NCBI GenBank assembly: GCA_031426335.1
Contig: JANPLC010000241.1
Location: 1,828 to 65,827, forward strand
Direction of reading: 5' to 3'
Length of the DNA stretch: 64,000 nucleotides
Origin: Planctomycetota bacterium
GTDB lineage: Bacteria; Planctomycetota; UBA11346
Shown here: in pieces, positions 1 through 64,000 of the stretch
Layout of the letters: each line of letters begins with the position of its first letter
Position numbering within the stretch: the stretch's first letter is position 1
Program-made: the position numbers and the translations under genes
Notes under the pieces: generated by a model
The model's input: the letters and a program-made list of their open reading frames with translations, nothing else
What the model was told of the DNA's origin: nothing
Database searches by the model: none

Positions 1-50
1 TGTTTGCCGATTCCTGGTAACGATGCGGCGGGTGGGGTAGACTCCCCACC

Positions 51-590
51 ATGAGCGAGCCTCTCTCACCCGCAGACCAGGAGCTGTTCACCCGCCATTG
101 GACGCAGGCCAGCCGCATGGTGGGCGATTACATCGGCTCTTTGGTCCCCAACTTTCATGAGGCCGAGGACTTGCTGCAGAACGTCGCGGTGGTCCTGTTG
201 CGCAAATATCCGCAGTACGATCCCGCCCAGCCGTTTGCCTTCTGGGCGATGGGGATCGCCCGCTATGAGGTCTTGGGGCGACGTCGGGCATTTGCCCGCA
301 GCCGGACGGTCTTCACTCCTGACCTGGCTGAGCAGGCGGCCGAGGTGGTGCAGGAACTCGACGCCGAATCCGAGGCCCGTCAGCGCGCGCTGCGCGAATG
401 CCTGCGCAGCGTTGGCACCAAGGCCAGCGATGTGCTGCGCCTGCGTTATCAGGAAGCACTCGAACCGCAGGACATCGCCGGACGCCTGGGTGTCTCGGCG
501 GTTTCCATCCGCGTTATGCTCAGCCGTCTGCGCAGCACCTTGCAAGGTTGCATCCAATCCCGCCTGGCGGTGTCGGAGCAGCGTCCATGA
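51..590 (+). CDS. ECF-type RNA polymerase sigma-70 factor
   Basis: 179-aa ORF with ATG at 51. Region-2-like 'EDLLQNVAVVLLRKY...FAFWAMGIARYEVL' and region-4 HTH 'DVLRLRYQEALEPQDIAGRLGVSAVSIRVMLSRLR'. Its stop overlaps the next start (ATGA at 587-590). Confidence 0.9.
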   Translation: MSEPLSPADQELFTRHWTQASRMVGDYIGSLVPNFHEAEDLLQNVAVVLLRKYPQYDPAQPFAFWAMGIARYEVLGRRRAFARSRTVFTPDLAEQAAEVVQELDAESEARQRALRECLRSVGTKASDVLRLRYQEALEPQDIAGRLGVSAVSIRVMLSRLRSTLQGCIQSRLAVSEQRP

Positions 591-2449
591 ACGCTCCCAG
601 CCAACTGATCGACGCTTACCTGGACGATTCTCTGGACGATGCCGGAGTGGCAGAGCTGCAACGCTGGCTCAGCGCTGATCGTGAGCACCTGCGGGAATTC
701 CTGCGTCTGACCGCCATCCATCGTGACCTGCGACGCGAGTTCCTCGGCGCCGCGGCGCGCTCCGGATTCGCTGACAGCGTATCAAATAACGATCAGCCAT
801 CCGCACGGCTTACCCGTCCATCATCGCGGCGTCTGATCGTCCGGCGGCGGCGTCAGCGCGCATCGTGGCAGTGGTTGGGTCTGGCCACAGCAGCTTGCCT
901 GGTCATCGGGATTGCATGGTCATCGCTCCGTTCGGCGCCTGAAATCGGCGAGCGCGTGGTGGTCAGCGCCGGGTCAGCAACTGTCGTACGTGGCGGGGCG
1001 AGCGTCGTGCTGCGGGCAGGCGAACGGGTGCGCGATGGCGACGTGCTGCGCACTGGCGACGCCAGTGCCACCGTGACGTTTGCCGATGGCACCGCGCTGA
1101 CATTGGCTGCCGGTGGTGAACTTGCCCTGCAGGCGTTGGGGGGCGCTGATACCAGCAAACAACTCCGTTTAGTGCAGGGTCGTCTCCATGCGGAGGTGCC
1201 CAAACAGCCGATCGGGCATCCCTTGGTCATCGCCGCGCCGACCGCAACGGCAACGGTGATCGGTACGACCTTCGCTCTGACCAGCACCTCAACCCAGACG
1301 CGTTTGGACGTTGCGCACGGTCGGGTCCGGCTCGAACAACCGACAGCCCAGGCCAGCGTCGAGGTTGCTGCTGGTGAATATGCGGTGGCTGCACCCGACC
1401 GCGTGCTGGTGGTGCGTAAACAGGGCGCATTCCCAGGTGATCAGCCGCTCCACGTCGGAGGCACCAACCGCAACCTCTTGTTGGGTGCGGACGGCAAACG
1501 CTTTGTCATGAAGGGCGTGCAGGTGCATCTCAACCTCTACTACCCACAACTGGGCTCGGAGTATGAAGCCCTGCTCGCTACAGATCGGGCAATGTATCAG
1601 CGCGCCTTTGACGATCGCGCCGCCCTACTCGACGCGATGAAGGCCTGTGGCATCAATACCGTGCGCATCTTCGTCAGCGGCACCGTGGCACTCGACCCCA
1701 ACAACGGGTACCGCACCCGTGCTGAGGGTTATGGCGGATTGACGGGCTACATCCAACGGCTGGTCACCTATGCGGATGATGCCCGCAGTCGTGGTTTTCA
1801 CGTGATCTTCTGCAGCCACGACGGAGATGCCTGGGCAGGCGATGCCGCCTGGGCGCGTTACCAGAAGTTCTATGCCGCGCTGGTGCCAGCCCTCAAGGAC
1901 AACGGCAATGTGCACTACGAACTGGTCCAACAGCCGAATGTCGATGACCGCGAATGGACGCGACTAAGCAAGCGCTCGATCGATCTCTTCCGCTCGCTCG
2001 GCTACAGCGGTCCGCTGATCGTCGGCCTCAATCACATCAACAACTGGTGGTACCAACCTGAAGTCGATGCGGTCGCTCGCCATGATCCACACGTGGTGTT
2101 CAGCCTCCACTTCGCCAAGTGGGTCGGCTGGACACGAACGGCCGGATTCATGGCCCATGGAACAAACCACGCAGTCATTCTCGGCGAGTTCTCTCGCGAA
2201 GTGAATGGCGATGTCGGCGAGGCCGAGGCCATCGCCGCCGCCAGTGCAATGCGCGTACTGGTCGAACAAGGTCTGGCGGTGGGCGCCATCGCCAACGGCT
2301 GGAACATTCGTGATGCTAGGCCGCCGCTCCGCGGTAACGGCATGACTGACGACGATGGCGCGCTCACACCGAATTCGTGGGGCGCCGGGTATCGCGATCA
2401 ATTCAGCGGGCGCTTGCCTGACTGGCTGCCCGCCGTGACGACACCGTAA
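587..2449 (+). CDS. Anti-sigma factor (zf-HC2-less N-terminus, TM, FecR-like domain) fused to a GH5-like (cellulase-family) C-terminal domain
   Basis: Start taken at the internal ATG 587 ('MNAPSQLIDAYLDDSLDDAGVAELQRWL', typical anti-sigma N-terminus), coupled to the sigma stop. TM segment 'WQWLGLATAACLVIGIAW'. FecR-like 'VVRGGASVVLRAGERVRDGDVLRTGDASATVTFADGT'. The C-terminus has 'GINTVRIF' and 'VILGEFS', like a GH5 TIM barrel. Confidence 0.75.
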   Translation: MNAPSQLIDAYLDDSLDDAGVAELQRWLSADREHLREFLRLTAIHRDLRREFLGAAARSGFADSVSNNDQPSARLTRPSSRRLIVRRRRQRASWQWLGLATAACLVIGIAWSSLRSAPEIGERVVVSAGSATVVRGGASVVLRAGERVRDGDVLRTGDASATVTFADGTALTLAAGGELALQALGGADTSKQLRLVQGRLHAEVPKQPIGHPLVIAAPTATATVIGTTFALTSTSTQTRLDVAHGRVRLEQPTAQASVEVAAGEYAVAAPDRVLVVRKQGAFPGDQPLHVGGTNRNLLLGADGKRFVMKGVQVHLNLYYPQLGSEYEALLATDRAMYQRAFDDRAALLDAMKACGINTVRIFVSGTVALDPNNGYRTRAEGYGGLTGYIQRLVTYADDARSRGFHVIFCSHDGDAWAGDAAWARYQKFYAALVPALKDNGNVHYELVQQPNVDDREWTRLSKRSIDLFRSLGYSGPLIVGLNHINNWWYQPEVDAVARHDPHVVFSLHFAKWVGWTRTAGFMAHGTNHAVILGEFSREVNGDVGEAEAIAAASAMRVLVEQGLAVGAIANGWNIRDARPPLRGNGMTDDDGALTPNSWGAGYRDQFSGRLPDWLPAVTTP

Positions 2450-2463
2450 TCGAGAACACTCGT

Positions 2464-3975
2464 ATGAACCTGCACCGCCTCGCCCGTGGGTCTTCGTTGA
2501 CACTCTGCCTAGCGCTGCTCTGCACCGCCGCAGCCGCCAGTCGGGAAGTTGGTCCCGGCATGCCATTGGTGATTCCCATCACCGACGTGATCGGTGGCAC
2601 CGACGTCAAAAACAACGCTAAGAACAACCCGAATGGCGGTTATTTCAGCGTCTTTGACTCGATCAGCGAATTCAAATATCCGGCGACCCACGGCAATCAA
2701 CTCGGCAGCACGGCGATGGTGAATGATCACACGTACTGGGATAGCGTCCCTGGGGGACTGGATCACACCCACGCACCACCGCCAGATGCCGGAGGCGGCT
2801 CGGCGTTGTGGTGGCCGATCCCAGGGGAATGGGCGTCGTACCAATTCACCGTCACCACCCCCGGCTCGTTTTGCGTCCTGACGCGTTTTTCTTCCGGCGC
2901 TGGTCCAGGGCAGGCAGCGCAGGTCAATCTGTCCGTGGACGGTACCAGTAGCGGCCCGATCCCACTCACCCCCGACGATCCCAAGCTGTGGTCTGATACG
3001 CGCTACCAGGTTGGCGGTTGGTGGGGCCACACGATGGTCAGCAGCACGAGTCCCGTCGCTTGGACGCTCGGTGTTGGTACGCACGTGCTCAAAGTGCAGA
3101 TCGAACAAGTGTCGGGGAATCCCAAAGATCACGGCAATTTGTGGATTCGTTATTTCAAAGTCGTGGCGGTGGCCAACGCCGCAAAGGCACCAAAAACCGT
3201 GCTGAAGGCGCTCGTCCCGAAACAAGTCGCAGCGGCCGCCAACGCCTTCAAACAAGCCGTCGAGCACGAACAAAAAGGACGCTTGGGGCAAGCACTGGTG
3301 GCGTATGAAAAAGCGCTGACCGGATCACCGCCCGGCAGCGAACAACTCGAACGCGCGAAAGTCAAAGCGACCGAATTGCGTACCATGGGACAAGAACGCC
3401 TGGCCGCAGCCAAGGCCCTCCCTGCCGCCGAGTCGTCTGCTGCGCTCACCCGCGTGGCGACGGAGTTCTCCGGCTGTGATTTGGGAGCCGACGCGGCCAA
3501 GGCGGCCAAAGAGTCTGCCCAAGCACCGGCTGCTGCCGTGCCGGACAACAACGGCGCGTCTGGCACCAACGCCGCCGCGTGGACTCCCCCCTCCAAAGCT
3601 CAGGCATTGGCCACGCTCAAGACGTTGATCACCGCGACCACCAACAAAAAGCCGGTGGAACTCAGCATGATCATGTTCGGAAAACCACAGCCGGTGGTGG
3701 TGTCAGGCGGCGATGACCGTGCCTTGGCCGTAAAATTCGCCGGCTCCACCGCCGGCCACGACCTGTTGTGGGAGCACATCTCCGCCAGTGAGCTTGCTCG
3801 CCTTGGCCGCGCCTGCGTCGATGGTCGCGCCGCACAGGCACTGGCGGTTGGTGAAGCGTGCATCGGTCTTGGGCAGAAACCGCTTGCGGAGGAGATGCTC
3901 CACCTCGCTGCACGGATAGATCCCACCTTGAATACCACCGTGGCCGAACGTTTGAGCGTGATCAGTCCACGTTGA
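2464..3975 (+). CDS. Secreted protein with an N-terminal CBM6/35-like module and an Ala/Lys-rich helical C-terminus
   Basis: Signal peptide 'MNLHRLARGSSLTLCLALLCTAAAA'. 'WWPIPGEWASYQFTVTTPGSFCVLTRFSSGAG...VNLSVDGTSSGPI' resembles CBM6/35 sandwich modules. Paralogous to the N-terminus of 4216-6234. Confidence 0.7.
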   Translation: MNLHRLARGSSLTLCLALLCTAAAASREVGPGMPLVIPITDVIGGTDVKNNAKNNPNGGYFSVFDSISEFKYPATHGNQLGSTAMVNDHTYWDSVPGGLDHTHAPPPDAGGGSALWWPIPGEWASYQFTVTTPGSFCVLTRFSSGAGPGQAAQVNLSVDGTSSGPIPLTPDDPKLWSDTRYQVGGWWGHTMVSSTSPVAWTLGVGTHVLKVQIEQVSGNPKDHGNLWIRYFKVVAVANAAKAPKTVLKALVPKQVAAAANAFKQAVEHEQKGRLGQALVAYEKALTGSPPGSEQLERAKVKATELRTMGQERLAAAKALPAAESSAALTRVATEFSGCDLGADAAKAAKESAQAPAAAVPDNNGASGTNAAAWTPPSKAQALATLKTLITATTNKKPVELSMIMFGKPQPVVVSGGDDRALAVKFAGSTAGHDLLWEHISASELARLGRACVDGRAAQALAVGEACIGLGQKPLAEEMLHLAARIDPTLNTTVAERLSVISPR

Positions 3976-4215
3976 CCCAACGTAGGTGCATGCTGCGTGT
4001 CAGATCCGTAAAAGATCAAGCCGCACCTCGACTGACACGTGCGTTACCGGACTTCCCTCTGCTAAGCACGCTTGTCTTCCCCCACACGCGTCAGCATCAG
4101 GGCAAGAAAATCCGGTAACGCCTGAGAATCATCAGCAGATATAGCGCGGAACTAACGATCATGTGGCCATCAGTGTCACGGGGTCGAATGCCACAACCCT
4201 GCGCCAGGAGTCACC

Positions 4216-6234
4216 GTGACCCGATATCGTTCCATCTCAGCTCTGTTATTTGCCGCCCTGCTCGCTCTTGGAGTGATGAGGACGGCAGCCGCTGCGGTCC
4301 ATGAAGTGGGGCCAACCACCCCGGTGGTCATCCCGATCAGCGAAGTCATCGGTGGCACCGGCACAGGCAACAACGCCAAGAGCAACCCCAACGGCGGTTA
4401 CTACAGCCACTACGATAATATCGGACAATACACCTATCCACCGACCCATGGCAACCAGTTGGGCGATACCGCGATGGTCAATGACCATATCTGGTGGGAC
4501 AGCAGCCCAGGTGGACTGGACTACACCCATGTGCCGCACCCAGACGCAGGTGGTGGCAATGCGTTATGGTGGCCCATCCCAGGCGAGTGGGCGACGTATG
4601 AATTTAATGTCACTGCGGCGGGCAACTATACGGTGCTATATCGATTCGCTGCGGGTTTGGGGCCGTCGCAAAACGCGGTAATCAGCATGACCGTCGATGG
4701 CGTTTCCAGCGGACCGATCCAGACGAGACCCGATAATCCAGAGCTGTGGACCAATACCTACTACCAGGCCGGCGGCTGGTGGGGCCACACCATGGTGAAC
4801 GGAACATGTCCGGTGGGTTGGACGCTCGCACCAGGGCGGCATGTGCTGAAAGTCTCCATCGATGGGTTCGGCAATAATCCCCATGATCGTGGCGCCTTGT
4901 GGCTGCGCTATTTCAAGATCATGGCCGGTGGGACGCCCGTTACACCACCGGTTACCGTCGCCACGCCGACCATCACGCCGAATGGCGGGACCTTTACCGC
5001 ACCGCAATCCGTGACGTTGGCCTGCACCACCGTCGGCACAGTGATCCGTTACACGCTCGATGGCAGCACGCCGACGGCGACCTCACCGCTGTACAGCGCA
5101 CCCTTCACCATCAGTGCTCTGGGGACCACGGTGGTTAAGGCGATGGCCTTCACGGCCACTGCTCAGAGCGCGGTCGCGAGCGCGACGTTTATTCTTGATC
5201 AGGTGCCCACGGTGGCGACCGCTGCGTCGGCAACGCCGAATCCGGTCAGCGGCACAACCACCCAACTCAGTGTCCTGGGCGCAGATAACGGCGGTGAGAC
5301 CAATCTCAGTTATGCCTGGAGCACGACTGGCACTCCGCCGGCAACGGTGGCCTTCAGCGCCAACCGCAGCAACGCGGCAAAAATCACCACCGCCACGTTC
5401 AGCAAAGTCGGCACCTATACGTTTCTGGTCACCATCAGCGATGCGTTGGCACTGTCCGTCACCAGCAGCGTGACGGTCACGGTCACGGCCACACCCAGTG
5501 GCATCACCGTATCGCCACCGCTGGCCTGGATCGAACAAGGCTCGTCGCTCACGTTTCAGGCCGCGGCGACCGATCAGTTCGGCCACGCCATTGCCGGTAC
5601 CGCGCCCATCACGTGGTCGACAACAGTGGGCAGCATCACCACCGACGGCGTGTTCACCGCCGGCGGCAGTGCCGGTACGGTAACCGTGACCGCCAACGGA
5701 ACGGGCGGCGCGCACGGTGAGGCTACCGTCACGGTGACTGCCGGTTTCGCTGCGACCATCAATGTAGCTCCGCTTCAATCGACACGCTTCGGCACCATGT
5801 TGACGGACAGCGGCCTGCCCTTCGCCAACCGCGGCAACGGCAAGAGCTACGGCTGGAGCCAGGATCTCAACACCTGGACCCGCGAACGTGGGGGCAAGGG
5901 CTCGCCAGCGGTCGACCTTGCCCATGACACGCTGATCTACCTGCAGCGCGCCGGCAATGCGGTGTTTGAAATTGCGGTACCCGACGGGTCCTACCAAGTG
6001 CGTCTGGTATGTGGTGACGGTGCCTACGCGGATGGCGTCCACCGCCTGGCCGCTGAGGGCGTGCTGGTGGTGGATGGAACCGCGGATGCGTCGCACCGTT
6101 GGTTCGAAGGTACTCAAACGGTTACGGTGGCCGATGGTCGACTGACCATCACCTGTGCTGCTGGTGCGATGAACGCGAAACTCTGCCTGATCGACATTAC
6201 CACGGCGACAGTGGCCCCGTTCGCGTCCAACTAG
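4216..6234 (+). CDS. Secreted multidomain carbohydrate-binding protein (CBM-like module, CHB_HEX_C-like, Ig-like repeats, malectin-like C-terminus)
   Basis: GTG start at 4216 preceded by AGGAG (4206-4210), followed by a signal peptide. The N-terminal ~230 aa are paralogous to 2464-3975. 'TPTITPNGGTFTAPQSVTLACTTVGTVIRYTLDGSTPTATSPLYSAPF' is chitobiase/hexosaminidase-C-like. 'YGWSQDL...VPDGSYQVRLVCGDGAYADGVHRL..EGVLVVDG' is malectin-like. Confidence 0.75.
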   Translation: MTRYRSISALLFAALLALGVMRTAAAAVHEVGPTTPVVIPISEVIGGTGTGNNAKSNPNGGYYSHYDNIGQYTYPPTHGNQLGDTAMVNDHIWWDSSPGGLDYTHVPHPDAGGGNALWWPIPGEWATYEFNVTAAGNYTVLYRFAAGLGPSQNAVISMTVDGVSSGPIQTRPDNPELWTNTYYQAGGWWGHTMVNGTCPVGWTLAPGRHVLKVSIDGFGNNPHDRGALWLRYFKIMAGGTPVTPPVTVATPTITPNGGTFTAPQSVTLACTTVGTVIRYTLDGSTPTATSPLYSAPFTISALGTTVVKAMAFTATAQSAVASATFILDQVPTVATAASATPNPVSGTTTQLSVLGADNGGETNLSYAWSTTGTPPATVAFSANRSNAAKITTATFSKVGTYTFLVTISDALALSVTSSVTVTVTATPSGITVSPPLAWIEQGSSLTFQAAATDQFGHAIAGTAPITWSTTVGSITTDGVFTAGGSAGTVTVTANGTGGAHGEATVTVTAGFAATINVAPLQSTRFGTMLTDSGLPFANRGNGKSYGWSQDLNTWTRERGGKGSPAVDLAHDTLIYLQRAGNAVFEIAVPDGSYQVRLVCGDGAYADGVHRLAAEGVLVVDGTADASHRWFEGTQTVTVADGRLTITCAAGAMNAKLCLIDITTATVAPFASN

Positions 6235-6242
6235 GAGCACTC

Positions 6243-6602
6243 ATGAACCCTCTCAAGCGTCCGCTGCGTCAGCGCTTCGTCCGTCAGTCGTTGGTTTGCA
6301 TGACCGCTGCCAGCATGCTCGTGCTGCTCGCAGCGTGCGGTTCCTTCGCGTTTGCACCCGGCAGCGTGGTCAGCAAACACCAGGTGACCGAATACCACCC
6401 CAACGGTCGCGTGAAGCTCCAGGGCTGGGTCGGCGTCAACGACCAGGGCACTGAAGTGAAGACCGATGACTGGCAGCTGTGGTACGACAACGGGCAACCG
6501 CAGTGGCAGGGCTTCTACCGCAACGATGTCGTAGATGCCGATCGCGAATGGAAAGAATGGAACCGCAACGGCAGCCTACGCGACACCTGGATTGATGACT
6601 GA
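6243..6602 (+). CDS. Lipoprotein with MORN-variant (YwqK-like) repeats
   Basis: Internal ATG at 6243. Lipobox-like 'LVLLAAC|GS'. Repeats 'EYHPNGRVKLQGWV', 'WQLWYDNGQPQWQGFY', 'WKEWNRNGSL'. Confidence 0.65.
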   Translation: MNPLKRPLRQRFVRQSLVCMTAASMLVLLAACGSFAFAPGSVVSKHQVTEYHPNGRVKLQGWVGVNDQGTEVKTDDWQLWYDNGQPQWQGFYRNDVVDADREWKEWNRNGSLRDTWIDD

Positions 6603-6673
6603 ACCAACACCGCAGGGCCACGGACGGCACCTGCCTTTCATCCGCGGCCGCGTGCGGCCGCCGGAAGGATTTC

Positions 6674-7321
6674 ATGCGCCATTTTATCGCCGCCTTATTC
6701 CTGCCCGCTCTCTGTGCCCCGCTGGCGCAGCTGAACGCCGAAGACCATGACATCTTCGGCTGGCAACACCTCAATGATCTACGCGTCGGCTACTCAACGA
6801 TGCCGCTGAAGGCCACGATTGATACCAAGGCCAACAACGCTCAGGGATACGAAAAAGACGGACAGCTCCAATCGGGATCGCGTTTTTCTCTGATGTGGGT
6901 GCTGCCGCTTTCGGAGTTGTCCCCTGACGGCGGTGGGCTGTTCGCGCTGGAGGCGTCCTCCACCACCTACCATCAGGACCAGACGCTGGATGATCCCGAG
7001 ATCACACTCAAGGCGTACGCGTTGACGTTCCATCCGGCTCTGGCATGGGCACTGACCAACGAGCTTCACCTGGAGTTGGGTCCATTCGTGGGCATCGGTC
7101 TATCGTCGATCAGCGAAGGGAGCGGACAGGGTACCTATTTCGAATTTGGCGGACGACTCGCGTTTTACTGGACCATCCGTAATCATTTTCAGATTGGCAT
7201 CGACGCACGTTACCTGGGCACGTACGCGCGTCAGAACTTTACCTATGGCGCATCGAGCGAAGATGTGGAGATCCGTACCCAAGGTGCATCCGGCGGACTG
7301 CAACTTGGCTACCGCTTCTGA
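6674..7321 (+). CDS. Outer-membrane beta-barrel protein
   Basis: Signal peptide 'MRHFIAALFLPALCAPLAQLNA'. Alternating amphipathic strands and a C-terminal '...GGLQLGYRF' ending in an aromatic residue, typical of OMP barrels. Confidence 0.6.
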   Translation: MRHFIAALFLPALCAPLAQLNAEDHDIFGWQHLNDLRVGYSTMPLKATIDTKANNAQGYEKDGQLQSGSRFSLMWVLPLSELSPDGGGLFALEASSTTYHQDQTLDDPEITLKAYALTFHPALAWALTNELHLELGPFVGIGLSSISEGSGQGTYFEFGGRLAFYWTIRNHFQIGIDARYLGTYARQNFTYGASSEDVEIRTQGASGGLQLGYRF

Positions 7322-7538
7322 GCTGAATACAGGCACTTGCCGAATTCGACTGGGGAAAATTGGTGTAAAGTCAAATTTTCCCCGCTCTGGTTTCACCGAG
7401 ATCGATGTCGGTGAAAACCGCAGCGCCATTTGATGGTGACCGACACCGCGGAAACATGGACGCGGAGAAGGTCAGGTCACCCAGGTCGCTCCATCGTAGA
7501 CGCTGAGATCGACTCAGTCTGCGGACGTGTGGAGACAA

Positions 7539-7766
7539 CTACCGGCGGAATCCGACCACGCTCCATTCAGCGGGCTCCAGTCCTTGACGATATCCGCGCT
7601 GACATCGACCGCTGGAGCCGGTGCGAGTGGCACCCTCACGCGGCCAGCATTGCCCAGCGGGATCCAACTCCGCGCTGAACGCTGGAGCGACTGATTTCTC
7701 TGCCGTGGTCGCTGGCAGCAACACCACGCACAACAAACCGATGACCGCTCCCAGGCGCGTGCTCAT
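7539..7766 (-). CDS. Hypothetical small protein with signal-peptide-like N-terminus (possibly a gene fragment)
   Basis: ATG at 7766 overlaps the stop of the upstream BNR remnant (ATGA). 'MSTRLGAVIGLLCVVLLPATTA'. The downstream part looks more protein-like in another frame, so it may be frameshifted. Confidence 0.25.
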   Translation of the reverse strand: MSTRLGAVIGLLCVVLLPATTAEKSVAPAFSAELDPAGQCWPREGATRTGSSGRCQRGYRQGLEPAEWSVVGFRR

Positions 7767-8543
7767 CGCGGCCACGTGGCAATAAAGTAGCCGCGGCCGT
7801 TGCTGCCGAAGACCAGCCGCGTGGGATTATGCGGATCCAACGCCAGGACACCGCCACGCAACATCGGCAGACCATCACTCTGCTGCGACCAGGTCACCCC
7901 TCCATAGTTGGTTATCCATATTCCCGTCGCGCGGGTCTGATCGTGGTACGGATTGTCGATGGTGGAGAACGCGATGCGGCGCGGATCACCGGGATCGATC
8001 ACCACCTGACCCATGCGCTCGTGTTCGCGCAGCTTGGTCCAATTGCCATCGTCACAGCGCCACACGGCATTTTCCGTGGCCACCACCATAACCTCGTCGC
8101 CTTTACCGCCCACGGCAACTGGCTCGTCCTCCGTCGGTGCTCACCCACACACCCTTATTGTGGAGTGCGACATAGATGGGCGGGTTGGTTCCCGGTCCGA
8201 AGCCCGACGCCATGACATCGGCGTGGCCATCGATACGGCTGAGTTCTTTCCAACTGGTACCGTCGTCAACGCTCTCCCACACCGCCCACACCGCCTTGCC
8301 GTCTGGATTGCTCCAACGCCGGCGACTGCCACCAAAGGCCAACAGTCGCCCAGCGCGCTGTGGATCGATCAGGATTTTCTGCACCGGCGCGCTGTAACTG
8401 CCCCACGAGACCGGTGGAAAACACTGACGTTTCCATTCCCAATGATGCCCGCCATCACGACTGACGCAGGGTCCACTCATGGTCCCGGCCCACACCACCT
8501 TGGAATCCTTCGGATGAAAGGTGAACTCGCCAACCCCCGCACG
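7763..8543 (-). pseudogene. BNR/Asp-box repeat (sialidase/GH74-like beta-propeller) gene remnant, 5'-truncated and frameshifted
   Basis: Two overlapping ORFs in different frames (8103-8498 and 7763-8113) both carry Asp-box motifs ('SRDGGHHW', 'SVDDGTSW', 'STDGG', 'NYGGVTW'). An upstream in-frame stop lies near 8544, and there is no signal peptide or N-terminus. Confidence 0.6.
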
Positions 8544-8843
8544 TTACTGACTTTCACCAAGCAACGACATCTGCCCCGTATTCCGGTAACCCCACCTACC
8601 GGTCATAGGTAGCCAACGCCAAGCCGCCAAGATGGAGAAAACCATCACAATCCTCGTTCTTGGCGCCTTGGCGTTGGATCTTTCCCCTCGTTCAGTTGAC
8701 ACCCCGGTCACCAGACGACCACCCGACTGCGGGCGAACGAATGGACGTGCGTTGGCCAAAGCCCATGGAGCCCCCGCCTACCAATTCACCTCGTTCGGCA
8801 GATCGTTCACATGGTGGTCTGTGCCACTGTCGGCACGCTGATC

Positions 8844-9155
8844 TCATCGCCGACCGGTATGGATGAAAATCCCGGAGTTGGATTCCGGTTCGCTGCGGGT
8901 GATCACTTCCAACTCAAAGTTGGTGAAGCGCTCAAATGGTTCCTTGCCTCCATTATAAAACAGATGCGAACTGGCCTTGGTCGCATTCGCGCGGATGGCG
9001 CCATCGACCACTGACCACGAACCGGCTTCGACATTGGCGCGCCAGCCATCGAGGTCCTTGCCGTTGAAGAGGTCGCGCCAGCCGTCGTCGGCGGCGTGCA
9101 AGACGGAACAGAGGACGAGGGCAAACCCAGTGAGGGTGCTACGGATCATGGACAT
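8844..9155 (-). pseudogene. DUF1080 (3-keto-disaccharide hydrolase-like) protein, C-terminally truncated
   Basis: Signal peptide followed by 'DGWRDLFNGKDLDGWRA...WSVVDGAI...FTNFELEVITRSEPESNSGIFIH'. The ORF stops after ~103 aa, roughly half a normal DUF1080 domain. No continuation was found in the other frames. Confidence 0.5.
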
Positions 9156-9209
9156 GGACGAACTCCGGTCGGGGTGGAAGCGGGCACAGAATACCAGTGG
9201 ATCAGGGCG

Positions 9210-10718
9210 TCAGGGCACGCGCGGCGGCGTTTGCAACGGAAGCAGCTTGAGCGACTGGTAGGCCACCGCGTCACCGTGATCCTGCAAAATGATGCGCCCG
9301 CGCTCTTCGCGGCCGTATTTCGGCAGACGGGCAAATTTGCTGCGCGCCACGCGCGCCAACCAATCGTCACTGCCCAGGGTGTAGCGCACCGCGAGGGAAT
9401 CGTTCAGCCAATGCTCGACTTCCGCGCCACGCACCACGATCCGTCCGCGATTCCAGCCACCGGCCGGGACCGCCAAGTCACGTGCCGGCGCATACACGGC
9501 ATAGCAGGATCCGGGCCACGTGAGTGGCGTGCGTCCATCGGGATGACGCAGGGCGTCCACCACTTGGTATTCCGCTCCGGTATCATGGGCCTGGGAGTTG
9601 CCGGTGCGTGTTCGGTACAACACCCCGCTGTTGCCACTGGCACTGATGCGCCAGTCGAAGCGCAGGTCGAAATCGCCGAACTCCGCGCTGGTGGCCAGAT
9701 CATCGACGATCGTCGAGGTTGCTTCTCCGACCCGCTGCAGCGTGCCGTCGCGCACCGACCACACGGATGAAATCTTTGGTGAACGGTAACCACGCCAGCC
9801 CGCCGTGCTGGTGCCATCGAATAACAGGATCCAACCGGCAGCCCGTTCCTCCGCGGTCAAGGTGTTGGGCTCGGCAGGTTCTCGTGTCACTGGCGTCACA
9901 GTTGCGATAGGATCCTCCACCCACCCCGTGGCATCAGCAGCAGTGGTTCCACCGGCGTTCAACTGGCGCTCCTCGCCGCGTTGATTGGTTACCCGCACCA
10001 CCCCGGACGTGACCGCTACTGAGGTGATCAGTGGAGCGGTATCGACAATGAAGCGGGTGCCCACGACGGTCACCGTGACGGTGTTGCTGCGCACGCGGAA
10101 AGGATCCACCGTGGTACGTGGCCTCACCACGGCTTCGGCACGTCCGGCGTCGAGCCACGCTCCATCGCCCTCGATTTTTGCCCGACTAGCGGTGGTGAAC
10201 GTCAGCGTACTGGCGTCTGGCCAACGCAGGGTCAGCGGTTGATCCACTGTCACGCGGATACCTGGTGACAGCCGGTCGCCGGTCTGCACCCGCACCTGCG
10301 TGTCCGTGGTTCCGCTGCCACTGACTACTTGCACACGTAGTTCAGCACCTGGCCACCAGCTCCAACCAAGGAGCGATATCAGCAGCGCAGCCGCCACCAC
10401 GGCAGACCGCCTCCACAACGTTGGAACCGTTCGCGCTTTTCCGGTTCGACGGCGAACGCTGCCGAGCGCCGCCCGTTGGCGCTCTGGTCGGCGTGCCGCC
10501 ATCAAGGCACGTACTCGGCGTGCCAGCTGGTCGGCGTCCGGTGGTTGCAGCGCATGCCGCAGCACGGTGGCGATCTCCAACTGGTCGAGCATCGCCGCGG
10601 CCTGATCTGCTTGTGACAAGCGCACGGCCACTTGCCGTCGTCCTGCGTCGTCCAGAGTGCCGTCCAGCCACGCTTCGAGCAGCTCCGTCGGCAGATTGTC
10701 CTGCGCGTTGCCACTCAT
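9210..10718 (-). CDS. Anti-sigma factor (FecR-like) fused to a C-terminal DUF1080 domain
   Basis: 'LLEAWLDGTLDDAGRRQVAVRL' N-terminus, TM 'AVVAAALLISLLGWSWW', FecR-like middle. C-terminus 'GWILLFDGTSTAGWRGY...WSVRDGTL...SGNSGVLYR...GRIILQDHGDAVAYQSLKL' is DUF1080. The ATG overlaps the sigma stop (ATGA at 10715-10718). Confidence 0.8.
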   Translation of the reverse strand: MSGNAQDNLPTELLEAWLDGTLDDAGRRQVAVRLSQADQAAAMLDQLEIATVLRHALQPPDADQLARRVRALMAARRPERQRAALGSVRRRTGKARTVPTLWRRSAVVAAALLISLLGWSWWPGAELRVQVVSGSGTTDTQVRVQTGDRLSPGIRVTVDQPLTLRWPDASTLTFTTASRAKIEGDGAWLDAGRAEAVVRPRTTVDPFRVRSNTVTVTVVGTRFIVDTAPLITSVAVTSGVVRVTNQRGEERQLNAGGTTAADATGWVEDPIATVTPVTREPAEPNTLTAEERAAGWILLFDGTSTAGWRGYRSPKISSVWSVRDGTLQRVGEATSTIVDDLATSAEFGDFDLRFDWRISASGNSGVLYRTRTGNSQAHDTGAEYQVVDALRHPDGRTPLTWPGSCYAVYAPARDLAVPAGGWNRGRIVVRGAEVEHWLNDSLAVRYTLGSDDWLARVARSKFARLPKYGREERGRIILQDHGDAVAYQSLKLLPLQTPPRVP

Positions 10719-11278
10719 GGCGTCACCCGTTCGATACAGTCACGCAGCTGGGAGCGCAGGCGCAGCAACAAGTTTGCCACGCCCGCCGTGCTGCGCCCGG
10801 CACGTTCCGCCACCTGCGGCAGCGGTAGCGCCTCGCCGTAACGCCACGTCAACAACGCACGCGCAGTCGGCGCGAGGTGCTCCAAACAACGATGCAGCCG
10901 CGTCAGTCGGCCGCGCTCATCGTCGTCGGCCTGGTCAGCGAGGCGTGTGAGGGCGGCCTGCGCCAGAGCGGCCTCCAACACCTCCTGAGCCGTTTCACCA
11001 GAGCCCCGGCGTACCTCGTGCAAGTGCCGCAGCGCTAGATTACGCGCGATGCCTTTGACCCACGAACGGAAGGTGCCACCAGCGCGGTAGTCCTGCAGTT
11101 TTTCGAAGGCAGTGGCCAAGGCGTCGTTGACTACTTCCTCGATTAGGTCCGGGTTCGCTACCCGCACCGCGACGAAGGCGCACAGGTCGCCATGCAGCTC
11201 GCCGACGATGGCGGTGAAGGCCGCTTCATCGCCACCGCGCACACGTTGCACCAAGATATCTAAGTCGTCGCTGATCAT
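10715..11278 (-). CDS. ECF-type RNA polymerase sigma-70 factor
   Basis: 187 aa. Region 2 'DLIEEVVNDALATAFEKLQDYRAGGTFRSWVKGIARNLAL'. Region 4 'ARALLTWRYGEALPLPQVAERAGRSTAGVANLLLRLR'. Confidence 0.9.
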   Translation of the reverse strand: MISDDLDILVQRVRGGDEAAFTAIVGELHGDLCAFVAVRVANPDLIEEVVNDALATAFEKLQDYRAGGTFRSWVKGIARNLALRHLHEVRRGSGETAQEVLEAALAQAALTRLADQADDDERGRLTRLHRCLEHLAPTARALLTWRYGEALPLPQVAERAGRSTAGVANLLLRLRSQLRDCIERVTP

Positions 11279-11629
11279 CGGAGCTTATTCACCCGACAGG
11301 TCCATTCATCTCACAGTTTTATGGGAACCTTCCCGCGCGGTTTCCGCTCCTGTTCAATTTTTTCATCCGCCTGAGTGACGTCACGGGGATAGACGTACTG
11401 GAGTCCACAGGCGCGGTCGGCAGACGGTGCCGCCGGAGCAGGTGGGCGGTCAGCCGCAGCTGACGCCGCAGCAGCGGTTGGTGGTGTCGAACACATGGAT
11501 GAAGAGTGGTCTGCCAGGGCGAGCGCTGGTGGCCTCAGCCGTGCGGTAGGCCAACGAGCAGCCGGCTGGCGGAGGGCTGGCGGAGGTGACCAAGCGTGCG
11601 GTGCTGATGACCTGCGGAGACTGGTCCGT

Positions 11630-11661
11630 AAAAGAAAAGAGGCGTCGGGATCACCGACGCC
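11630..11661 (-). terminator. Rho-independent terminator (minus strand)
   Basis: GGCGTCGG (11641-11648) / CCGACGCC (11654-11661) form an 8-9 bp GC stem with a 5-nt loop. On the minus strand it is followed by TCTTTTCTTTT (11630-11640). It lies ~95 nt downstream of the tRNA-like 3' end. Confidence 0.5.
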
Positions 11662-11753
11662 TTATCACCTCAACTCCCTTTTATTCTCGACCGAGACTCG
11701 CGCTTGTTGCACCGGAGTTGCACGGAACGGGAAAGCGAAACTCTTGCGATTAC

Positions 11754-11769
11754 AAAGTTACCCCGCCTG
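11754..11769. repeat. Left copy of a 16-bp direct repeat AAAGTTACCCCGCCTG (candidate att core)
   Basis: Identical 16-mer at 35369-35384. This copy forms the acceptor 3' strand and part of the T-stem of the tRNA-like sequence. Confidence 0.65.
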
Positions 11770-11812
11770 GATTCGAACCAGGAATGAGAGAGCCAAAATC
11801 TCAGTCCGGGGT
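11757..11812 (-). other. tRNA-like sequence lacking a D-arm (Gln-UUG-like anticodon arm, T-arm, 7-bp acceptor helix); not a canonical tRNA gene
   Basis: Minus-strand read: TACCCCG-GAC-TGAGA-TTTTGGC-TCTCT-CATT-CCTGG-TTCGAAT-CCAGG-CGGGGTA-A. It has a perfect T-arm with a GGTTCGAATCC box and a perfect 7-bp acceptor pairing, but only 3 nt where the D-arm should be. Confidence 0.5.
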
Positions 11813-11891
11813 ATTCTAGGGAAGTCGAGCTGTGCGTTTTACTGTGTTTTTACGTATTTCCAATTTCTAGGAATTGCTGGGAAGTCACCCC

Positions 11892-11913
11892 GAGTTGATA
11901 TGGAGTTGATATG
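11892..11913 (+). repeat. Tandem 11-mer GAGTTGATATG x2 (candidate integrase arm-type sites)
   Basis: GAGTTGATATG GAGTTGATATG followed by GGG. Lies between the att core and the integrase start. The same motif pair occurs at 35299-35320. Confidence 0.55.
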
Positions 11914-11970
11914 GGGGTAAAATCGCGGATCCTTCTCTCGTGCCAGTTTCGATCTGGCCAGGAGCGGTGA

Positions 11971-13308
11971 ATGGCACCTCACGACGGTATCTCGATCCAG
12001 GATCGCTGGCTGGACGCTCCGGCCACGAAGGCGGCGGGCAAAGAGCGACTGAAGCCGGTCAATAATCGCTGCGCCAAAGTCAGCCGCTATTTCGTGCGCG
12101 TGTGGGATCCCAATCTTCCAGCCAAGAACCCGGGTGGGAAAATTGGTGGCTACGCTTCAAAGTGCTTCCCGACCGTGACAGCGGGTCATGCCTGGGCTGA
12201 GCATCGTCGCGGCGAATTTCTCAAAGGCACGGCATCGGCACACACGACGACCATGACCGAACTGGGCACCGCTTTCATGACGAGCCTGCGCACGCGTATC
12301 GACGGGGCGGTCACGGAGCGACATCAAGCGCAGGTCCAGCAGGTGATTGATGGTTTGGTGTCGGCTGGAGCGCGCGACATCACCGATCCGTCGTTTCCGG
12401 ACCTCGTGCAACGCTGGCTGTCGGGCCTCCAAGCCCAACGTACTTGGGAAAAGCGCCCACGCCCGGCGTCGCCAGGATTGAAACGGAAGTTCTTGGTCAT
12501 CGCTCGTGCCGTCATGGCGTACGCCCAAGAGCGGCGATTGGTGGCCTATGATCCCCTCGCCGCGATCAGAACCGGTCGGGTCGAGCAGAAGCGCAAAGCC
12601 ATCTTTGCCATCAATGAACTTTCCGCCCTGGTCAGCGATTCAGCCCGCTGGAAGAATCGTGATAAGTGGTCAGAGGCGCGGCGCATGGTCGATGCCCACC
12701 ACGGCAATCAGAAGGAAGCCGCCAAGGCCCTGGGGATATCACCCTCAACCTTGCACTACCGCCTGAATACCCCGCAGGAAGCCGATCCCTGGTGGCTCGT
12801 CGCTGTCTTGCTGACCTACACCGGGTGCCGGATCTCCGAAGTGCTGGCGATGACACCGCGCATGGTGGATCGCCAGGCTGGAGTCCTGCTGCTGCCGGCC
12901 AGCGCAACCGGCAACAAGATGAAGCGCGACCGGCGCATCCGCTTGCAACCGGAATTGATGGCGATTCTGGCAGAAGTGCTTGATGCGGGTGCGCTCGGAA
13001 AGGACGAGCCACTGGTGGGAACCCACATGGTGAAATTCACCAGCGCGAACCTCGGCAACGGATTCAAAGACTATTGCCGCCGCTGCGGCATCGAACCTGG
13101 GCCGCGCGGTCCGCATGCGCTTCGCCACACCTTCTGCGCGCTGATGACCGCACTGGGCGTCTCACCTTTCCTGGTCATGGAATTGGCGGGGCATACGTCG
13201 GCTCAAGTTACCAGATCCTACAGCCAGTCAGCCGAAGAACTCATCGACGGTGTGGCCTGCTGGCCCAGACATGAGCCAGCACAGTTCTATCTTCGTCGAG
13301 CAAAATGA
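11971..13308 (+). CDS. int: Tyrosine recombinase / phage-type integrase
   Basis: 445 aa. Catalytic signature 'TGCRISEVLAM' (Arg), 'HALRHTFCALM' (His-x-x-Arg-His), 'LAGHTSAQVTRSY' (His...Tyr). Adjacent to the att repeat. Confidence 0.9.
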   Translation: MAPHDGISIQDRWLDAPATKAAGKERLKPVNNRCAKVSRYFVRVWDPNLPAKNPGGKIGGYASKCFPTVTAGHAWAEHRRGEFLKGTASAHTTTMTELGTAFMTSLRTRIDGAVTERHQAQVQQVIDGLVSAGARDITDPSFPDLVQRWLSGLQAQRTWEKRPRPASPGLKRKFLVIARAVMAYAQERRLVAYDPLAAIRTGRVEQKRKAIFAINELSALVSDSARWKNRDKWSEARRMVDAHHGNQKEAAKALGISPSTLHYRLNTPQEADPWWLVAVLLTYTGCRISEVLAMTPRMVDRQAGVLLLPASATGNKMKRDRRIRLQPELMAILAEVLDAGALGKDEPLVGTHMVKFTSANLGNGFKDYCRRCGIEPGPRGPHALRHTFCALMTALGVSPFLVMELAGHTSAQVTRSYSQSAEELIDGVACWPRHEPAQFYLRRAK

Positions 13309-13434
13309 ACGCACCACCAGGTGCAGGTGGTTGCTCATCACCGCAAAGCCGGCCACTTTGACCGCGAACAAGCCGGCCAGGGACCGCAACCGCTCATCAA
13401 CCTCGCTCGACGGTGATCGAACCGTCAACCGCAT
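13306..13434 (-). pseudogene. Remnant of an IS200/RAYT-type (Y1/HUH) transposase
   Basis: 'LAGLFAVKVAGFAVMSNHLHLVV' matches the conserved 'yvvMpNHvHLl' block of REP-associated tyrosine transposases. Only ~40 aa remain. The fragment abuts the integrase stop and lacks N- and C-terminal parts. Confidence 0.45.
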
Positions 13435-13435
13435 A

Positions 13436-13526
13436 GGTAGTGTCCGTCAAGTTTCGCAAATTCGATCAGCGGCGTAGCCGGTCAGTGGTTAAGTGATCGA
13501 ATTTGCGAAACTTGACGGACACTACC
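13436..13526. repeat. Perfect inverted repeat (33-bp arms, 25-nt spacer); REPIN-like hairpin
   Basis: GGTAGTGTCCGTCAAGTTTCGCAAATTCGATCA (13436-13468) is the exact reverse complement of 13494-13526. It sits next to the RAYT remnant and at the left edge of the lower-GC cassette. Confidence 0.85.
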
Positions 13527-13586
13527 GGGGAATTAGTCTGAGCTAAGATCATCCATCTAATCGTAAAGTGCCAGTAAACCACGGGC

Positions 13587-13943
13587 ATGCATGTGCATAA
13601 AGAAGAATCCGTAGAGGACAACGAATATATTGTCTACGCTATTTTTCTTTGGCACGTTGCTGACCAAATCAAAAATGGAATGTCGGAAAATAATGCCATT
13701 GAGTATGTCTTGAAAACTGAGTATCCAGACATGGACGGCGCATTGATGAGTGTAGCGCTCGACCGTCATCGCCAAATAAAACATGCCCACCTTGGTGATC
13801 TTACAAGCAGCGTCGTTCTTCCCCTCTACCTCAGATACAAGGTTTCCGCGACTCAAGCAGATTGGTCGCATGGTAGCGACAATGCAAAAATAGCGTCAGA
13901 ACGCATCAAGGCAGAATTCGTACGGCAATTATCTATGCAATAA
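13587..13943 (+). CDS. Hypothetical protein (lower-GC cassette)
   Basis: 118-aa ORF with balanced composition. An overlapping minus-strand ORF (13557-13871) looks antisense-like. No recognisable motifs. Convergent with the immunity gene. Confidence 0.35.
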   Translation: MHVHKEESVEDNEYIVYAIFLWHVADQIKNGMSENNAIEYVLKTEYPDMDGALMSVALDRHRQIKHAHLGDLTSSVVLPLYLRYKVSATQADWSHGSDNAKIASERIKAEFVRQLSMQ

Positions 13944-13949
13944 TTCATC

Positions 13950-14480
13950 TCAAGCTTCCCATGGCAGAGGATAACCAAACGAAGCGATCTTCGGATCCTC
14001 ACGAAGAACATAGTCTTTATCCCCCGGCCATAGTGAATCATCATAATTCAAAGATCTCTCTAGTGCATTCTTAATAAATATGAACAGAGTCGAAGCCGCA
14101 ATATAGCATACGTTCGTTCGTCCTAGTATTCCTTCAACAAAGACGATTGGGGGATCCAATGGATTATCCCCCAATACAGCGACATAGTGATTTCCATGAC
14201 TATCACCAGCAATCGGCAAGAACGAAGCTGATCTGTATTCCGGAATCATACTTGCTATTTTTACGATCTCTTTGGCCCCCAAAAAATCACAGCCAATCAC
14301 TTCCGCTCCATCGACTTTCGTAAGCCATGACTGCAGATCAGCAGGGAACTCCATGCCGATTTCAATCGACGCTTCCTTAATTTCAATTGTCGATGCGCCG
14401 CGATATGCTATCGACCCACCAGAATACGTTCGGGATTTGGCTAGAATCTGGAGAAGAGTGTTTAAATTTGGCTTATTCAT
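13950..14480 (-). CDS. SMI1/KNR4 (SUKH-1)-type immunity protein
   Basis: 176 aa, starting 12 nt after the toxin stop with AGGA 4 nt upstream. 'IEIKEASIEIGMEFPADLQSWLTKVDGAEV' and 'FLPIAGDSHGNHYVAVLG...PPIVFVEG' fit the SUKH pattern (lP.dy..fl...nG ... ia.dg.Gn.y). Confidence 0.75.
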   Translation of the reverse strand: MNKPNLNTLLQILAKSRTYSGGSIAYRGASTIEIKEASIEIGMEFPADLQSWLTKVDGAEVIGCDFLGAKEIVKIASMIPEYRSASFLPIAGDSHGNHYVAVLGDNPLDPPIVFVEGILGRTNVCYIAASTLFIFIKNALERSLNYDDSLWPGDKDYVLREDPKIASFGYPLPWEA

Positions 14481-14492
14481 GATCCTGGCTTT

Positions 14493-17400
14493 CTATGGGA
14501 ACGCAATGAATGTCGCGGCATCTTGTGCAAATTGACCATCTATGAGCGCAGCTTGAGCCTCGACCTCAGCTTTAGTGACGTTACCGACTCCGCCTTTTAA
14601 ACGCAACCATTCCTCCCATGCTTTGGTTATCTTAGCATGGACCTCTATTTTTACAGTAAATACATTCTCAATGGCGTTCGGATTATCAGGGAACAAGTGA
14701 CTGAATTGCAACTCGATGCGATGATGAACTTCGTATCCGGCCTCTTTAAGCCCCTTTCCTCCCAGCAATTTAGTTCCCGCACGTTCTGCCCAAAGTCTTC
14801 TGGCTGCTTCGCGTACGGCATCTCGTTCGAGGGACGACAATTGGCGTCTATTTAGCTGCGCCTTCATGACGCTTACTTGCCACTTCGGAAGTTTAGTAAA
14901 CGTCTGAAAAAAACGCGTTTCTCCCATTCTACCTAAGACAGCCAAGGCTCTTCCCCATGCCTTATCGCAAAAACCACCAACGTTGTGAACCCAAATAGAT
15001 GGAGAATCTTCTTTTGAGTTCGAAGAGGCAACGAAATAGGTCTGCCAATCGGCCACGGAGAAATTGTACGTTGTGAAGCACTGCCCTATCGGGGCCTCTT
15101 CACAGCGCACCGATTCAACTACGGCACATTCATTGCCTGCCATATGCAACTGATAGCCGGGTTTCAATTCACCCATTGGAACCCAGGCACTAAGCTGCTT
15201 AACCCAGAAGGGGTGGGTGGTTGTTCCGACCAACTCAGACGCATCACCATCCATGTTCCCAACATCTAAACGATGATAACGAAGATGGATTAAAGTGGCT
15301 GGCGTGGTCATGAACGTCTGTTCAACGTGTTTGAGCCCTTCCGCACCACTTCGTTCATCACGCGACCAAACCATGTCGCCAACACGAATGTCCTCTATCG
15401 CTTTAAAACCGTTCGAAACTTTCACCCGCGTTCCCGCCACAAAGCAAATCAACTTTGTTGAAGCACGTACCAAAGTCTCCGTCGGGAGGAAGTCGCGCAC
15501 TGCTTGTCGTGCTTTTGGTAATGCTGACTCTTCAACCTTTTTAAATAAGACTTTACCTGATTTTCCGACGACACTTCCTACTTTCGCAAAGGGGACAAAG
15601 TTGACCAGTAAAAATCCACCGTTGACTCCCACCGCAGCCCAGGTGGCATCACCCTCGGGAAGCACAATCCTTTTTCCTCCACCAATGTAACCAGCCCAAG
15701 CGGTAACATCGGCCAATTGATTCATTGCTGACAAAACTTGGTTGGCGCCGTTCATCGCCGTTTGCTCATTTATCGGACGTAACTCCCATCCTATTTCCCT
15801 GGCAATTTTCATCCGCTCCTCTCGGCGAGCTTCGGCAGCAGCATGTATGTTGCCATTCGCCTTATTATAGGCATCAATTGCTGCGGGGAGATCGAAGGTT
15901 CCTTCTTTTTCGTACCTCAGGTCTCCAGCTTTCTTTCCAACAGGTATATCAGTATCACCAGATTTGTATGTGGCGTGCGGGGCAACCCACAAGTACACAG
16001 CTCGTGCCTCCGGAAGATCCCATGTGCGAATGGTCCCTCCGAATCCAACGTGAGCGATGAACGCATTTTGAACGATGCGCTCTACCCCAAGATCTACCCC
16101 TGGGATTACGACATCCTTCGTAAGCGCCGCTATGACGCTGCTGGCTAAACTCAGGGCATTGCCTTCAGGCGCACCCAACAGTTCTGGTATTGTCCACAGA
16201 GGAATGTCATCATCCAAGACGGGATTATCGAGCGCGTTCCAGACCCAACCGGTAGTTTCAGCGTTTTCACCTTGGACCAAGTACCAGGCCATGAGCTTGT
16301 TATCGAGGAATGTTTTGGGGTTGGTTCGAGCAAGTTTGACCTCTGCCGGCGTCAATGAGTCGCTCGTTACATTGCCCGCCACTTGTATTGCGCCCTGTCG
16401 CTTAAGGGTTACTTGGTAACTGCCCTGCACTGTTTTATCAAAGCCGCGTACTTCTTGCGTCGTCCAGGTATCCTCCTCATTAAGTCCAATGACGCTTGCA
16501 CTAATGCGCTGAGCGGCATCAGGAGACACAACTACAGTTACCGTATAAGTGTCGGGCACCGGAGTGGGAAGACGTGATCGCGCAATACCGATGGTAACCG
16601 AGAGATGAATAGTGTCATTGGTGCCTGAGAACGTAACCGGACCTTCGTCCTCACCTTCGCCGCCTTCGGTACCGACGGTTCCATTAACGGGTGCCCACGC
16701 TGGATCTACAAAAACCATTGCATTGCCTGTCGTTGCATCCTTCACGTAATAGCGGTCGTCCTTCTTGATAAGATCAACCCTGGAGCCGTTTTGGAACCAT
16801 TTGTGGCTCGTAATTACAGTGTCAATAATCGACGGCGCTTGTATCGATACTCGATAAGGCGTGACGGTTTCTTGCTGTGCTGGGGAGATAGCAGAAGAGA
16901 CAGACCGCAGGGAGAACGATGGCGCATCGGAAGTAATCGTAGTTGAGTATTGATATTGTGTCGAGGTCACTCCACCAATTTGAATGAAATTTGCAGTGAC
17001 CGCTTTTGATTCAGACATCTTCACCGAAGCTGGGATTGAAACACCCGTGGTAGCGCCAAGAAGATCCACTTGGATCACGGTTGAGCCAACTGTCGCGGTG
17101 AAAACCTTGGTGTCTGCACCTGTCTCGGTCAGTGCGATTGGTGTCGGACTCGGACCCGCGATGTGGTTAGGCAGTGTGATCGCGATCTGGTTAACGACTG
17201 TTGGTGAGAGCACGCCGCTAAGGTCGACTTTATAGGTCATCACTGTTGGAGCAGTAATTGCATTACTGCGAACTATAAGAGCCTCGAAACGGAGCGATGA
17301 AGGACCATTTTCCGTAAATACTTCTTCGCAATACCATTCACCATTCTTCTCGACTGTAGCCGATATGGTGTCAACGAGGATTGCGTTTGTTTGACCGCCT

Positions 17401-20400
17401 TCACTAATGGACACTCGATAAACTGCCCCGACATCCTGGAAGACATTAGAACCAACCGCTGTCTCGGTTAGCGTGACGGTTGCTGGATTCTGACCAATGT
17501 ACTGGTTAGGGATCACTAGCGTGATGGCATCCGTTTGCGTAGCCCGAAGATCGCCATTGAGTTGAATTGCGACCGTCTCTCGGATAACCGGGTTAGGATA
17601 CGTACCATTCATAGTCGCCGAGAAATTGGCACTTCCCTGAATGCCGCTTTCATTCGCATCAGTCACGACATTCATCAAGTGCTCGCCTTCCCAGGCAGGG
17701 ATCGTCACGGAACCGGAGAATGCAAAGCTCTTAGAATACGGCTTCCAGTCTGTTGGACTGCCGCTGACTGTGGATAATGCAATATCCCCCACCCACTTAT
17801 TGTGGTGATAAACATGGACCGACTTCATCGCTGGGGCTTCGAGCAAATTCGCAACCGCATCGGTAACGGTGCCAGATAGTGATACCGTGGCGTTTACACC
17901 GCTGACAGTGACGCTCGGCGATACCGAGATATTAGGCACTGACATAGTTTTGGTAATCTGAGGCGGGTTTTGATCTAACTCTGTCTCATAATTGATTTTC
18001 ACAATCGCCAGCGCCTCCTTCATCCGATGCGCGCCGTTGGCTCCGGCGAATTGTCTGCTTAATTCATCTGGATAGGCGTGCACGGCTCCAACTTTTACAT
18101 CAACGCTGTAAAGTCCCGCCGCGACGTCGGCGCCAATAAATACAGTGAATTCCAATACTTGGTAAGTTCTCATATTTGAATTTTGATCCTGCTCATCTCG
18201 GAGTCGCTGGCTCACAATGGTGACCTTATCGGAACCCGGCTTGACTCCAGGTGCCACAGAAATTGCTTGCGTAACATCCTTCTCTGAGCTTCCATTAATC
18301 TTGATGAACCGAATGTAATCTGCTGACATTCGATTAAAGTCATCAAATCCAAATTCTTTTGAGAGAAAATTCCCCCTAATGGTGAAGGCGGCCGTCATTC
18401 CTGATGCCGCTATATTTGGCGAAAGATTTATAAAGTTGAATACTGGCATGGATTGCCCTACCGAGAATCCAAGAAATGTATCCGTATCCGTCCCATACTG
18501 ATAGGGGCCAAGGCCAACAGTTGCGTAGTCGTTGCCTACTCGCCAGATCTCATAATCGTTGATGTACGATCCAATCGGAGCCAGATCGACTGATGCCGAT
18601 AACGCATCTCCATTACGGGTGACGGGGTGATTTGCGTTTCTTCCGCGATCGACGCGAAGCACTGGGAGCGCGCTCGGATCTCGCACCTGTGAAAGAGACG
18701 GGAAATTAAACTGAATTTCCTGTCGCTTCATGCCTTTTTTAAATGCCGGCTCGTAATTTAATACTGCGGGGCGATAATATCTGTCTGTTCCTGACCCCGG
18801 AGAATAGGGATAATTTTGAATGACCCCGCCATACAACATCGATGCGACATCGATCCCATTTCCCGCAAATGTGACTTGGGTTTTGAACGCCTTTGCGACG
18901 CCCAATAATGGATCGAAGGTCGCAGGATTGACCGTAATTGACGTAACTTGATGGCTATCATTATAGCCATAGTCATACCGTTGTCTTATGTCAAAAAATC
19001 CACCTGGCTCTGACAGGGAGAAAGTTTGAATGACTGACGTTCCTGTCAGCGAATTATACCCGGCCTGTTTAAATGTTGTCGTTCCATGTGCTCCCGAAGC
19101 GGGGTCCGTAAAGGTCGGCAGTCGGCTAAAATTTCCATAGCCAACATAATCTTGGGGCTGAAGGCCACGGAATTCATACTTTTTCTTGACGATATTTCCA
19201 ATCCAGTCCCTAAAGTAATAGGTATCTGTTTTGGCAATCTGATCTTTCTCCGCACCTGTGATATTAACAGGATTGTTCAACGTGAAGGACTGGCCCATTT
19301 GACCACTCGTAGGTTTACTCGGGACGCCTTGCCATGCCTCTTCTGGGTACCAGCCCATAGATAGATCGCTGGGCCAAGAGAGCCAATAGACGGGCGAGGT
19401 GTAACTATAGACGGACTCTGTTGCTGCTTCGACCGATGGATCCACCAACATCGCATCGACATAAAATAAATCCTTTACCTTCTCTGGTGGTACGGGATAA
19501 GGCTGATATGTATCCTCGAGGTAATTACCACATCTATCACTTATATTAACTGCATAGAAGGAGGTGTAACTCCTTGTGTTTAGCGAAAATGGCGTGTGAA
19601 ATCCGTTCAGCTTCCACCCAATAAATTCTCCTCCTTCGTCTACAATATTACTTTTTAGCAGAGGCGCATTATTCTTGTCAAAGACTTTGAACGACGATGA
19701 ATTTTTCAGTCCAGTTACTTCATCTGGCGCCTTGATGGTGACTGAAAAGTCCTGGGCATTGAAGCAAAGTCTTTGCCTATACTTGCGGAGATTCCCGTTC
19801 CCGGTGAACCCGAGTTCTGGGTTGGAATTGAGGAAGATGAATTTTTCTCGCTGATATGCGGATGTTTTTAAAGGTCCGTTCGAAATAACCAATGGCTCAG
19901 TGGGGCTGTCCCACAATGATTTGTCGGCGAGTATTTCGAGCTTAGGCGGCGAGCGATCTACCACGAGTCTTTCTGATAAACGGATAGTTTGCATTGCATT
20001 TTCTTGCGCTCTGGAGGCGTTGGCATATGCGACAAACTCAAAAATCCCTTCGCTAGCGAACTTGAATGACGCCGTTCCGCTAGATCCCGGTATTCTATAT
20101 TCCTGGCCATCCGATGAGCTTACGATTATTTCGGATACGACTCCTCCTCCATAAGATTGAGCTGAAGCGGTGATGAGCACCGGGGTCGAAGGATTTCCGC
20201 CTGTGTTCGTAAAGGAGAAGTTTTCGCCTTTGATTTCACCGTGCTTGTCACCAGTCAAAGAACTGTCTAAGTAGGCAATTGATAGAACTGGCGGCGCCAG
20301 AGGCGTGCCATCTGGGCTCCCCTGTTCTGTCGTTTCCGATCCGGTCGGCCAACGAAGAACAGCGATTTTCTTTGGCCCTAACACTCCGCGGGCATCCTGA

Positions 20401-23400
20401 TATTGCAGAATAATGGAGGCGGTGGTCGTACCGGCTGCTGCCAATGAAGCCCTAATGGCAAACCCGCCGTTGGTTAACGTAGACACCAGAATCAACCCAG
20501 GAGTTGTGGTAGTCGCGAGAACAGCTGTGATATCATGACCATAGGGTACGATCCCTGAAGCCTCTACGACTAACCCTTTTCCATACTGATAGGTAACTGC
20601 GGCAGCGGGCAATTCGTCGCTGTATAGTGTGATTGCGGCGACGGCGCCATCGCTGCCTAGATTAAAATTGCTGCTAGTGCCAAGAGTGACGTCAATCGAT
20701 TCGGCGGTCTCAATTTCACCATCATCGCGCGGCGTGATCGTGATTAGCGAACTGGTTTGGTTAGCCAGGATGGTGACCAATCCGGTAAGGCTGAGGTAGT
20801 CGATGCCGGGTGTGGCCGAACCTCCGACGGTATACGGCACGGTTAGTGTCGTAGTCGAGGGGGCCGACCGCGTCACGGTGAACGTGGCAGTGGTCAGTCC
20901 GGCCTCTGTTGCGACGTTGTCGGTGGCAGAGATACGCACCGTTGGCCGTTCATCGTCACCGATCGTTACGGTTGCACTGCTGTCGATTCCAGGTGTGAAT
21001 GCGCCGGTGACGAGCGTGACGATCACGGTCTTGTCGCCGTTGGCCGTGGCATTATTTACCGGGGTGATGACAAGGTCGGCCGTAACCTCGTTGGCCGCGA
21101 AGGTGATGGCACTGACGTTGGGGTTGAGGGTGTAGTCGGTGCCTAGCGTGGTGCTGGCGGTACCAGTGCGCAGGAAGGGGACGCTCAGCGTCGTGGTGGT
21201 ATCGCCCGTGCGCGTGAATCGAACCGTCCCGGTGACGGGCGTCGCGCCTTCGGCCGCATTCGGCTGGAGCGCCACCACGGTCACCGTGGGGAGGTCATTG
21301 TCAGCGATAGTCACCGTGGCGTTGGTGGTGGCACCAAGGCTGTAGCCGGCTCCTGCCACCAGGGTAACCTTCACGGTTTCGTTGACCTCGGGTAGATCGT
21401 CGTCCGTCGGCGAGATGTAGAGGTCTTTGGTGGTCACGTTGGGGCCCAGCACGATCGGCCCGGTCAGCGTGCTGTAATCGCTACCCGCGGTTGCCGTACT
21501 GCCCGTCGTGGAGATGCCGATCGAGATCGTGGTCGTGGGGTCGCCGGTACGCTGCAGGGTCAGCACACCCAGCGCGCCGCCTTCGACTGCTTGGGCAGCG
21601 GTGGCGGCGATGCTGACAACTGGCGGCTCATTGTCGCTGATGCTAATCTGGGCTTGGGCTTGACCCACCCGGTAGGTCGCCTGCGGCACCAGGGTGAGAA
21701 TCACGGTTTCCGCGACTTCCGCGCCGGAGTCGTTGACCGGCGTAATGTTGATGGGGGCCGATTCCTGTCCGGCGAGAATCGTTACCGTGATGGTGCCAGT
21801 ACCGGTGATGCTGGTTGGCGTGGCCGTGTAATCCGTCAGCGCGGTGGCCGTGCCGGCGCGGGTCAGTGTAACCGTCAACGGATTGGCCGTCGAGCCGCTG
21901 CGCGTCAGCATAAACGTACCCGTATCCGGGCCGGTTTCGCTGACCGCAGCATCGGACACTGCCAAGTCGACGATCGGGAAGTCGTCGTCATGCAGGATAA
22001 TCGCAACGCTGCTGGTGATGATGCCATAGGAGCTGGGTCCAATGGTGGCGGTGATGGTTTCGTCACCTTCCACCGTCGTGTCGTCACGGTTGGTGGTGAT
22101 CGACACGGGTGGCGCTGAGGCATTGCCGGTAGGAATAGTCAATGTGCCCGAGGGAACCGAACTGCTGTAATCCACGTCTAATGTGGCCCCCGACAGGGCG
22201 AACGCGACATTCAGCGCGGGCCCGCTAAAATCACCCGTCCTGGTAACGGTCAGCGTTACTTGCTCATTTGCATTTTCCGTGACCTCGGTGCGGGAAGCCG
22301 TGATCGTCAACGTCGCATCTTCGATCGACGTGCTGGCCGACCAGGAACCGCTGATCGCAAACGGCACCGTGGTGGACGCCTGCAGCAGGAGGATTGCGGT
22401 CTCCGTGCCTTCCACCAACGCGTCCGCCTTCGCCGCTACCGAGATGTCGACGAACGTTGCGTTGGCCGGGATGGTCGCCGTGGTAATCACTGCGGGGGTA
22501 GCGGTGAAATCTGTATTTAGCACCGCATTGCCGCTCCATTGAACTGGAATGGCGAGCGCGCTCGTCGACGTATTGTTTCGGGAAATGCGGATTTTGCCCT
22601 GATTGGCGGTGTTGGGCTCCTTCACCTCGGCGTCGGTGGCTGCGATGGTAAGGGTGCAATCCTTGATGGTGGCGGTCGCGCTGGGCGTGGCACCAATGTT
22701 GTAGGTTGGCACGCCGATCAGGGTCAGCACCACCGTTTCGTCCGCTTCGGTGATCTGGTCACCCAGTGCGGTGAGCGTCACCGTGGTGGAGGTGGCATTC
22801 GCAGCGATGGTCGCGGTGCCGGACAGGGCGGTGTAGTCGAGGCCAGGGGTCGCGGTGCCGCTGACCTGGTACGTGACCGTCAGGGCTGCGGTGGTCGCGG
22901 CTGGGCGGGTAATGGTGAAGGTGGCGTTGTCACCACCGGGTTCGACCGCCGTCGCGTCCGTGGCGCTGATCGTCAGGGTTAGAACTTCGTCATCCGTAAT
23001 GGTGACCGTGGCACTGGCGGCGGCTCCAATGGTGTAGGTCGCCGTTGGTGTGGTCGGGATGATGGTGGCGATGACCGTTTCCGGGCCTTCAACGAGTGCG
23101 TCCTGCACCGGGGTGATGGTCAGGGTAGCCGTCGCCACGCCGGCATTGAAGGTGACCGTGGTTCCGGTGGGGTTTCGCGTGTAGTCACCGCCGGCCGTGG
23201 CGGTGCCGGTGATCGCGACGGAGACGGTCAAGGCATTGGTGGTGCTGACACGCGTCAGCGTGAATACGCCATTGGTGGGTGTGGCCGCTTCGGTCGCGTT
23301 GGGCGTGGTGGCGGCAATGGTGACCACATCATCATCACGAATGGTCAGAGTGGCGACGCTGGGGGTGCCGACGGTGTATCCGGTACCGGCAATCACGGTC

Positions 23401-26400
23401 ACTACGATGGTCTCATCCACTTCGTGGAGGGAATCCTGCTTGGCCACGACCGCCCGCGTCACGGATGCGACGCCAATCGGGAAGGTGATCTTGGTGCCCG
23501 TGTCGGTCGGGTCGGCGTAGTCGGTGTCCACGGTCGCCGTCGAGCCGGTCAGGCTGAGATTCGCCGTCAGGGCTGCTGCCAGCGAGCCGGTCCGGGTGAA
23601 GGTGACGGCGCCATAGTGCGTGCCGTCTTCGGTGACCACTGGGTCGGTGGCCGCCACCTGCACGGTGATGGCGTCGTTGTCAGTGATGGTGACGGTGTGG
23701 ACTTTGATGGTGTCCAGGGCGCCGTTCACCGGTGCACTCAACGTGATGATGGCGGTCTCATTGGCTTCCACCGTGGCGTCATCGCGCACCTGCAGGGACA
23801 GGATCTTGCTGGTCTCGCCTGGGGCGAAGATCAGGGTGCCGTTTGGCAGGTAATAGTCGTCACCATTGCCGGTGGCGGTGCCGGTCAGGGCGTAATTGAC
23901 CGTCGTGGTCAGCGAGTAGGGGAACGACAACACGACCGGGATATCGATCTGGGTTCCGGATTCGCCGACTGATGAGGACGCGGCCTGGAAGGCGATCAGC
24001 GGGGCATCGTTGTCCTTGATGGATACGGTGGCTGCTGCTGGGGTTCCCACCACATAGCCAGTGCCGGAGGCCACCGTCAGCGTGACGGTCTCGTCCGGTT
24101 CGGAGAGCGTATTGTCGACGGCAGTCAACGTCACCGTGGTGCTCATCTGGCCTGCAGCCAGATTCACGGTCGCCGGCAGTGCCGTGAAGTCGGAGCCCAC
24201 CGTTGCCGTGCTGGTGGTCGTCAGGTTGATCGTCAGCGCCGGGGACGTGACACCGGCCGTGCGGATGATGGTGAACAGACCGGTGTCGGGACTGCCTGGC
24301 TCTGACGCGATCGCATCTGTGGCGGCGATCGAGATGCCTTGTTCGTCATCCAGGATGGTGACGGTCGCGGCGTTGGGGCTTCCGACCGTGTAGCCGCTGC
24401 CCGTGGCGATGGTCAGAGTCACCGTCTTGCTGGCTTCCAGCAACGTGTCGTTGATCGGGGTTACGGGGACCGTGGTCGTGGACTGACCGGTAGCGAAGGT
24501 CGCCGTGGCCGGCAGAGCCGTGTAGTCGGCTCCCGCACCCGCTGATCCTCCCGGCGTGACCGTGACCATCAGCGCGACGCCGTTGAAGCCGCTGCGCGTC
24601 AGGGTGAAAGTGCCGGTATTCGACGGCTCAGCTGCATTCGCATCCGTCGCCGCAATGGTGATCGTCGGGAGGTCGTTGTCGGCGATGGTCACGGTCGCGC
24701 TGGCGGTACCGATGAAATAAGCCGCATTGGCCGTGATGGTCGCAATCACCGTTTCGGAACCTTCGTAGGCAGTGTCATTGACCGGCGTGGCCGTGACCGT
24801 CGCCGAGGCGGCGCCGGCCGAGATGGTCACGGAGGTCGTGATGGCGCCATAGTCGCTCACCACCGCCGTACCGCCAAGAGTGAAGACGACTGTCAGCGGG
24901 TTGGTGGTGATGCCCGTGCGCGTGAACGTAAAGGTGCCGTTGTCGGGGCCGGTCTCCGACGCCGCCGCGTCGGTCGCGGCGACCGACACCGTCTGTTCGT
25001 CGTCGACGATCGTCACCGTCCCGGCGATGGTGCCGCCGAGGTAGTAGCCGGTGCCAGTGGTCAGCGTCACGATCACCGTCTCGTTCGGTTCGTTCAGCGC
25101 GTCGTTGACCGGTGTCAGCGTGATGGTCTTGCTCGCAGCACCCGCAGGGATCACCACCGTGGTCCCCAGTGACGTGAAGTCGCTCGCCGACGCCGTCCCG
25201 CTCACCGCCAAGTTGACGGTCAGGGCCGCCGTGGTCACACCCGTGCGCGTCACCGTCCAAGTGCCGGTATCTGGGGTGGCCGATTCCGCTGCGTTGGCAT
25301 CCGTCGCGGCGATCGTCACCGTCTGTTCATCGTCGACGATGGTGACGGTGGCAGCCGACGGTGAACCCGCCGTGTAACCGGCAGCCGTTACCACCGTGAC
25401 GATCACTGTCTCGTTGGGTTCGTTGAGCGCATCGTTGGTCGGCGTCAGGGTCAGCGTCTTGTTCACCGAACCCGCCGGGATCACCACGCTGGTCCCCAGC
25501 GACGTGAAGTCGCCCGCCGACGCTGTCCCACTCACCGCGAAGGTCACCGTCAGAGCGGCGGTCGTCGCGCCCGTGCGCGTGAAGGTGAACGTGCCAGTAT
25601 CCGGGGTGGCCGATTCCGTCGCGTTGGCATCCGTCGCCGCGATCGTCACCACCGCATCGTTGTCGGCGATGGTCACCGTCGCCGCCGACGGCGATCCGAT
25701 GGTATAGCTGCCCGTCGTCAGGGTCATGATCACCGTCTCCGACGGCTCACCCAGCGTGTCGTCCACCGGCGTCACCGTACGCGTCGCCGTCGCCGAACCG
25801 GCAGCGATCACCACCGGCACGGTCACTGACGCGTAGTCACCCGACACGGCAGTGCCGCCCAGCGTGACGTTCACCGTCAGCGCCGCAGCGGTGGTCCCCG
25901 TGCGGGTGATGGTGAACGTGCCGGTGTCCGGCCCCGTCTCCGACGCCGCAGCGTCGGTGGCGGCAATCGATACTCCCTGCTCGTCATCGATGATGGTCGC
26001 CGTGGCGTTGGCGGGGCTGCCCACGGTGTAGCCGGTGCCGGTGGCCAGGGTGACGATCACCGTTTTGTTCGGCTCGGTCAGCGTATCCTGCAGCGTAGTC
26101 ACGGTCAGCGTCTTGGTTGTCGCTCCCGCAGGGATCACCACGCTGGTACCCAGCGCAGTATAGTCGCTGCCCGTCGCGCTGCCCGTGACGGTGAAGTTCA
26201 CCGTTACCGCCGAGCTGGCGATGCCCGAACGCGTCAGTGTGAAGGTCGCGGTGTCGCCCCCCTCGGTCGCGGTTGCGTCTGTCGCCGCGATGTTGATCGA
26301 CGGTGGGCCGACCACGCTGACCACCGCCGTGCCGGTCTTGCCGCCGCCTTGGACCGTCACGTTGTGCGGACCGCCCGCCGTCGCCGATGCTGTGAACAGG

Positions 26401-28805
26401 CCACCGGAAGTGATGGTGCCGCTCGCCGCTGGGGCCACCCACGGACCAAAGGTCGGCTGACTTACCATTGCCTGGCCAAACTGGTCGTTGGCCACCGCGG
26501 TGAACTGCTGAGTTCCGCCCGTGGCTACCGACACCGGGGTCGGTGTCACCGCTACCGTGGTGATGGTCTGGTTGACGATGACCGTCACGTCGCTCGGCGC
26601 CGAGGTAGCATTGTTCGCATCCTTCGCCGTCGCGCGCAAGACGTAGGTCCCCGCCCGGGTGAAGGTCGCCGTCACGCTCTTGGCCGCGTTGGTGTTATTG
26701 GCGCTGAACGCCACCGAGGCCGGTGGCGTACCTGTCGTGGCCCAAGTATAGATCAGCCCTGGCTCTCCCGCGTCATCATCGCCGTAGGCAGTCAGCGTGG
26801 TCGTGGTACCGGTGACCGGGCTGGCACTGGATTTCGCCGCGATGCTGATGATCGGCGTGCCGTTGGTGATGGTGACCTGCGCGGTGCCGGCGGTTGGGAC
26901 GCCGGTGCCGGTGGCGGTCACCGTGTATGGGCCGCCAAGGGTCTGGCTGGCCAGGAATACGCCTGGGGCAGTAGTCGTGTAGGCGCTGCCGGCCAACACC
27001 ACCGTGCCGACGTCCTGCGTCTGCCACGGCCACTGCATCGTCGCCAGGGCGGTGGTGCCGATGAGGATTTGCACGTTGTCGAACGCCGCCGTGGTCAACG
27101 TGGTCGCATTGTGCGACGTCACGGCCAAGCCCATGTAGACCGAAGCCCCCATGGTGACCGTCTCGCTGCCGATGAAGGTCCACGTCGCCCCATCGGTGGA
27201 GACGTAACCACTGAAGAGCGATCCGCTGCGCACCAGCTTGATCCAGCGTGGCGCCGCGTGTCCGGTGAGGATGGTGTTGACGCTGGTTCCGGCAGTGGTG
27301 GTACGGCGTTGGAACAATGCGCCCGACGCGGCGGTGACGTTGACCATCGCATTGCGCGCGTCCGCGGCTAAACCATCGCGAATCATCAGGCCGGCCTTCG
27401 CCCACGCGTCGGTGTTGGTCAGACTCGTGACACGGGCAATGAGCGTCACATCGCCCGCGGGCAGCGGACGGTGCATGAAGCGAAACTGGTCGCTGGTGCC
27501 CCAGATATCCGTGCCGGAGGCCTGGACGGTATAGGTCCCGGTCGACGGGGTGTAGGTGCCCGAGCCCACTGGCGTGGTGATGTTGATATCCTGCTGCGTC
27601 CAGCCACTGGGTAGAGCACCAGCCGTGGCCGTCGCCGGGGTAATGCTGACATTGCTGAAGCGGGCTTGGGCGCGCACACCTGACTGGTGGGAGGTCACCG
27701 CCAAGCCGACGCGCACCGTGGCGGCCATGGTCACCGTGTCGGTGCCGAGCTGCGTCCAGGTGGTGCCGTCGGGGGAGGAATAACCCGTCAGCGTGTTGCC
27801 GACACGCGTCAGGCGCACCCAGTACGGCGCCGCCTGACCGGCGGTGATGACGTTGGTGCTGGTGCCGCCCACAGTGGTGCGGCGCTGGAACAACGCGCCA
27901 GCGGCGGCGGTCACGTTGGCCATGGCGTTAATCGCGTTGTCCGTCAGGCCGTCGCGCATCATCACGCCGGCCTTCGCCCACGCGTTGGTGTTTTCCAGCG
28001 ACTCAACCTTCGCGGTGATGGTGCCGTCGCCGGTCAGCTGCTGGTGTACGAATTGGAAGCCATCGTTGGTGCCCCAGATGTCGGTGCCGGAAGCTTCAAG
28101 GACATAATTGCCCTTCGGCAGGAAAGTGCCGCCGCCCGCAGTGGTCCAACTGATCGCCGGCTGGGTCGACAGCGCCGCGGCGAACTGGTCGCGTGCAGTG
28201 CCAGTGAATGCCACCAGACCGCCGCGCACCGGCGTTGCCGTCGCGGGTGTGACCACCACATCCGTGGCCGTTGCGTTCACCGTCATCGTCACTGGGTAGG
28301 TGTTGGCACTACCTTCCGCGCCAGTCGCGGTCACCGTCAGCACGTAGGTGCCGCTCAAGCTGAAGGTCGCCGTCCAGGTTTTGCGCAAATCGGGCATCGC
28401 CGCGCCGGCTACGAACGTCGCCGTACCGGGGCCGGACGTTTTCGCCCACGAGTACGTCACCGTATTTTCGCCCAGGTACCACTGCACCGGCGTCACGTAC
28501 AGCGTCGTGGTCTTCGCCGTCACGGGTGATGGCGATGCGGTCGGGGCAGCGGGGAAGTACGGCACCAACTGGCATTTGAAGCTGGCGCCAGAGGCCACTT
28601 TGAAGTTGTTCAAAAGCAGGCGGCCTGTCTTAACCGTCACTACGGCCGTGGACGCGAGCACCGTCCCGACGGTCGCTGAAGTAGTCGTATTCGCGGGACC
28701 GTAGGTGACTGTTCCGCTGACAGTAGGCGGTAGGGGGACGTCAGCCGCCTTTGCCCAAGGCCAGATCAGTGACAACACCGCCAGAAGGCAGAGACGAATA
28801 GGCAT
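14493..28805 (-). CDS. Giant secreted polymorphic toxin (Sec signal, Ig-like domains, 2 ConA/DUF1349-like lectin domains, ~17 Calx-beta repeats, ~1,700 aa unassigned, pretoxin-HINT, C-terminal nuclease-like toxin)
   Basis: Uninterrupted 14.4-kb ORF (the ORF track extends to 28859). Probable start is ATG 28805, 'MPIRLCLLAVLSLIWPWAKA', with AAGGAA upstream. Domain motifs are listed in the sub-features. Confidence 0.9.
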   Translation of the reverse strand: MPIRLCLLAVLSLIWPWAKAADVPLPPTVSGTVTYGPANTTTSATVGTVLASTAVVTVKTGRLLLNNFKVASGASFKCQLVPYFPAAPTASPSPVTAKTTTLYVTPVQWYLGENTVTYSWAKTSGPGTATFVAGAAMPDLRKTWTATFSLSGTYVLTVTATGAEGSANTYPVTMTVNATATDVVVTPATATPVRGGLVAFTGTARDQFAAALSTQPAISWTTAGGGTFLPKGNYVLEASGTDIWGTNDGFQFVHQQLTGDGTITAKVESLENTNAWAKAGVMMRDGLTDNAINAMANVTAAAGALFQRRTTVGGTSTNVITAGQAAPYWVRLTRVGNTLTGYSSPDGTTWTQLGTDTVTMAATVRVGLAVTSHQSGVRAQARFSNVSITPATATAGALPSGWTQQDINITTPVGSGTYTPSTGTYTVQASGTDIWGTSDQFRFMHRPLPAGDVTLIARVTSLTNTDAWAKAGLMIRDGLAADARNAMVNVTAASGALFQRRTTTAGTSVNTILTGHAAPRWIKLVRSGSLFSGYVSTDGATWTFIGSETVTMGASVYMGLAVTSHNATTLTTAAFDNVQILIGTTALATMQWPWQTQDVGTVVLAGSAYTTTAPGVFLASQTLGGPYTVTATGTGVPTAGTAQVTITNGTPIISIAAKSSASPVTGTTTTLTAYGDDDAGEPGLIYTWATTGTPPASVAFSANNTNAAKSVTATFTRAGTYVLRATAKDANNATSAPSDVTVIVNQTITTVAVTPTPVSVATGGTQQFTAVANDQFGQAMVSQPTFGPWVAPAASGTITSGGLFTASATAGGPHNVTVQGGGKTGTAVVSVVGPPSINIAATDATATEGGDTATFTLTRSGIASSAVTVNFTVTGSATGSDYTALGTSVVIPAGATTKTLTVTTLQDTLTEPNKTVIVTLATGTGYTVGSPANATATIIDDEQGVSIAATDAAASETGPDTGTFTITRTGTTAAALTVNVTLGGTAVSGDYASVTVPVVIAAGSATATRTVTPVDDTLGEPSETVIMTLTTGSYTIGSPSAATVTIADNDAVVTIAATDANATESATPDTGTFTFTRTGATTAALTVTFAVSGTASAGDFTSLGTSVVIPAGSVNKTLTLTPTNDALNEPNETVIVTVVTAAGYTAGSPSAATVTIVDDEQTVTIAATDANAAESATPDTGTWTVTRTGVTTAALTVNLAVSGTASASDFTSLGTTVVIPAGAASKTITLTPVNDALNEPNETVIVTLTTGTGYYLGGTIAGTVTIVDDEQTVSVAATDAAASETGPDNGTFTFTRTGITTNPLTVVFTLGGTAVVSDYGAITTSVTISAGAASATVTATPVNDTAYEGSETVIATITANAAYFIGTASATVTIADNDLPTITIAATDANAAEPSNTGTFTLTRSGFNGVALMVTVTPGGSAGAGADYTALPATATFATGQSTTTVPVTPINDTLLEASKTVTLTIATGSGYTVGSPNAATVTILDDEQGISIAATDAIASEPGSPDTGLFTIIRTAGVTSPALTINLTTTSTATVGSDFTALPATVNLAAGQMSTTVTLTAVDNTLSEPDETVTLTVASGTGYVVGTPAAATVSIKDNDAPLIAFQAASSSVGESGTQIDIPVVLSFPYSLTTTVNYALTGTATGNGDDYYLPNGTLIFAPGETSKILSLQVRDDATVEANETAIITLSAPVNGALDTIKVHTVTITDNDAITVQVAATDPVVTEDGTHYGAVTFTRTGSLAAALTANLSLTGSTATVDTDYADPTDTGTKITFPIGVASVTRAVVAKQDSLHEVDETIVVTVIAGTGYTVGTPSVATLTIRDDDVVTIAATTPNATEAATPTNGVFTLTRVSTTNALTVSVAITGTATAGGDYTRNPTGTTVTFNAGVATATLTITPVQDALVEGPETVIATIIPTTPTATYTIGAAASATVTITDDEVLTLTISATDATAVEPGGDNATFTITRPAATTAALTVTYQVSGTATPGLDYTALSGTATIAANATSTTVTLTALGDQITEADETVVLTLIGVPTYNIGATPSATATIKDCTLTIAATDAEVKEPNTANQGKIRISRNNTSTSALAIPVQWSGNAVLNTDFTATPAVITTATIPANATFVDISVAAKADALVEGTETAILLLQASTTVPFAISGSWSASTSIEDATLTITASRTEVTENANEQVTLTVTRTGDFSGPALNVAFALSGATLDVDYSSSVPSGTLTIPTGNASAPPVSITTNRDDTTVEGDETITATIGPSSYGIITSSVAIILHDDDFPIVDLAVSDAAVSETGPDTGTFMLTRSGSTANPLTVTLTRAGTATALTDYTATPTSITGTGTITVTILAGQESAPINITPVNDSGAEVAETVILTLVPQATYRVGQAQAQISISDNEPPVVSIAATAAQAVEGGALGVLTLQRTGDPTTTISIGISTTGSTATAGSDYSTLTGPIVLGPNVTTKDLYISPTDDDLPEVNETVKVTLVAGAGYSLGATTNATVTIADNDLPTVTVVALQPNAAEGATPVTGTVRFTRTGDTTTTLSVPFLRTGTASTTLGTDYTLNPNVSAITFAANEVTADLVITPVNNATANGDKTVIVTLVTGAFTPGIDSSATVTIGDDERPTVRISATDNVATEAGLTTATFTVTRSAPSTTTLTVPYTVGGSATPGIDYLSLTGLVTILANQTSSLITITPRDDGEIETAESIDVTLGTSSNFNLGSDGAVAAITLYSDELPAAAVTYQYGKGLVVEASGIVPYGHDITAVLATTTTPGLILVSTLTNGGFAIRASLAAAGTTTASIILQYQDARGVLGPKKIAVLRWPTGSETTEQGSPDGTPLAPPVLSIAYLDSSLTGDKHGEIKGENFSFTNTGGNPSTPVLITASAQSYGGGVVSEIIVSSSDGQEYRIPGSSGTASFKFASEGIFEFVAYANASRAQENAMQTIRLSERLVVDRSPPKLEILADKSLWDSPTEPLVISNGPLKTSAYQREKFIFLNSNPELGFTGNGNLRKYRQRLCFNAQDFSVTIKAPDEVTGLKNSSSFKVFDKNNAPLLKSNIVDEGGEFIGWKLNGFHTPFSLNTRSYTSFYAVNISDRCGNYLEDTYQPYPVPPEKVKDLFYVDAMLVDPSVEAATESVYSYTSPVYWLSWPSDLSMGWYPEEAWQGVPSKPTSGQMGQSFTLNNPVNITGAEKDQIAKTDTYYFRDWIGNIVKKKYEFRGLQPQDYVGYGNFSRLPTFTDPASGAHGTTTFKQAGYNSLTGTSVIQTFSLSEPGGFFDIRQRYDYGYNDSHQVTSITVNPATFDPLLGVAKAFKTQVTFAGNGIDVASMLYGGVIQNYPYSPGSGTDRYYRPAVLNYEPAFKKGMKRQEIQFNFPSLSQVRDPSALPVLRVDRGRNANHPVTRNGDALSASVDLAPIGSYINDYEIWRVGNDYATVGLGPYQYGTDTDTFLGFSVGQSMPVFNFINLSPNIAASGMTAAFTIRGNFLSKEFGFDDFNRMSADYIRFIKINGSSEKDVTQAISVAPGVKPGSDKVTIVSQRLRDEQDQNSNMRTYQVLEFTVFIGADVAAGLYSVDVKVGAVHAYPDELSRQFAGANGAHRMKEALAIVKINYETELDQNPPQITKTMSVPNISVSPSVTVSGVNATVSLSGTVTDAVANLLEAPAMKSVHVYHHNKWVGDIALSTVSGSPTDWKPYSKSFAFSGSVTIPAWEGEHLMNVVTDANESGIQGSANFSATMNGTYPNPVIRETVAIQLNGDLRATQTDAITLVIPNQYIGQNPATVTLTETAVGSNVFQDVGAVYRVSISEGGQTNAILVDTISATVEKNGEWYCEEVFTENGPSSLRFEALIVRSNAITAPTVMTYKVDLSGVLSPTVVNQIAITLPNHIAGPSPTPIALTETGADTKVFTATVGSTVIQVDLLGATTGVSIPASVKMSESKAVTANFIQIGGVTSTQYQYSTTITSDAPSFSLRSVSSAISPAQQETVTPYRVSIQAPSIIDTVITSHKWFQNGSRVDLIKKDDRYYVKDATTGNAMVFVDPAWAPVNGTVGTEGGEGEDEGPVTFSGTNDTIHLSVTIGIARSRLPTPVPDTYTVTVVVSPDAAQRISASVIGLNEEDTWTTQEVRGFDKTVQGSYQVTLKRQGAIQVAGNVTSDSLTPAEVKLARTNPKTFLDNKLMAWYLVQGENAETTGWVWNALDNPVLDDDIPLWTIPELLGAPEGNALSLASSVIAALTKDVVIPGVDLGVERIVQNAFIAHVGFGGTIRTWDLPEARAVYLWVAPHATYKSGDTDIPVGKKAGDLRYEKEGTFDLPAAIDAYNKANGNIHAAAEARREERMKIAREIGWELRPINEQTAMNGANQVLSAMNQLADVTAWAGYIGGGKRIVLPEGDATWAAVGVNGGFLLVNFVPFAKVGSVVGKSGKVLFKKVEESALPKARQAVRDFLPTETLVRASTKLICFVAGTRVKVSNGFKAIEDIRVGDMVWSRDERSGAEGLKHVEQTFMTTPATLIHLRYHRLDVGNMDGDASELVGTTTHPFWVKQLSAWVPMGELKPGYQLHMAGNECAVVESVRCEEAPIGQCFTTYNFSVADWQTYFVASSNSKEDSPSIWVHNVGGFCDKAWGRALAVLGRMGETRFFQTFTKLPKWQVSVMKAQLNRRQLSSLERDAVREAARRLWAERAGTKLLGGKGLKEAGYEVHHRIELQFSHLFPDNPNAIENVFTVKIEVHAKITKAWEEWLRLKGGVGNVTKAEVEAQAALIDGQFAQDAATFIAFP
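14496..14981 (-). other. C-terminal toxin domain, HNH/EndoVII-superfamily-like (xHH-type) nuclease candidate
   Basis: The last 162 aa after the HINT 'VHN'. 'GYEVHHRIELQFSHLFPDNPNAIENVFTVKIEVHAKIT' shows an HH...N...H spacing like the AHH/GHH/SHH toxin families. Family assignment is tentative. Confidence 0.5.
14982..15446 (-). other. Pretoxin HINT (PT-HINT / bacterial intein-like) domain
   Basis: 'CFVAGTRVKVSNGFKAIEDIRVGDMVWSRD...LVGTTTHPFWV...WVPMGELKPGYQL...TTYNFSVADWQTYFVAS...IWVHN'. It has the N-terminal Cys, a TxxH block and a terminal HN. Confidence 0.85.
20640..26300 (-). repeat. Coding tandem array of ~17 Calx-beta repeats (~333-345 bp units)
   Basis: Recurrent '...(I/V)AATDA.A.E....G.FT.TRTG....LTV...(V/L)(S/G)GTA..G.DY......V.I.AG....T.T.TP..D...E..ETV...L'. 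Adjacent units at 25051-25377 and 25396-25707 are near-identical. Confidence 0.8.
27060..28120 (-). other. Two tandem ConA-like/DUF1349-like lectin domains
   Basis: Duplicated 'Y.(L/V).ASGTDIWGT.D.F.F.H..L.GD....A.V.SL.NT.AWAKAG.M.RDGL....NAM.NVTAA.GALFQRRTT.....N......AP.W..L.R.G....GY.S.DG..W'. Confidence 0.55.
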
Positions 28806-28887
28806 GATAAGCGTTTCCTTCGAATAACAGGCAAGAAACATCGCATTGCCAAGTGACAACGGTCAAGTTGCCACCCAACTGATCACC

Positions 28888-30090
28888 TCACCACATTACG
28901 ACAACCAGACCTGGACGCCCTGGCCCGTCGGGGTTCCCCCCAGAACCATATCCCGCACCTGGTGATCCAAACATGTAGCCTGCACCAGCAGTTCCCGGGG
29001 CATAACCATAAAAGTTCCCATTGAGCGATACCGGCTGGCTATTCGTCCCTTTAGCCCCTTGGATTGCTAGGCCAGTTGCACCATTGAGTACCGCAGCCCC
29101 CCCATTGAGATATGTCGCCCCACTACAAATAATGAGGGATCCAAAGCTTGTTTGACTACCAGCTAAACCACCAATCCCCCCTCCAGTACCAACTGTGATC
29201 GCATAGCTTCCTTGAGGGCTAGAAACGACAGCCCAAGCAAATCCACCGGCATTTCCTGGTTCAGCAAGTGTGGCATAACTTCCATCCTGGTTAGAACTCG
29301 TCTGACTGGGAACCCCGCCAGAACCACCCCCCAAAGCAATCACTTGAATTTGTGTGACACCAGCAGGAACGGTAAAGGTACCGCTGGAGGTAAAGAATTG
29401 GACGCCCTTCGAAGAAACCATCAGGGGCAATTGTGATGCCAAGACTTTCCCACTCGCATCGAGCGTGGCCAAGCCGTTCGCAGCCCCTTTCTCATCGCCC
29501 CGCACCGCCTGCGCGCCAGTTGCTGGCGCAGTGCGATTGATCACCACGTCGCCTGCTGTAACCGTTCCAGCAACATTTATCGGCGTGCTAAAGCTAGTGT
29601 TTGTCTTGGTCACGCGGACAGCACGAACGACGCCATCTGGGTATAGATCAATGCCGCCATTGGTCTGGCGGTTGACGATTTCAATCGGGACGTCCGAACT
29701 CGGACGCATATTCAGCTGGCTGGCACCTGCCCAGATAAAGCCCCCGCCAATGACAACTTGTCCTGCCGTTACCGTAGTGGGCGGGGATTTGGTGACGACT
29801 AATTGGCGCCCACCCACTTCGTCGTAGACCGAAAAGGTTTTCCCAGCTTGACGCCACTGGATAAACGGACCTAGAGCATCTGCTGCCCAGGTTCCCTGCA
29901 TCAGTCCGTTCAGGTAGGAATCAAATGCAAGACCAGTAGCAACCCGTCCGCCTCCAATGCGAACCTGCGTCGACGTCGGTGCGACCGGAACTGCACCGGC
30001 CACAATGACCGCACCAGCGGGATCAACAGTCAGCACATCCTCTGCCTGGAGTGCTCCGATGGCCAAGAGGCTAATTAAGATTCGTTTCAT
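28888..30090 (-). CDS. Secreted phage-tail-fibre-like protein with C-terminal glycine-rich domain
   Basis: Start at the internal ATG 30090 ('MKRILISLLAIGALQA' signal peptide). 'NGLATLDASGKVLASQLP' is a tail-fibre hallmark. 'FFTSSGTFTVPAGVTQIQVIALGGGSGG...ITVGTGGG' is the glycine-rich domain seen in phage fibres. Confidence 0.7.
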   Translation of the reverse strand: MKRILISLLAIGALQAEDVLTVDPAGAVIVAGAVPVAPTSTQVRIGGGRVATGLAFDSYLNGLMQGTWAADALGPFIQWRQAGKTFSVYDEVGGRQLVVTKSPPTTVTAGQVVIGGGFIWAGASQLNMRPSSDVPIEIVNRQTNGGIDLYPDGVVRAVRVTKTNTSFSTPINVAGTVTAGDVVINRTAPATGAQAVRGDEKGAANGLATLDASGKVLASQLPLMVSSKGVQFFTSSGTFTVPAGVTQIQVIALGGGSGGVPSQTSSNQDGSYATLAEPGNAGGFAWAVVSSPQGSYAITVGTGGGIGGLAGSQTSFGSLIICSGATYLNGGAAVLNGATGLAIQGAKGTNSQPVSLNGNFYGYAPGTAGAGYMFGSPGAGYGSGGNPDGPGRPGLVVVMW

Positions 30091-30148
30091 GGTTATCCCT
30101 GAAAATGATGTGTATCGCTCTGACACTTAGAAAAAATGAGTTAATGAT

Positions 30149-31150
30149 TCAAAACCCCATAACTGCCACGGTGACTATCGAGGCATTGGTCGCTGCCAGA
30201 GGACCATTGATGCAAACAAAGGAAACGCTCGTTGTCGTCAATGCTCCGACTTGATTGAAATAGGCCGTCATCGCTTCTGGCCCACACGTAATAATTGGGA
30301 CATAGGAAACCGAAGCGAACGGCGTTGTGAAGTTTACTCGGTACTGACCAGTGGCGAGGCGATCCACCGAGGACACATTATAAGCACCACGAACCGTAAG
30401 TGCCGCGGCCTTCCCATCAAAATTAACCCACGCCTTTATGCTGCCCGCGTTGATACGTGGGTCATCACCCCGAACAACTTCGGTCGCAGCCGCTGGGGTA
30501 GCACGACTAATCACGGCGTTATTCGAAGAAACCGTACCTGCAAATAAATCTCCCCCAGTTCTAATCACGCCACCGCCAATTGCGGTCTCGTCCACCTTCA
30601 CCTGTGCTGCTTGTGGCTGGGGGCCGTAAAACGTGGTGTAGCCGTCCGGGGTAATCTCCATCCGCGTGATCGCATTCGCCGTCGGTGCGGGCGAGGTCGT
30701 TGGCGTTGTGGAGAATTTCAATCCGGCTCGTTGACCCGCGCCGCCTGGCAACCATCCGCTGATTATGTAGAGATTGGGGTCTGCCTCACTGTAGCGTCCA
30801 CCACGAAGGCCACCGCTGTTCAAATCGCCAATGGAGAGGAGGCCTGACGTCATCACGCCTCCTCCTCCTATTGCGGTCCCTGTGGTCCCAGTGGGCAGCG
30901 TCGTGGTAGGCATCGGTCCGTAAAAAATGGATGGGGTTGAATCCCCGGCGATTCCAACCAGGAGGCGCTGAGCAAAGGCGGCTCCGCCGCCAGAAATCCG
31001 CGATTCCGTTGATGTATTGACGCCACCAAGCGTTCCGCCCGCTGTTACTAGGCTACCGGCTACCTGGACGGTGCCACTTGGGTCAACCGTCAAGGCATCG
31101 GCAGAATGGAGAGCGCCTATTGCCAGCAGGCTTAAAATAATTTTTTTCAT
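30149..31150 (-). CDS. Secreted phage-tail-fibre-like protein (paralogous N-terminus to 28888-30090)
   Basis: Signal peptide 'MKKIILSLLAIGALHS'. Shares 'LTVDPSGTVQVAG' with its neighbour. C-terminus 'VVRGDDPRI...IKAWVNFDG...LTVRGAYNVSSVDRLATGQYRVNFTTPFASVSY' matches a common tail-fibre C-terminal module. Confidence 0.7.
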   Translation of the reverse strand: MKKIILSLLAIGALHSADALTVDPSGTVQVAGSLVTAGGTLGGVNTSTESRISGGGAAFAQRLLVGIAGDSTPSIFYGPMPTTTLPTGTTGTAIGGGGVMTSGLLSIGDLNSGGLRGGRYSEADPNLYIISGWLPGGAGQRAGLKFSTTPTTSPAPTANAITRMEITPDGYTTFYGPQPQAAQVKVDETAIGGGVIRTGGDLFAGTVSSNNAVISRATPAAATEVVRGDDPRINAGSIKAWVNFDGKAAALTVRGAYNVSSVDRLATGQYRVNFTTPFASVSYVPIITCGPEAMTAYFNQVGALTTTSVSFVCINGPLAATNASIVTVAVMGF

Positions 31151-31210
31151 GCGGTTTTCTTGAAAAGAGGCCGGCGCTCTGCGCCTAACCGGCTACTTCG
31201 CCTCGTTGAT

Positions 31211-31939
31211 TTAAAATCCATTGGCCGCTCCATCGGAAATCGGCACCGGCGCTTCGGTGGGTGGCTGCGAAGGAACCGCTTCCGACTGTGGTGCGCCGGG
31301 ACGCTGGTTGTCCACAGGCGGCTGGAACCCCGGCAGAGAATAGGCGCCCATGCGGCGCTGACGCGCTTCCTCAATCGCCTTTCGGGCTTCCATGAAGAAT
31401 CGCGATGATGTCGGGCGGCCGGACTGCGATTCGTCCAACACCGCCCAGCCGGCACGCATCAATTCGACCTGCAGCGATGTCCGATGGTGGGCACCTGGCC
31501 CCGCAGGTGGTGGTGGCGACGCAGGATCCACCGGTGCGGAAAAATCCCGCAGAATCCAAGCCTTGGCCAAGCCAAAGGCGTCTGTTTCCAATCGTTGACC
31601 GCTCACCTCGATCATCACGTCGCAACCTGGCGGGCAGAGTTCCTTCAATTTAGTCAGCGCGTGCTCGGGTGGGCCGATCAGGCGGATGCCCTCCAATTGC
31701 AGCGGAATGGTCGTGGGCAGACCGCCTACTGTGGCTTCAACCGTGATGCGCAAGGCGCTTTGCACGTCGACCACCCGCACCGGCATTGATTCCATGGCCA
31801 CTGACGGACCGCCGAAGATGAGAGCCGACGCCAACCCCATCGACATATACTTGACCACTCGACTGACGTCGACCGAGAACATGCCCACCCCGCCTTGTTT
31901 GGCGGGGCGGCGTTCTAGAAACGGCCAGCACCTAGTCAA
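31211..31939 (-). CDS. Exported SNase (thermonuclease)-like OB-fold protein, catalytic motif degenerate; Pro-rich C-terminus
   Basis: 'VRVVDVQSALRITVE...IPLQLEGIRLIGPPE...DAFGLAKAWIL...SLQVELMRAGWAVLDE' follows the SNase pattern (V.DGDT..V....vRL.GIDaPE ... eLvr.GlA). The DGDT and GIDxPE acidic residues are replaced. Confidence 0.45.
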   Translation of the reverse strand: MTRCWPFLERRPAKQGGVGMFSVDVSRVVKYMSMGLASALIFGGPSVAMESMPVRVVDVQSALRITVEATVGGLPTTIPLQLEGIRLIGPPEHALTKLKELCPPGCDVMIEVSGQRLETDAFGLAKAWILRDFSAPVDPASPPPPAGPGAHHRTSLQVELMRAGWAVLDESQSGRPTSSRFFMEARKAIEEARQRRMGAYSLPGFQPPVDNQRPGAPQSEAVPSQPPTEAPVPISDGAANGF

Positions 31940-32184
31940 TAGCGTCGGTAATTAGCTGCCGAATGCGTTGGCTGCGGAAACAGGCGACCAACTGTTTCTC
32001 TGGCGAAATATCGCACCCAGCTTGCATTGTCGTGAAATTCGAGCCTCAGTTCGCTCATTTCGATCAGCACCACGAGTGTCAGGACGTCACCTGAAGATAT
32101 GGAGTATACGAGGCACGGTTTTTCCGTGGAAGATTTGTCGCGGTGACTGAGCGGCGGATTGTTCATCGCTTGAAGGCGATCCAT
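31936..32184 (-). CDS. Hypothetical small protein
   Basis: Internal ATG at 32184 ('MDRLQAMNNPPLSHRDK...VLTLVVLIEMSELRLEFHD...'). Its stop overlaps the next start (ATGA at 31936-31939). The longer N-terminal extension in the ORF track runs through the G-tract region and is discounted. Confidence 0.3.
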   Translation of the reverse strand: MDRLQAMNNPPLSHRDKSSTEKPCLVYSISSGDVLTLVVLIEMSELRLEFHDNASWVRYFARETVGRLFPQPTHSAANYRRY

Positions 32185-32212
32185 GGACTCTTCGCAGACT
32201 AATCGCTGTTCT

Positions 32213-32342
32213 GCCCCTCGGCCCTTCCCCTGGCCCATTCCCAGAGGCTTCCCCGGTGGCAGCCCCTGGGGCTGGCCTACGGGGTCCTCGGCGGGGCTCC
32301 GGGCGGGGACCCCGGCGGGGATGCCCACGGGGCTCTCTGGGG
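32213..32342 (+). other. C-tract / G-tract block with quadruplex potential
   Basis: Four CCCC runs (32213-32266) are followed by at least 7 GGGG runs within ~80 bp (32267-32342). Includes GGCGGGG x3 at ~12-bp spacing and the palindrome CAGCCCCTGGGGCTG (32260-32274). Confidence 0.5.
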
Positions 32343-32387
32343 ATTTACGGGCTTTTCTTGCCAAAACCCTCTCATGGCGTTTTGCCG

Positions 32388-32586
32388 GGAACACGCGGAA
32401 CACTAGGAACACGGTGACGGGCTTCAGAGACTCACACCTACCAGTCGGATGTCAGCGCTCTGGTCTGCGCCCGCGTGACCTCTGATCGATGCTCGCTAGG
32501 CACTTACTCGACCGTTCACTAAACACTGACGATAAGCACACAAACACCGGCTGGTCCCTCATTGTTCTCAGTGTTCCTGGTGTTCC
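32388..32586. promoter_or_regulatory. Iteron-like repeats (candidate replication origin/operator of the island)
   Basis: GGAACAC x3 at 9-bp period (32388-32394, 32397-32403, 32406-32412). Inverted GTGTTCC x2 at the same period (32571-32577, 32580-32586), plus a degenerate copy at 32562-32568. The ~150-bp spacer contains AAACAC variants. Lies immediately 3' of the primase gene. Confidence 0.4.
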
Positions 32587-33914
32587 GGGTGGTTGGTAGT
32601 CAGGGACGATTGGGGAAGAAGTGCTGCGCGGAAATACTCCGGCACGTCGTAGATCCACTCCAAGCGATCTGCCAAGCGCACCCGGCGACGATTGAAGGCG
32701 AGGGCCGTTAGTCGCTGGCCGAGGCGAGCCATCTCCAACGGACGCGCGCCGTTTGCTTGGCACCAGTACAGGAAGCGCAGGCGGGTGTGGCGGCAGAGTT
32801 CGCCGCAGGTGGCGTCGTAGGCGGGAATGTCCTCAGGATCGGTGCCAGGCGGCGACCAGCAGAGGCGCTGCCAGCGTTCGTCCTCCAGCCAACCGGTGAC
32901 GGCGTCGCGGGCGATCAGGGCGAGTTGGCGCTGGCGCAGTTCTGGTAATACGGCGTGGATCGGCGGGGCGTCGTGTTCGTTCACGGCGCGCCACAGCAAA
33001 TCGATATTGATGGCATTGATGGCGGACCAATCCACCGCGCCGCTGGGATTCACGTCCAATTGATGGAAACGACGCGCACCGGTAGTGTCATTGACCAGGA
33101 GCGACACCGGTTCGTTGGCCGTGCCGGCGAAGGTCATCAAGCGCCGTGCTGTGATGCGGCCGTTCTCGCGCATGCGGCGGTAGCTGACGGCCGGTTGGGT
33201 GATGACGCGCTTGATGTCGGCGGCCTCGGTGGTGCTGACGCGGGCCATTTCATCAAGGATGCCAATGGCGTGCGTGGCCATGACCTGCGCTTCGCGTTCA
33301 TCGCTGAACGTGCGCGCGCTAACGTCGATCACCAGTTCGCCGAGTGGTTCGACCAACCGGCGCAGCGCCGTGCTTTTGCCGGTGCCCTGGACGTGGCCGT
33401 AGATCACCAGCATCAGTTCATCGTGAGTTGGCAGACCAGCGAGACGGCGTTTCACCTGCCAGAGCCAATGACATACCACGGTGGTATCCACTGAATCGGT
33501 GCGGCCGGTGATGGCGGCACACCAGGCGGCGACTTCGTCGGCCCCGCGTTGATCCACCGGCTGATCAAGCAGACGGCCGGTGATGGCAGCGTAGCGTTCG
33601 CGTGCGTCCTGACGCGCGAGTTCCTCGAAGATCGCTTGGAGCGTGGCTTCGCTGGCGCGCACGCCCTGGGAACGCAAGGCGAACCACAGTGAACGCGCCA
33701 ATGCCCCATGGGCTGCGTCGGCACCGGCGATGTCGCCGAGCGCGCCATCAGCCGCCAAGCGATACGTCCCGGTGGCGTCGACCGCCAAGCCGCGCGAGTG
33801 ACGATGACGGCGGCATGCTTCGACCATTTTAGCGAAGGTGAAACCGTCGGTCAGCGGCGGCGCGGACTTTGCTGGTGATGATGTCGGCGTTGGATCAGTG
33901 AGGAGGCGAGGCAT
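32568..33914 (-). CDS. VapE / P4-type primase-helicase family NTPase
   Basis: Start at the internal ATG 33914 ('MPRLLTDPTP'). Walker A 'GHVQGTGKSTALRRL', Walker B-like 'AIGILDEM', and 'LMTFAGTANE...TGARRFHQLDV', typical of virulence-associated protein E / D5-like helicases. Confidence 0.8.
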   Translation of the reverse strand: MPRLLTDPTPTSSPAKSAPPLTDGFTFAKMVEACRRHRHSRGLAVDATGTYRLAADGALGDIAGADAAHGALARSLWFALRSQGVRASEATLQAIFEELARQDARERYAAITGRLLDQPVDQRGADEVAAWCAAITGRTDSVDTTVVCHWLWQVKRRLAGLPTHDELMLVIYGHVQGTGKSTALRRLVEPLGELVIDVSARTFSDEREAQVMATHAIGILDEMARVSTTEAADIKRVITQPAVSYRRMRENGRITARRLMTFAGTANEPVSLLVNDTTGARRFHQLDVNPSGAVDWSAINAINIDLLWRAVNEHDAPPIHAVLPELRQRQLALIARDAVTGWLEDERWQRLCWSPPGTDPEDIPAYDATCGELCRHTRLRFLYWCQANGARPLEMARLGQRLTALAFNRRRVRLADRLEWIYDVPEYFRAALLPQSSLTTNHPEHQEH

Positions 33915-33918
33915 GGGT

Positions 33919-34185
33919 TCACCGCAGGTGGGGATGAGGAAAAAGTTCTTCAACCAAGGCGCCGTGCACAGGATGGCGGCGACGAACCACGGCTGGCCAA
34001 GGTTCGCCATCGCAATCCACCAGCACGCGTTCGCCGGGCAGCAGGGTCGCGCCGGTGGCGAACTCCGCTAACCGCTGAACGTTGCCAGCGGTCAGCACGG
34101 TCACGCGTTCATCACTGGCGATGACCGCCACGCGAGGAGCGGGCTCGCCAGGAAAGCGCAGTGATGATGCTGGGGAATGGGGCAT
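33919..34185 (-). CDS. Hypothetical protein
   Basis: 88-aa ORF in the operon between the HTH genes and the primase. It ends 4 nt before the primase start. No motifs recognised. Confidence 0.45.
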   Translation of the reverse strand: MPHSPASSLRFPGEPAPRVAVIASDERVTVLTAGNVQRLAEFATGATLLPGERVLVDCDGEPWPAVVRRRHPVHGALVEELFPHPHLR

Positions 34186-34268
34186 GGATGCGCGTGGTGC
34201 AGGTCGTGCGTATTCAAGAGGTGAAGAAAACCCGGCGAGATGTGCGCCGGGCCTTCGACTTGGAAATT

Positions 34269-34412
34269 TCAGACGGTGACGAGGTCCTCGTCTTCATCGT
34301 CATTCGTGTCGTTCTGTTCTTCGGCGTCGTCATCATCCACCTCGGGGTCGTCGTGATAAACACGGCGCGTGATGGTTTCCTCGATCAGCCGGCGTTTGGG
34401 GTTGGGGATCAT
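34269..34412 (-). CDS. Small, highly acidic protein
   Basis: Internal ATG at 34412 overlaps the upstream stop (ATGA). 'MIPNPKRRLIEETITRRVYHDDPEVDDDDAEEQNDTNDDEDEDLVTV'. Confidence 0.35.
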   Translation of the reverse strand: MIPNPKRRLIEETITRRVYHDDPEVDDDDAEEQNDTNDDEDEDLVTV

Positions 34413-34762
34413 GATGCCTCCGTGCCCGTGGTGGGCGGTGGTGGGGTGATGTCGAGTGAGCTGCGATGGTTGCGGTCGGGATCCCAGCGCGCGGCATCGG
34501 CGGCGCGGATGAACCAACCGAGCTTGCCGCCTTTGGTGTTGCGGCGGATCGCCGGCAAGTGCCCTTGGGACAACGCATGCAGCACGCGCGACAGGCGACA
34601 GCGCTTGAGGGTGCGCACTTCTGACGGCGTCATAAGTCGTTCGGCATCCGCCTGAGCGCTGGTCAGCAATCCTGGCAGTCGAAGGACGAGTTTCGCCAGC
34701 AAGGCATCGGCCACCTGCTCGGCGAAGGCGTGATCATCAGTGACGACCTGAACACGGCTCAT
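34409..34762 (-). CDS. Excisionase-family HTH (HTH_17-like) DNA-binding protein
   Basis: Start ATG 34762 is coupled to the upstream stop. 'LMTPSEVRTLKRCRLSRVLHALSQGHLPAIRRNTKGGKLGWFIRAADAARW' resembles MerR-superfamily excisionase/AlpA HTH. Confidence 0.55.
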   Translation of the reverse strand: MSRVQVVTDDHAFAEQVADALLAKLVLRLPGLLTSAQADAERLMTPSEVRTLKRCRLSRVLHALSQGHLPAIRRNTKGGKLGWFIRAADAARWDPDRNHRSSLDITPPPPTTGTEAS

Positions 34763-34965
34763 GGCAGCGCTCCAACCACCACCTGGTTCGTTAGTCGCGT
34801 GATTTCGGTCGCAGGAATCAACCACGGCTGACGCCCAGGGCCGGTGCCGCGGATTGCACCGCGCACGAAGCCACGGCGACACCAGCGATGGATAGTGGAG
34901 AGATGACGACCCGCCGCGCGCGCAAGCGTGGTCGCTGGTTGGTAGGAATCGTTCGTCGTCGACAT
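34759..34965 (-). CDS. AlpA/excisionase-like HTH regulator
   Basis: 'YQPATTLARAAGRHLSTIHRWCRRGFVRGAIR...WLIPATEITRL' fits the AlpA/Xis pattern (helix-turn-helix plus wing). First gene of the island's leftward operon. Confidence 0.65.
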   Translation of the reverse strand: MSTTNDSYQPATTLARAAGRHLSTIHRWCRRGFVRGAIRGTGPGRQPWLIPATEITRLTNQVVVGALP

Positions 34966-35298
34966 CGGCCACCTCTCGCGCACGTTGCGCTCGTGGTGCC
35001 GGTCTACTGCGCCATCAATTCATTGTCATTAGTGATGACGAATGTGGTAAAAATGTAGGCGCAATGTTTGCTCGCCCCATCAGCTCAGGCAGAGTTCTGA
35101 CGCGCTGAGATCGCGGGAAGCGCATGGGAGTTGGCAGACGACCATGGTGAATTGATGGTTTGCGCGCGTGAATGGCTGCCACGTCCCGAGGTTACGATTC
35201 CCCGGAAAATGCCGGGCGTTTCTCTGATTCCGGTCATGCAGACCCGAGCCTGATAAGGTGAGAGGCCGTGACCGAGATCACGATCCGCAATCTGGTCC

Positions 35299-35320
35299 GA
35301 GTTGATACAAAGTTGATATA
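35299..35320 (+). repeat. Tandem 11-mer GAGTTGATACA AAGTTGATATA (candidate integrase arm-type sites)
   Basis: Same RAGTTGATAYR motif, orientation and trailing GGG as 11892-11913. Lies 48 bp inside the right att repeat. Confidence 0.55.
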
Positions 35321-35368
35321 GGGCGAATATTCGGCCCCGAGTCAAAGCCGTAAGTGTCTGCTATTTAA

Positions 35369-35384
35369 AAAGTTACCCCGCCTG
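35369..35384. repeat. Right copy of the 16-bp direct repeat AAAGTTACCCCGCCTG (candidate att core, junction between island and prophage)
   Basis: Identical to 11754-11769. On its right, 43 bp separate it from the stop of the prophage distal tail gene. Confidence 0.65.
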
Positions 35385-35427
35385 CATGGTGTACGAACCT
35401 TGACGGTCCGGCTTCCACGGCGGCCGG

Positions 35428-38124
35428 TCACGCTCCCGCGGCGTAGATTCGCGGGTCATAGGGCTGGCACGTCAACTCTACCTCGGTCTCGCTCCGGGGC
35501 ATGACCTTGGTGACCACCACGTCCTGGCACCATGTGGTCCCCGGTCCGAACAGGTAGGCGGTGCGGTCGCCGTTGGACAGGTCTAGCCGTGGGGTGAAGT
35601 CCAGCGCGCCCACCAGGGTGAAGGCGTTGGGGTTGTCGGCCACCTCGGTGACCGCCCACGGGCCGGAGAGGCTGCCGTCCGGCTTGCGGAGCCCGACGTA
35701 GTGCGCGCTGGAGGGCGTCCAGGTCAATGGCTCGCTGGTGGTGTAGGTGGTGCCGCTGATGGCCAGGAGCGCCCCGGATTGGCCCCAGGCGGGCACGTCG
35801 TGGCTGATGGCGATGAGGTCGCCCACCAGTGGGATATGGCCGTCCATTTCGGTAGTGAACCGGATAACCTTGCGCTGATAGGCATCGACGCGCGCCAGGT
35901 ACGTGGCCTCGCGCTGCGCCTGTGCTTGGTTGGTCACGCCGAACAGGTCGACCGATGCCGGCCGCAGCGGGGCGCCGCCGCCCACCGTCGCCTCAATGTG
36001 TGCTTGCCGCCAGGTGTTGGGGTCGATCCATGCCAGCTCGATGCCGTCCGGGTCGTCGGCCTGTCGGAATGTGTACTCAATTCCCAGGCTGCCCTTTTTC
36101 ATGTGCTGCGGGGAATAGAGCGCCGTGCGGATGGTGCGCGCTTGGTCGCGTACGAACGTCACCACGCCACCGCTAACGATGGGCGTTGCACGGCCAGCGC
36201 GGGCAATGCGCGTGAGCGTTTCCCATACCGTAATGGTCTGGTCAAAGACGCCGTCGAAAAAGTCGCCGCGGGCGGCCCAAATGCCGTCCAGCTCCAACAG
36301 CTTGGCCAAGTCGATCCGGCTCTCCGGTAGGTCGGCGCCGTAGTCGCCATTGCGCAACACGTCAGCGAGTGCCCATGCTGGTGAGCGCGTGGCCTGTGGC
36401 GCGCTCCAGGTGGCGCCGTTCCACACTGGCAGCTTGCGCGTGGCGATGATGTTGATTTGCCGCGCAACGTCCTGCGGGATTTGTTCGGTGGCCTTCACGC
36501 GCAGGGCGTACAGCGTTACGTCCGCGTAGGTGCCGACGCTCGGCAGATACCCGCGCATGCCTGCCCAGGTGGTTTCGTCGGGAATGTTGGCATTGAACGG
36601 TGACGCGGTGGTGCGACGGACGCGAACCTCCCAGCGATTGGCGGACGTTGGCGGATTGTAGCGGAAGGACACGCGCACCGCTGACAGGTTGTTGCGGGTG
36701 ATCGACTCCGTTCCCAGCGTGGTCCACGTGCCGGGGCCGGTCGGGTCGCCGTTGTTGTCGATCGGCCGCGCCTGGAACTCAACGCCCACGGTGTACTCCG
36801 CGCCGTTGTTGGTCAGTCCCTTGGCAAAAAGAATATCCAGGCCGATCGCCTGCAAGTCGGTGTTGGCCGCGTTCACCGGAAACGGGCCGACGTAGCCACC
36901 ACTGGCCAGGATGATGTACGGGTTGGCGAGCGTTTCGCCCACGATCGTTTCCAGCACGGTGGCGCTGGCGCCGCTGGGGTCGACGGTGTCGAGCGTGAGC
37001 GTTGCGTTGTTGCTCGCCGTGTTGCTGATGGTGATGGAGTCGCCGGGCTTGAGTCGGATAAATCGCTTGAGCGTCGGGTCTGAAATGGTCTTCGTTCCGG
37101 CGGTGAACGTGACGTTGCCGGCAATGATCAATGTAATATTGGGACCCGCCGCAACGGGGTCGCGCACCACGCTGGCAGCATTCGGAGATTCGTCAGTGAA
37201 CACGGACCCGCTTGCCGCCACCCACAGGCCACCGGCGTCCATGGTGGTGATCACGTGCGTTCCGGCGTTGGCGCAGTTGGCCAGTATGATGGAGTCACCC
37301 ACGAGGCAGTCGATAAAAAGCGCCGGGTTGTCGAGCGCGGTTATTCGCTTGGTCGCGGCGGTGATCTGCACGCGACCATTGCCCGGAAGGTTCGCGTCGT
37401 TGGTCGCGCGGAGTAGCTGACCCTGGACGAGGCTGGAGGTGCTGACGTTGTCTTCAAACAGCGTCAGCGTATCGCCGGGCGCCACGATCTGTGACGTAAA
37501 GTTGGACAGCCTGGTGACGACAGATTCAGCAATGCGGACCTCTTCAATGTCGAACTCTCCATTTCCGAGACAAAGCACCATAAAAAGGTATTGGTCGTTG
37601 CTGTCGTACTCGGTGTAGGGGTTGGCGATGAGGTCCGGCACGATGCGGTGGGTTCCATAGAGGGCCGGGATGGGCTCACCGATGCGGCGACGGTTGACCA
37701 CGTCGAGCGCGTAGGTTGGCGAACCGCTTTCAAATTGCAGCGCACTTGGGACGCGTGGCGTCTGGATCAGCAGCGATGAGGCGAGGCCGACCACGCCGCC
37801 AGCGATGAGCGCGACGCCGACGCCGGCCAGCGGGGTGAACAGCAGTACCGCGCCAATGGCTATCATGCCGATGGACACCCACATGCCGGCGTTTTTTCCA
37901 CCGGCCACTAGGCGCACGGCAACCACCGCGGCGCCGGATTCTATTGGGCGCTCCCACTCCGCTTGCAGCACCCACACGCCATTTATTGAAACCACGGCCG
38001 GGCGGCCGTCCGCCATGTCCGCAGAGCGCAGGCAATCGCGCACCGTGCGACCGGACGGCAACTCTGACAGCTCGCGGCGGTGCGGTTGGAACGGGTCGGC
38101 GCAGGCAAGCAGCTTTATGGTCAT
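35428..38124 (-). CDS. Tail tip / host-specificity protein (lambda gpI-like N-terminus fused to a gpJ-like body)
   Basis: Start at the internal ATG 38124 ('MTIKLLACADPF...') coupled to the upstream stop. The N-terminal ~120 aa with TM-like 'WVSIGMIAIGAVLLFTPLAGVGVALIAGGVVGLA' resemble tail assembly protein I. The remainder is a large J-like protein in terminal position. Confidence 0.7.
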   Translation of the reverse strand: MTIKLLACADPFQPHRRELSELPSGRTVRDCLRSADMADGRPAVVSINGVWVLQAEWERPIESGAAVVAVRLVAGGKNAGMWVSIGMIAIGAVLLFTPLAGVGVALIAGGVVGLASSLLIQTPRVPSALQFESGSPTYALDVVNRRRIGEPIPALYGTHRIVPDLIANPYTEYDSNDQYLFMVLCLGNGEFDIEEVRIAESVVTRLSNFTSQIVAPGDTLTLFEDNVSTSSLVQGQLLRATNDANLPGNGRVQITAATKRITALDNPALFIDCLVGDSIILANCANAGTHVITTMDAGGLWVAASGSVFTDESPNAASVVRDPVAAGPNITLIIAGNVTFTAGTKTISDPTLKRFIRLKPGDSITISNTASNNATLTLDTVDPSGASATVLETIVGETLANPYIILASGGYVGPFPVNAANTDLQAIGLDILFAKGLTNNGAEYTVGVEFQARPIDNNGDPTGPGTWTTLGTESITRNNLSAVRVSFRYNPPTSANRWEVRVRRTTASPFNANIPDETTWAGMRGYLPSVGTYADVTLYALRVKATEQIPQDVARQINIIATRKLPVWNGATWSAPQATRSPAWALADVLRNGDYGADLPESRIDLAKLLELDGIWAARGDFFDGVFDQTITVWETLTRIARAGRATPIVSGGVVTFVRDQARTIRTALYSPQHMKKGSLGIEYTFRQADDPDGIELAWIDPNTWRQAHIEATVGGGAPLRPASVDLFGVTNQAQAQREATYLARVDAYQRKVIRFTTEMDGHIPLVGDLIAISHDVPAWGQSGALLAISGTTYTTSEPLTWTPSSAHYVGLRKPDGSLSGPWAVTEVADNPNAFTLVGALDFTPRLDLSNGDRTAYLFGPGTTWCQDVVVTKVMPRSETEVELTCQPYDPRIYAAGA

Positions 38125-38522
38125 GCGCGGTCCCGGTGGCGGTAGAACTTGAACGATCCCCAGCCGACCACCGCAAGCGCGCGGATCGGCGCGACCGTCA
38201 CGCCGAGCGGTTCGGCGCAGTGTGCAACCAGTCCACCGTCCGTTGCCAGCCAAACGCCCACGTGGTGCGGCCGTGCGCGTCGCCCCATCGCCACCGCGTC
38301 ACCATCGCGCGGGATCGACACCGGGCACCACCGACCGCTGCCGGCCTCGGTGTAGGCAAAGGGAACGTCCCGTGCGGTGTCGCCTGCCACGTGGCCCAGC
38401 TCGTGCAGCTCGATTCCGTAGGCTTGGCGATAGACCAGGCGGAGGAACTCCCAGCAATCGAATGCTGGCGGCTCCCACGGTCGACCGACCAACGGCGCAA
38501 CGATGGCGGCGAGGTCAGACAC
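38121..38522 (-). CDS. NlpC/P60-family tail protein (lambda gpK-like)
   Basis: 'FDCWEFLRLVYRQ' (catalytic Cys) and 'PHHVGVWL' (His). Probable GTG start at 38522 overlaps the upstream stop. The ORF track's start at 38600 would overlap the upstream gene by 86 nt. Confidence 0.65.
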   Translation of the reverse strand: MSDLAAIVAPLVGRPWEPPAFDCWEFLRLVYRQAYGIELHELGHVAGDTARDVPFAYTEAGSGRWCPVSIPRDGDAVAMGRRARPHHVGVWLATDGGLVAHCAEPLGVTVAPIRALAVVGWGSFKFYRHRDRA

Positions 38523-39039
38523 GGGGCGCGAGCCCTGGGAACTCCTCAACCGTGTAGATGCGGCGAGGGAAACGACGGTTGAGGAAATCCGCGTGGGCAC
38601 ACATGCACGTCACCTGCATGGCGTCGGCTGAAATGCGCGTCACGTCGAGCGTCAGCGGCGGCGTCATTTGCGGCGCGGTGGTGTCGGTCGACAGGTACGG
38701 GCGATATGTTGCCTTTATCGGCGTTTCGCTGGCGAGGTCTGCGGCCTCCAGGAGCGGCATCAAAAGCTGTGCCACGTTGTCGATCTGGATTTGCAACTCC
38801 TGCCGGCCCTCGCCTACCTGTGGCAGCGTGAAGCGAAACGGGCAGGCGGTGAATAGCACGGCGTCGCCAGCGTCCACCGGCGCTTCGTCCTCCAGTGTGG
38901 CGGTCAGGTCTGCGAAGTCCGCAACCAGACGGATGGGGTCCGCCCACGTCGGATGCCATAGCTCCATGGTGTGGAGAATGACAACCGTGGGCGGCGCGCT
39001 GGCGTATGCCTCGGCAAGGGCCTCGGTGAGCGTTGCCAT
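38515..39039 (-). CDS. DUF1833-like minor tail protein
   Basis: Start ATG 39039 (TAATG overlap with upstream). 'VVILHTMELWHP..ADPIRLVAD...FTACPFRFTLPQVGEGRQELQIQIDNV' fits the DUF1833 pattern. Confidence 0.55.
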   Translation of the reverse strand: MATLTEALAEAYASAPPTVVILHTMELWHPTWADPIRLVADFADLTATLEDEAPVDAGDAVLFTACPFRFTLPQVGEGRQELQIQIDNVAQLLMPLLEAADLASETPIKATYRPYLSTDTTAPQMTPPLTLDVTRISADAMQVTCMCAHADFLNRRFPRRIYTVEEFPGLAPRV

Positions 39040-41087
39040 TAGTTTGGCACGTCGACGCCGGTTTGGGAAATCTGCACCCACGCCGAGCCAGTAAACTTGA
39101 AGCTAACGGAGCGATTCTGGCCATTCGCTGGGTTGGTCCATGCCGACTTGTAATAGGCTCCATCCCACGTGATGGCGCCTAATGCACCGCCGCTGCCATT
39201 CTTGATCGTCAGTGTGATAATCTGCCCAAGATTGCCCTTGGTTGGCGCGTTTATCGTGAACGCGGTTCCGTTGGTCGCCGTGATCTCAAACACGGTTCCG
39301 CTTGTCGCGTCCGGTGTCATCGACGCGGAATAGGTGATGGCGTTATTGCCATATCCGATCGTAGCGCCGGCATCCTTGGCAATCGCAGCGCCGGTCGTGT
39401 TTTTAATGATGTTACCCTGTTGATACAGGGTTGAGGTGTCCAATGCGTTGATGCCGTTCGTGGTGCTGTCACGAATGATGCAGTCTTTGACAAATGCCTC
39501 CGAGGCATTCTGTGTGATCACGCCATAGCTTCCGCCGCTGAGGTAAGACGACGCAACAACGTGCGCGGTTCCGTTCTGGAACTGAATGCATGCGTCCGTT
39601 GTTCCAGAAATGTGCGCGTCTTTCACCTGGACGCCTGCGCCGCGGTTGACAAGGATTCCTTGGGTAACGCCGCCACGGATGCGTATGTCTGAAAGAATTA
39701 GGCTCCTAACTTCACCGAATGCAGCAGTCCCGGAAACAAGAATTGCAGGACCAGGACCGCCGTACGTTGGAGTTTCTGCCGAGATAGTCACATCGGAGAC
39801 GATTGTATCCAAAAGGTTGCCGGCGTATGCGCCTGGGATGCCCACCTGGATAGCACCAACTGACCCAAGCCAGCCGAGCACGGAAAGCCCATTAATCACG
39901 TTGCCGTGCCTGTCGCTTCCGTTGGCATTGGTGATCGCCGCGCCTGCCCCGCAGTAGCGAGCGGTACAGCCAGAAATGATTCCATTATTGGACGACTCCA
40001 ACACGAAACCGGTGTCCGTGCAGTTCGTCGCAATGCAGCCTATTATTACGTTCTGCTCGCCGCTCGTAAATATGGCGTCGGCATCTTTCGACGGAGAAAG
40101 CCCCGCCTCTCCGCAGTCAATGATAACACACCCCTCAAGGCGGCAGCGGGTTGATTGACCGGCGGCGAAAAGTGCAACGGCGGAGCCGCCGTTGTATCCC
40201 AGGGCATTCTGTGCGCGCACGTTGATGAGGTGGCATTCGGTGCATGCGCTAAAGCCTGCGCACATATAACGGATGGACTGGCTAGCTTTTCGGTTGTCCT
40301 TGTTGGCGTCAAAGTTGATGTCCCGAGCGACAACTCCGGCCCTTCCGGTTGCTAGCAACATATATTCAAACTGCGTTGATGCCTTGGCCTTGATGAGGGC
40401 GGGACCTCTGATTGTCACGTTGTCCGTGCCGGGGGTTAGTTGACTACCAATGATATAGGTTCCGGCCTGGAACCGCAGAGTCCCATAGGCCGGCGTTGCA
40501 TCAATGGCGGCCTGGATTGCGGTGGTGTCGTCCGTTGTTCCGTCTCCCTTGGCACCGAACCACCGAACGTCTAGCTCGCCGTCGTAGACACGAAGCCAGC
40601 GGCCGGTTGCTGGCGCGGCGGTCGGGATGATGACCGTCCCGCCGTTATCGGTCACGCTCGATGCACTGTCCCAGCGGAAAATGCCGCCGCCGAGGTCGCC
40701 GGCCGCGTAGTAGCCAAGCACCAGAATTGTCCCGTAGGTATTGGCTGCGGCCTTGAGGAGGGCCATGGTGTCCACCACTGACGTGGCGGTGTAATGAACT
40801 ATCCACTTTCCTGCGGCAAGATCGTTAGCGAAGGCCGCCGCGGAGGTGTGCGCGGTGACACAACGGTAAGCGGTCCCGCTCGACGTTACCACCTCGCCCA
40901 GCGCGTACGCGGTTAGCGTCACCCAGGCGCCGCGCACAGTTCCGGCGCCCATGCTGGTGAGGAGTCGCGCAAGACTTGGAACCTGGCCGCCGTCCGTCGC
41001 CACCGTGGTGGCCGCGTCGCCGTTTACGATCTGTTGCAGCTTCGGGCGATCCAAGGCAATGCGGGCGATGTCGGTTGCAAGGCTCAT
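39039..41087 (-). CDS. Tailspike/fibre with pectate-lyase-3-type right-handed beta-helix (putative polysaccharide depolymerase)
   Basis: 'LDVRWFGAKGDGTTDDTTAIQAAIDA...GTLRFQAGTYII' is the Pectate_lyase_3 hallmark. It is followed by repetitive beta-helix-like 'N.I.G....' segments. Confidence 0.7.
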   Translation of the reverse strand: MSLATDIARIALDRPKLQQIVNGDAATTVATDGGQVPSLARLLTSMGAGTVRGAWVTLTAYALGEVVTSSGTAYRCVTAHTSAAAFANDLAAGKWIVHYTATSVVDTMALLKAAANTYGTILVLGYYAAGDLGGGIFRWDSASSVTDNGGTVIIPTAAPATGRWLRVYDGELDVRWFGAKGDGTTDDTTAIQAAIDATPAYGTLRFQAGTYIIGSQLTPGTDNVTIRGPALIKAKASTQFEYMLLATGRAGVVARDINFDANKDNRKASQSIRYMCAGFSACTECHLINVRAQNALGYNGGSAVALFAAGQSTRCRLEGCVIIDCGEAGLSPSKDADAIFTSGEQNVIIGCIATNCTDTGFVLESSNNGIISGCTARYCGAGAAITNANGSDRHGNVINGLSVLGWLGSVGAIQVGIPGAYAGNLLDTIVSDVTISAETPTYGGPGPAILVSGTAAFGEVRSLILSDIRIRGGVTQGILVNRGAGVQVKDAHISGTTDACIQFQNGTAHVVASSYLSGGSYGVITQNASEAFVKDCIIRDSTTNGINALDTSTLYQQGNIIKNTTGAAIAKDAGATIGYGNNAITYSASMTPDATSGTVFEITATNGTAFTINAPTKGNLGQIITLTIKNGSGGALGAITWDGAYYKSAWTNPANGQNRSVSFKFTGSAWVQISQTGVDVPN

Positions 41088-41090
41088 AGG

Positions 41091-41588
41091 TCAGGGTCCT
41101 AGCGGTGCGATAGAGTCAGCGGGATATTGCACGTGGCAAAAGCTGTAGAGAGACAGCGCATCGTTGGCGTATTCAAACACGCCTTCCGCCAAGAGTCCCT
41201 CAAGGTCTCCGGCTGAGAGCTGCGGCATCTGGTCGACCTCGACCTCCCAGGACACGCGCCACACGTCCGGGCTGATCATCTGCGACTTGAACGGAGCGAC
41301 GCCGCGCACCGTCCACACGTCATCGGAAATGCCGTTGCGCAAAATGATGTTGCACCACGCGGAGCCGTCGCCCAGCGTGCCGCGCCAGAACCCGTCAAAG
41401 AGGCCGTATTGCAGGCGGGTGAAATTGAAGTTGAGAGACGCCGTGGTCATCTGCCGTGTGAAGCGACGACGCACGCGCGCCGTGGCGTTGTCCATGTCGG
41501 TGCGAATGGTCGACGGCATCGGCTGTAAGCCGTAGCCATCAGCGAGCGGACGCGGCAGGTACTTGATTGGCCACGCTGCAACGGTCAT
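41091..41588 (-). CDS. Minor (distal) tail protein, hypothetical
   Basis: 165 aa, directly after the tape measure gene with an ATGA overlap. Assigned by position only. Confidence 0.45.
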   Translation of the reverse strand: MTVAAWPIKYLPRPLADGYGLQPMPSTIRTDMDNATARVRRRFTRQMTTASLNFNFTRLQYGLFDGFWRGTLGDGSAWCNIILRNGISDDVWTVRGVAPFKSQMISPDVWRVSWEVEVDQMPQLSAGDLEGLLAEGVFEYANDALSLYSFCHVQYPADSIAPLGP

Positions 41589-43738
41589 CGGCTTGACCCC
41601 CGCGAACGGTTGAGGCCGTACGTGGTTTGCATGGTCTTGCTGACCGGCCCCACGCCGCTGGCGATGTCGCCGGCCATGCGGTTGGACACCTGCTCAATAA
41701 TGAGGTCTATGCGTGGGGCGCCGCCCTCGCCGGTGCTTTCCTCGCTGCGCGCGGCCATGCCGGGCGGCGTGTGGACGTGGACCTCCACGGTGGGCTTGCC
41801 GCCTGCGGGTCCGCCTGGGGTGACTTGGCCGCCCTTGTTGCCCATCATAAGGAACGACTTGTCCCCGACCGTGAGCATTTCGGGGCCGCGCTCGTTCACT
41901 TGGTACATGCCGCCGCGCGAGACCGGACCACCGTTCGCGCGGCCTGGCGGTTCCTGGCCGGCGATCTGCGCCACCGCGGCCATGCCCGAGGCCAACGCCA
42001 TGCCGGCGAATACCTGCGCCATCATCGGGTTGCTGATCAGTGCCGGGCTGGCCAGTGTGTTGGAGTATGCCATCCACGCGTTGACCGTGGCTTGTGCCAT
42101 CGCCGCGCCGCGGTTGAGATAAAAAAGTCCCTTGCTGCTTTCGGCTCCCTCCGCGGTGAGCGTGTCCATGTTGCCGAAAAAGTCAGAGGTGGCGCCGAGT
42201 AGCGCCATCTGCTTCTTGCGCTCGGCCTCGATCTCCTCGGAGTTGGTGGCGTTGCGTGCGGCCACCGTCTCCGCCACGCGTTTCTTTTCTTTGGCCTTGG
42301 CGCGCTCCTCGGCCTGGGACTTGATGGTGATGATTGCCGCCTCGACCTTGCCCAGGTTGGCAAGGCGCTCCTGGTCAATCTGGTTGAGGTCGTAGACCTC
42401 GGCGCGCATGTTGTCGGTGAGATTCTGACGCCATCCGGCAATGGTGGCGTTGGCCTCTGGCAGCGTGGTGAAGGCCTTGCCCAATCGACCCAACGCGGCG
42501 CCGGCATCGTCGGCAGCGTTGCCCATCATGATGCCCGTCACCACGAGGTCCTGCGCGGCTTCCTTGCGCATTTCTTTCGTGGTGTCGCTCAGCGACTTGG
42601 CCGCGCTGGACAGGCTGGCGCTCAGGCTCTCCGACACGTAGCCGGCGGCGTCCGCCAGCTTGGTGATCATCACCGACGCGGCCTGTCCGAGGTTGTCCAG
42701 CACCACCAGGAGGCCCAGCTTCATATTCTGCCACACGTGCTTGATGGCCGCGGCCACCATTTCACCGCCGAACTTGACGGTATCCCACGCTGCATTCCAT
42801 ACGTTGGCGATCATCTGCCCGGTTTGGGTGATGTTCGATGCGGCGGCCAGAACCTTGTCCGTCATCCACATGACGCCGATACGCAGCGCGGACCACACCT
42901 CACGCAGGCGCATCCACACGTCATAGACGCCGACGCCGCCGCGGATGCCGGCCTCCACGAGTGCCGCGATCTGCGAGCGGAAGCCGTTGGACTCGCGCGC
43001 CGTGTTGAGGAACTCGTGGCCCAGCTCGGTGATGTAGGGCGACAGCTCCGACGTAACGCGCAGGCCAAGCGATTGGACGACGGACTCCACCTGCGCGAGG
43101 ACGGTCTTGGCCTCGGTGATCTGGCCAATCTCCGCGCCGGTGAGCGCGATGCCTAACGCCTTCGCGTCCTCTGCCGCCTGCTTCAAGCCGGCGGATCCGT
43201 TGTTGAGCATGGGCAGCATTTCCATGCCGCCCTTGCCGAACAACTTCACCGCGGTGGCGGCTTTTAGGCTGGCGTCGCCGGTCGCCTCAAAGCGGTCCGC
43301 GATGATCGCCAATTGCTCGTCGGTGCCCTTGCCCTTGAGGTCGTCCAGGCTGAGGCCGATGCCACGGAGCGCGCTCTCGACTTCCGGCGAGCCGTTGCGC
43401 AGTGCCACCATGGCCTGCTGCATCTTGCCCATGCTGGTGGCGAACTTCTCGCCCGTCATGCCGGTTTGCACCGCGGCCAAGCGCATGCTCGCCATGGCTT
43501 CGGCCGTCACGCCCATTTGCTCCGCCTGGTCCTCCAGCGCGTCCGCAATATCCATGTTGGTTTTGATGAACGACGCCGCGGCCTTCACCGTGGCGACAGA
43601 CGCCCACACGCCGACCAATCCCAGGACGGTATTCTTGAACGCGGCCACCTGCTTGGAGGCCTCGCCAAACGCCTTCGTCATCTTCTCGTGCGATGCACTG
43701 AGGACGACTTGGACGGTACCGATCGTGGTGTTAGCCAT
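41585..43738 (-). CDS. Tail tape measure protein
   Basis: 717 aa, Ala/Gly/Met-rich and helical, with 'GLVGVWASVATVKAAA' hydrophobic segments. Lies immediately downstream of the G/GT chaperone pair. Confidence 0.8.
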   Translation of the reverse strand: MANTTIGTVQVVLSASHEKMTKAFGEASKQVAAFKNTVLGLVGVWASVATVKAAASFIKTNMDIADALEDQAEQMGVTAEAMASMRLAAVQTGMTGEKFATSMGKMQQAMVALRNGSPEVESALRGIGLSLDDLKGKGTDEQLAIIADRFEATGDASLKAATAVKLFGKGGMEMLPMLNNGSAGLKQAAEDAKALGIALTGAEIGQITEAKTVLAQVESVVQSLGLRVTSELSPYITELGHEFLNTARESNGFRSQIAALVEAGIRGGVGVYDVWMRLREVWSALRIGVMWMTDKVLAAASNITQTGQMIANVWNAAWDTVKFGGEMVAAAIKHVWQNMKLGLLVVLDNLGQAASVMITKLADAAGYVSESLSASLSSAAKSLSDTTKEMRKEAAQDLVVTGIMMGNAADDAGAALGRLGKAFTTLPEANATIAGWRQNLTDNMRAEVYDLNQIDQERLANLGKVEAAIITIKSQAEERAKAKEKKRVAETVAARNATNSEEIEAERKKQMALLGATSDFFGNMDTLTAEGAESSKGLFYLNRGAAMAQATVNAWMAYSNTLASPALISNPMMAQVFAGMALASGMAAVAQIAGQEPPGRANGGPVSRGGMYQVNERGPEMLTVGDKSFLMMGNKGGQVTPGGPAGGKPTVEVHVHTPPGMAARSEESTGEGGAPRIDLIIEQVSNRMAGDIASGVGPVSKTMQTTYGLNRSRGSSR

Positions 43739-44320
43739 GTGGGCGGTTCGTTGCTATCTGGCCAAATATGGCCGTCACGTGTTGCGCGGACTGCTCTGGC
43801 GTCATGTCGTCGGCGGCGTCGCCGTCGTGCATCGGCAGCCCTTGGCGTTGCCGTTCCGCCATGTCGTTCTGGTGCTCAAAATAGAGCATCCAGTCCACAA
43901 ACTCCGCCTCCGTCATGCGCTCTTGCAGCTCTGCGACCGTTGTCCCTCCCAACTCTTTGGCGAGGAAATGCCAGTCACGTTTGCGGCCGTCGCGCTTTAG
44001 GCTTTTTTTGCGTCCTCCACCGCGGCCTTGGTCATGCGGTTGATGCGGAGCGCCTCGTCCACGATCGGCGCGAGGACGCGCGACGGGTGCGCCTCGTAGA
44101 GCGCAAGGCCGTCCTCTGGCTTGAGGAGGCGCACGCCCTCGGCATCGCAGAGCGAGGCCGCAACAAGGAGTTGCGTGATCTCCTCCGCCGGACGCTCGCC
44201 GGTGTAGAGCCGCGCCATCTCTCCGCCGGACAGCTCGCGCAGGTAGACGGTGCCCAGGTCCGGGCACTCGATGGTGACAACCGGGCGCGTCGGCTTGCTG
44301 AGGAGTGCCGCGCGGTCCAT
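43731..44320 (-). CDS. Tail assembly chaperone, -1 frameshift fusion (gpGT-like)
   Basis: After slippage at 44003-44009 the -1 frame reads 'SLKRDGRKRDWHFLAKELGGTTVAELQERMTEAEFVDWMLYFE...' and stops at 43731, overlapping the tape-measure start. Confidence 0.6.
43997..44320 (-). CDS. Tail assembly chaperone (gpG-like, short form)
   Basis: 107 aa between the major tail and tape measure genes. Ends '...AVEDAKKA*' on an A7 slippery run. Confidence 0.7.
   Translation of the reverse strand: MDRAALLSKPTRPVVTIECPDLGTVYLRELSGGEMARLYTGERPAEEITQLLVAASLCDAEGVRLLKPEDGLALYEAHPSRVLAPIVDEALRINRMTKAAVEDAKKA
44003..44009 (-). promoter_or_regulatory. Programmed -1 ribosomal frameshift slippery heptamer (A AAA AAA)
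   Basis: T7 on the plus strand is A7 on the coding strand, in frame as GCA AAA AAA GCC TAA. An open -1 frame of ~90 codons follows. Confidence 0.6.
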
Positions 44321-44730
44321 TAGGTTGCCGCCGTGAAGGTGGCCGCGCTGTTGACCTTGATGGTGACGCCGACTTCCGAGCGTCCATCATTGGCCGCCTT
44401 GGGCCGGCTCATCTTGCTGATGTGGCCCTGGAACTCGTACTTGGCCGCAACGCTCTGGCCGGTGAGCAAGGGCAGGGTGATGCGCACCAGCTCGTCAATG
44501 GCGCCGATGGGCACGGCAACGTCCGGCGTGTAGCGGATGGTTGCGCTCACCTCACCGACATCGAGCACCGGACCGGCAAACGATTTCTTGATGGTGCTGG
44601 TGAGGTCGGTGTTGTCGATTTCGGTGGTGGTCTCCTCGTTGAGGTCGAGCCCAATAAGCGTCACGACGAACGAGGGGCGCGACGGCAGCGACAGCAAAAT
44701 GCCGTTGAGGTTCTTGTATTCGGTAGGCAT
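44320..44730 (-). CDS. Major tail protein
   Basis: 136 aa, beta-rich, immediately upstream of the chaperone pair. Assigned mainly by position. Confidence 0.6.
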   Translation of the reverse strand: MPTEYKNLNGILLSLPSRPSFVVTLIGLDLNEETTTEIDNTDLTSTIKKSFAGPVLDVGEVSATIRYTPDVAVPIGAIDELVRITLPLLTGQSVAAKYEFQGHISKMSRPKAANDGRSEVGVTIKVNSAATFTAAT

Positions 44731-44754
44731 GGGGTGGTCCTTGGGTGTGGTTGG

Positions 44755-45273
44755 TCAGACGGCGGCGGCAATGTGCTTGCGCACGTCGTCGTGGATGGTG
44801 GTGGTGAACGGCCCGGCACCTGGGCGGACGCTGCGTTCCAGCATTTTCGCGCCGCCGGCTTGGCGCGTCATGCGGCCTTTTGGGCTGTGGCCGGCCTCGA
44901 TGCCGTAGGCGTATTTCCACGCGTCGGCGCGATCGACGGCCACGCCCTTGGCAGCGGCGGCCAGCACCGACTTGTGTGCGCGTCCGCGGCGCGTCACCAG
45001 GCGCTTGTTGCCGCCGGTGTCCTTGAACGTGAACGAGGAACGCGGCTCGATCGTCACGCCCACGGATCCGGTGCGGCCGTCGAAAAATGCCGACGTGCCC
45101 CAGCTCGCGCGCAGCTTGCCGGACTTCACCGGCGTGGCGGCCTTCACGGAGGCGAGCATGGGCTTGGCGCCCTGCTTGGTCGACTTCCGCAGCATCTTGC
45201 GGAGCGGTCCCATCTGCGTCGTGGCAAGAGCGCGCCGGATGCTGGGGTCTGCTTTGATCTCAACGACGATCAT
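44755..45273 (-). CDS. HK97 gp10-like tail-completion/neck protein
   Basis: Internal ATG at 45273 ('MIVVEIKADPS...') coupled by ATGA. 'AATPVKSGKLRASWG...YAYGIEAG' resembles the HK97 gp10 family. The ORF-track N-terminal extension is out of context. Confidence 0.55.
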   Translation of the reverse strand: MIVVEIKADPSIRRALATTQMGPLRKMLRKSTKQGAKPMLASVKAATPVKSGKLRASWGTSAFFDGRTGSVGVTIEPRSSFTFKDTGGNKRLVTRRGRAHKSVLAAAAKGVAVDRADAWKYAYGIEAGHSPKGRMTRQAGGAKMLERSVRPGAGPFTTTIHDDVRKHIAAAV

Positions 45274-45755
45274 GGCCACACCGTCAGGTCGAGCGCCCAC
45301 ATGATTTCCAATTGATCGCCGTGTTTGTCGCGCTCCTGGGAGCTGATGCGCGCCGGGCCGTTGGCGAGGTCGTAGCCGTTGAGCACGACGGGCGCTCCGC
45401 CCAGGGGCGGGAGCTGTTCCATCTCCACCATCACCGCGCCCACGCGGTTGAGGAAATCGGTTTCTGCGTCGGCGTCGCTGCCCTGTCGCGCATCGTCGCA
45501 GAAATACAGGAGGGCGCCGCCGGCCTGGATGAATGGTCCAACGGTCTGCCCGTCGCGGCGGCGGCCGGTGCCGGTGTTGAAGTCCACAATGGCGTGCGGG
45601 CGCGGGGCGTTGCGGGGCGCGCTGATCAAATACACCTGCGCCGCGGCTGGCGTGACGCCACCGCACCACGCTTGCCATGCGACGTTGGCCGCCAGCCAAC
45701 CCTTGACGGTGTGGAGCGGAAGGGAGAGCGGACCGGATGGGAGTACGTCAGGCAT
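45270..45755 (-). CDS. Head-tail connector/neck protein, hypothetical
   Basis: 161 aa between the adaptor and the gp10-like gene. Coupled starts and stops. Confidence 0.45.
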   Translation of the reverse strand: MPDVLPSGPLSLPLHTVKGWLAANVAWQAWCGGVTPAAAQVYLISAPRNAPRPHAIVDFNTGTGRRRDGQTVGPFIQAGGALLYFCDDARQGSDADAETDFLNRVGAVMVEMEQLPPLGGAPVVLNGYDLANGPARISSQERDKHGDQLEIMWALDLTVWP

Positions 45756-46114
45756 CAGCGCAACCCCTTCGGCTGTGCGTCGCCTGCGCGCTTGAGGCGC
45801 AGACGGTAGCCGACGCCGGCCAGGAGGTCTGCCTCATCAATTTCCCAGCGCGTGCCGGTGGCCGAACGGACGAACGTGGCGCCGCGGGTGAAGCCAGGAA
45901 CGTCAGCAAGGGCAACGTCGAGCGTGGCGCCGCTGAACTGCGATTGCACGCCGATGCCGAACGCCTGGCGGTCGTCACTGGGGAACTCCTGCCACACGCC
46001 GCGGATGCTGATGGCGGCGGCGGCTTCCGGTTCGTAGACGATGGTCTCTGCAACGCCCATGGGGTTGGCGTTGTCGCTGGCGCGATCCATGGCGGCGAGG
46101 TCGCGCAGGCTCAT
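45755..46114 (-). CDS. Head-tail adaptor-like protein, hypothetical
   Basis: 119 aa. Position only; coupled to both neighbours. Confidence 0.4.
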   Translation of the reverse strand: MSLRDLAAMDRASDNANPMGVAETIVYEPEAAAAISIRGVWQEFPSDDRQAFGIGVQSQFSGATLDVALADVPGFTRGATFVRSATGTRWEIDEADLLAGVGYRLRLKRAGDAQPKGLR

Positions 46115-46887
46115 GGTAGCGCACCGGCGGGCAGCGAGCGGAGCGGACGTTTGGTGCGCAGCGCGGCGGCGGCCTTCAAGAGCTTGCCGCCCTCCTCGTA
46201 CACTTTCGCGCCGGCCTGGATCTGGCGGCTACGGTTCTCACGGTTGAGGGCGTCCACCACGTTGGGCGCAGAGGTGGCGGCAATGCGCGTGGCTTGCTGG
46301 AATCCGTCTGCCATCTCGACGGCGGCGGTAGCAAAGCGCGGGAACCAGCGCAGCCCCAGGACGACGCCGGCAACCAGCACTGCACCGGCAACACACAGCA
46401 GAGCGATCACGCCCACGGTGGGCAGCCAGGGCACCGCCCAGGCGCAACCCGTGGCGAGCACCACCAGAACGCCGCACGCCACCGCGGCCTTGACCAGGGT
46501 GGGCTTGGCGATCGGAGAGAGGAACGCGGCAACGGTGCAGGCGAGGCCAGCCAGCAAGGCAAGGCCAGCCACCCACAGGCACGAGGCGCGCAGCGTTCCT
46601 AGGAATGCGTCGCGCCGGTCCTGGTCGCGGTCAGCGGTCAGGGTTGCCACACGCTGCTGCCAACGGGCGAGATCACCGGCGAGCGTTGCCACGGCGTCGC
46701 GCGCTTGGCGGAGCTGTGACTCCGTCTCGGTCTCGCCGGCTTTCGCTGGCGTGACAACACGAGGCGGTGCGGATTCCTTGGGTGGCTCCGGTCGCTCGAT
46801 GGGCGCGGCGGCGCGCACGCTGCATGGGCCAAACGCCATGCAGCAGAACGCGACCAGCACGCACAGAGCGAGGGAGCGAGGGATCAC
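46111..46887 (-). CDS. Membrane protein (signal peptide, coiled-coil, ~4 TM helices)
   Basis: Probable GTG start at 46887 (GTGA overlap). 'IPRSLALCVLVAFCCMAFGPCSV'. TM-rich 'CLWVAGLALLAGLACTVAAF...ACGVLVVLATGCAWAV...VGVIALLCVAGAVLVAGVVLGL'. Confidence 0.5.
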   Translation of the reverse strand: MIPRSLALCVLVAFCCMAFGPCSVRAAAPIERPEPPKESAPPRVVTPAKAGETETESQLRQARDAVATLAGDLARWQQRVATLTADRDQDRRDAFLGTLRASCLWVAGLALLAGLACTVAAFLSPIAKPTLVKAAVACGVLVVLATGCAWAVPWLPTVGVIALLCVAGAVLVAGVVLGLRWFPRFATAAVEMADGFQQATRIAATSAPNVVDALNRENRSRQIQAGAKVYEEGGKLLKAAAALRTKRPLRSLPAGALP

Positions 46888-47333
46888 GGCATGCCGCCCG
46901 ATGCGCTCGCGGGGCGACGATCGCGGGCCAACTCCAGGCGCACGGCTTCCATGCTCTTGGACAGGTCCTTGATGTCGGCCTTGATCTCTTTGAGGGACTC
47001 GCCGGTGGCGGTCTTGATCTCTTGCAGCGACGTGGCGGTTGCGGCGGCGTCCTTCTCGTTCTGCTTTTCGCGGACGATTTCGCGCGTCTCGATCGTGGTC
47101 AGGCGCTCGCCGTGGCCGATGAGCGCGCCGTGCAGCCACGCGCCAATGGAGAGCGATAGGCCGCCAACGGTGACGCCGACGTATTGCGCAAACGCTTTCC
47201 AGTCGACGCCAGCGGAGCGGCGGGGAATTGGTTGTTGGTCGGTGTCGGCCACGTGGTTGTCCTGTGGTGGGCGGATGAATGGCGCAGCTCCCGTGCCGTC
47301 GTGTTGCCACGGCGGACGGGGAGACGCGGTCAT
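46884..47333 (-). CDS. Single-pass membrane / coiled-coil protein
   Basis: Internal ATG at 47333 coupled to the upstream stop. TM 'YVGVTVGGLSLSIGAWLHGALIG' followed by the helical 'EIVREKQNEKDAAATATSLQEIKTATGESLKEIKADIKDLSKSMEAVRLEL'. Confidence 0.5.
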   Translation of the reverse strand: MTASPRPPWQHDGTGAAPFIRPPQDNHVADTDQQPIPRRSAGVDWKAFAQYVGVTVGGLSLSIGAWLHGALIGHGERLTTIETREIVREKQNEKDAAATATSLQEIKTATGESLKEIKADIKDLSKSMEAVRLELARDRRPASASGGMP

Positions 47334-47506
47334 TTCTTGCCGTCGCCGTCCTTGTCGTTTTCGGACTTCTTGCCCTTCGGCTCTTTGTCCTTCTTGCCGT
47401 CGCCGTCCTTGTCGACGGTCCAGCCTTCGGACTCCATGGCCTGGAGCTGCTCTGGTGCGCAGTGAGCTGCGCCGTGTTTCGGATGCACGATGTTGATGTG
47501 TGCCAT
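47330..47506 (-). CDS. Small protein with two DKDGDGKK (DxDxDG-like) motifs
   Basis: 'MAHINIVHPKHGAAHCAPEQLQAMESEGWTVDKDGDGKKDKEPKGKKSENDKDGDGKK'. Lies directly downstream of the capsid gene. A 22-bp direct repeat encodes the motifs. Confidence 0.45.
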   Translation of the reverse strand: MAHINIVHPKHGAAHCAPEQLQAMESEGWTVDKDGDGKKDKEPKGKKSENDKDGDGKK

Positions 47507-47583
47507 TGGTTGACTTTCGATGTGGTGGAGGAAATCCGCAGCACCCACCCGGCAACGCGCCGGGTGGGTTTCTTCTCATCGGC

Positions 47584-48735
47584 TCAGCGGATGAGCTTGC
47601 GGATCCACGACGGCCGGCGAGCGATGCCGCCGAACACGGCCGACACCTCCCACATGCCCTGGTGGTACTGCTTGTAATAAGCGAGGCGCATCATCAGCCC
47701 GGTGACCGGGTCCTTGATAACCTGCTCCATCGCCGCGGCGTCGCCGCCGGTCGGCTGCGAGCTGGGGCGCACGCTGTAATACATCGCGGCCGGGTGCAGC
47801 AGAATGCTCTGCTGATGGGTCACGATGCGGACCACGCTGGCGTTGTCGGCAACGGCCGACAGCAAGCCCTGGTTCAGCGTGATGACGGTGGCGGTTGCCG
47901 ATTTCACAACCATCTGCGCCAGGGTGGCGGTGCCGGGCAGGACGTTGCCGGCAATGGTGATCACGTCGCCAGCAGCAAAGCCGCCGGTGCCGGTGTCCAC
48001 GGTGATCTCCGTGGCGCCCGCAACCAAGCCCACTTGGTTCACGAGGTAGCCACCGGCGGCAACCGTGGTCTGCGTGGTGCCGGCAAGCTGATCATAACCA
48101 ACGTTGAAGTTGGACAGCATGCCCAGGCGGCCGGTCGCAAAGTCGGTTCCGGTTGGCGCTTCGCTCAACTTCTGGAACTGCGTCAGCTTGCCCGCCGACG
48201 CATAGTCGGTGGTGGACAAGATGCCCAGGCGCCGCGAGTCCGGGCACTTGGAATCCGCCAGCGATTTCCAGACATCCACCAGGATGTTGGGCGTGGTGGC
48301 GAACGGGTCGGTGGTCGGAGTGCCGAACGCCTGACCAGCGCCGCGCACCATCGTCTGGAACGCATCGGCCGCGATGGCGTCAACCACTGCCTGGACGGCA
48401 AGGTTGATTTGCTCGCTGCGGTAATTCTGGCCCAGCGACGCCATGCCGCGCTCGTCTTCGCCCGTCAACTTGAACTGACCAGCCTTGTGGTTGCTCAGTG
48501 TCATGGTCTTGGCGGTGGCGGTGACGCCGGTGGCGTCAGGCGGCGCAACGCCTGGGGTCACGTCGACCGCGGCGATGTCCGGCAATTCCGGGTAGGTGAC
48601 GGACTGCCCCTTGGACGCAGCGTCGGTGCGCTGGTCGCGGGACACGCCGTTGAGGATGAAGCCGCTATTGCGGGCGGTTTCTTGGATGGTGCTGATCAGC
48701 GTGGGGATCAGCACAGAGAGGACGTTGGCAGCCAT
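47584..48735 (-). CDS. Major capsid protein (HK97-fold, P22-coat-like)
   Basis: 383 aa directly after the protease/scaffold gene. Length, position and the 'MAANVLSVLIPTLISTIQETARN...' N-terminus fit coat proteins. Confidence 0.75.
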   Translation of the reverse strand: MAANVLSVLIPTLISTIQETARNSGFILNGVSRDQRTDAASKGQSVTYPELPDIAAVDVTPGVAPPDATGVTATAKTMTLSNHKAGQFKLTGEDERGMASLGQNYRSEQINLAVQAVVDAIAADAFQTMVRGAGQAFGTPTTDPFATTPNILVDVWKSLADSKCPDSRRLGILSTTDYASAGKLTQFQKLSEAPTGTDFATGRLGMLSNFNVGYDQLAGTTQTTVAAGGYLVNQVGLVAGATEITVDTGTGGFAAGDVITIAGNVLPGTATLAQMVVKSATATVITLNQGLLSAVADNASVVRIVTHQQSILLHPAAMYYSVRPSSQPTGGDAAAMEQVIKDPVTGLMMRLAYYKQYHQGMWEVSAVFGGIARRPSWIRKLIR

Positions 48736-48782
48736 GGCTGTGGGGTGCTTTCTTTTTTACTTGGAGGTGTTGGTGGTGGTGA

Positions 48783-50147
48783 TCAGACCAGAGCGGCCTT
48801 GCCGGCTTGAATGTCGGCAAGGTCTTGCTTGGTCAGCGACGCGGATTCCGCGATCGGGATGCGGCGGACATCCTTGGCGAGGGTTTCGTCTCCGCCCTTC
48901 GGGTCCGCGGTTTGGCTGTGCGCCTTCGCCGCGAGGAGGTCCGCGTCAGCCTTGGCCTTCGCCGCTTCGGCATCGGTCGCGCGCTTTTCAGCGGCGGCCA
49001 GTGACGCCTTGACGGTGGCCAGCTCGGCGCCGGTCGCCTTGGCGACGAGGTCCGAGGCCAGCGCCTTGAGGCCGTCAGCGGTCGCGCCTTCTTTCTGTGC
49101 GGCCTCGACAAGCTCGGCAGCGTGGGTGGGGTGGGTCTTGGTCAGCGCGGCGAGGGCCGCCATCAGCGTCTTGTCCATGATGTTGGACTCCTGGTTGCCG
49201 GCGGCTGCCGGCGGGGTGGTTGAAGACTTGGCGGACTCGGTCGAGTCGCCGGGAGAGGTGAGAGGAACGGGAACGACGAGAGCTGGCGCTGGCGTGTCGC
49301 CCTTCGCCTGGTCCAACTCGTCAGCGGGTGAGGCGACGGCGTCGATAAGGCCAAGCGTCAACGCCTCGGCGGCCAACCACGTTTCGCCGGTAAATACGGC
49401 ATCTAGCGCGGCGCCGGTGAGGCCACGGTTTGCGCCGACCGCATCGCGGAACACGGCCACGAGTGAGTCCACGCGGCGCTGCACTTGGTCGCGTTGTGGT
49501 TGCGTTATTTGACCATCAGCGCCTAGGCCCTTGCCAACTGCCGAGACGATCGTCTCCAGGCGCACACCGGCTTGATGCAGCGCGCCGGTCTGATCCATCA
49601 ACAGGTTGTAGACGCCCAACGATCCCACGTGCGTGGTTTGCGTGGCAACGATGCGATCAGCGCCGGCAACCATCCAATACGCGGCGGATGCGATGACGCC
49701 CGCGGCGCGGACCTCGATCGTCTTGCCCTTGCCCTGGAAACGGGTCAGCGCGGCGGCGGCCTCAGCGGTGCCGGCGATCGTGCCGCCGCAACAATCCATC
49801 TCGATGACCAGCGACTTCACCGCGTCGTTGAGCGCGAGCGCATCCACGGCGTCGGCCACGTCGAACGGGTCGACGGCGTCCATGTACGCCTTGGCGTACC
49901 ACGGCGCGCGGGCGATGATGTCGCCCACGATTTCGATGGTTGCGACATCGCCCACGATCTCGGGCACGATGGGGTTTCCGCCGTTGAAGATGAGACGCAT
50001 GCGGTCAGACGGGGACGCGCCCTTGTCGTCCAGGATGCCCACGCCGCGGCTGATCAACGCGTCCATGGACTCCATGCGTGCCTCCAATGCGCGGCGCGCG
50101 TCGTAGGTCATGCCCCAATTTTGATGGCCAAGTGCGGAAAGTTTCAT
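48783..50147 (-). CDS. Prohead protease (S49/ClpP-fold, lambda gpC-like) with C-terminal scaffold-like coiled coil
   Basis: 'VKSLVIEMDCCGGTIAGT', 'GVIASAAYWMVAGADRIVATQTTHVGSLGV' (SppA/S49 pattern). C-terminus 'ELATVKASLAAAEKRATDAEAAKAKADADLLAAKA'. Confidence 0.8.
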   Translation of the reverse strand: MKLSALGHQNWGMTYDARRALEARMESMDALISRGVGILDDKGASPSDRMRLIFNGGNPIVPEIVGDVATIEIVGDIIARAPWYAKAYMDAVDPFDVADAVDALALNDAVKSLVIEMDCCGGTIAGTAEAAAALTRFQGKGKTIEVRAAGVIASAAYWMVAGADRIVATQTTHVGSLGVYNLLMDQTGALHQAGVRLETIVSAVGKGLGADGQITQPQRDQVQRRVDSLVAVFRDAVGANRGLTGAALDAVFTGETWLAAEALTLGLIDAVASPADELDQAKGDTPAPALVVPVPLTSPGDSTESAKSSTTPPAAAGNQESNIMDKTLMAALAALTKTHPTHAAELVEAAQKEGATADGLKALASDLVAKATGAELATVKASLAAAEKRATDAEAAKAKADADLLAAKAHSQTADPKGGDETLAKDVRRIPIAESASLTKQDLADIQAGKAALV

Positions 50148-50641
50148 GCGGCCATCCGGTGGTGGTGATCAATGGCAAGGATGAGGGCGAGGACTTCGGC
50201 CTCGTCGTTTCGGATGACGCCAGGGAGTGCGCGGCCACGGCTCGCAGCGCGGCCGGCGAGGCGGAGCGCGGTGCGAACACGCGGCGATGCGTTGGCGCTT
50301 GATCCGCTGTGGCCGGTGGCGTGGGCTGGCACGCGACGCGGCTGCACGACTGCTGCGGCCACGGCGGTTGCCGGCGCGGCCGGAACGCTGACCGATGCGA
50401 GCACGGCGCCGACTGCGCCGCACTGGCCATCAGCCATCACGGCGGGCATGCGCCGGTGCTTGATCGGACGAACGTAGTAGGTGCCGCCGCCGGCCACCTC
50501 GACGACAGCGCCGTGGAGCACTGAGGCGGACGCGTCGCCCACGGCTCCGCAGAATCCTTCCGCGACCATCTCGCCCGCTGGAGCTGAGGCGCCGCCCCAG
50601 CCGCCAAACCAACTCGACATGAAATCGCCAAACCAACTCAT
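50144..50641 (-). CDS. Hypothetical phage protein
   Basis: Internal ATG at 50641 ('MSWFGDFMSSWFGGWGG...') with ATGA coupling on both sides. Confidence 0.4.
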   Translation of the reverse strand: MSWFGDFMSSWFGGWGGASAPAGEMVAEGFCGAVGDASASVLHGAVVEVAGGGTYYVRPIKHRRMPAVMADGQCGAVGAVLASVSVPAAPATAVAAAVVQPRRVPAHATGHSGSSANASPRVRTALRLAGRAASRGRALPGVIRNDEAEVLALILAIDHHHRMAA

Positions 50642-51258
50642 GCGCCCACCGTCACTGCGGTGCGGTCGCCGCTCGGGGTGGTGGTGCCGGTGACTTGGTC
50701 GGCGGTGTCGTTCACGTCGCGGAAGGTGTCGCCGGCCTTCTTGCCCAGGTTGACCGCAGCAACGCCGCGCATGATGCGGCCTGCGGAGAATCCGGCGGCA
50801 ATGGCGTTGGGGGCGCCCCACACCGCATAGGCGATGTCTTGCGCGGATGGGCGTGCGCCAATCTCGCCGGTGCAGGTCATGCGGGAAAGGCACTTGGTCG
50901 AGTTGACGCCGGCCGCAACGGCGCTGCCGGTCGCGCGACGCCAGCGCAAGCGCAGCGTGTGAATGGTGAAGGCCATGGAGCACAGGCCGACAACGGCGAT
51001 GCGGGAAAAGCACTTGGCTGCACACGCGCCGACGCTTGCTGCGAGACGGTCAGCGGTGACCGCCATTGCGCCCGGCGACATCGGCAGAGACCAGCCGCGC
51101 ACGAGGTAGCCCACCGGAATTGCAGAGCCGTTCCAGTTGACCATGTGCGCCGCAGGGTTGGCGCCGCCGCTGCGATTGGGCAAACCGCTGGACGCACCCA
51201 CGCCGCCCGGAGAGGCGAAGCGAAGCGACAGCGGCGAACCCATGGGGCGCAGCGGCAT
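50638..51258 (-). CDS. Hypothetical phage protein
   Basis: 206-aa ORF in the coupled minus-strand chain. No motifs recognised. Confidence 0.4.
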   Translation of the reverse strand: MPLRPMGSPLSLRFASPGGVGASSGLPNRSGGANPAAHMVNWNGSAIPVGYLVRGWSLPMSPGAMAVTADRLAASVGACAAKCFSRIAVVGLCSMAFTIHTLRLRWRRATGSAVAAGVNSTKCLSRMTCTGEIGARPSAQDIAYAVWGAPNAIAAGFSAGRIMRGVAAVNLGKKAGDTFRDVNDTADQVTGTTTPSGDRTAVTVGA

Positions 51259-51261
51259 ATT

Positions 51262-52137
51262 TCAGCCCCACCCAAAAAAGATGCCGTAGTTGAGCGCCTG
51301 GCTTGTGGTCAGCGCGCCGCCGACGTTTGCCACCAATCCGAGGCACGCGGCGTCCTCGATCTGCGGCCAGCCCGGCGTGTTGAAGGCAAAGTCCATGATG
51401 GCCGGCACGTTGGCGGCGATGAGCGGCGCCTCCGCGATCTCGCGCGCCAGCACAAAGGCCACGGTGCCCGTGGTGCCGCTGGCGACGGTGTAGGATTCAA
51501 TTGAGCGCACGCCGGTATCACCAGCTTGCAGGCTCGCGTACGGTCCGCCGAGCTGGCCAGCAACGCCAGCCGTCAGCAGCGCGCCCGCGGGCAGCGAGTT
51601 GGCGGAGGCCATGATGGTGCCAGTGCGGCCAGCGGTGCCCGCCTGGTTGGTGTATGAAAACGTGACGGTGGTATTGGCTGCGCCGAGCGCGCCGGTGATG
51701 ATTGCCAGAATCTTGACGCCGTCGCCGTTGCCCATGCGCGTGGGCTTGCCCGCGGCGTTGGACAACACGGTGGGCGTGTTGATGGCGCAGCTCGGGTAAA
51801 TATAGAGGAGGTCCAGGAGGCGGACCTCACCCGGACAGGCGAGTGATTGCGGCGTTGACACTTTGAGCGTGACCAATTTCCGTTCATCGCCCACGACTCC
51901 GGGCGCGTTCATCGCCGCCGGCAGCGCGCCAACCGTGGCATTGGACAGAGCTGCGCCCAGGCCTGCCGTTCCAGTCAGTACCATGGTGCCGCCCATGCCG
52001 CCGCCGCTCAGGCATTCGTGCCACCGGCCCGCCACGCTGGTGGCGCCGGTCACCATCACGCGGCTACCTGACATGCGCTCGGATTTTCCGAGGGCGCGCA
52101 TTTTATAAGCCGCATCGTCATGGGATGACCAAGGCAT
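51262..52137 (-). CDS. Hypothetical phage structural protein
   Basis: 291-aa ORF starting 3 nt after the upstream stop. No motifs recognised. Confidence 0.45.
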   Translation of the reverse strand: MPWSSHDDAAYKMRALGKSERMSGSRVMVTGATSVAGRWHECLSGGGMGGTMVLTGTAGLGAALSNATVGALPAAMNAPGVVGDERKLVTLKVSTPQSLACPGEVRLLDLLYIYPSCAINTPTVLSNAAGKPTRMGNGDGVKILAIITGALGAANTTVTFSYTNQAGTAGRTGTIMASANSLPAGALLTAGVAGQLGGPYASLQAGDTGVRSIESYTVASGTTGTVAFVLAREIAEAPLIAANVPAIMDFAFNTPGWPQIEDAACLGLVANVGGALTTSQALNYGIFFGWG

Positions 52138-52140
52138 TGC

Positions 52141-52554
52141 TCAGTCCTCCGTGATCGTGAAGCCGGCGGCGGGGATGTACGGACTATCGTTTTGGTCGAC
52201 CTCGATTGCGCTGTTGAGCGCGTAGCTGTGTAGCAGCTTGGTGGCGCCGCTTCCCGCAACGCCGATGCCGACATAGACGATGGTTTCCGTCGCGCCTGCG
52301 TCGGTGCGTTCACCGAACACGAGTTGCGCCGCAAGGCTGGCGACAGCGCCGGCAATGGTGAAACCGCCTGGGCGACTCACTGCCATGCGCGCATATCCGG
52401 TATACGTCGCTTCGTTGGTGGCCTGCGTGCCGCCTTCGCCGGGGTCCGCGGTGTGCAGACTGATGAACAGTTGCGAGGCGCCGTCCCACGTCGGGCGAGT
52501 GCCGCCAAACAGGTATTCCTGGAAATCATTTTCACAGGCGTTGCTTTTACTCAT
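52141..52554 (-). CDS. Hypothetical phage protein of the widespread 'LFGG...LHTADPGE' family
   Basis: 'NDFQEYLFGGTRPTW...LFISLHTADPGEGGTQATNEATYTGYAR' matches a recurrent phage protein family of unknown role. The start overlaps the portal stop. Confidence 0.5.
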   Translation of the reverse strand: MSKSNACENDFQEYLFGGTRPTWDGASQLFISLHTADPGEGGTQATNEATYTGYARMAVSRPGGFTIAGAVASLAAQLVFGERTDAGATETIVYVGIGVAGSGATKLLHSYALNSAIEVDQNDSPYIPAAGFTITED

Positions 52555-54161
52555 GCGGCAACCTTTTCGACCGACACGCCAACGGCGCGGCCGTTCGCGT
52601 CGCGGTCGATGCGGTAACGGGTTGGCGTTGGATTCGCCGCGCCCAGGTGAATGGCGATGGCGTCAGAGCCGGCCTTGGCAGGAGGCGGCACGGCCGGCTC
52701 CTCTTGGTCCTCGGACGTGGGCGTGTCGCCGCTGTCGTCGATGTGTTTTGTAGGCGCTTGGCCCGAGTCCGAGGTTTGTGCGGCGGGGCCGATGCCCTGC
52801 GCCTTGAGGAAGGTAGCGCACGCGGCGCGTAGCTCTTGCTCGTCTTCCCAATTGAGGCCGAACATTTCAAACGCGGTGGGGCCGGAGACGCCGGCCGCCA
52901 TCAGCTCTTGGATGGTCTTTGCGTCCTTGAGACGGTCGGTGCTGTACTTCGGCGGGCGCGTGCGCTTGCCGGCCATGATCTGCGTCCACGAGTCGGCGGG
53001 CAGCTTGAGGCCGTCGTACACCACGGCGTCACGGACGGCCACTTCGTCGATGACGGACGACACGGTGGAGACGTGGCCTTCCTGTTCCGTCTGGTGCGTG
53101 CGGTCGCATTGGTCGAGACCGGCGCGGGCGCTTGCCAGATTGCTGTTGCCGAGTTGGCAGAGCACCACGTCCACCGGGAGCTGGAGGACGGCGCACAGCA
53201 CTTTATAGCACAGCATCAAGTAGGCGGTGAGGTCCTCGCCGCGGAACTCGATGTCGGTAAATTGAACGGTCGAGCCGGGCGGCTTGACCCACACATTGAG
53301 CGAGCCGGACACCCGCATGGCGGTGGGGTCCAGCGCGGTGCCGTCTGCCTGGGCGGCCTTCCATGCTTCGGGGTCTTCCGCCTCGATGATCATGCCATAG
53401 ATCGCTTGCAGGCGCTTGGCGGCTACGTGGCTTTCCAGCACGCCGTGGAGCTGGCGCATCATCACCACCATGGGCGCGACGCGGGAGACGCCGCGCATCA
53501 TGCCTGGGAGGCGGAGTCCGGGCTTGTGGATGACGTTGGGCGTGCCATCCGGTGCGCGCCAGGGAATGAAGGTCGCTTCACGCTGCGCGGTCGAGAGCGT
53601 GCCGCCGCCGAACACGGTGGGCGGACGCACCCAAATGCCGACCACGCGGCCGTCCTTGAGCTTGAAGCCGTCGCGCAATTCTTCCGTATTGGCCGTGAAG
53701 TTGGGATTGCCGACGCGGTCGGGATGGATGAGGCGCCAGCGTGAGCGGCCGTCCATCGTCACGCGGACCAGGAAGCCGTCGCCGTGGAAGAACGCGAACC
53801 AGTCCACCGCCTCCTCCAGCTCGCGGCGCGTGCGGACGCCTTCCGCGTCCAGCTCCGTGCCGTTCCAGGTGGCGGTGCAGATGGCGGTGATGCGACGGCG
53901 CAAGGCGCGCGTCTGCTTGTCGGTGTCGTTTGCTTCCGGGTGCGGATCGTAAAGCGATGTCAGGCGCAGGCCGAGCGGTCCAAGGGTGCCCTGGTTGTGC
54001 GCGGCGTAGAGCGAGGCAACGAACGGATCGTTGATGCCGAGCCATTGACCGCGCGCCGCCAGTGTTGACGCCTCGGACGGCCATATCCACGTGTGGTCTT
54101 CAATCCATGTCAGCCATTCGGCTAGGAGCGGATGCGCGCTGGAGCCTTCAAAGGCGGTCAT
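52551..54161 (-). CDS. Portal protein (lambda family)
   Basis: ~536 aa. Preferred start is ATG 54161, coupled (ATGA) to the gpW-like stop; the ORF track's GTG is at 54179. Position terminase-W-portal as in lambda. Confidence 0.8.
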   Translation of the reverse strand: MTAFEGSSAHPLLAEWLTWIEDHTWIWPSEASTLAARGQWLGINDPFVASLYAAHNQGTLGPLGLRLTSLYDPHPEANDTDKQTRALRRRITAICTATWNGTELDAEGVRTRRELEEAVDWFAFFHGDGFLVRVTMDGRSRWRLIHPDRVGNPNFTANTEELRDGFKLKDGRVVGIWVRPPTVFGGGTLSTAQREATFIPWRAPDGTPNVIHKPGLRLPGMMRGVSRVAPMVVMMRQLHGVLESHVAAKRLQAIYGMIIEAEDPEAWKAAQADGTALDPTAMRVSGSLNVWVKPPGSTVQFTDIEFRGEDLTAYLMLCYKVLCAVLQLPVDVVLCQLGNSNLASARAGLDQCDRTHQTEQEGHVSTVSSVIDEVAVRDAVVYDGLKLPADSWTQIMAGKRTRPPKYSTDRLKDAKTIQELMAAGVSGPTAFEMFGLNWEDEQELRAACATFLKAQGIGPAAQTSDSGQAPTKHIDDSGDTPTSEDQEEPAVPPPAKAGSDAIAIHLGAANPTPTRYRIDRDANGRAVGVSVEKVAA

Positions 54162-54457
54162 GGCAGCGTCACCCTGCACGGTATCGGCCCGCCGCCTGCG
54201 CTCGATTTCAGCTTATCAAGGAACTCCCACGCTTTTCTCAGTGATTCAATGTCGAAATCTGCTGATTGTCCCGATAGCGCATAGCGGACCACCCCCTTGC
54301 GCGTGATGGCGGCGGCGCCTCCGGCCAACCCAATGATTTCTTGCAGCAGGTTGGCCGCGTTCCCCACGGTCATGCCGGTCAACGCCGCAACCAACGCGGC
54401 GTCAGTGATGCCGGCGAATGCGAGGTGTAGCGCGGTAATGACCGTGGAGGCGGCCAC
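54158..54457 (-). CDS. gpW-like head-tail joining protein
   Basis: 99 aa with GTG start, immediately upstream of the portal as lambda W. 'ITRKGVVRYALSGQSADFDIESLRKAWEFLDKL'. Confidence 0.5.
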   Translation of the reverse strand: MAASTVITALHLAFAGITDAALVAALTGMTVGNAANLLQEIIGLAGGAAAITRKGVVRYALSGQSADFDIESLRKAWEFLDKLKSSAGGGPIPCRVTLP

Positions 54458-54463
54458 GGCGTT

Positions 54464-54823
54464 TTAGGCAGCGGCCTGGTTGACGCGGATGGCTTGCAGC
54501 ACAATCGCGGTGATCGCACTGAAAACGATATTCATCTCACCATTGGCATCGTTGTAGACGCCGGGCGAAAATGGCCCGATGAGATATTCTTTGTTGACCG
54601 CCAGAACGATGACCGGCGCGGTTGGGCTGAGGCCGGTCGGGCTTCCGTCCTGCACCTTGGACTGTGGCGTCAGGGTCAGGTTTGCGCCGGTGCCCACGGT
54701 CTTGATGCGCAGCAGGGTGCGGCCGTCGTTGACGAACGACATGTTCGCCAGTGCGGCGGTCGGCGGCGTGGTGATGTCCAGGCCGGCGGCGCTGGCATTG
54801 GTTGCGGCTGGGATGTTGGCCAT
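54464..54823 (-). CDS. Hypothetical phage protein
   Basis: 119-aa beta-rich ORF. No motifs. Confidence 0.45.
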   Translation of the reverse strand: MANIPAATNASAAGLDITTPPTAALANMSFVNDGRTLLRIKTVGTGANLTLTPQSKVQDGSPTGLSPTAPVIVLAVNKEYLIGPFSPGVYNDANGEMNIVFSAITAIVLQAIRVNQAAA

Positions 54824-54880
54824 GGCGGATTGCTCCAGGGTGCAGGCTTGGGTGGCCTGACCTGTAGCGATCCGCTGCCG

Positions 54881-55279
54881 CTAGTCGCTAGCTGGCATTG
54901 TCGTTAAACAATTTCTCGGCCGACCAACCGGGAATCCCGCAGCGCACCACGCGTCCAAGTCGGCAACTCTAATCGACCATCGGCTACCATCTCTGATAGC
55001 CGTCAGCGCTCCTGACGCGCATGCTCCCAGCACTACGGCCCGGCCCTTTTTCGCCATGGATGCCGCACGCCCCGCGCTGATCCGTTCCATGCTCTGCGCC
55101 GTCCTTCGGCTGGCGGAAACCAGGGCGCGCTCTACTTCTTCCGCGATCATCATTCTGAGCTGTCCAACAGTGAGCGCCCCCGCAGGTGCGGTGTCCGTTG
55201 GCATCATGGCCCAAACGCCAGCCCCAACGCCCGGACATGCGTCCTCCCGCGCCCGCTGCCTAACTGAAATTCTTTTCAT
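54881..55279 (-). CDS. HTH DNA-binding protein (excisionase-like C-terminus)
   Basis: Internal ATG at 55279. 'LTVGQLRMMIAEEVERAL' and 'ALTAIRDGSRWSIRVADLDAWCAAG'. Confidence 0.45.
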   Translation of the reverse strand: MKRISVRQRAREDACPGVGAGVWAMMPTDTAPAGALTVGQLRMMIAEEVERALVSASRRTAQSMERISAGRAASMAKKGRAVVLGACASGALTAIRDGSRWSIRVADLDAWCAAGFPVGRPRNCLTTMPASD

Positions 55280-55292
55280 GTTCGTCCCTTGG

Positions 55293-55610
55293 TTATGCGA
55301 TTCGGTCGCATCGCTCGTCCTTCCACCTGTGTTTGCAATCACGGCACTCCATAAGGACGGTGGTTTCCCCGGTTGGTGTGCGAATCTTTACGCGAAGGCT
55401 GCCGCACTTTGGGCAGCATGCCACCTGCGCAACGGCCCTCGCTTGCCCAGGCTTCCAGGTGGCGAGCGGGCCAGACTTACTGGCAGCGGCTTTCGGTGGC
55501 GGTGACGGCGGCTCACGTTCTGGCCGCGGCGTTCCCGCGGTCGGTTGGTGGCTGCCGCGAATCACCGGCCGGCGAGGTGTGCCGCCGAATCCTGTCAGCC
55601 AGTCACTCAA
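55293..55610 (-). CDS. Zinc-ribbon protein (Ogr/Delta-like architecture)
   Basis: 'CCPKCGSLRVKIRTPTGETTVLMECRDCKHRW' (CxxC-x19-CxxC). Confidence 0.45.
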   Translation of the reverse strand: MSDWLTGFGGTPRRPVIRGSHQPTAGTPRPEREPPSPPPKAAASKSGPLATWKPGQARAVAQVACCPKCGSLRVKIRTPTGETTVLMECRDCKHRWKDERCDRIA

Positions 55611-56170
55611 GCATCCTCCAGCGGCCTAGCCTGAAACGTCACGCCCTGCGGCTTGTCGAACTCCAGCCTTGCCGCCCCCACAATTATCAACTCCCGGTAG
55701 TTGTCCCCCTTGAATATATGGAAGGCGTAGCGGCCGTCCTTTTCCACGTTCACTGTTAAAACCTGCTCAACTGGTGACCGTATAAAAATTGAAATAATTT
55801 CCCCGCTGTATTGAACCCCACATTCCGTCTCCGCATTCCTCCATCCTGTGCTTCCGGCGAGGAAGACCGCCGCCCGCCTGTCTTTTTGGCCCTCGCTCCT
55901 TCGCTCCGCTTCCCGCTTCGACTCCCGCTCTTTGCGCTTACCATTTTTTTTATCTCTTATTTTTTTTGCTTTTCTTCTAAGAATTTTCATTGCCTCTTCG
56001 CCCATCTTGCCCATCACCTCCGCCGGCATCATCCCACATTTACGCGCAATGCTCCCTGGTGACTTTCTGCCGATATATAGCCGCAACATTTCCGCGGCTG
56101 TCATCTTGGCCTTTGTCGCCTGTCCTTTTGGTGTGCTCATTTTTGCGCTTCCTTTGTTTGGGTTTTTCAC
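55607..56170 (-). CDS. Hypothetical protein with a Lys/Arg/Glu-rich linker (low-GC patch)
   Basis: 187 aa. ATG overlaps the terminase stop (ATGA). 'KILRRKAKKIRDKKNGKRKERESKREAERRSEGQKDRR' is encoded by A8/T8 runs at ~55944-55968. Confidence 0.5.
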   Translation of the reverse strand: MKNPNKGSAKMSTPKGQATKAKMTAAEMLRLYIGRKSPGSIARKCGMMPAEVMGKMGEEAMKILRRKAKKIRDKKNGKRKERESKREAERRSEGQKDRRAAVFLAGSTGWRNAETECGVQYSGEIISIFIRSPVEQVLTVNVEKDGRYAFHIFKGDNYRELIIVGAARLEFDKPQGVTFQARPLEDA

Positions 56171-58311
56171 AGCTTGGACCCGTAGCCGGAGAGCCAGCCG
56201 CCGCCCGATGGGCGCGGACGACGCGGCGGCGGCACTGGCCGCGCTGACGGCGCCGCGGCGGTGGTGCGCTCCTGGGCCTTGCCGGCCGGCGTGCTGGTGG
56301 TCTTTTCTGCGTTCGCCTGCGCGCGTTTGACCACGGCCTTTTCATCGAGCTTGCATCCCATGATGGACGCGGCCACCGCCGAGAGCGTCAACGTATCGAG
56401 CCAGTGGTTTTCCTGGTTCGGTTTTTTCTTCCATTGCTCGGACACGCGACCATTCGCGGCCACTCGCGTGCGTAGCTCGCTGCTCAGATGATCCGCCAGC
56501 ATGCGGTGGTCCGATGCCTTGCCGTAGATTCCAAGCGACGTGTATTGCCCGGCGGGGTCCAGGATTCTGTCGGCAACAAATGATTTCCAGCGGTCGGCGT
56601 CAAACAGGCAATGCCGCGTCTGTCGCATGGTTGGCTTGGGGATGCGCCACGATGCACCGATGCGCTCGCCTGGTTTTTTCTTCCACTCGTCCATGGGCGT
56701 GGCGCCGGCTGCGACCGCACGGCCGAACGACGGCAAGAGGATGGCGCTGTGATCGGACTGGCGGCAGAACTTGTAAACCGTGTCCGTTGATTCCCCATAG
56801 CCGGCGTCGATCAACACGCGCTCCACTCGCGCAACGGTGCCGTCGTCGCGCTTCCATTCCTGGCCGCACAGCGTGGCCACCAACGCCTCCAGGCTGGCGT
56901 ACAGCGCGGCCGGCCATGATGCGCCGTCGTGCGCTTTCGCCATGGTGCGCTCCACTTGCGGCAGCGTGAAGTATGGGCGGCCCTGTTCCGGGTAAGCGCC
57001 GTAGCTGATCACGTCGCCACCAAAGGCGGGATTCCAACCGGCCACCGTGTAGAGTAGTATTTTTTCCTGCACGTCGATGCCCACGGTTAGGACGGAATCC
57101 TCCACCGGCACAACGCCGCGCTCTGCGTTGGTGGTCTTCCGCAGCACGGCCGCGGCGGTGATCTGCACCACCTCGCCGGATGCGTACGGGTCTTGCGGTG
57201 AGTTTTGATACTCCGCGGCGAATGCGGCCTCCCCTCGCTTGATACGCAGGTTCATCGCGTGTTGAGTCGCGGAGATTTCCGCCGGCTCGTGCCGCTGTGG
57301 CCATGCCGGCATGGCGCCCGCGTCCATCTCCTCCCGGTGCTTCACATAGAACGCCGTCGACTGGTCGTGCGGTTTTTCGGTGCGCATCTCCTCGCGGAGC
57401 ATCTCGGCATATTCGTCCCACAGCTTTGTCGCCGTGGGCATCGCGTACATGAGCGAGCACTTGAGGCCCTGCCACTCGGGATGCAGCGCGCGGTCTAGGA
57501 GCTGGTCGGCAAGGTCGCCCTTTTCAATTATCGTGCAGGTGACGGCCGCGCTGATTTTCTGACCCGGACCCGCCAAGCCCAGGATGGTGCTGGCCAGCGT
57601 CTTCATGCGCGAGGCGACTTGCGCCGGGCTCTTGGCGCTCTTGTCGGTCTGCGGATCGTCGACCAGGACCAAGTCGGGCCGCACCTGGGAGCCGTCAGAC
57701 AACGGAGCCTTGGCGCCACGGATGCGGCCGGTGATGCCGGCGGTGCGGATGACGGAGCCGCCGCCTGGCGCGGTATTCGGTAGCCGTACCTCGTTCTTGG
57801 TCCAGATGAGGTGGGTGCGCTCGCCCTCGCTCGTCTGCCCTTCGGCACGGCGGGCGATTCCTTCAAGCGCACGGATGGCGTGGACCGCGTCGGGAAAGTC
57901 CTCGCCCAACAGGTCGTTGCCGTCCAGCTCGGCGCGCAGGTTTGAGCAAATGGATTCAGCGGCGGCGGCGTCGGAAGCGACAACGAATATAAACCGGCGG
58001 TGCCCGTTGAGGATCGCCCATAGGCACGCGACCTCGCACACCGTCGTCTTGCCCGAGCCGCGCGGCATCGCCACGGCGAACTGGCCGCCGTCGAGCACCG
58101 CGGATTGCAGGAGCTTGATCGCCCGCAAGTGATCGTTGGAAAACTCCAACACGAACCGCTGCGGAAAATACGTGCGCGAGAATGCGAGGAGGTCGCGGGC
58201 GCACTTCTTACGGCGCTTCGGATTCTTCGGCGGCGGAGGTGCGCCAACGTCACGGCCAGCGGCGCGACGCTCAGCGGTTTGGAGCACTCGATCGGCGGAG
58301 CTACTCGGCAT
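56167..58311 (-). CDS. Terminase large subunit (GpA family)
   Basis: 714 aa. Walker A 'AMPRGSGKTT'. 'LVLVDDPQT' Walker B-like. Size and position are typical of lambda GpA-type terminases. Confidence 0.85.
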   Translation of the reverse strand: MPSSSADRVLQTAERRAAGRDVGAPPPPKNPKRRKKCARDLLAFSRTYFPQRFVLEFSNDHLRAIKLLQSAVLDGGQFAVAMPRGSGKTTVCEVACLWAILNGHRRFIFVVASDAAAAESICSNLRAELDGNDLLGEDFPDAVHAIRALEGIARRAEGQTSEGERTHLIWTKNEVRLPNTAPGGGSVIRTAGITGRIRGAKAPLSDGSQVRPDLVLVDDPQTDKSAKSPAQVASRMKTLASTILGLAGPGQKISAAVTCTIIEKGDLADQLLDRALHPEWQGLKCSLMYAMPTATKLWDEYAEMLREEMRTEKPHDQSTAFYVKHREEMDAGAMPAWPQRHEPAEISATQHAMNLRIKRGEAAFAAEYQNSPQDPYASGEVVQITAAAVLRKTTNAERGVVPVEDSVLTVGIDVQEKILLYTVAGWNPAFGGDVISYGAYPEQGRPYFTLPQVERTMAKAHDGASWPAALYASLEALVATLCGQEWKRDDGTVARVERVLIDAGYGESTDTVYKFCRQSDHSAILLPSFGRAVAAGATPMDEWKKKPGERIGASWRIPKPTMRQTRHCLFDADRWKSFVADRILDPAGQYTSLGIYGKASDHRMLADHLSSELRTRVAANGRVSEQWKKKPNQENHWLDTLTLSAVAASIMGCKLDEKAVVKRAQANAEKTTSTPAGKAQERTTAAAPSARPVPPPRRPRPSGGGWLSGYGSKL

Positions 58312-58407
58312 CGGACACCGCCAGGGACATCAACACGCAGATTGTTGACCCCGCCATGTGCCAGCTATGGCGCCCCCAGCGGGGGAGGACCCGTTGCGCT
58401 AGGGCGT

Positions 58408-58644
58408 TCATGGCTCGCCCCTGTTCAACAGCGCAGCAGGGCCGTGCATCCAGAATGTCCACCATGCCAACGTTCCCTCGCCTGCTGTCCACGTGTCGGT
58501 TGTGATCGGCTCCATGCAGGCCTCGCGCATCACGTCGCACACCTCGTCCATCGTCGCGCCCTCTGGCGTGACCACAGCGGCGCGCACGTACTGGTGCAGC
58601 GCCATCGCCTCAATGAGGAGAGCCATGATGCGCCAGCGGTTCAC
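58408..58644 (-). CDS. Hypothetical protein (possible small terminase-region gene)
   Basis: 78-aa ORF coupled by ATGA to the upstream gene. No motifs. Confidence 0.4.
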   Translation of the reverse strand: MNRWRIMALLIEAMALHQYVRAAVVTPEGATMDEVCDVMREACMEPITTDTWTAGEGTLAWWTFWMHGPAALLNRGEP

Positions 58645-58838
58645 GACTCGTTCCCTCTGTCGATGCGGTCGCCGTCATCCTGTGCCACGTGCATGTCCTC
58701 CGGTTTGCCGTCAATCTCACCTGTGCGCTGCCACTCAGTCCCGCGCACCTCCGCCTTGGCCTTGGCCTCGTCCTCGGAGTCTGCATACACGATCGTCTTG
58801 ATGCTGACCCTCACCGTTGCTCGCACGCACCATCTCAT
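58641..58838 (-). CDS. Hypothetical small protein
   Basis: Internal ATG at 58838 coupled to the upstream stop. Acidic C-terminus. Confidence 0.35.
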   Translation of the reverse strand: MRWCVRATVRVSIKTIVYADSEDEAKAKAEVRGTEWQRTGEIDGKPEDMHVAQDDGDRIDRGNES

Positions 58839-59002
58839 TGGCACACCAACGACGCGCGATTGCACTGCTGCACCCGTTCGTTGTGGATCTGGCGCGCCTC
58901 GATCTGAACCAGCACGCGCCTCATACTTGGCGCCGTTCTTTTGATGTGGCGCATGACCAGACGCGCGGCCTGTTTCGATATTCTGCCGTAGACTATTCGC
59001 AT
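58835..59002 (-). CDS. Hypothetical small basic protein
   Basis: Internal ATG at 59002. 'RISKQAARLVMRHIKRTAPSMRRVL'. Confidence 0.3.
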   Translation of the reverse strand: MRIVYGRISKQAARLVMRHIKRTAPSMRRVLVQIEARQIHNERVQQCNRASLVCQ

Positions 59003-59208
59003 GGGCGCTCCGGATGCATGGCGTTGCCGAAAATCAGATGATCCGGACCGGGCGGCGTGCGGGCCATTTCGTTCCAATCGCAGTCCAAACACCTATGCAT
59101 TTTCACGCGCGCTGGCGGGTTGCTGCATCTGGTTGCCCAGCGAGCAATCACGCGCACCGATCGACAGCGAGCGCACATGATGACCACCGGCAGCGAGGGC
59201 GCATTCAT
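58993..59208 (-). CDS. Zinc-ribbon protein
   Basis: 'CARCRSVRVIARW...HRCLDCDW' (CxxC...CxxC). The start is coupled (ATGA) to the HNH gene stop. Confidence 0.45.
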   Translation of the reverse strand: MNAPSLPVVIMCARCRSVRVIARWATRCSNPPARVKMHRCLDCDWNEMARTPPGPDHLIFGNAMHPERPCE

Positions 59209-60398
59209 CGGCTTACCGCTGCGCCGGCCAAGCCGTCCTCGCCATCAACCCGCGGCGACTCGTCCACCACGATGCCAAGCTCACCAAGGAGCGACGCGGC
59301 CAGCGCCCTGCGCTTCGCCATGCTGTGCGTGTGCCATGCCGCCAGCGCCATACGGAAGCCCTTGGGCATTCGCACCGGGTCCTTGAGTGATCGCCGCCAG
59401 GCCAGAACGGCGGCGATCTCGCCCACTTGCATGCCGTCCGTGTCGCGTGCCCATTCGCCCTCCAGCCCAGGCGTGACGTTGAACGCAGCCACCACGGCCA
59501 TGGGGTCGCCGGCCTCCACCGCGCGCTTGAGCGCATCGGCGTCCAGTGCGTTGGCGCGCTGCCCTAGGACACTCGCGCTGGCCGCCTTGGCGGCTGGCCG
59601 TGGCGCATCGTGCGCCGGCTCGCCGTCCACCGTGAAGCACGGCGACGGCGGCGGCGTAGGAGAGGGATCTGATCCGATCCGATCTGATCCGATCTGATCT
59701 CTCCGCGACGAAACGTGCCGCGCATCGCGGTTCGTCGCGGCGTTGAAACGCATTTCATCCGCGTTTCCGTCCGTGCCTTCCTCCAGTGCCGTTTTCCTGG
59801 CGTGGCACGTCCGGCACAGCGTGGTCAAGTTGCTAGGGTCATTGTCTCCACCGGCTTCCAGCGACACCACGTGATCGCAATGGAGGTCGTCCACGCCTCC
59901 GCACCCCTCGACGGTGCACCTCCAACCGTCTCGTGTGAACACGTGCGCGCGGAGCTTCGCCCACTCGGCCTCCGTCATGCCGCGGCTATTGCGCCAGCGC
60001 CGGAGACGCTCGGCATCCTGCTCACGCTTGCGCTTCGCTGACTGTTTCTGGCCGGCGGCCTCGATCGCCTTGGCCGCAACCACGGGGTGATAGAGGCGGC
60101 CATCCGAGCACAGCACCCAGCCGCGCAGGCCGCCGGCCTCGCGGACTTTCTGCCAGCCTTTCACGTCGCGGCCGAATCCAAGATTGCGAGCCAACCACTT
60201 GTCATCGTTCGGCAGGCTCGCCGCCGGCACCTGGTGCCACGACACGCACCACGAGAGCACGGCGACACGGAACGCCTCGGCCTCTGGCAGGCCGGACAAC
60301 TCGCTGTCGCGCAATCGCACGACATCCAGCGCCATGTACTGGAAGCCGCGTAGGTCGACGTGTGGGGGAACGGGTGGGTCTGGTAGCGTTGTGGTCAT
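59205..60398 (-). CDS. DUF1376-like / HNH endonuclease / C-terminal domain fusion protein
   Basis: Preferred start is ATG 60398; the ORF track's 60437 overlaps the upstream gene. 'FQYMALDVVRLRDSELSGL..EAFRVAVLSWCVSW' is DUF1376-like. 'WRCTVEGCGGVDDLHCDHVVSLEAGGDNDPSNLTTLCRTCHARKT' is an HNH motif. Confidence 0.75.
   Translation of the reverse strand: MTTTLPDPPVPPHVDLRGFQYMALDVVRLRDSELSGLPEAEAFRVAVLSWCVSWHQVPAASLPNDDKWLARNLGFGRDVKGWQKVREAGGLRGWVLCSDGRLYHPVVAAKAIEAAGQKQSAKRKREQDAERLRRWRNSRGMTEAEWAKLRAHVFTRDGWRCTVEGCGGVDDLHCDHVVSLEAGGDNDPSNLTTLCRTCHARKTALEEGTDGNADEMRFNAATNRDARHVSSRRDQIGSDRIGSDPSPTPPPSPCFTVDGEPAHDAPRPAAKAASASVLGQRANALDADALKRAVEAGDPMAVVAAFNVTPGLEGEWARDTDGMQVGEIAAVLAWRRSLKDPVRMPKGFRMALAAWHTHSMAKRRALAASLLGELGIVVDESPRVDGEDGLAGAAVSR
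59666..59700. repeat. Pentanucleotide tandem repeat (GATCY)x7 inside a coding sequence
   Basis: gatct gatcc gatcc gatct gatcc gatct gatct. Seven GATC sites in 35 bp, encoding 'RDQIGSDRIGSD'. Confidence 0.9.
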
Positions 60399-60402
60399 TG
60401 GT

Positions 60403-60861
60403 CTAGGCTTGCTGGTTGGTTTTTGTAACGGCGACAAATGGCCCCGGCGTCAGGTTCGGCGGAAGGTCCGGCACATCGCTGGCCGTGATCACAAACGAAA
60501 GCGGCGGCCTCATGCACTCGGCAACCACCAGTCGCTCCGTGGTCTTTTCCAGCTCGTCCAGCAAGAGACGAACAAACGGCCCCAGGCGCATGCCCGCCAT
60601 CACCGCGGCCTGGGCCATCACGTTGTTGCGGTAACGATCGCGCCCCACCGTCTCAATGGTGACTGGTCCGCCATCATGCTCCGGCGCTCCCAGCGTCGCG
60701 TTGCACGTCTCGCATCGGCGCTCGTGCCGCTTACGCTGATGAATGCCGCACTCCTCACACAGCACGGTGGGCGATGGCGCAGGCGCCGGCACAAAGCCGC
60801 GGTCTAGATGCTTGGGATATGCCGGCCACGGCTCGCTGCCCGCTGTTCCTTGTCGCGTCAT
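60403..60861 (-). CDS. Hypothetical protein with a zinc-ribbon motif
   Basis: Internal ATG at 60861 (ATGA coupling). 'LCEECGIHQRKRHERRCETCNATL'. Confidence 0.45.
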   Translation of the reverse strand: MTRQGTAGSEPWPAYPKHLDRGFVPAPAPSPTVLCEECGIHQRKRHERRCETCNATLGAPEHDGGPVTIETVGRDRYRNNVMAQAAVMAGMRLGPFVRLLLDELEKTTERLVVAECMRPPLSFVITASDVPDLPPNLTPGPFVAVTKTNQQA

Positions 60862-61265
60862 GGCGTCCCCTTCGTCTGCATGATCAGCATGCGCGCCGTC
60901 TCGATCTGCGCGGCGGTTACGTTCGTTCCGAGGAGGTCGCACAGCGCATCGCGGAGCTGTTCGTAGCTCGGCAGTCGGTCGCCGCTGACACGTGCGCCGA
61001 CCATCTTGAGCGCGCGGCGTGCATGCTCGCCACATTCGCCCAGGTGCGTGGGTGACCATGCGCCAGCAATTCCGGCAATCGTGCGCAGCGTCGCCACGAC
61101 ATCGCCAAACAGATTCCAGCGCCGCACCATCTCGCCGTGCATCGCCTCGTTATAGACAAGGAGCGCCACGGACTCGTCCGCGTCCTGCCAAACGCGCATG
61201 CCGTCGAACTCCAGGCCAGCGGCCGGCACCGGGCAGATTTGAAACGGGAACTCCTGGCCGCTCAT
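60858..61265 (-). CDS. Hypothetical phage protein
   Basis: Start chosen at ATG 61265, just after the upstream stop at 61270. No motifs. Confidence 0.4.
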   Translation of the reverse strand: MSGQEFPFQICPVPAAGLEFDGMRVWQDADESVALLVYNEAMHGEMVRRWNLFGDVVATLRTIAGIAGAWSPTHLGECGEHARRALKMVGARVSGDRLPSYEQLRDALCDLLGTNVTAAQIETARMLIMQTKGTP

Positions 61266-61269
61266 GGCG

Positions 61270-61491
61270 TCACCGTCGCCCATTTCTCTCCGTCCCACTT
61301 GCACTTAGCCAAGGCGAACGCGCCGCGTCGTCGCGCGCATAGATGAGAGCGGCCGAACGCTTCCCGGCCGCAACCGTCTCGCAGAAATTGAACGTTATAG
61401 AGGTTCCTTTTTTGCCCGAGGAGTGAACGGAAAACGAGGAAAGGAATTGGCCCTTGCCGTCGCTGATTGCATACACGTTAGGGTCGCTCAT
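61270..61491 (-). CDS. Hypothetical small protein
   Basis: 73-aa ORF. The ATG overlaps the upstream stop (ATGA). Confidence 0.35.
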   Translation of the reverse strand: MSDPNVYAISDGKGQFLSSFSVHSSGKKGTSITFNFCETVAAGKRSAALIYARDDAARSPWLSASGTERNGRR

Positions 61492-62474
61492 GGCCGTTTT
61501 CCTGTTGTGATGTTTTCACGAATGAGCGGCAGCAACCGCATATCCTCTGGCGTCTTTGGGTGCCCGTTGGTCGACAGCCGTTCCAATGCCGCCTCAACCA
61601 ACGCCCGCCGGATCCCATTTCCCGGCCGGTGACCTTTCGACGGTCCGCGGTGACGGTCGGGACACTTCGCGGCCAGCTTTTGATACCACGACGGGTTGCG
61701 CCCATCCAACGCACGCACCATGTGGCCCTCGTACATCGGCCGCGGCGCTGGCAGGAGCACGACGCCAAGCCGTTGCTCGCCCAGCTCCACCAACAACTGG
61801 TTGGCAGCCTCGCGCTCTGCCGCGGTCAACTTCGGCACCACCTGCCACATGGCCGAACCGCGGAACGTCGCGCGCACGTCGTGCCCGTACACCTGCGCAC
61901 GTGCCGCGTAGTCGCCTACCCAGGTCGCATCCAGGCCGGCGATTCGCTCGATGGCGCCCCACGGCATGCGATAGCCGAGCGGCCCGCCGTCCCACATGGC
62001 GCGCGGCTCCTGCGTGCGTGCCCAGGCGCGCACCTTGCAGGACCGCACCACGATCACCTGGAAGCGCGGCGAGGCGAGCGCGGCGCGAATGGCGAACAAT
62101 TGCGCCGGCAGCGCCGGCAACGGACAGGTGGTGCGGACGAACGCGTAGAACAGCCGCGCGCCGCCTTCCTCTAACTCGCGGTCCTTGGTCAGCCGCTTGG
62201 CGAACAGCAACGCGCCGGTGTGCCGACAGCTCTTTACCTCGACATAATGCGCGCCCTCAAGCGGCTGATGCGTCAACTCGACATCGGGGCACACGTCCGC
62301 CTGACTGTCGATCTGGTGGCGAATGCCGCGCAGGCACCGCACCACCAACTCCTCGCACCAATCGCCCATCACCGTCCGCATCTGCGCGGAGGTCTCTATG
62401 GTGCGATCTCCAACCCACTCCCATATGGGGAGCTGGTCGCCTTCCTTGCGAGCCGAGACGCGGAGCGCGGTCAT
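61488..62474 (-). CDS. PD-(D/E)XK nuclease-like protein
   Basis: Internal ATG at 62474 ('MTALRVSARKEGDQLPIWEW...'). 'DVCPDVELTHQPLEGAHYVEVKSC' gives a D...(D/E)xK arrangement. The remainder is unassigned. Confidence 0.45.
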   Translation of the reverse strand: MTALRVSARKEGDQLPIWEWVGDRTIETSAQMRTVMGDWCEELVVRCLRGIRHQIDSQADVCPDVELTHQPLEGAHYVEVKSCRHTGALLFAKRLTKDRELEEGGARLFYAFVRTTCPLPALPAQLFAIRAALASPRFQVIVVRSCKVRAWARTQEPRAMWDGGPLGYRMPWGAIERIAGLDATWVGDYAARAQVYGHDVRATFRGSAMWQVVPKLTAAEREAANQLLVELGEQRLGVVLLPAPRPMYEGHMVRALDGRNPSWYQKLAAKCPDRHRGPSKGHRPGNGIRRALVEAALERLSTNGHPKTPEDMRLLPLIRENITTGKRP

Positions 62475-62632
62475 CCGTGCGCCCTCCCGGCCATGAAGCC
62501 GCACAGCACGCACAGCAACGGGAACCACAGCCAAATGGTCATGCCGGCGATGAGCACCAGCGGCAGACAGACGAGGCCGAACGCCTGGACGGCCGTATCC
62601 AGGCCGCGAACGACGGAGCGCAGTGCGGTCAT
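62471..62632 (-). CDS. Small two-TM membrane protein
   Basis: Internal ATG at 62632, coupled on both sides. 'AFGLVCLPLVLIAGMTIWLWFPLLCVLCGFMAG'. Confidence 0.4.
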   Translation of the reverse strand: MTALRSVVRGLDTAVQAFGLVCLPLVLIAGMTIWLWFPLLCVLCGFMAGRAHG

Positions 62633-63948
62633 GCCGCACCCTTTTGCGCCGCCGGCAGGTTCGCCGCCACGATTGCGCGAGCGACGGGCGGACACACCGC
62701 GTTGCCGATCCGCTCAACCTGCTGCGCTATGGTTCCGTCCAGCTCGTAGCTATCTGGAAAGCCCATCGCTCGCGCCAGCTCGCGCGGAGCGAGCATGCGC
62801 GTTCCGATGTCGACCACGAACCGCTCCACGCCATCGGCCAGGACCACGCACACCGGACGCAGTCGACCGGCGACGGTTAGCCACCGCACCGGCGCGTCCG
62901 GCACGAATCGCAGCACCCAACGCGCAACACGGACCGCTGCGCCGATGTCGTTCCCCGCCTGTGCCTGGACCAATCCCAAGCGCGCCTTGCAGGTGATGGT
63001 GTGCGCCGGTTGGTCGCATCGCTGCCACTGCCCGCCGCTCTTGTAGAACTTCACCAGGAACGCGAAGCCCACCGCATGATGGTCGCGCGTGGTAATTGTC
63101 CCAAGCGGCCGGCGCATGTCGTGACCGATGACGCCCGTGTAATGCTTCACCACCCACGCCGCGCCCTTCGGCACCATGTAGGGGTTCCCGCCCAGCACGT
63201 AGCGCACAAACCCGATGGCCTGCCGCTTCTGACTGTTGAGTGCCGGCGGTTTCTTGCCGAAAATCGAACGCGGCTCCTTGCTCCAGTCGATGCAGCCGCC
63301 AACGGTCAGCCACGGCCGCGCAAGGCCTGGTCCATGCGTCGCCGCCGGCCACGTGATCGGCTCGCCGTCGCAGCGCATGACCATGTAGAGCCGGCGGCGA
63401 GTGGTCGGCGTGCCGTAGTCGCAAGCGTCCAGCTCGCGCCATTCGATTTCATAGCCGCGCGTCCGTATCTTCTCCACGAACTCAGCGAACAGCCGCCCGC
63501 GCTTCTCCGGTATTGGCTGCCCGCGCTCGTCCAGGTCGCCCCAATCCTGGAACTCCTCGACGTTTTCCAGCGATGCGATGCGCGGGCGCACTTCATCAAT
63601 CCACTTGACCAACACATTGGCCAACCCGCGGCGCTGGTTGTCGCGCGGCTTCCCGCCCTTGGCCTTGCTGTGGTCCGTGCAATCGGGGCTCACATGAATC
63701 CAGCGGTAAAAGCCGGACCCCATCTCCTGGCTGAGGTGAAGTTGCCAAACGTCTTCCAGGAAATGGCGCGTCCCGGCGTGATTGCGCCCATGCAGATGGA
63801 TCGCGTGCGCGTCGTGGTTACATGCCCAATCCACCGGCTTGCCCGCGGCCTGCTTGAAGCCTTCGCACCAGCCGCCGAATCCAGCAAAGCCGCAGCCGTC
63901 GATGCCTTCGGCTGGAATCACGGTGCAACCTCGCCCATCACGGGGCAC
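62629..63948 (-). CDS. DNA (cytosine-5) methyltransferase
   Basis: Motif I 'GFAGFGGW', motif IV-like 'HVSPDCTDHSKAKGG', motif VI 'LENVEEF', and a late 'GNAVCPPVA' (motif X). GTG start. Confidence 0.8.
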   Translation of the reverse strand: MPRDGRGCTVIPAEGIDGCGFAGFGGWCEGFKQAAGKPVDWACNHDAHAIHLHGRNHAGTRHFLEDVWQLHLSQEMGSGFYRWIHVSPDCTDHSKAKGGKPRDNQRRGLANVLVKWIDEVRPRIASLENVEEFQDWGDLDERGQPIPEKRGRLFAEFVEKIRTRGYEIEWRELDACDYGTPTTRRRLYMVMRCDGEPITWPAATHGPGLARPWLTVGGCIDWSKEPRSIFGKKPPALNSQKRQAIGFVRYVLGGNPYMVPKGAAWVVKHYTGVIGHDMRRPLGTITTRDHHAVGFAFLVKFYKSGGQWQRCDQPAHTITCKARLGLVQAQAGNDIGAAVRVARWVLRFVPDAPVRWLTVAGRLRPVCVVLADGVERFVVDIGTRMLAPRELARAMGFPDSYELDGTIAQQVERIGNAVCPPVARAIVAANLPAAQKGAA

Positions 63949-64000
63949 ACCACGCCAGCCTTGGCCAGTTGCTCCGCCTCCGTGGCATTTCCTCCGGCCG

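Follow-up and report, generated by a model that had tools for sequence, protein, structure and literature searches.

Tandem accretion of islands and prophages at one tRNA gene is a recognized pattern, catalogued by Islander-type analyses. The window analyzed here, a 64,000-nucleotide stretch of Planctomycetota DNA, resembles such arrays in the direct repeats of a tRNA 3' segment between neighboring elements, in the displaced tRNA fragment at the distal end, and in having an integrase gene at the element end. It differs in that its neighbors use different recombinase superfamilies, and in that the array is read without its intact-tRNA end. Phages with large serine integrases, such as Listeria A118/LI, phiC31, and Bxb1, provide a second comparison, sharing an attP of about 50 bp with dyad ends beside an integrase with Resolvase, Recombinase, and zinc-ribbon domains (PMC3783163, PMC8092301). 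Serine integrases usually have common cores of 2-8 bp, and their usual targets are ORFs rather than tRNA genes (PMC8092301). In contrast, the presumed attB described below is a tRNA 3' end, attP falls within the integrase ORF near its 3' end, and the common core, at 16-19 bp, is atypical given the usual 2-8 bp. The Ralstonia filamentous phage phiRSM does combine a serine-family recombinase with a core at the 3' end of a tRNA gene, its 13-nt attP/attB core being the end of a tRNA-Ser (PMC3816273). However, the phiRSM enzyme is of the small resolvase/invertase type and belongs to an inovirus, whereas the one considered here is a large serine integrase of about 520 aa from a tailed phage. P4-like satellites and PICIs (PMC10085698) resemble the island in carrying an integrase, a small HTH regulator, and a primase-helicase but no virion genes.

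We interpret the locus as two unrelated integrative elements that have inserted, one behind the other, at the 3' end of a single tRNA-Gln(UUG) gene in a Planctomycetota-like host, and assign this reading a probability of about 0.77. Tandem integration at one tRNA attB is well supported. On the minus strand, the order would be tRNA-Gln, core, a siphovirus-type prophage of about 37 kb (serine integrase, early genes, and on through TerL to J), core (35384-35369), the 23.6-kb island, core (11769-11754), native trailer and terminator, and then chromosome. Within the island, the same strand would read HTH, primase-helicase, toxin and immunity genes, tyrosine integrase, and tRNA-like block. The prophage runs on past the end of the window, and its far end, presumably still with integrase and intact tRNA, would lie outside the 68.5-kb source contig. 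An earlier note on this DNA predicted a tRNA, a third core, and an integrase to the right, a layout that matches the conserved order J, attP, convergent integrase in phage relatives. The order of arrival of the two elements is a matter of inference.

The two elements meet at the 16-mer AAAGTTACCCCGCCTG, found by exact match over the whole window at 11754-11769 and 35369-35384 (neither copy assigned a strand). No further copy occurs in the window even with two mismatches allowed, where shuffles expect 0.02 matches. Other exact 15-16-mers are common to island and phage by chance in this GC-rich DNA, and the weight of the repeat therefore comes from its position, not from the match alone: the left copy ends a tRNA-like sequence beside an integrase gene, while the right copy, at the junction of prophage and island, is where six phage relatives stop matching. 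On the minus strand the left core reads CAGGCGGGGTAACTTT, which comprises the T-stem end, the 3' acceptor strand, the discriminator A, and the trailer CTTT. The core consists of the tRNA-Gln(UUG) 3' end followed by four bases of trailer, in agreement with the earlier note, which had proposed a single tRNA-type attB for both elements.

The left core belongs to a tRNA-Gln(UUG)-like sequence without a D-arm (11757-11813, minus strand), with a sub-threshold match to the Rfam tRNA model. Over bases 11757-11802 this sequence shows 100% identity to the 3'-terminal 46 nt of a native tRNA-Gln(TTG) gene, L106, and 93-95% identity to the native genes L104, L105, L107, and L108; what is left of the 5' acceptor strand (TACCCCGGAC) occupies bases 11803-11813. 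With 15 D-arm positions missing, the block scores 26.9 bits, against a gathering score of 29 bits, and ARAGORN finds no tRNA there. A terminator-like hairpin (11640-11662, minus strand) follows the tRNA-like 3' end at a distance of about 95 nt; it has a 9-bp stem, seven of whose pairs are GC, and the T-rich tail CTTTTCTTTT. We take this hairpin to be the native tRNA-Gln terminator, marking chromosomal DNA on the B' side.

Next to the tRNA-like block, the island encodes a 445-aa tyrosine integrase (11971-13308, plus strand; Pfam PF00589 at 4e-16, PF02954 at 3e-8; PHROG integrase at 7e-32). A Fis-type HTH_8 is inserted before the catalytic domain, and the motifs CRISE, HALRH, GHTS, and RSY, read by eye, fit the catalytic residues. 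Upstream lies an arm-type repeat pair, AGTTGATAT-GG-AGTTGATAT (11893-11912, plus strand), that overlaps a sigma-70-like promoter (11895-11923). A repeat search found a second pair, AGTTGATAC-AA-AGTTGATAT (35300-35319, plus strand), in the same orientation and 50 nt inside the right core. Exact AGTTGATAT occurs three times in the window, only at the island ends, and a one-mismatch copy completes the right pair. Island integration would involve a heterobivalent-type tyrosine integrase and an attP that carries 46 nt copied from the tRNA's 3' portion, with paired arm-type sites on both arms. The same tRNA block, oriented divergently to int, is present in all four island relatives (integrases 66-89% identical), whose outer flanks lose similarity directly after GGGGTA(A/G)CTTT(T). 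L088 and L085 retain the int-side arm pair with unchanged spacing to the core, and a comparable pair is present in L002. The island int lies at the end with the displaced tRNA fragment, not beside the intact tRNA, which is the less common arrangement.

The cargo is dominated by one 14.4-kb gene, about 60% of the island, for a polymorphic-toxin-like protein of 4788 aa (14493-28859, minus strand) with Calx-beta repeats, PT-HINT, and a C-terminal tip, followed by a SUKH-1 (SMI1/KNR4) immunity-type protein (13950-14480, minus strand). Two genes at 28888-31150 (minus strand) encode proteins with N-termini that by eye resemble hydrophobic signal peptides; Pfam finds a glycine-rich domain in the first, and both have weak tail-fiber-like PHROG matches. 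The earlier note described an int/AlpA/primase island lacking structural genes. The integrase, the absence of virion genes, and the primase, a VapE/D5-type primase-helicase (32568-34010, minus strand; Pfam PF05272 at 9e-20, with PHROG helicase/primase families), stand, but the small Xis/AlpA-like HTH protein (34759-34983, minus strand) is a weak match, HTH_17 scoring 20.7 bits, under the 27-bit cut-off.

To the right of the island, positions 35428-64000 form a phage structural module with all genes on the minus strand. The last structural gene encodes a J-like central tail fiber or tip attachment protein of 898 aa (35428-38124; PHROG 469 at 6e-151; Pfam FNIII-A_GpJ and Phage-tail_3), to which P0127, from the 68.5-kb NCBI contig, is 100% identical. 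Beyond it are three tail tip genes (38121-41087, minus strand), for an NlpC/P60 protein (gpK-like), the counterpart, by synteny with L109 and L111, of the DUF1833 gene of relatives, and a beta-helix tail spike. There follow a 717-aa tape measure protein and a 165-aa virion protein (41091-43738, minus strand), head-tail connector (joining) genes (HK97 gp10-like and Phage_attach; 44755-46114, minus strand), a head module of major capsid protein, protease, head protein, and portal (47584-54179, minus strand), a packaging module of large terminase (TerL) and HNH endonuclease (56167-60437, minus strand), and a C5 cytosine methyltransferase (62629-63948, minus strand). An independent Logan contig matches the TerL region at 100% identity. 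The label "lambda-like" fits the tail tip architecture only; the capsid protein shares at most 30% identity with its counterpart in any GenBank phage.

The stop codon of the J-like ORF (35428-35430) is separated from the right core by 43 bp (35385-35427), and the minus strand at the junction reads ...AAGGTTCGTACACCATG|CAGGCGGGGTAACTTT, both in agreement with the earlier note. Its expectation of a prophage end at this repeat is borne out by six relatives (L083, L109, L111, L112, L113, and L115), which match the window from the head genes to 35368/35369 and not beyond. Past that point, all six have a conserved site of about 51 bp, GGTTCGTAC-N6-CAGGCGGGGTAACTTT-N11-GTACGAACC, whose conserved form is GGTTCGTAC..CAG(G/A)CGGGGTAACTTT..GTACGAACC, and then a convergent integrase gene. 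In five of the six this gene encodes a full Resolvase and Zn_ribbon_recom protein of 521-533 aa, at most 29% identical to the serine integrases of cultured phages; in L083 it is N-terminally truncated. Judged by this comparison, the conserved site is the phage attP, of which the window holds a recombined half, attR, made up of the P half, the core, and island DNA as B'. The phage would integrate by means of a large serine integrase, assigned to this prophage by inference from its relatives, and an attP between J and int with 9-bp terminal inverted repeats. The P arm (GGTTCGTACACCATG; 35385-35399, minus strand) contains the outer GGTTCGTAC motif, one of the 9-bp inverted pair in intact attP. 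A faint T-loop seen in this flank by the earlier note is a real resemblance, explained by the outer motif of phage attP.

A tblastn search with the L109 integrase identified a remnant of its last 39 or so residues at 35358-35468 (plus strand; residues 482-520, 67% identity, E 3.5e-8), and no match to other parts of that integrase anywhere in the window. The first 8-10 kb past attP in the relatives, with integrase and early genes, likewise has no match in the window. Over 16-19 nt, the attP center is identical to the tRNA 3' end with its CTTT trailer, and, measured from the core, the outer attP motif is 5 bp more distant than the tRNA T-loop. That T-loop, GGTTCGAAT, would serve in attB as the outer (zinc-ribbon-domain) motif, 5 bp nearer the crossover than GGTTCGTAC in attP, an inward shift that matches the geometry described for serine integrases (PMC3783163). 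The L115 attP core (CCATGCGGGGTAACTTT) matches the T-stem variant (CATGG/CCATG) of the tRNA block beside the island relative L085, which indicates that attP tracks tRNA-Gln variants. No attL (tRNA-core-P') lysogen of any phage relative was found, so the identification of tRNA-Gln as the serine integrase attB draws on the window attR, sequence identity, and covariation. By eye, neither candidate B' half-site, native trailer or island arm, has a clear inverted copy of the outer motif.

In an alternative reading, integration of the phage at an intact tRNA-Gln either does not apply or has since been lost. The island tyrosine integrase, or some other event, would have recombined with the tRNA-like phage attP, and the serine integrase side would then have been deleted or rearranged. 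Such a truncated remnant is made conceivable by the mimicry of 16 nt of the tRNA core in attP, a possible pseudo-attB for the island integrase, by the absence of the serine integrase gene body from the window, and by the integrase decay seen in L083. However, plain insertion of the island into attP would place the P' arm (GTACGAACC) and integrase past the left core, where the terminator and ECF-sigma/FecR chromosomal genes are found instead. The break falls exactly at the attP center, as the phage's own integrase would give, and the visible phage genes are all long open ORFs. We regard this alternative as unlikely.

The earlier note raised the possibility of a satellite and helper pair. The island would then rely on this phage to be induced and packaged, and the tandem position would be a sign of partnership. 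The island's gene content recalls satellites, it adjoins a phage with a full structural module, and two of its proteins have weak tail-fiber-like domains. Further, the phage lies between the island and the tRNA-proximal portion of its att site, and phage excision could in principle gate island excision. Against partnership, Pfam and PHROG searches found no homologs in the island of Psu/Delta/Sid, Ash, Ppi, TerS, or other terminase, capsid-size, capsid-morphogenesis, redirection, or hijack genes, and island and visible phage share no sequence longer than 16 nt, including in the HNH/TerL region where cos would lie. The toxin-dominated island is atypical of satellites in size and content, being larger, and has a rare HTH_8-containing integrase. 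It fits only the "Type C" pattern of integrase, AlpA, and primase, which the SatelliteFinder authors hold unreliable or too unspecific (PMC10085698). The recombinases, tyrosine for the island and large serine for the phage, are unrelated, which also counts against a pair. Island relatives and phage relatives come from non-overlapping samples, and in seven phage relatives (the six with the attP described, and L114, whose junction differs) J is contiguous with the serine integrase gene, with no island, an unintegrated arrangement. Nor is a neighboring helper typical of known satellites, as had been claimed; the shared attB fully explains the adjacency. We find no support for a dependent pair, which we consider improbable, and island and prophage are presumably functionally independent.

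Very improbable is a chimera, in which a metagenome assembler joined phage and chromosomal or island contigs at the repeat: the join does fall on a repeat, in a 68.5-kb contig that probably belongs to a metagenome-assembled genome, but the repeat of 16 nt (19 at most) is under the k-mer size of assemblers, which use k-mers longer than 16-19 nt, and the join is an exact recombinant attR structure with the arm-type sites of the island's far arm directly beside it.

The position of phage attP bears on the integrase itself. In the free phage, the integrase ORF extends through attP, and the window keeps only its last 39 codons, on the P arm. An attP within an ORF, which occurs also with SSV-type archaeal integrases (PMC8371274) and in mycobacteriophage integration-dependent immunity (PMC8092301), means that the encoded protein acquires a different C-terminus upon integration. 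The recombinases of those systems are of the tyrosine type, whereas here only a dispensable-looking serine integrase tail would be affected, the modeled attL shortening the phage integrase from 521 to 495 aa.

The 16-mer AAAGTTACCCCGCCTG occurs in two exact copies in the window, at 11754-11769 and 35369-35384, and no third copy is present there even when up to two mismatches are allowed, with 0.02 matches expected in shuffled sequence. Chance alone, in DNA this rich in GC, also gives the island (11770-35368) and the phage region several unrelated exact 15- to 16-mers in common. The 16-mer is meaningful because of its position and not because of its mere existence, and it was on positional grounds that a chance origin was dropped, despite the randomly shared 16-mers. 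On the minus strand, 11757-11813 is a tRNA-like sequence whose 3' end is the left copy. Its end-to-end alignment to the Rfam tRNA model scores 26.9 bits, against a gathering score of 29, and the entire D-arm is absent; ARAGORN called no tRNA in the whole window. A metagenome scan with the T-arm and acceptor sequence led to complete tRNA-Gln(TTG) genes, among them one on contig L106 that is 100% identical to window 11757-11802, from the anticodon stem through the discriminator base. The core is therefore a piece of tRNA-Gln that runs from the T-stem end over the 3' acceptor strand to the discriminator A and takes in four bases of trailer (CTTT).

The block resembles a D-arm-less tRNA through a remnant of the 5' acceptor strand, TACCCCGGAC, that lies on the island side. 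This pseudogene is part of the int-side arm of the island, and its 7-bp acceptor stem is perfectly paired in the window. Among contigs that carry relatives of the island integrase, the same stem is down to 5 of 7 pairs in L088 (approximately 885-945), and the 5' remnant is absent from L085 and L002. Because the remnant is on the island side, degenerate in the first of these and missing from the other two, the tRNA-Gln block looks, by sequence comparison, like a decaying captured tRNA, and the idea that the D-arm-less tRNA is the chromosomal tRNA itself was rejected. Approximately 95 nt 3' of the block, on the same strand, is a terminator-like hairpin; the ECF sigma, FecR, and DUF1080-type genes past it are of kinds typical of Planctomycetota.

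The right copy borders the prophage, whose last structural gene encodes a J-like tail tip protein on the minus strand, with its stop codon at 35428-35430. The flank of the repeat reads, on the minus strand, ...AAGGTTCGTACACCATG|CAGGCGGGGTAACTTT. About ten proteins are closely related to J; one of these matches, P0127, is 100% identical and comes from a 68.5-kb NCBI contig, evidently the source of the window. In six phage contigs (L083, L109, L111, L112, L113, and L115), J is 71-91% identical to that of the window, and DNA similarity covers the stretch between the head genes and 35368/35369 and goes no further. The prophage end that the earlier note had expected near the right repeat is thus located by the homology of these relatives, at a repeat 43 bp from the J stop codon. 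In all six, J is followed by a conserved site, GGTTCGTAC-N6-CAG(G/A)CGGGGTAACTTT-N11-GTACGAACC, 51 bp long with 9-bp terminal inverted repeats, and then by a convergent gene. In five of them its product is a large serine integrase of 521-533 amino acids with Resolvase and zinc-ribbon recombinase domains (L109 12642-14207, L111 12645-14213, L112 12612-14213, L113 7871-9436, and L115 12033-13631), and early-type genes come after it in the relatives. In its size and symmetry the conserved site corresponds to a serine-integrase attP. The window holds the P half and the core only, followed by island DNA, and the junction is therefore an attR. L114, the seventh relative, differs in its serine integrase (551 residues) and lacks the conserved site; its homology to the window stops at the J stop codon.

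The closest phage relative, L083 (J 91%; IMG/VR 3300043409_001777), has at 12735-13904 a serine integrase without the N-terminal resolvase (catalytic) domain, which may be a defective or mis-assembled copy. Treating this fragment as a separate degenerate element was abandoned, since five relatives have a full-length integrase at the same site. In GenBank, the relatives' serine integrase is matched best, at approximately 29% identity, by records of about 11 kb named "Mycolicibacterium phage", an unusually small genome size for a tailed phage. For the phage of the window, an exact look-up of the TerL protein found only a 3.6-kb Logan contig, with an identical TerL in SRR20217183, exact-protein look-ups of the methyltransferase and of J gave no match, and a TerL search of viral contigs gave no relative. 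The methyltransferase is too generic as a query to find related phages.

In the relatives the integrase ORF spans attP, the site encoding ...GSYISPGKLPRLHGVRT..., and attP lies 41-51 codons from the ORF end in the four contigs measured. In this phage family the integrase ORF ends inside the opposite-strand J gene. The window retains, at 35358-35468, the last 39 or so codons of the ORF, and no other part of a serine integrase gene was found in it. When integration into tRNA-Gln is modelled, the integrase changes from 521 to 495 residues (...KLPRLDSNQE*).

In the window and in L109, 16 nt at the centre of attP match the tRNA 3' end and its CTTT trailer exactly; in L112 the identity reaches 19 nt. 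The tRNA block of L085 (approximately 1440-1490) has a compensatory T-stem change (CATGG/CCATG), and the attP core of L115 (approximately 12135-12190), CCATGCGGGGTAACTTT, matches this same variant, which implies that attP tracks tRNA-Gln variants. An outer motif, GGTTCG(T/A)A, stands 15 nt from CAGG in attP versus 10 nt in tRNA-Gln. The hallmark of serine-integrase sites is a zinc-ribbon-domain (ZD) motif that sits 5 bp closer to the centre in attB than it does in attP (PMC3783163). Here this 5-bp shift fits the B half alone; visual inspection of the candidate B' half-sites gave no convincing inverted copy of the outer motif. The faint T-loop that had been noticed in the 43-bp flank is explained as the attP outer motif, shifted by 5 bp with respect to the tRNA. 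Serine integrases usually have a core of 2-8 bp, typically 5-8 bp, and disrupt ORFs (PMC8092301); a core of 16-19 nt in a tRNA gene is unusual for them. A precedent with a small serine recombinase is phiRSM, whose 13-nt core is a tRNA-Ser 3' end (PMC3816273). The same 46-nt tRNA-Gln 3' block is found directly beside an ordinary 388-residue tyrosine integrase in one other viral contig of 44.8 kb (L096 1706-2938 / L103; IMGVR_UViG_3300020202_000113, or Ga0196964_10000178). It represents a third element type aimed at tRNA-Gln, beside the tyrosine-integrase island and the serine-integrase siphovirus.

The island encodes a tyrosine integrase of 445 residues at 11971-13308 (PF00589, 4e-16; PHROG integrase, 7e-32), in which R..HxxR..H..Y-compatible catalytic motifs are readable by eye and a Fis-type HTH_8 (residues 242-265) sits ahead of the catalytic domain. 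The family is rare. A search of 5.8 billion proteins gave six homologues at E < 1e-20, one of them in a Planctomycetota MAG, the sole reference-genome relative found, and the rest from metagenomes. Relatives by integrase identity are on L088 (89%), L085-087 (81%), and L002 (66%). All four relatives with recovered context have the same tRNA-Gln 3' block, divergent from int, and their outer flanks diverge directly after ...GGGGTA(A/G)CTTT(T). Direct repeats derived from the 3' part of the tRNA bound the island at both ends, 46 nt long on the int side and 16 nt long on the opposite side. A second att copy was looked for in L085 and L002 but not found, these contigs being too short. ARAGORN found no intact tRNA in the window at the end opposite the displaced fragment; the phage P arm holds that position.

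Three exact copies of the 9-mer AGTTGATAT occur in the window (11893, 11904, and 35311), every one at the island ends. With a one-mismatch copy at 35300 they form two pairs, at 11893-11912 and 35300-35319. L088 and L085 keep the int-side pair at the same spacing to the core, and in L002 two copies of GTTGCAATG form an analogous pair. These pairs are most simply read as arm-type integrase sites, which makes 11770-35368 a discrete integrative element. A sigma-70-like promoter, TTGATA-17-TAAAAT (11895-11923), overlaps the repeats just upstream of the island int gene, an overlap that would allow autoregulation by the integrase. In L102 (approximately 3945-3990), an AT-rich phage contig, the sequence after a tRNA-Gln gene, ACTTTATAAATAG, is similar to the start of the far arm of the island, ACTTTTTAAATAG; the resemblance is probably a coincidence.

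Much of the island's remaining content is a giant polymorphic-toxin-like ORF of 4788 residues followed by a gene for a SUKH-1 immunity-type protein (13950-28859). The ORF has a signal-peptide-like N-terminus, DUF1349, PKD, at least nine Calx-beta repeats, PT-HINT, and a C-terminal tip of approximately 160 residues. GC content drops from about 0.65 to 0.47-0.50 over 13-20 kb, corresponding to the C-terminal third of the toxin and the immunity gene, which suggests a swapped-in module. At 28888-31150 are two adjacent genes whose products have N-termini that are similar, hydrophobic, and signal-peptide-like (by eye), the first product with a Pfam glycine-rich domain. Their weak tail-fibre PHROG matches (2e-11 and 1e-10) overlap the first protein's glycine-rich domain. 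The island also encodes a VapE/D5 primase-helicase and a protein with a weak HTH_17 match (20.7 bits, cut-off 27).

Tandem integration of island and prophage at tRNA-Gln is well supported. The earlier note's proposal that both elements used one tRNA-type attB is supported, the shared site being tRNA-Gln and the enzymes a tyrosine integrase for the island and, judging from the relatives, a large serine integrase for the phage. On the minus strand the order would be a predicted tRNA-Gln, core, prophage (serine int ... TerL ... J), and core, and from that core the island (... tyrosine int, tRNA block), core, trailer and terminator, and chromosome. Had the island arrived first, the phage integrase would have used the tRNA restored at the island attL, with island DNA as B'; had the phage arrived first, the island integrase would have acted on a site with just 16 nt of tRNA. 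Both orders yield the observed structure, and we do not choose between them. The 8-10 kb past attP in the relatives, comprising integrase and early genes, has no match in the window, past whose end at most 4.5 kb of the source contig remain; the far end of the prophage is therefore off the contig. The predicted attL, tRNA-Gln...CAGGCGGGGTAACTTT-N11-GTACGAACC-int, would lie 8-10 kb or more to the right of 64000, and no attL form (tRNA-core-P') was found among viral contigs or tRNA-Gln matches in metagenomes. Under the tandem model, the excised phage circle would have the junction J-attP-int, the island alone after phage loss tRNA-core-TTAAATAGC, the excised island circle ...GGTTCGAATC-core-TTAAATAGC, and the empty site tRNA-core-GTAATCGCAAG.

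The earlier note also saw in this geometry a possible satellite and helper pair, in which the island depends on the neighbouring phage; this part is unsupported, with no hijack genes, no shared cos-like sequence, and unrelated recombinases. Pfam and PHROG searches of all island ORFs found no capsid, terminase, redirection, Psu/Sid/Delta, or Ash/epsilon genes and detected no PICI or cfPICI packaging or capsid module (TerS, Ppi, Cpm, or capsid genes of its own). Comparison of the island with the visible phage (35369-64000, including the HNH/TerL region) gave no match longer than 16 nt and no shared cos or packaging signal. P4-like satellites have an integrase, an AlpA-type regulator, and an alpha primase-helicase. 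The island has an integrase and a VapE/D5 primase-helicase, and the match of its candidate HTH_17 regulator is sub-threshold. Of satellite patterns it shows only the three-gene "Type C" pattern of integrase, AlpA, and primase, which on its own is unreliable according to the SatelliteFinder authors (PMC10085698). A single toxin gene accounts for 14.4 kb of the 23.6-kb island, and relatives of the island and of the phage come from non-overlapping samples. In seven of seven phage relatives, J is contiguous with a serine integrase gene, and no island is present. The tail-fibre-like matches were not counted as support. Island and phage are adjacent because they share attB; to our knowledge, adjacency to a helper is not a property of known satellites.

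Two further explanations of the junction are unlikely. Were the prophage truncated, the island having recombined with the tRNA-like attP of the phage, the left flank of the island should be a P' arm, but it is chromosomal. An assembly chimera is opposed by a repeat shorter than assembler k-mers and by the exact attR form of the join.

Tandem integration bears on how the island could leave. Tyrosine integrases that target tRNA genes usually cross over in the anticodon loop or T-loop. If the island crossover is placed there, we infer no precise excision of the island while the phage is in place. On a more speculative reading, the phage serine integrase has split the tRNA-proximal att site of the island, leaving 16 of 46 nt, and the island might excise only after, or together with, the phage. 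Phage induction would then license island mobility without classical hijack genes. In parallel, with attP inside the integrase ORF, integration would swap the integrase C-terminus and could tie the enzyme's behaviour to its integration state. We consider this pairing of an att-level dependency with state-dependent integrase behaviour improbable.

Mobile elements stacked at a tRNA hot spot are nothing out of the ordinary; less ordinary here are the long tRNA-derived core of a serine integrase, an attP within the integrase's own ORF, and a poorly explored host phylum. An integrase and primase island beside a prophage is not evidence of a satellite when the attachment site is simply shared. Exact prophage and island boundaries are set here in a Planctomycetota-like genome, from a group whose mobile elements are barely described. 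One tRNA-Gln 3' end serves at least three element types, namely a tyrosine-integrase island, a serine-integrase siphovirus, and a phage with an ordinary tyrosine integrase. The relatives of the serine-integrase siphovirus provide a candidate large serine integrase with a defined attP and attB and an unusually long tRNA-derived core, in a class of enzymes of interest as genome-engineering tools.
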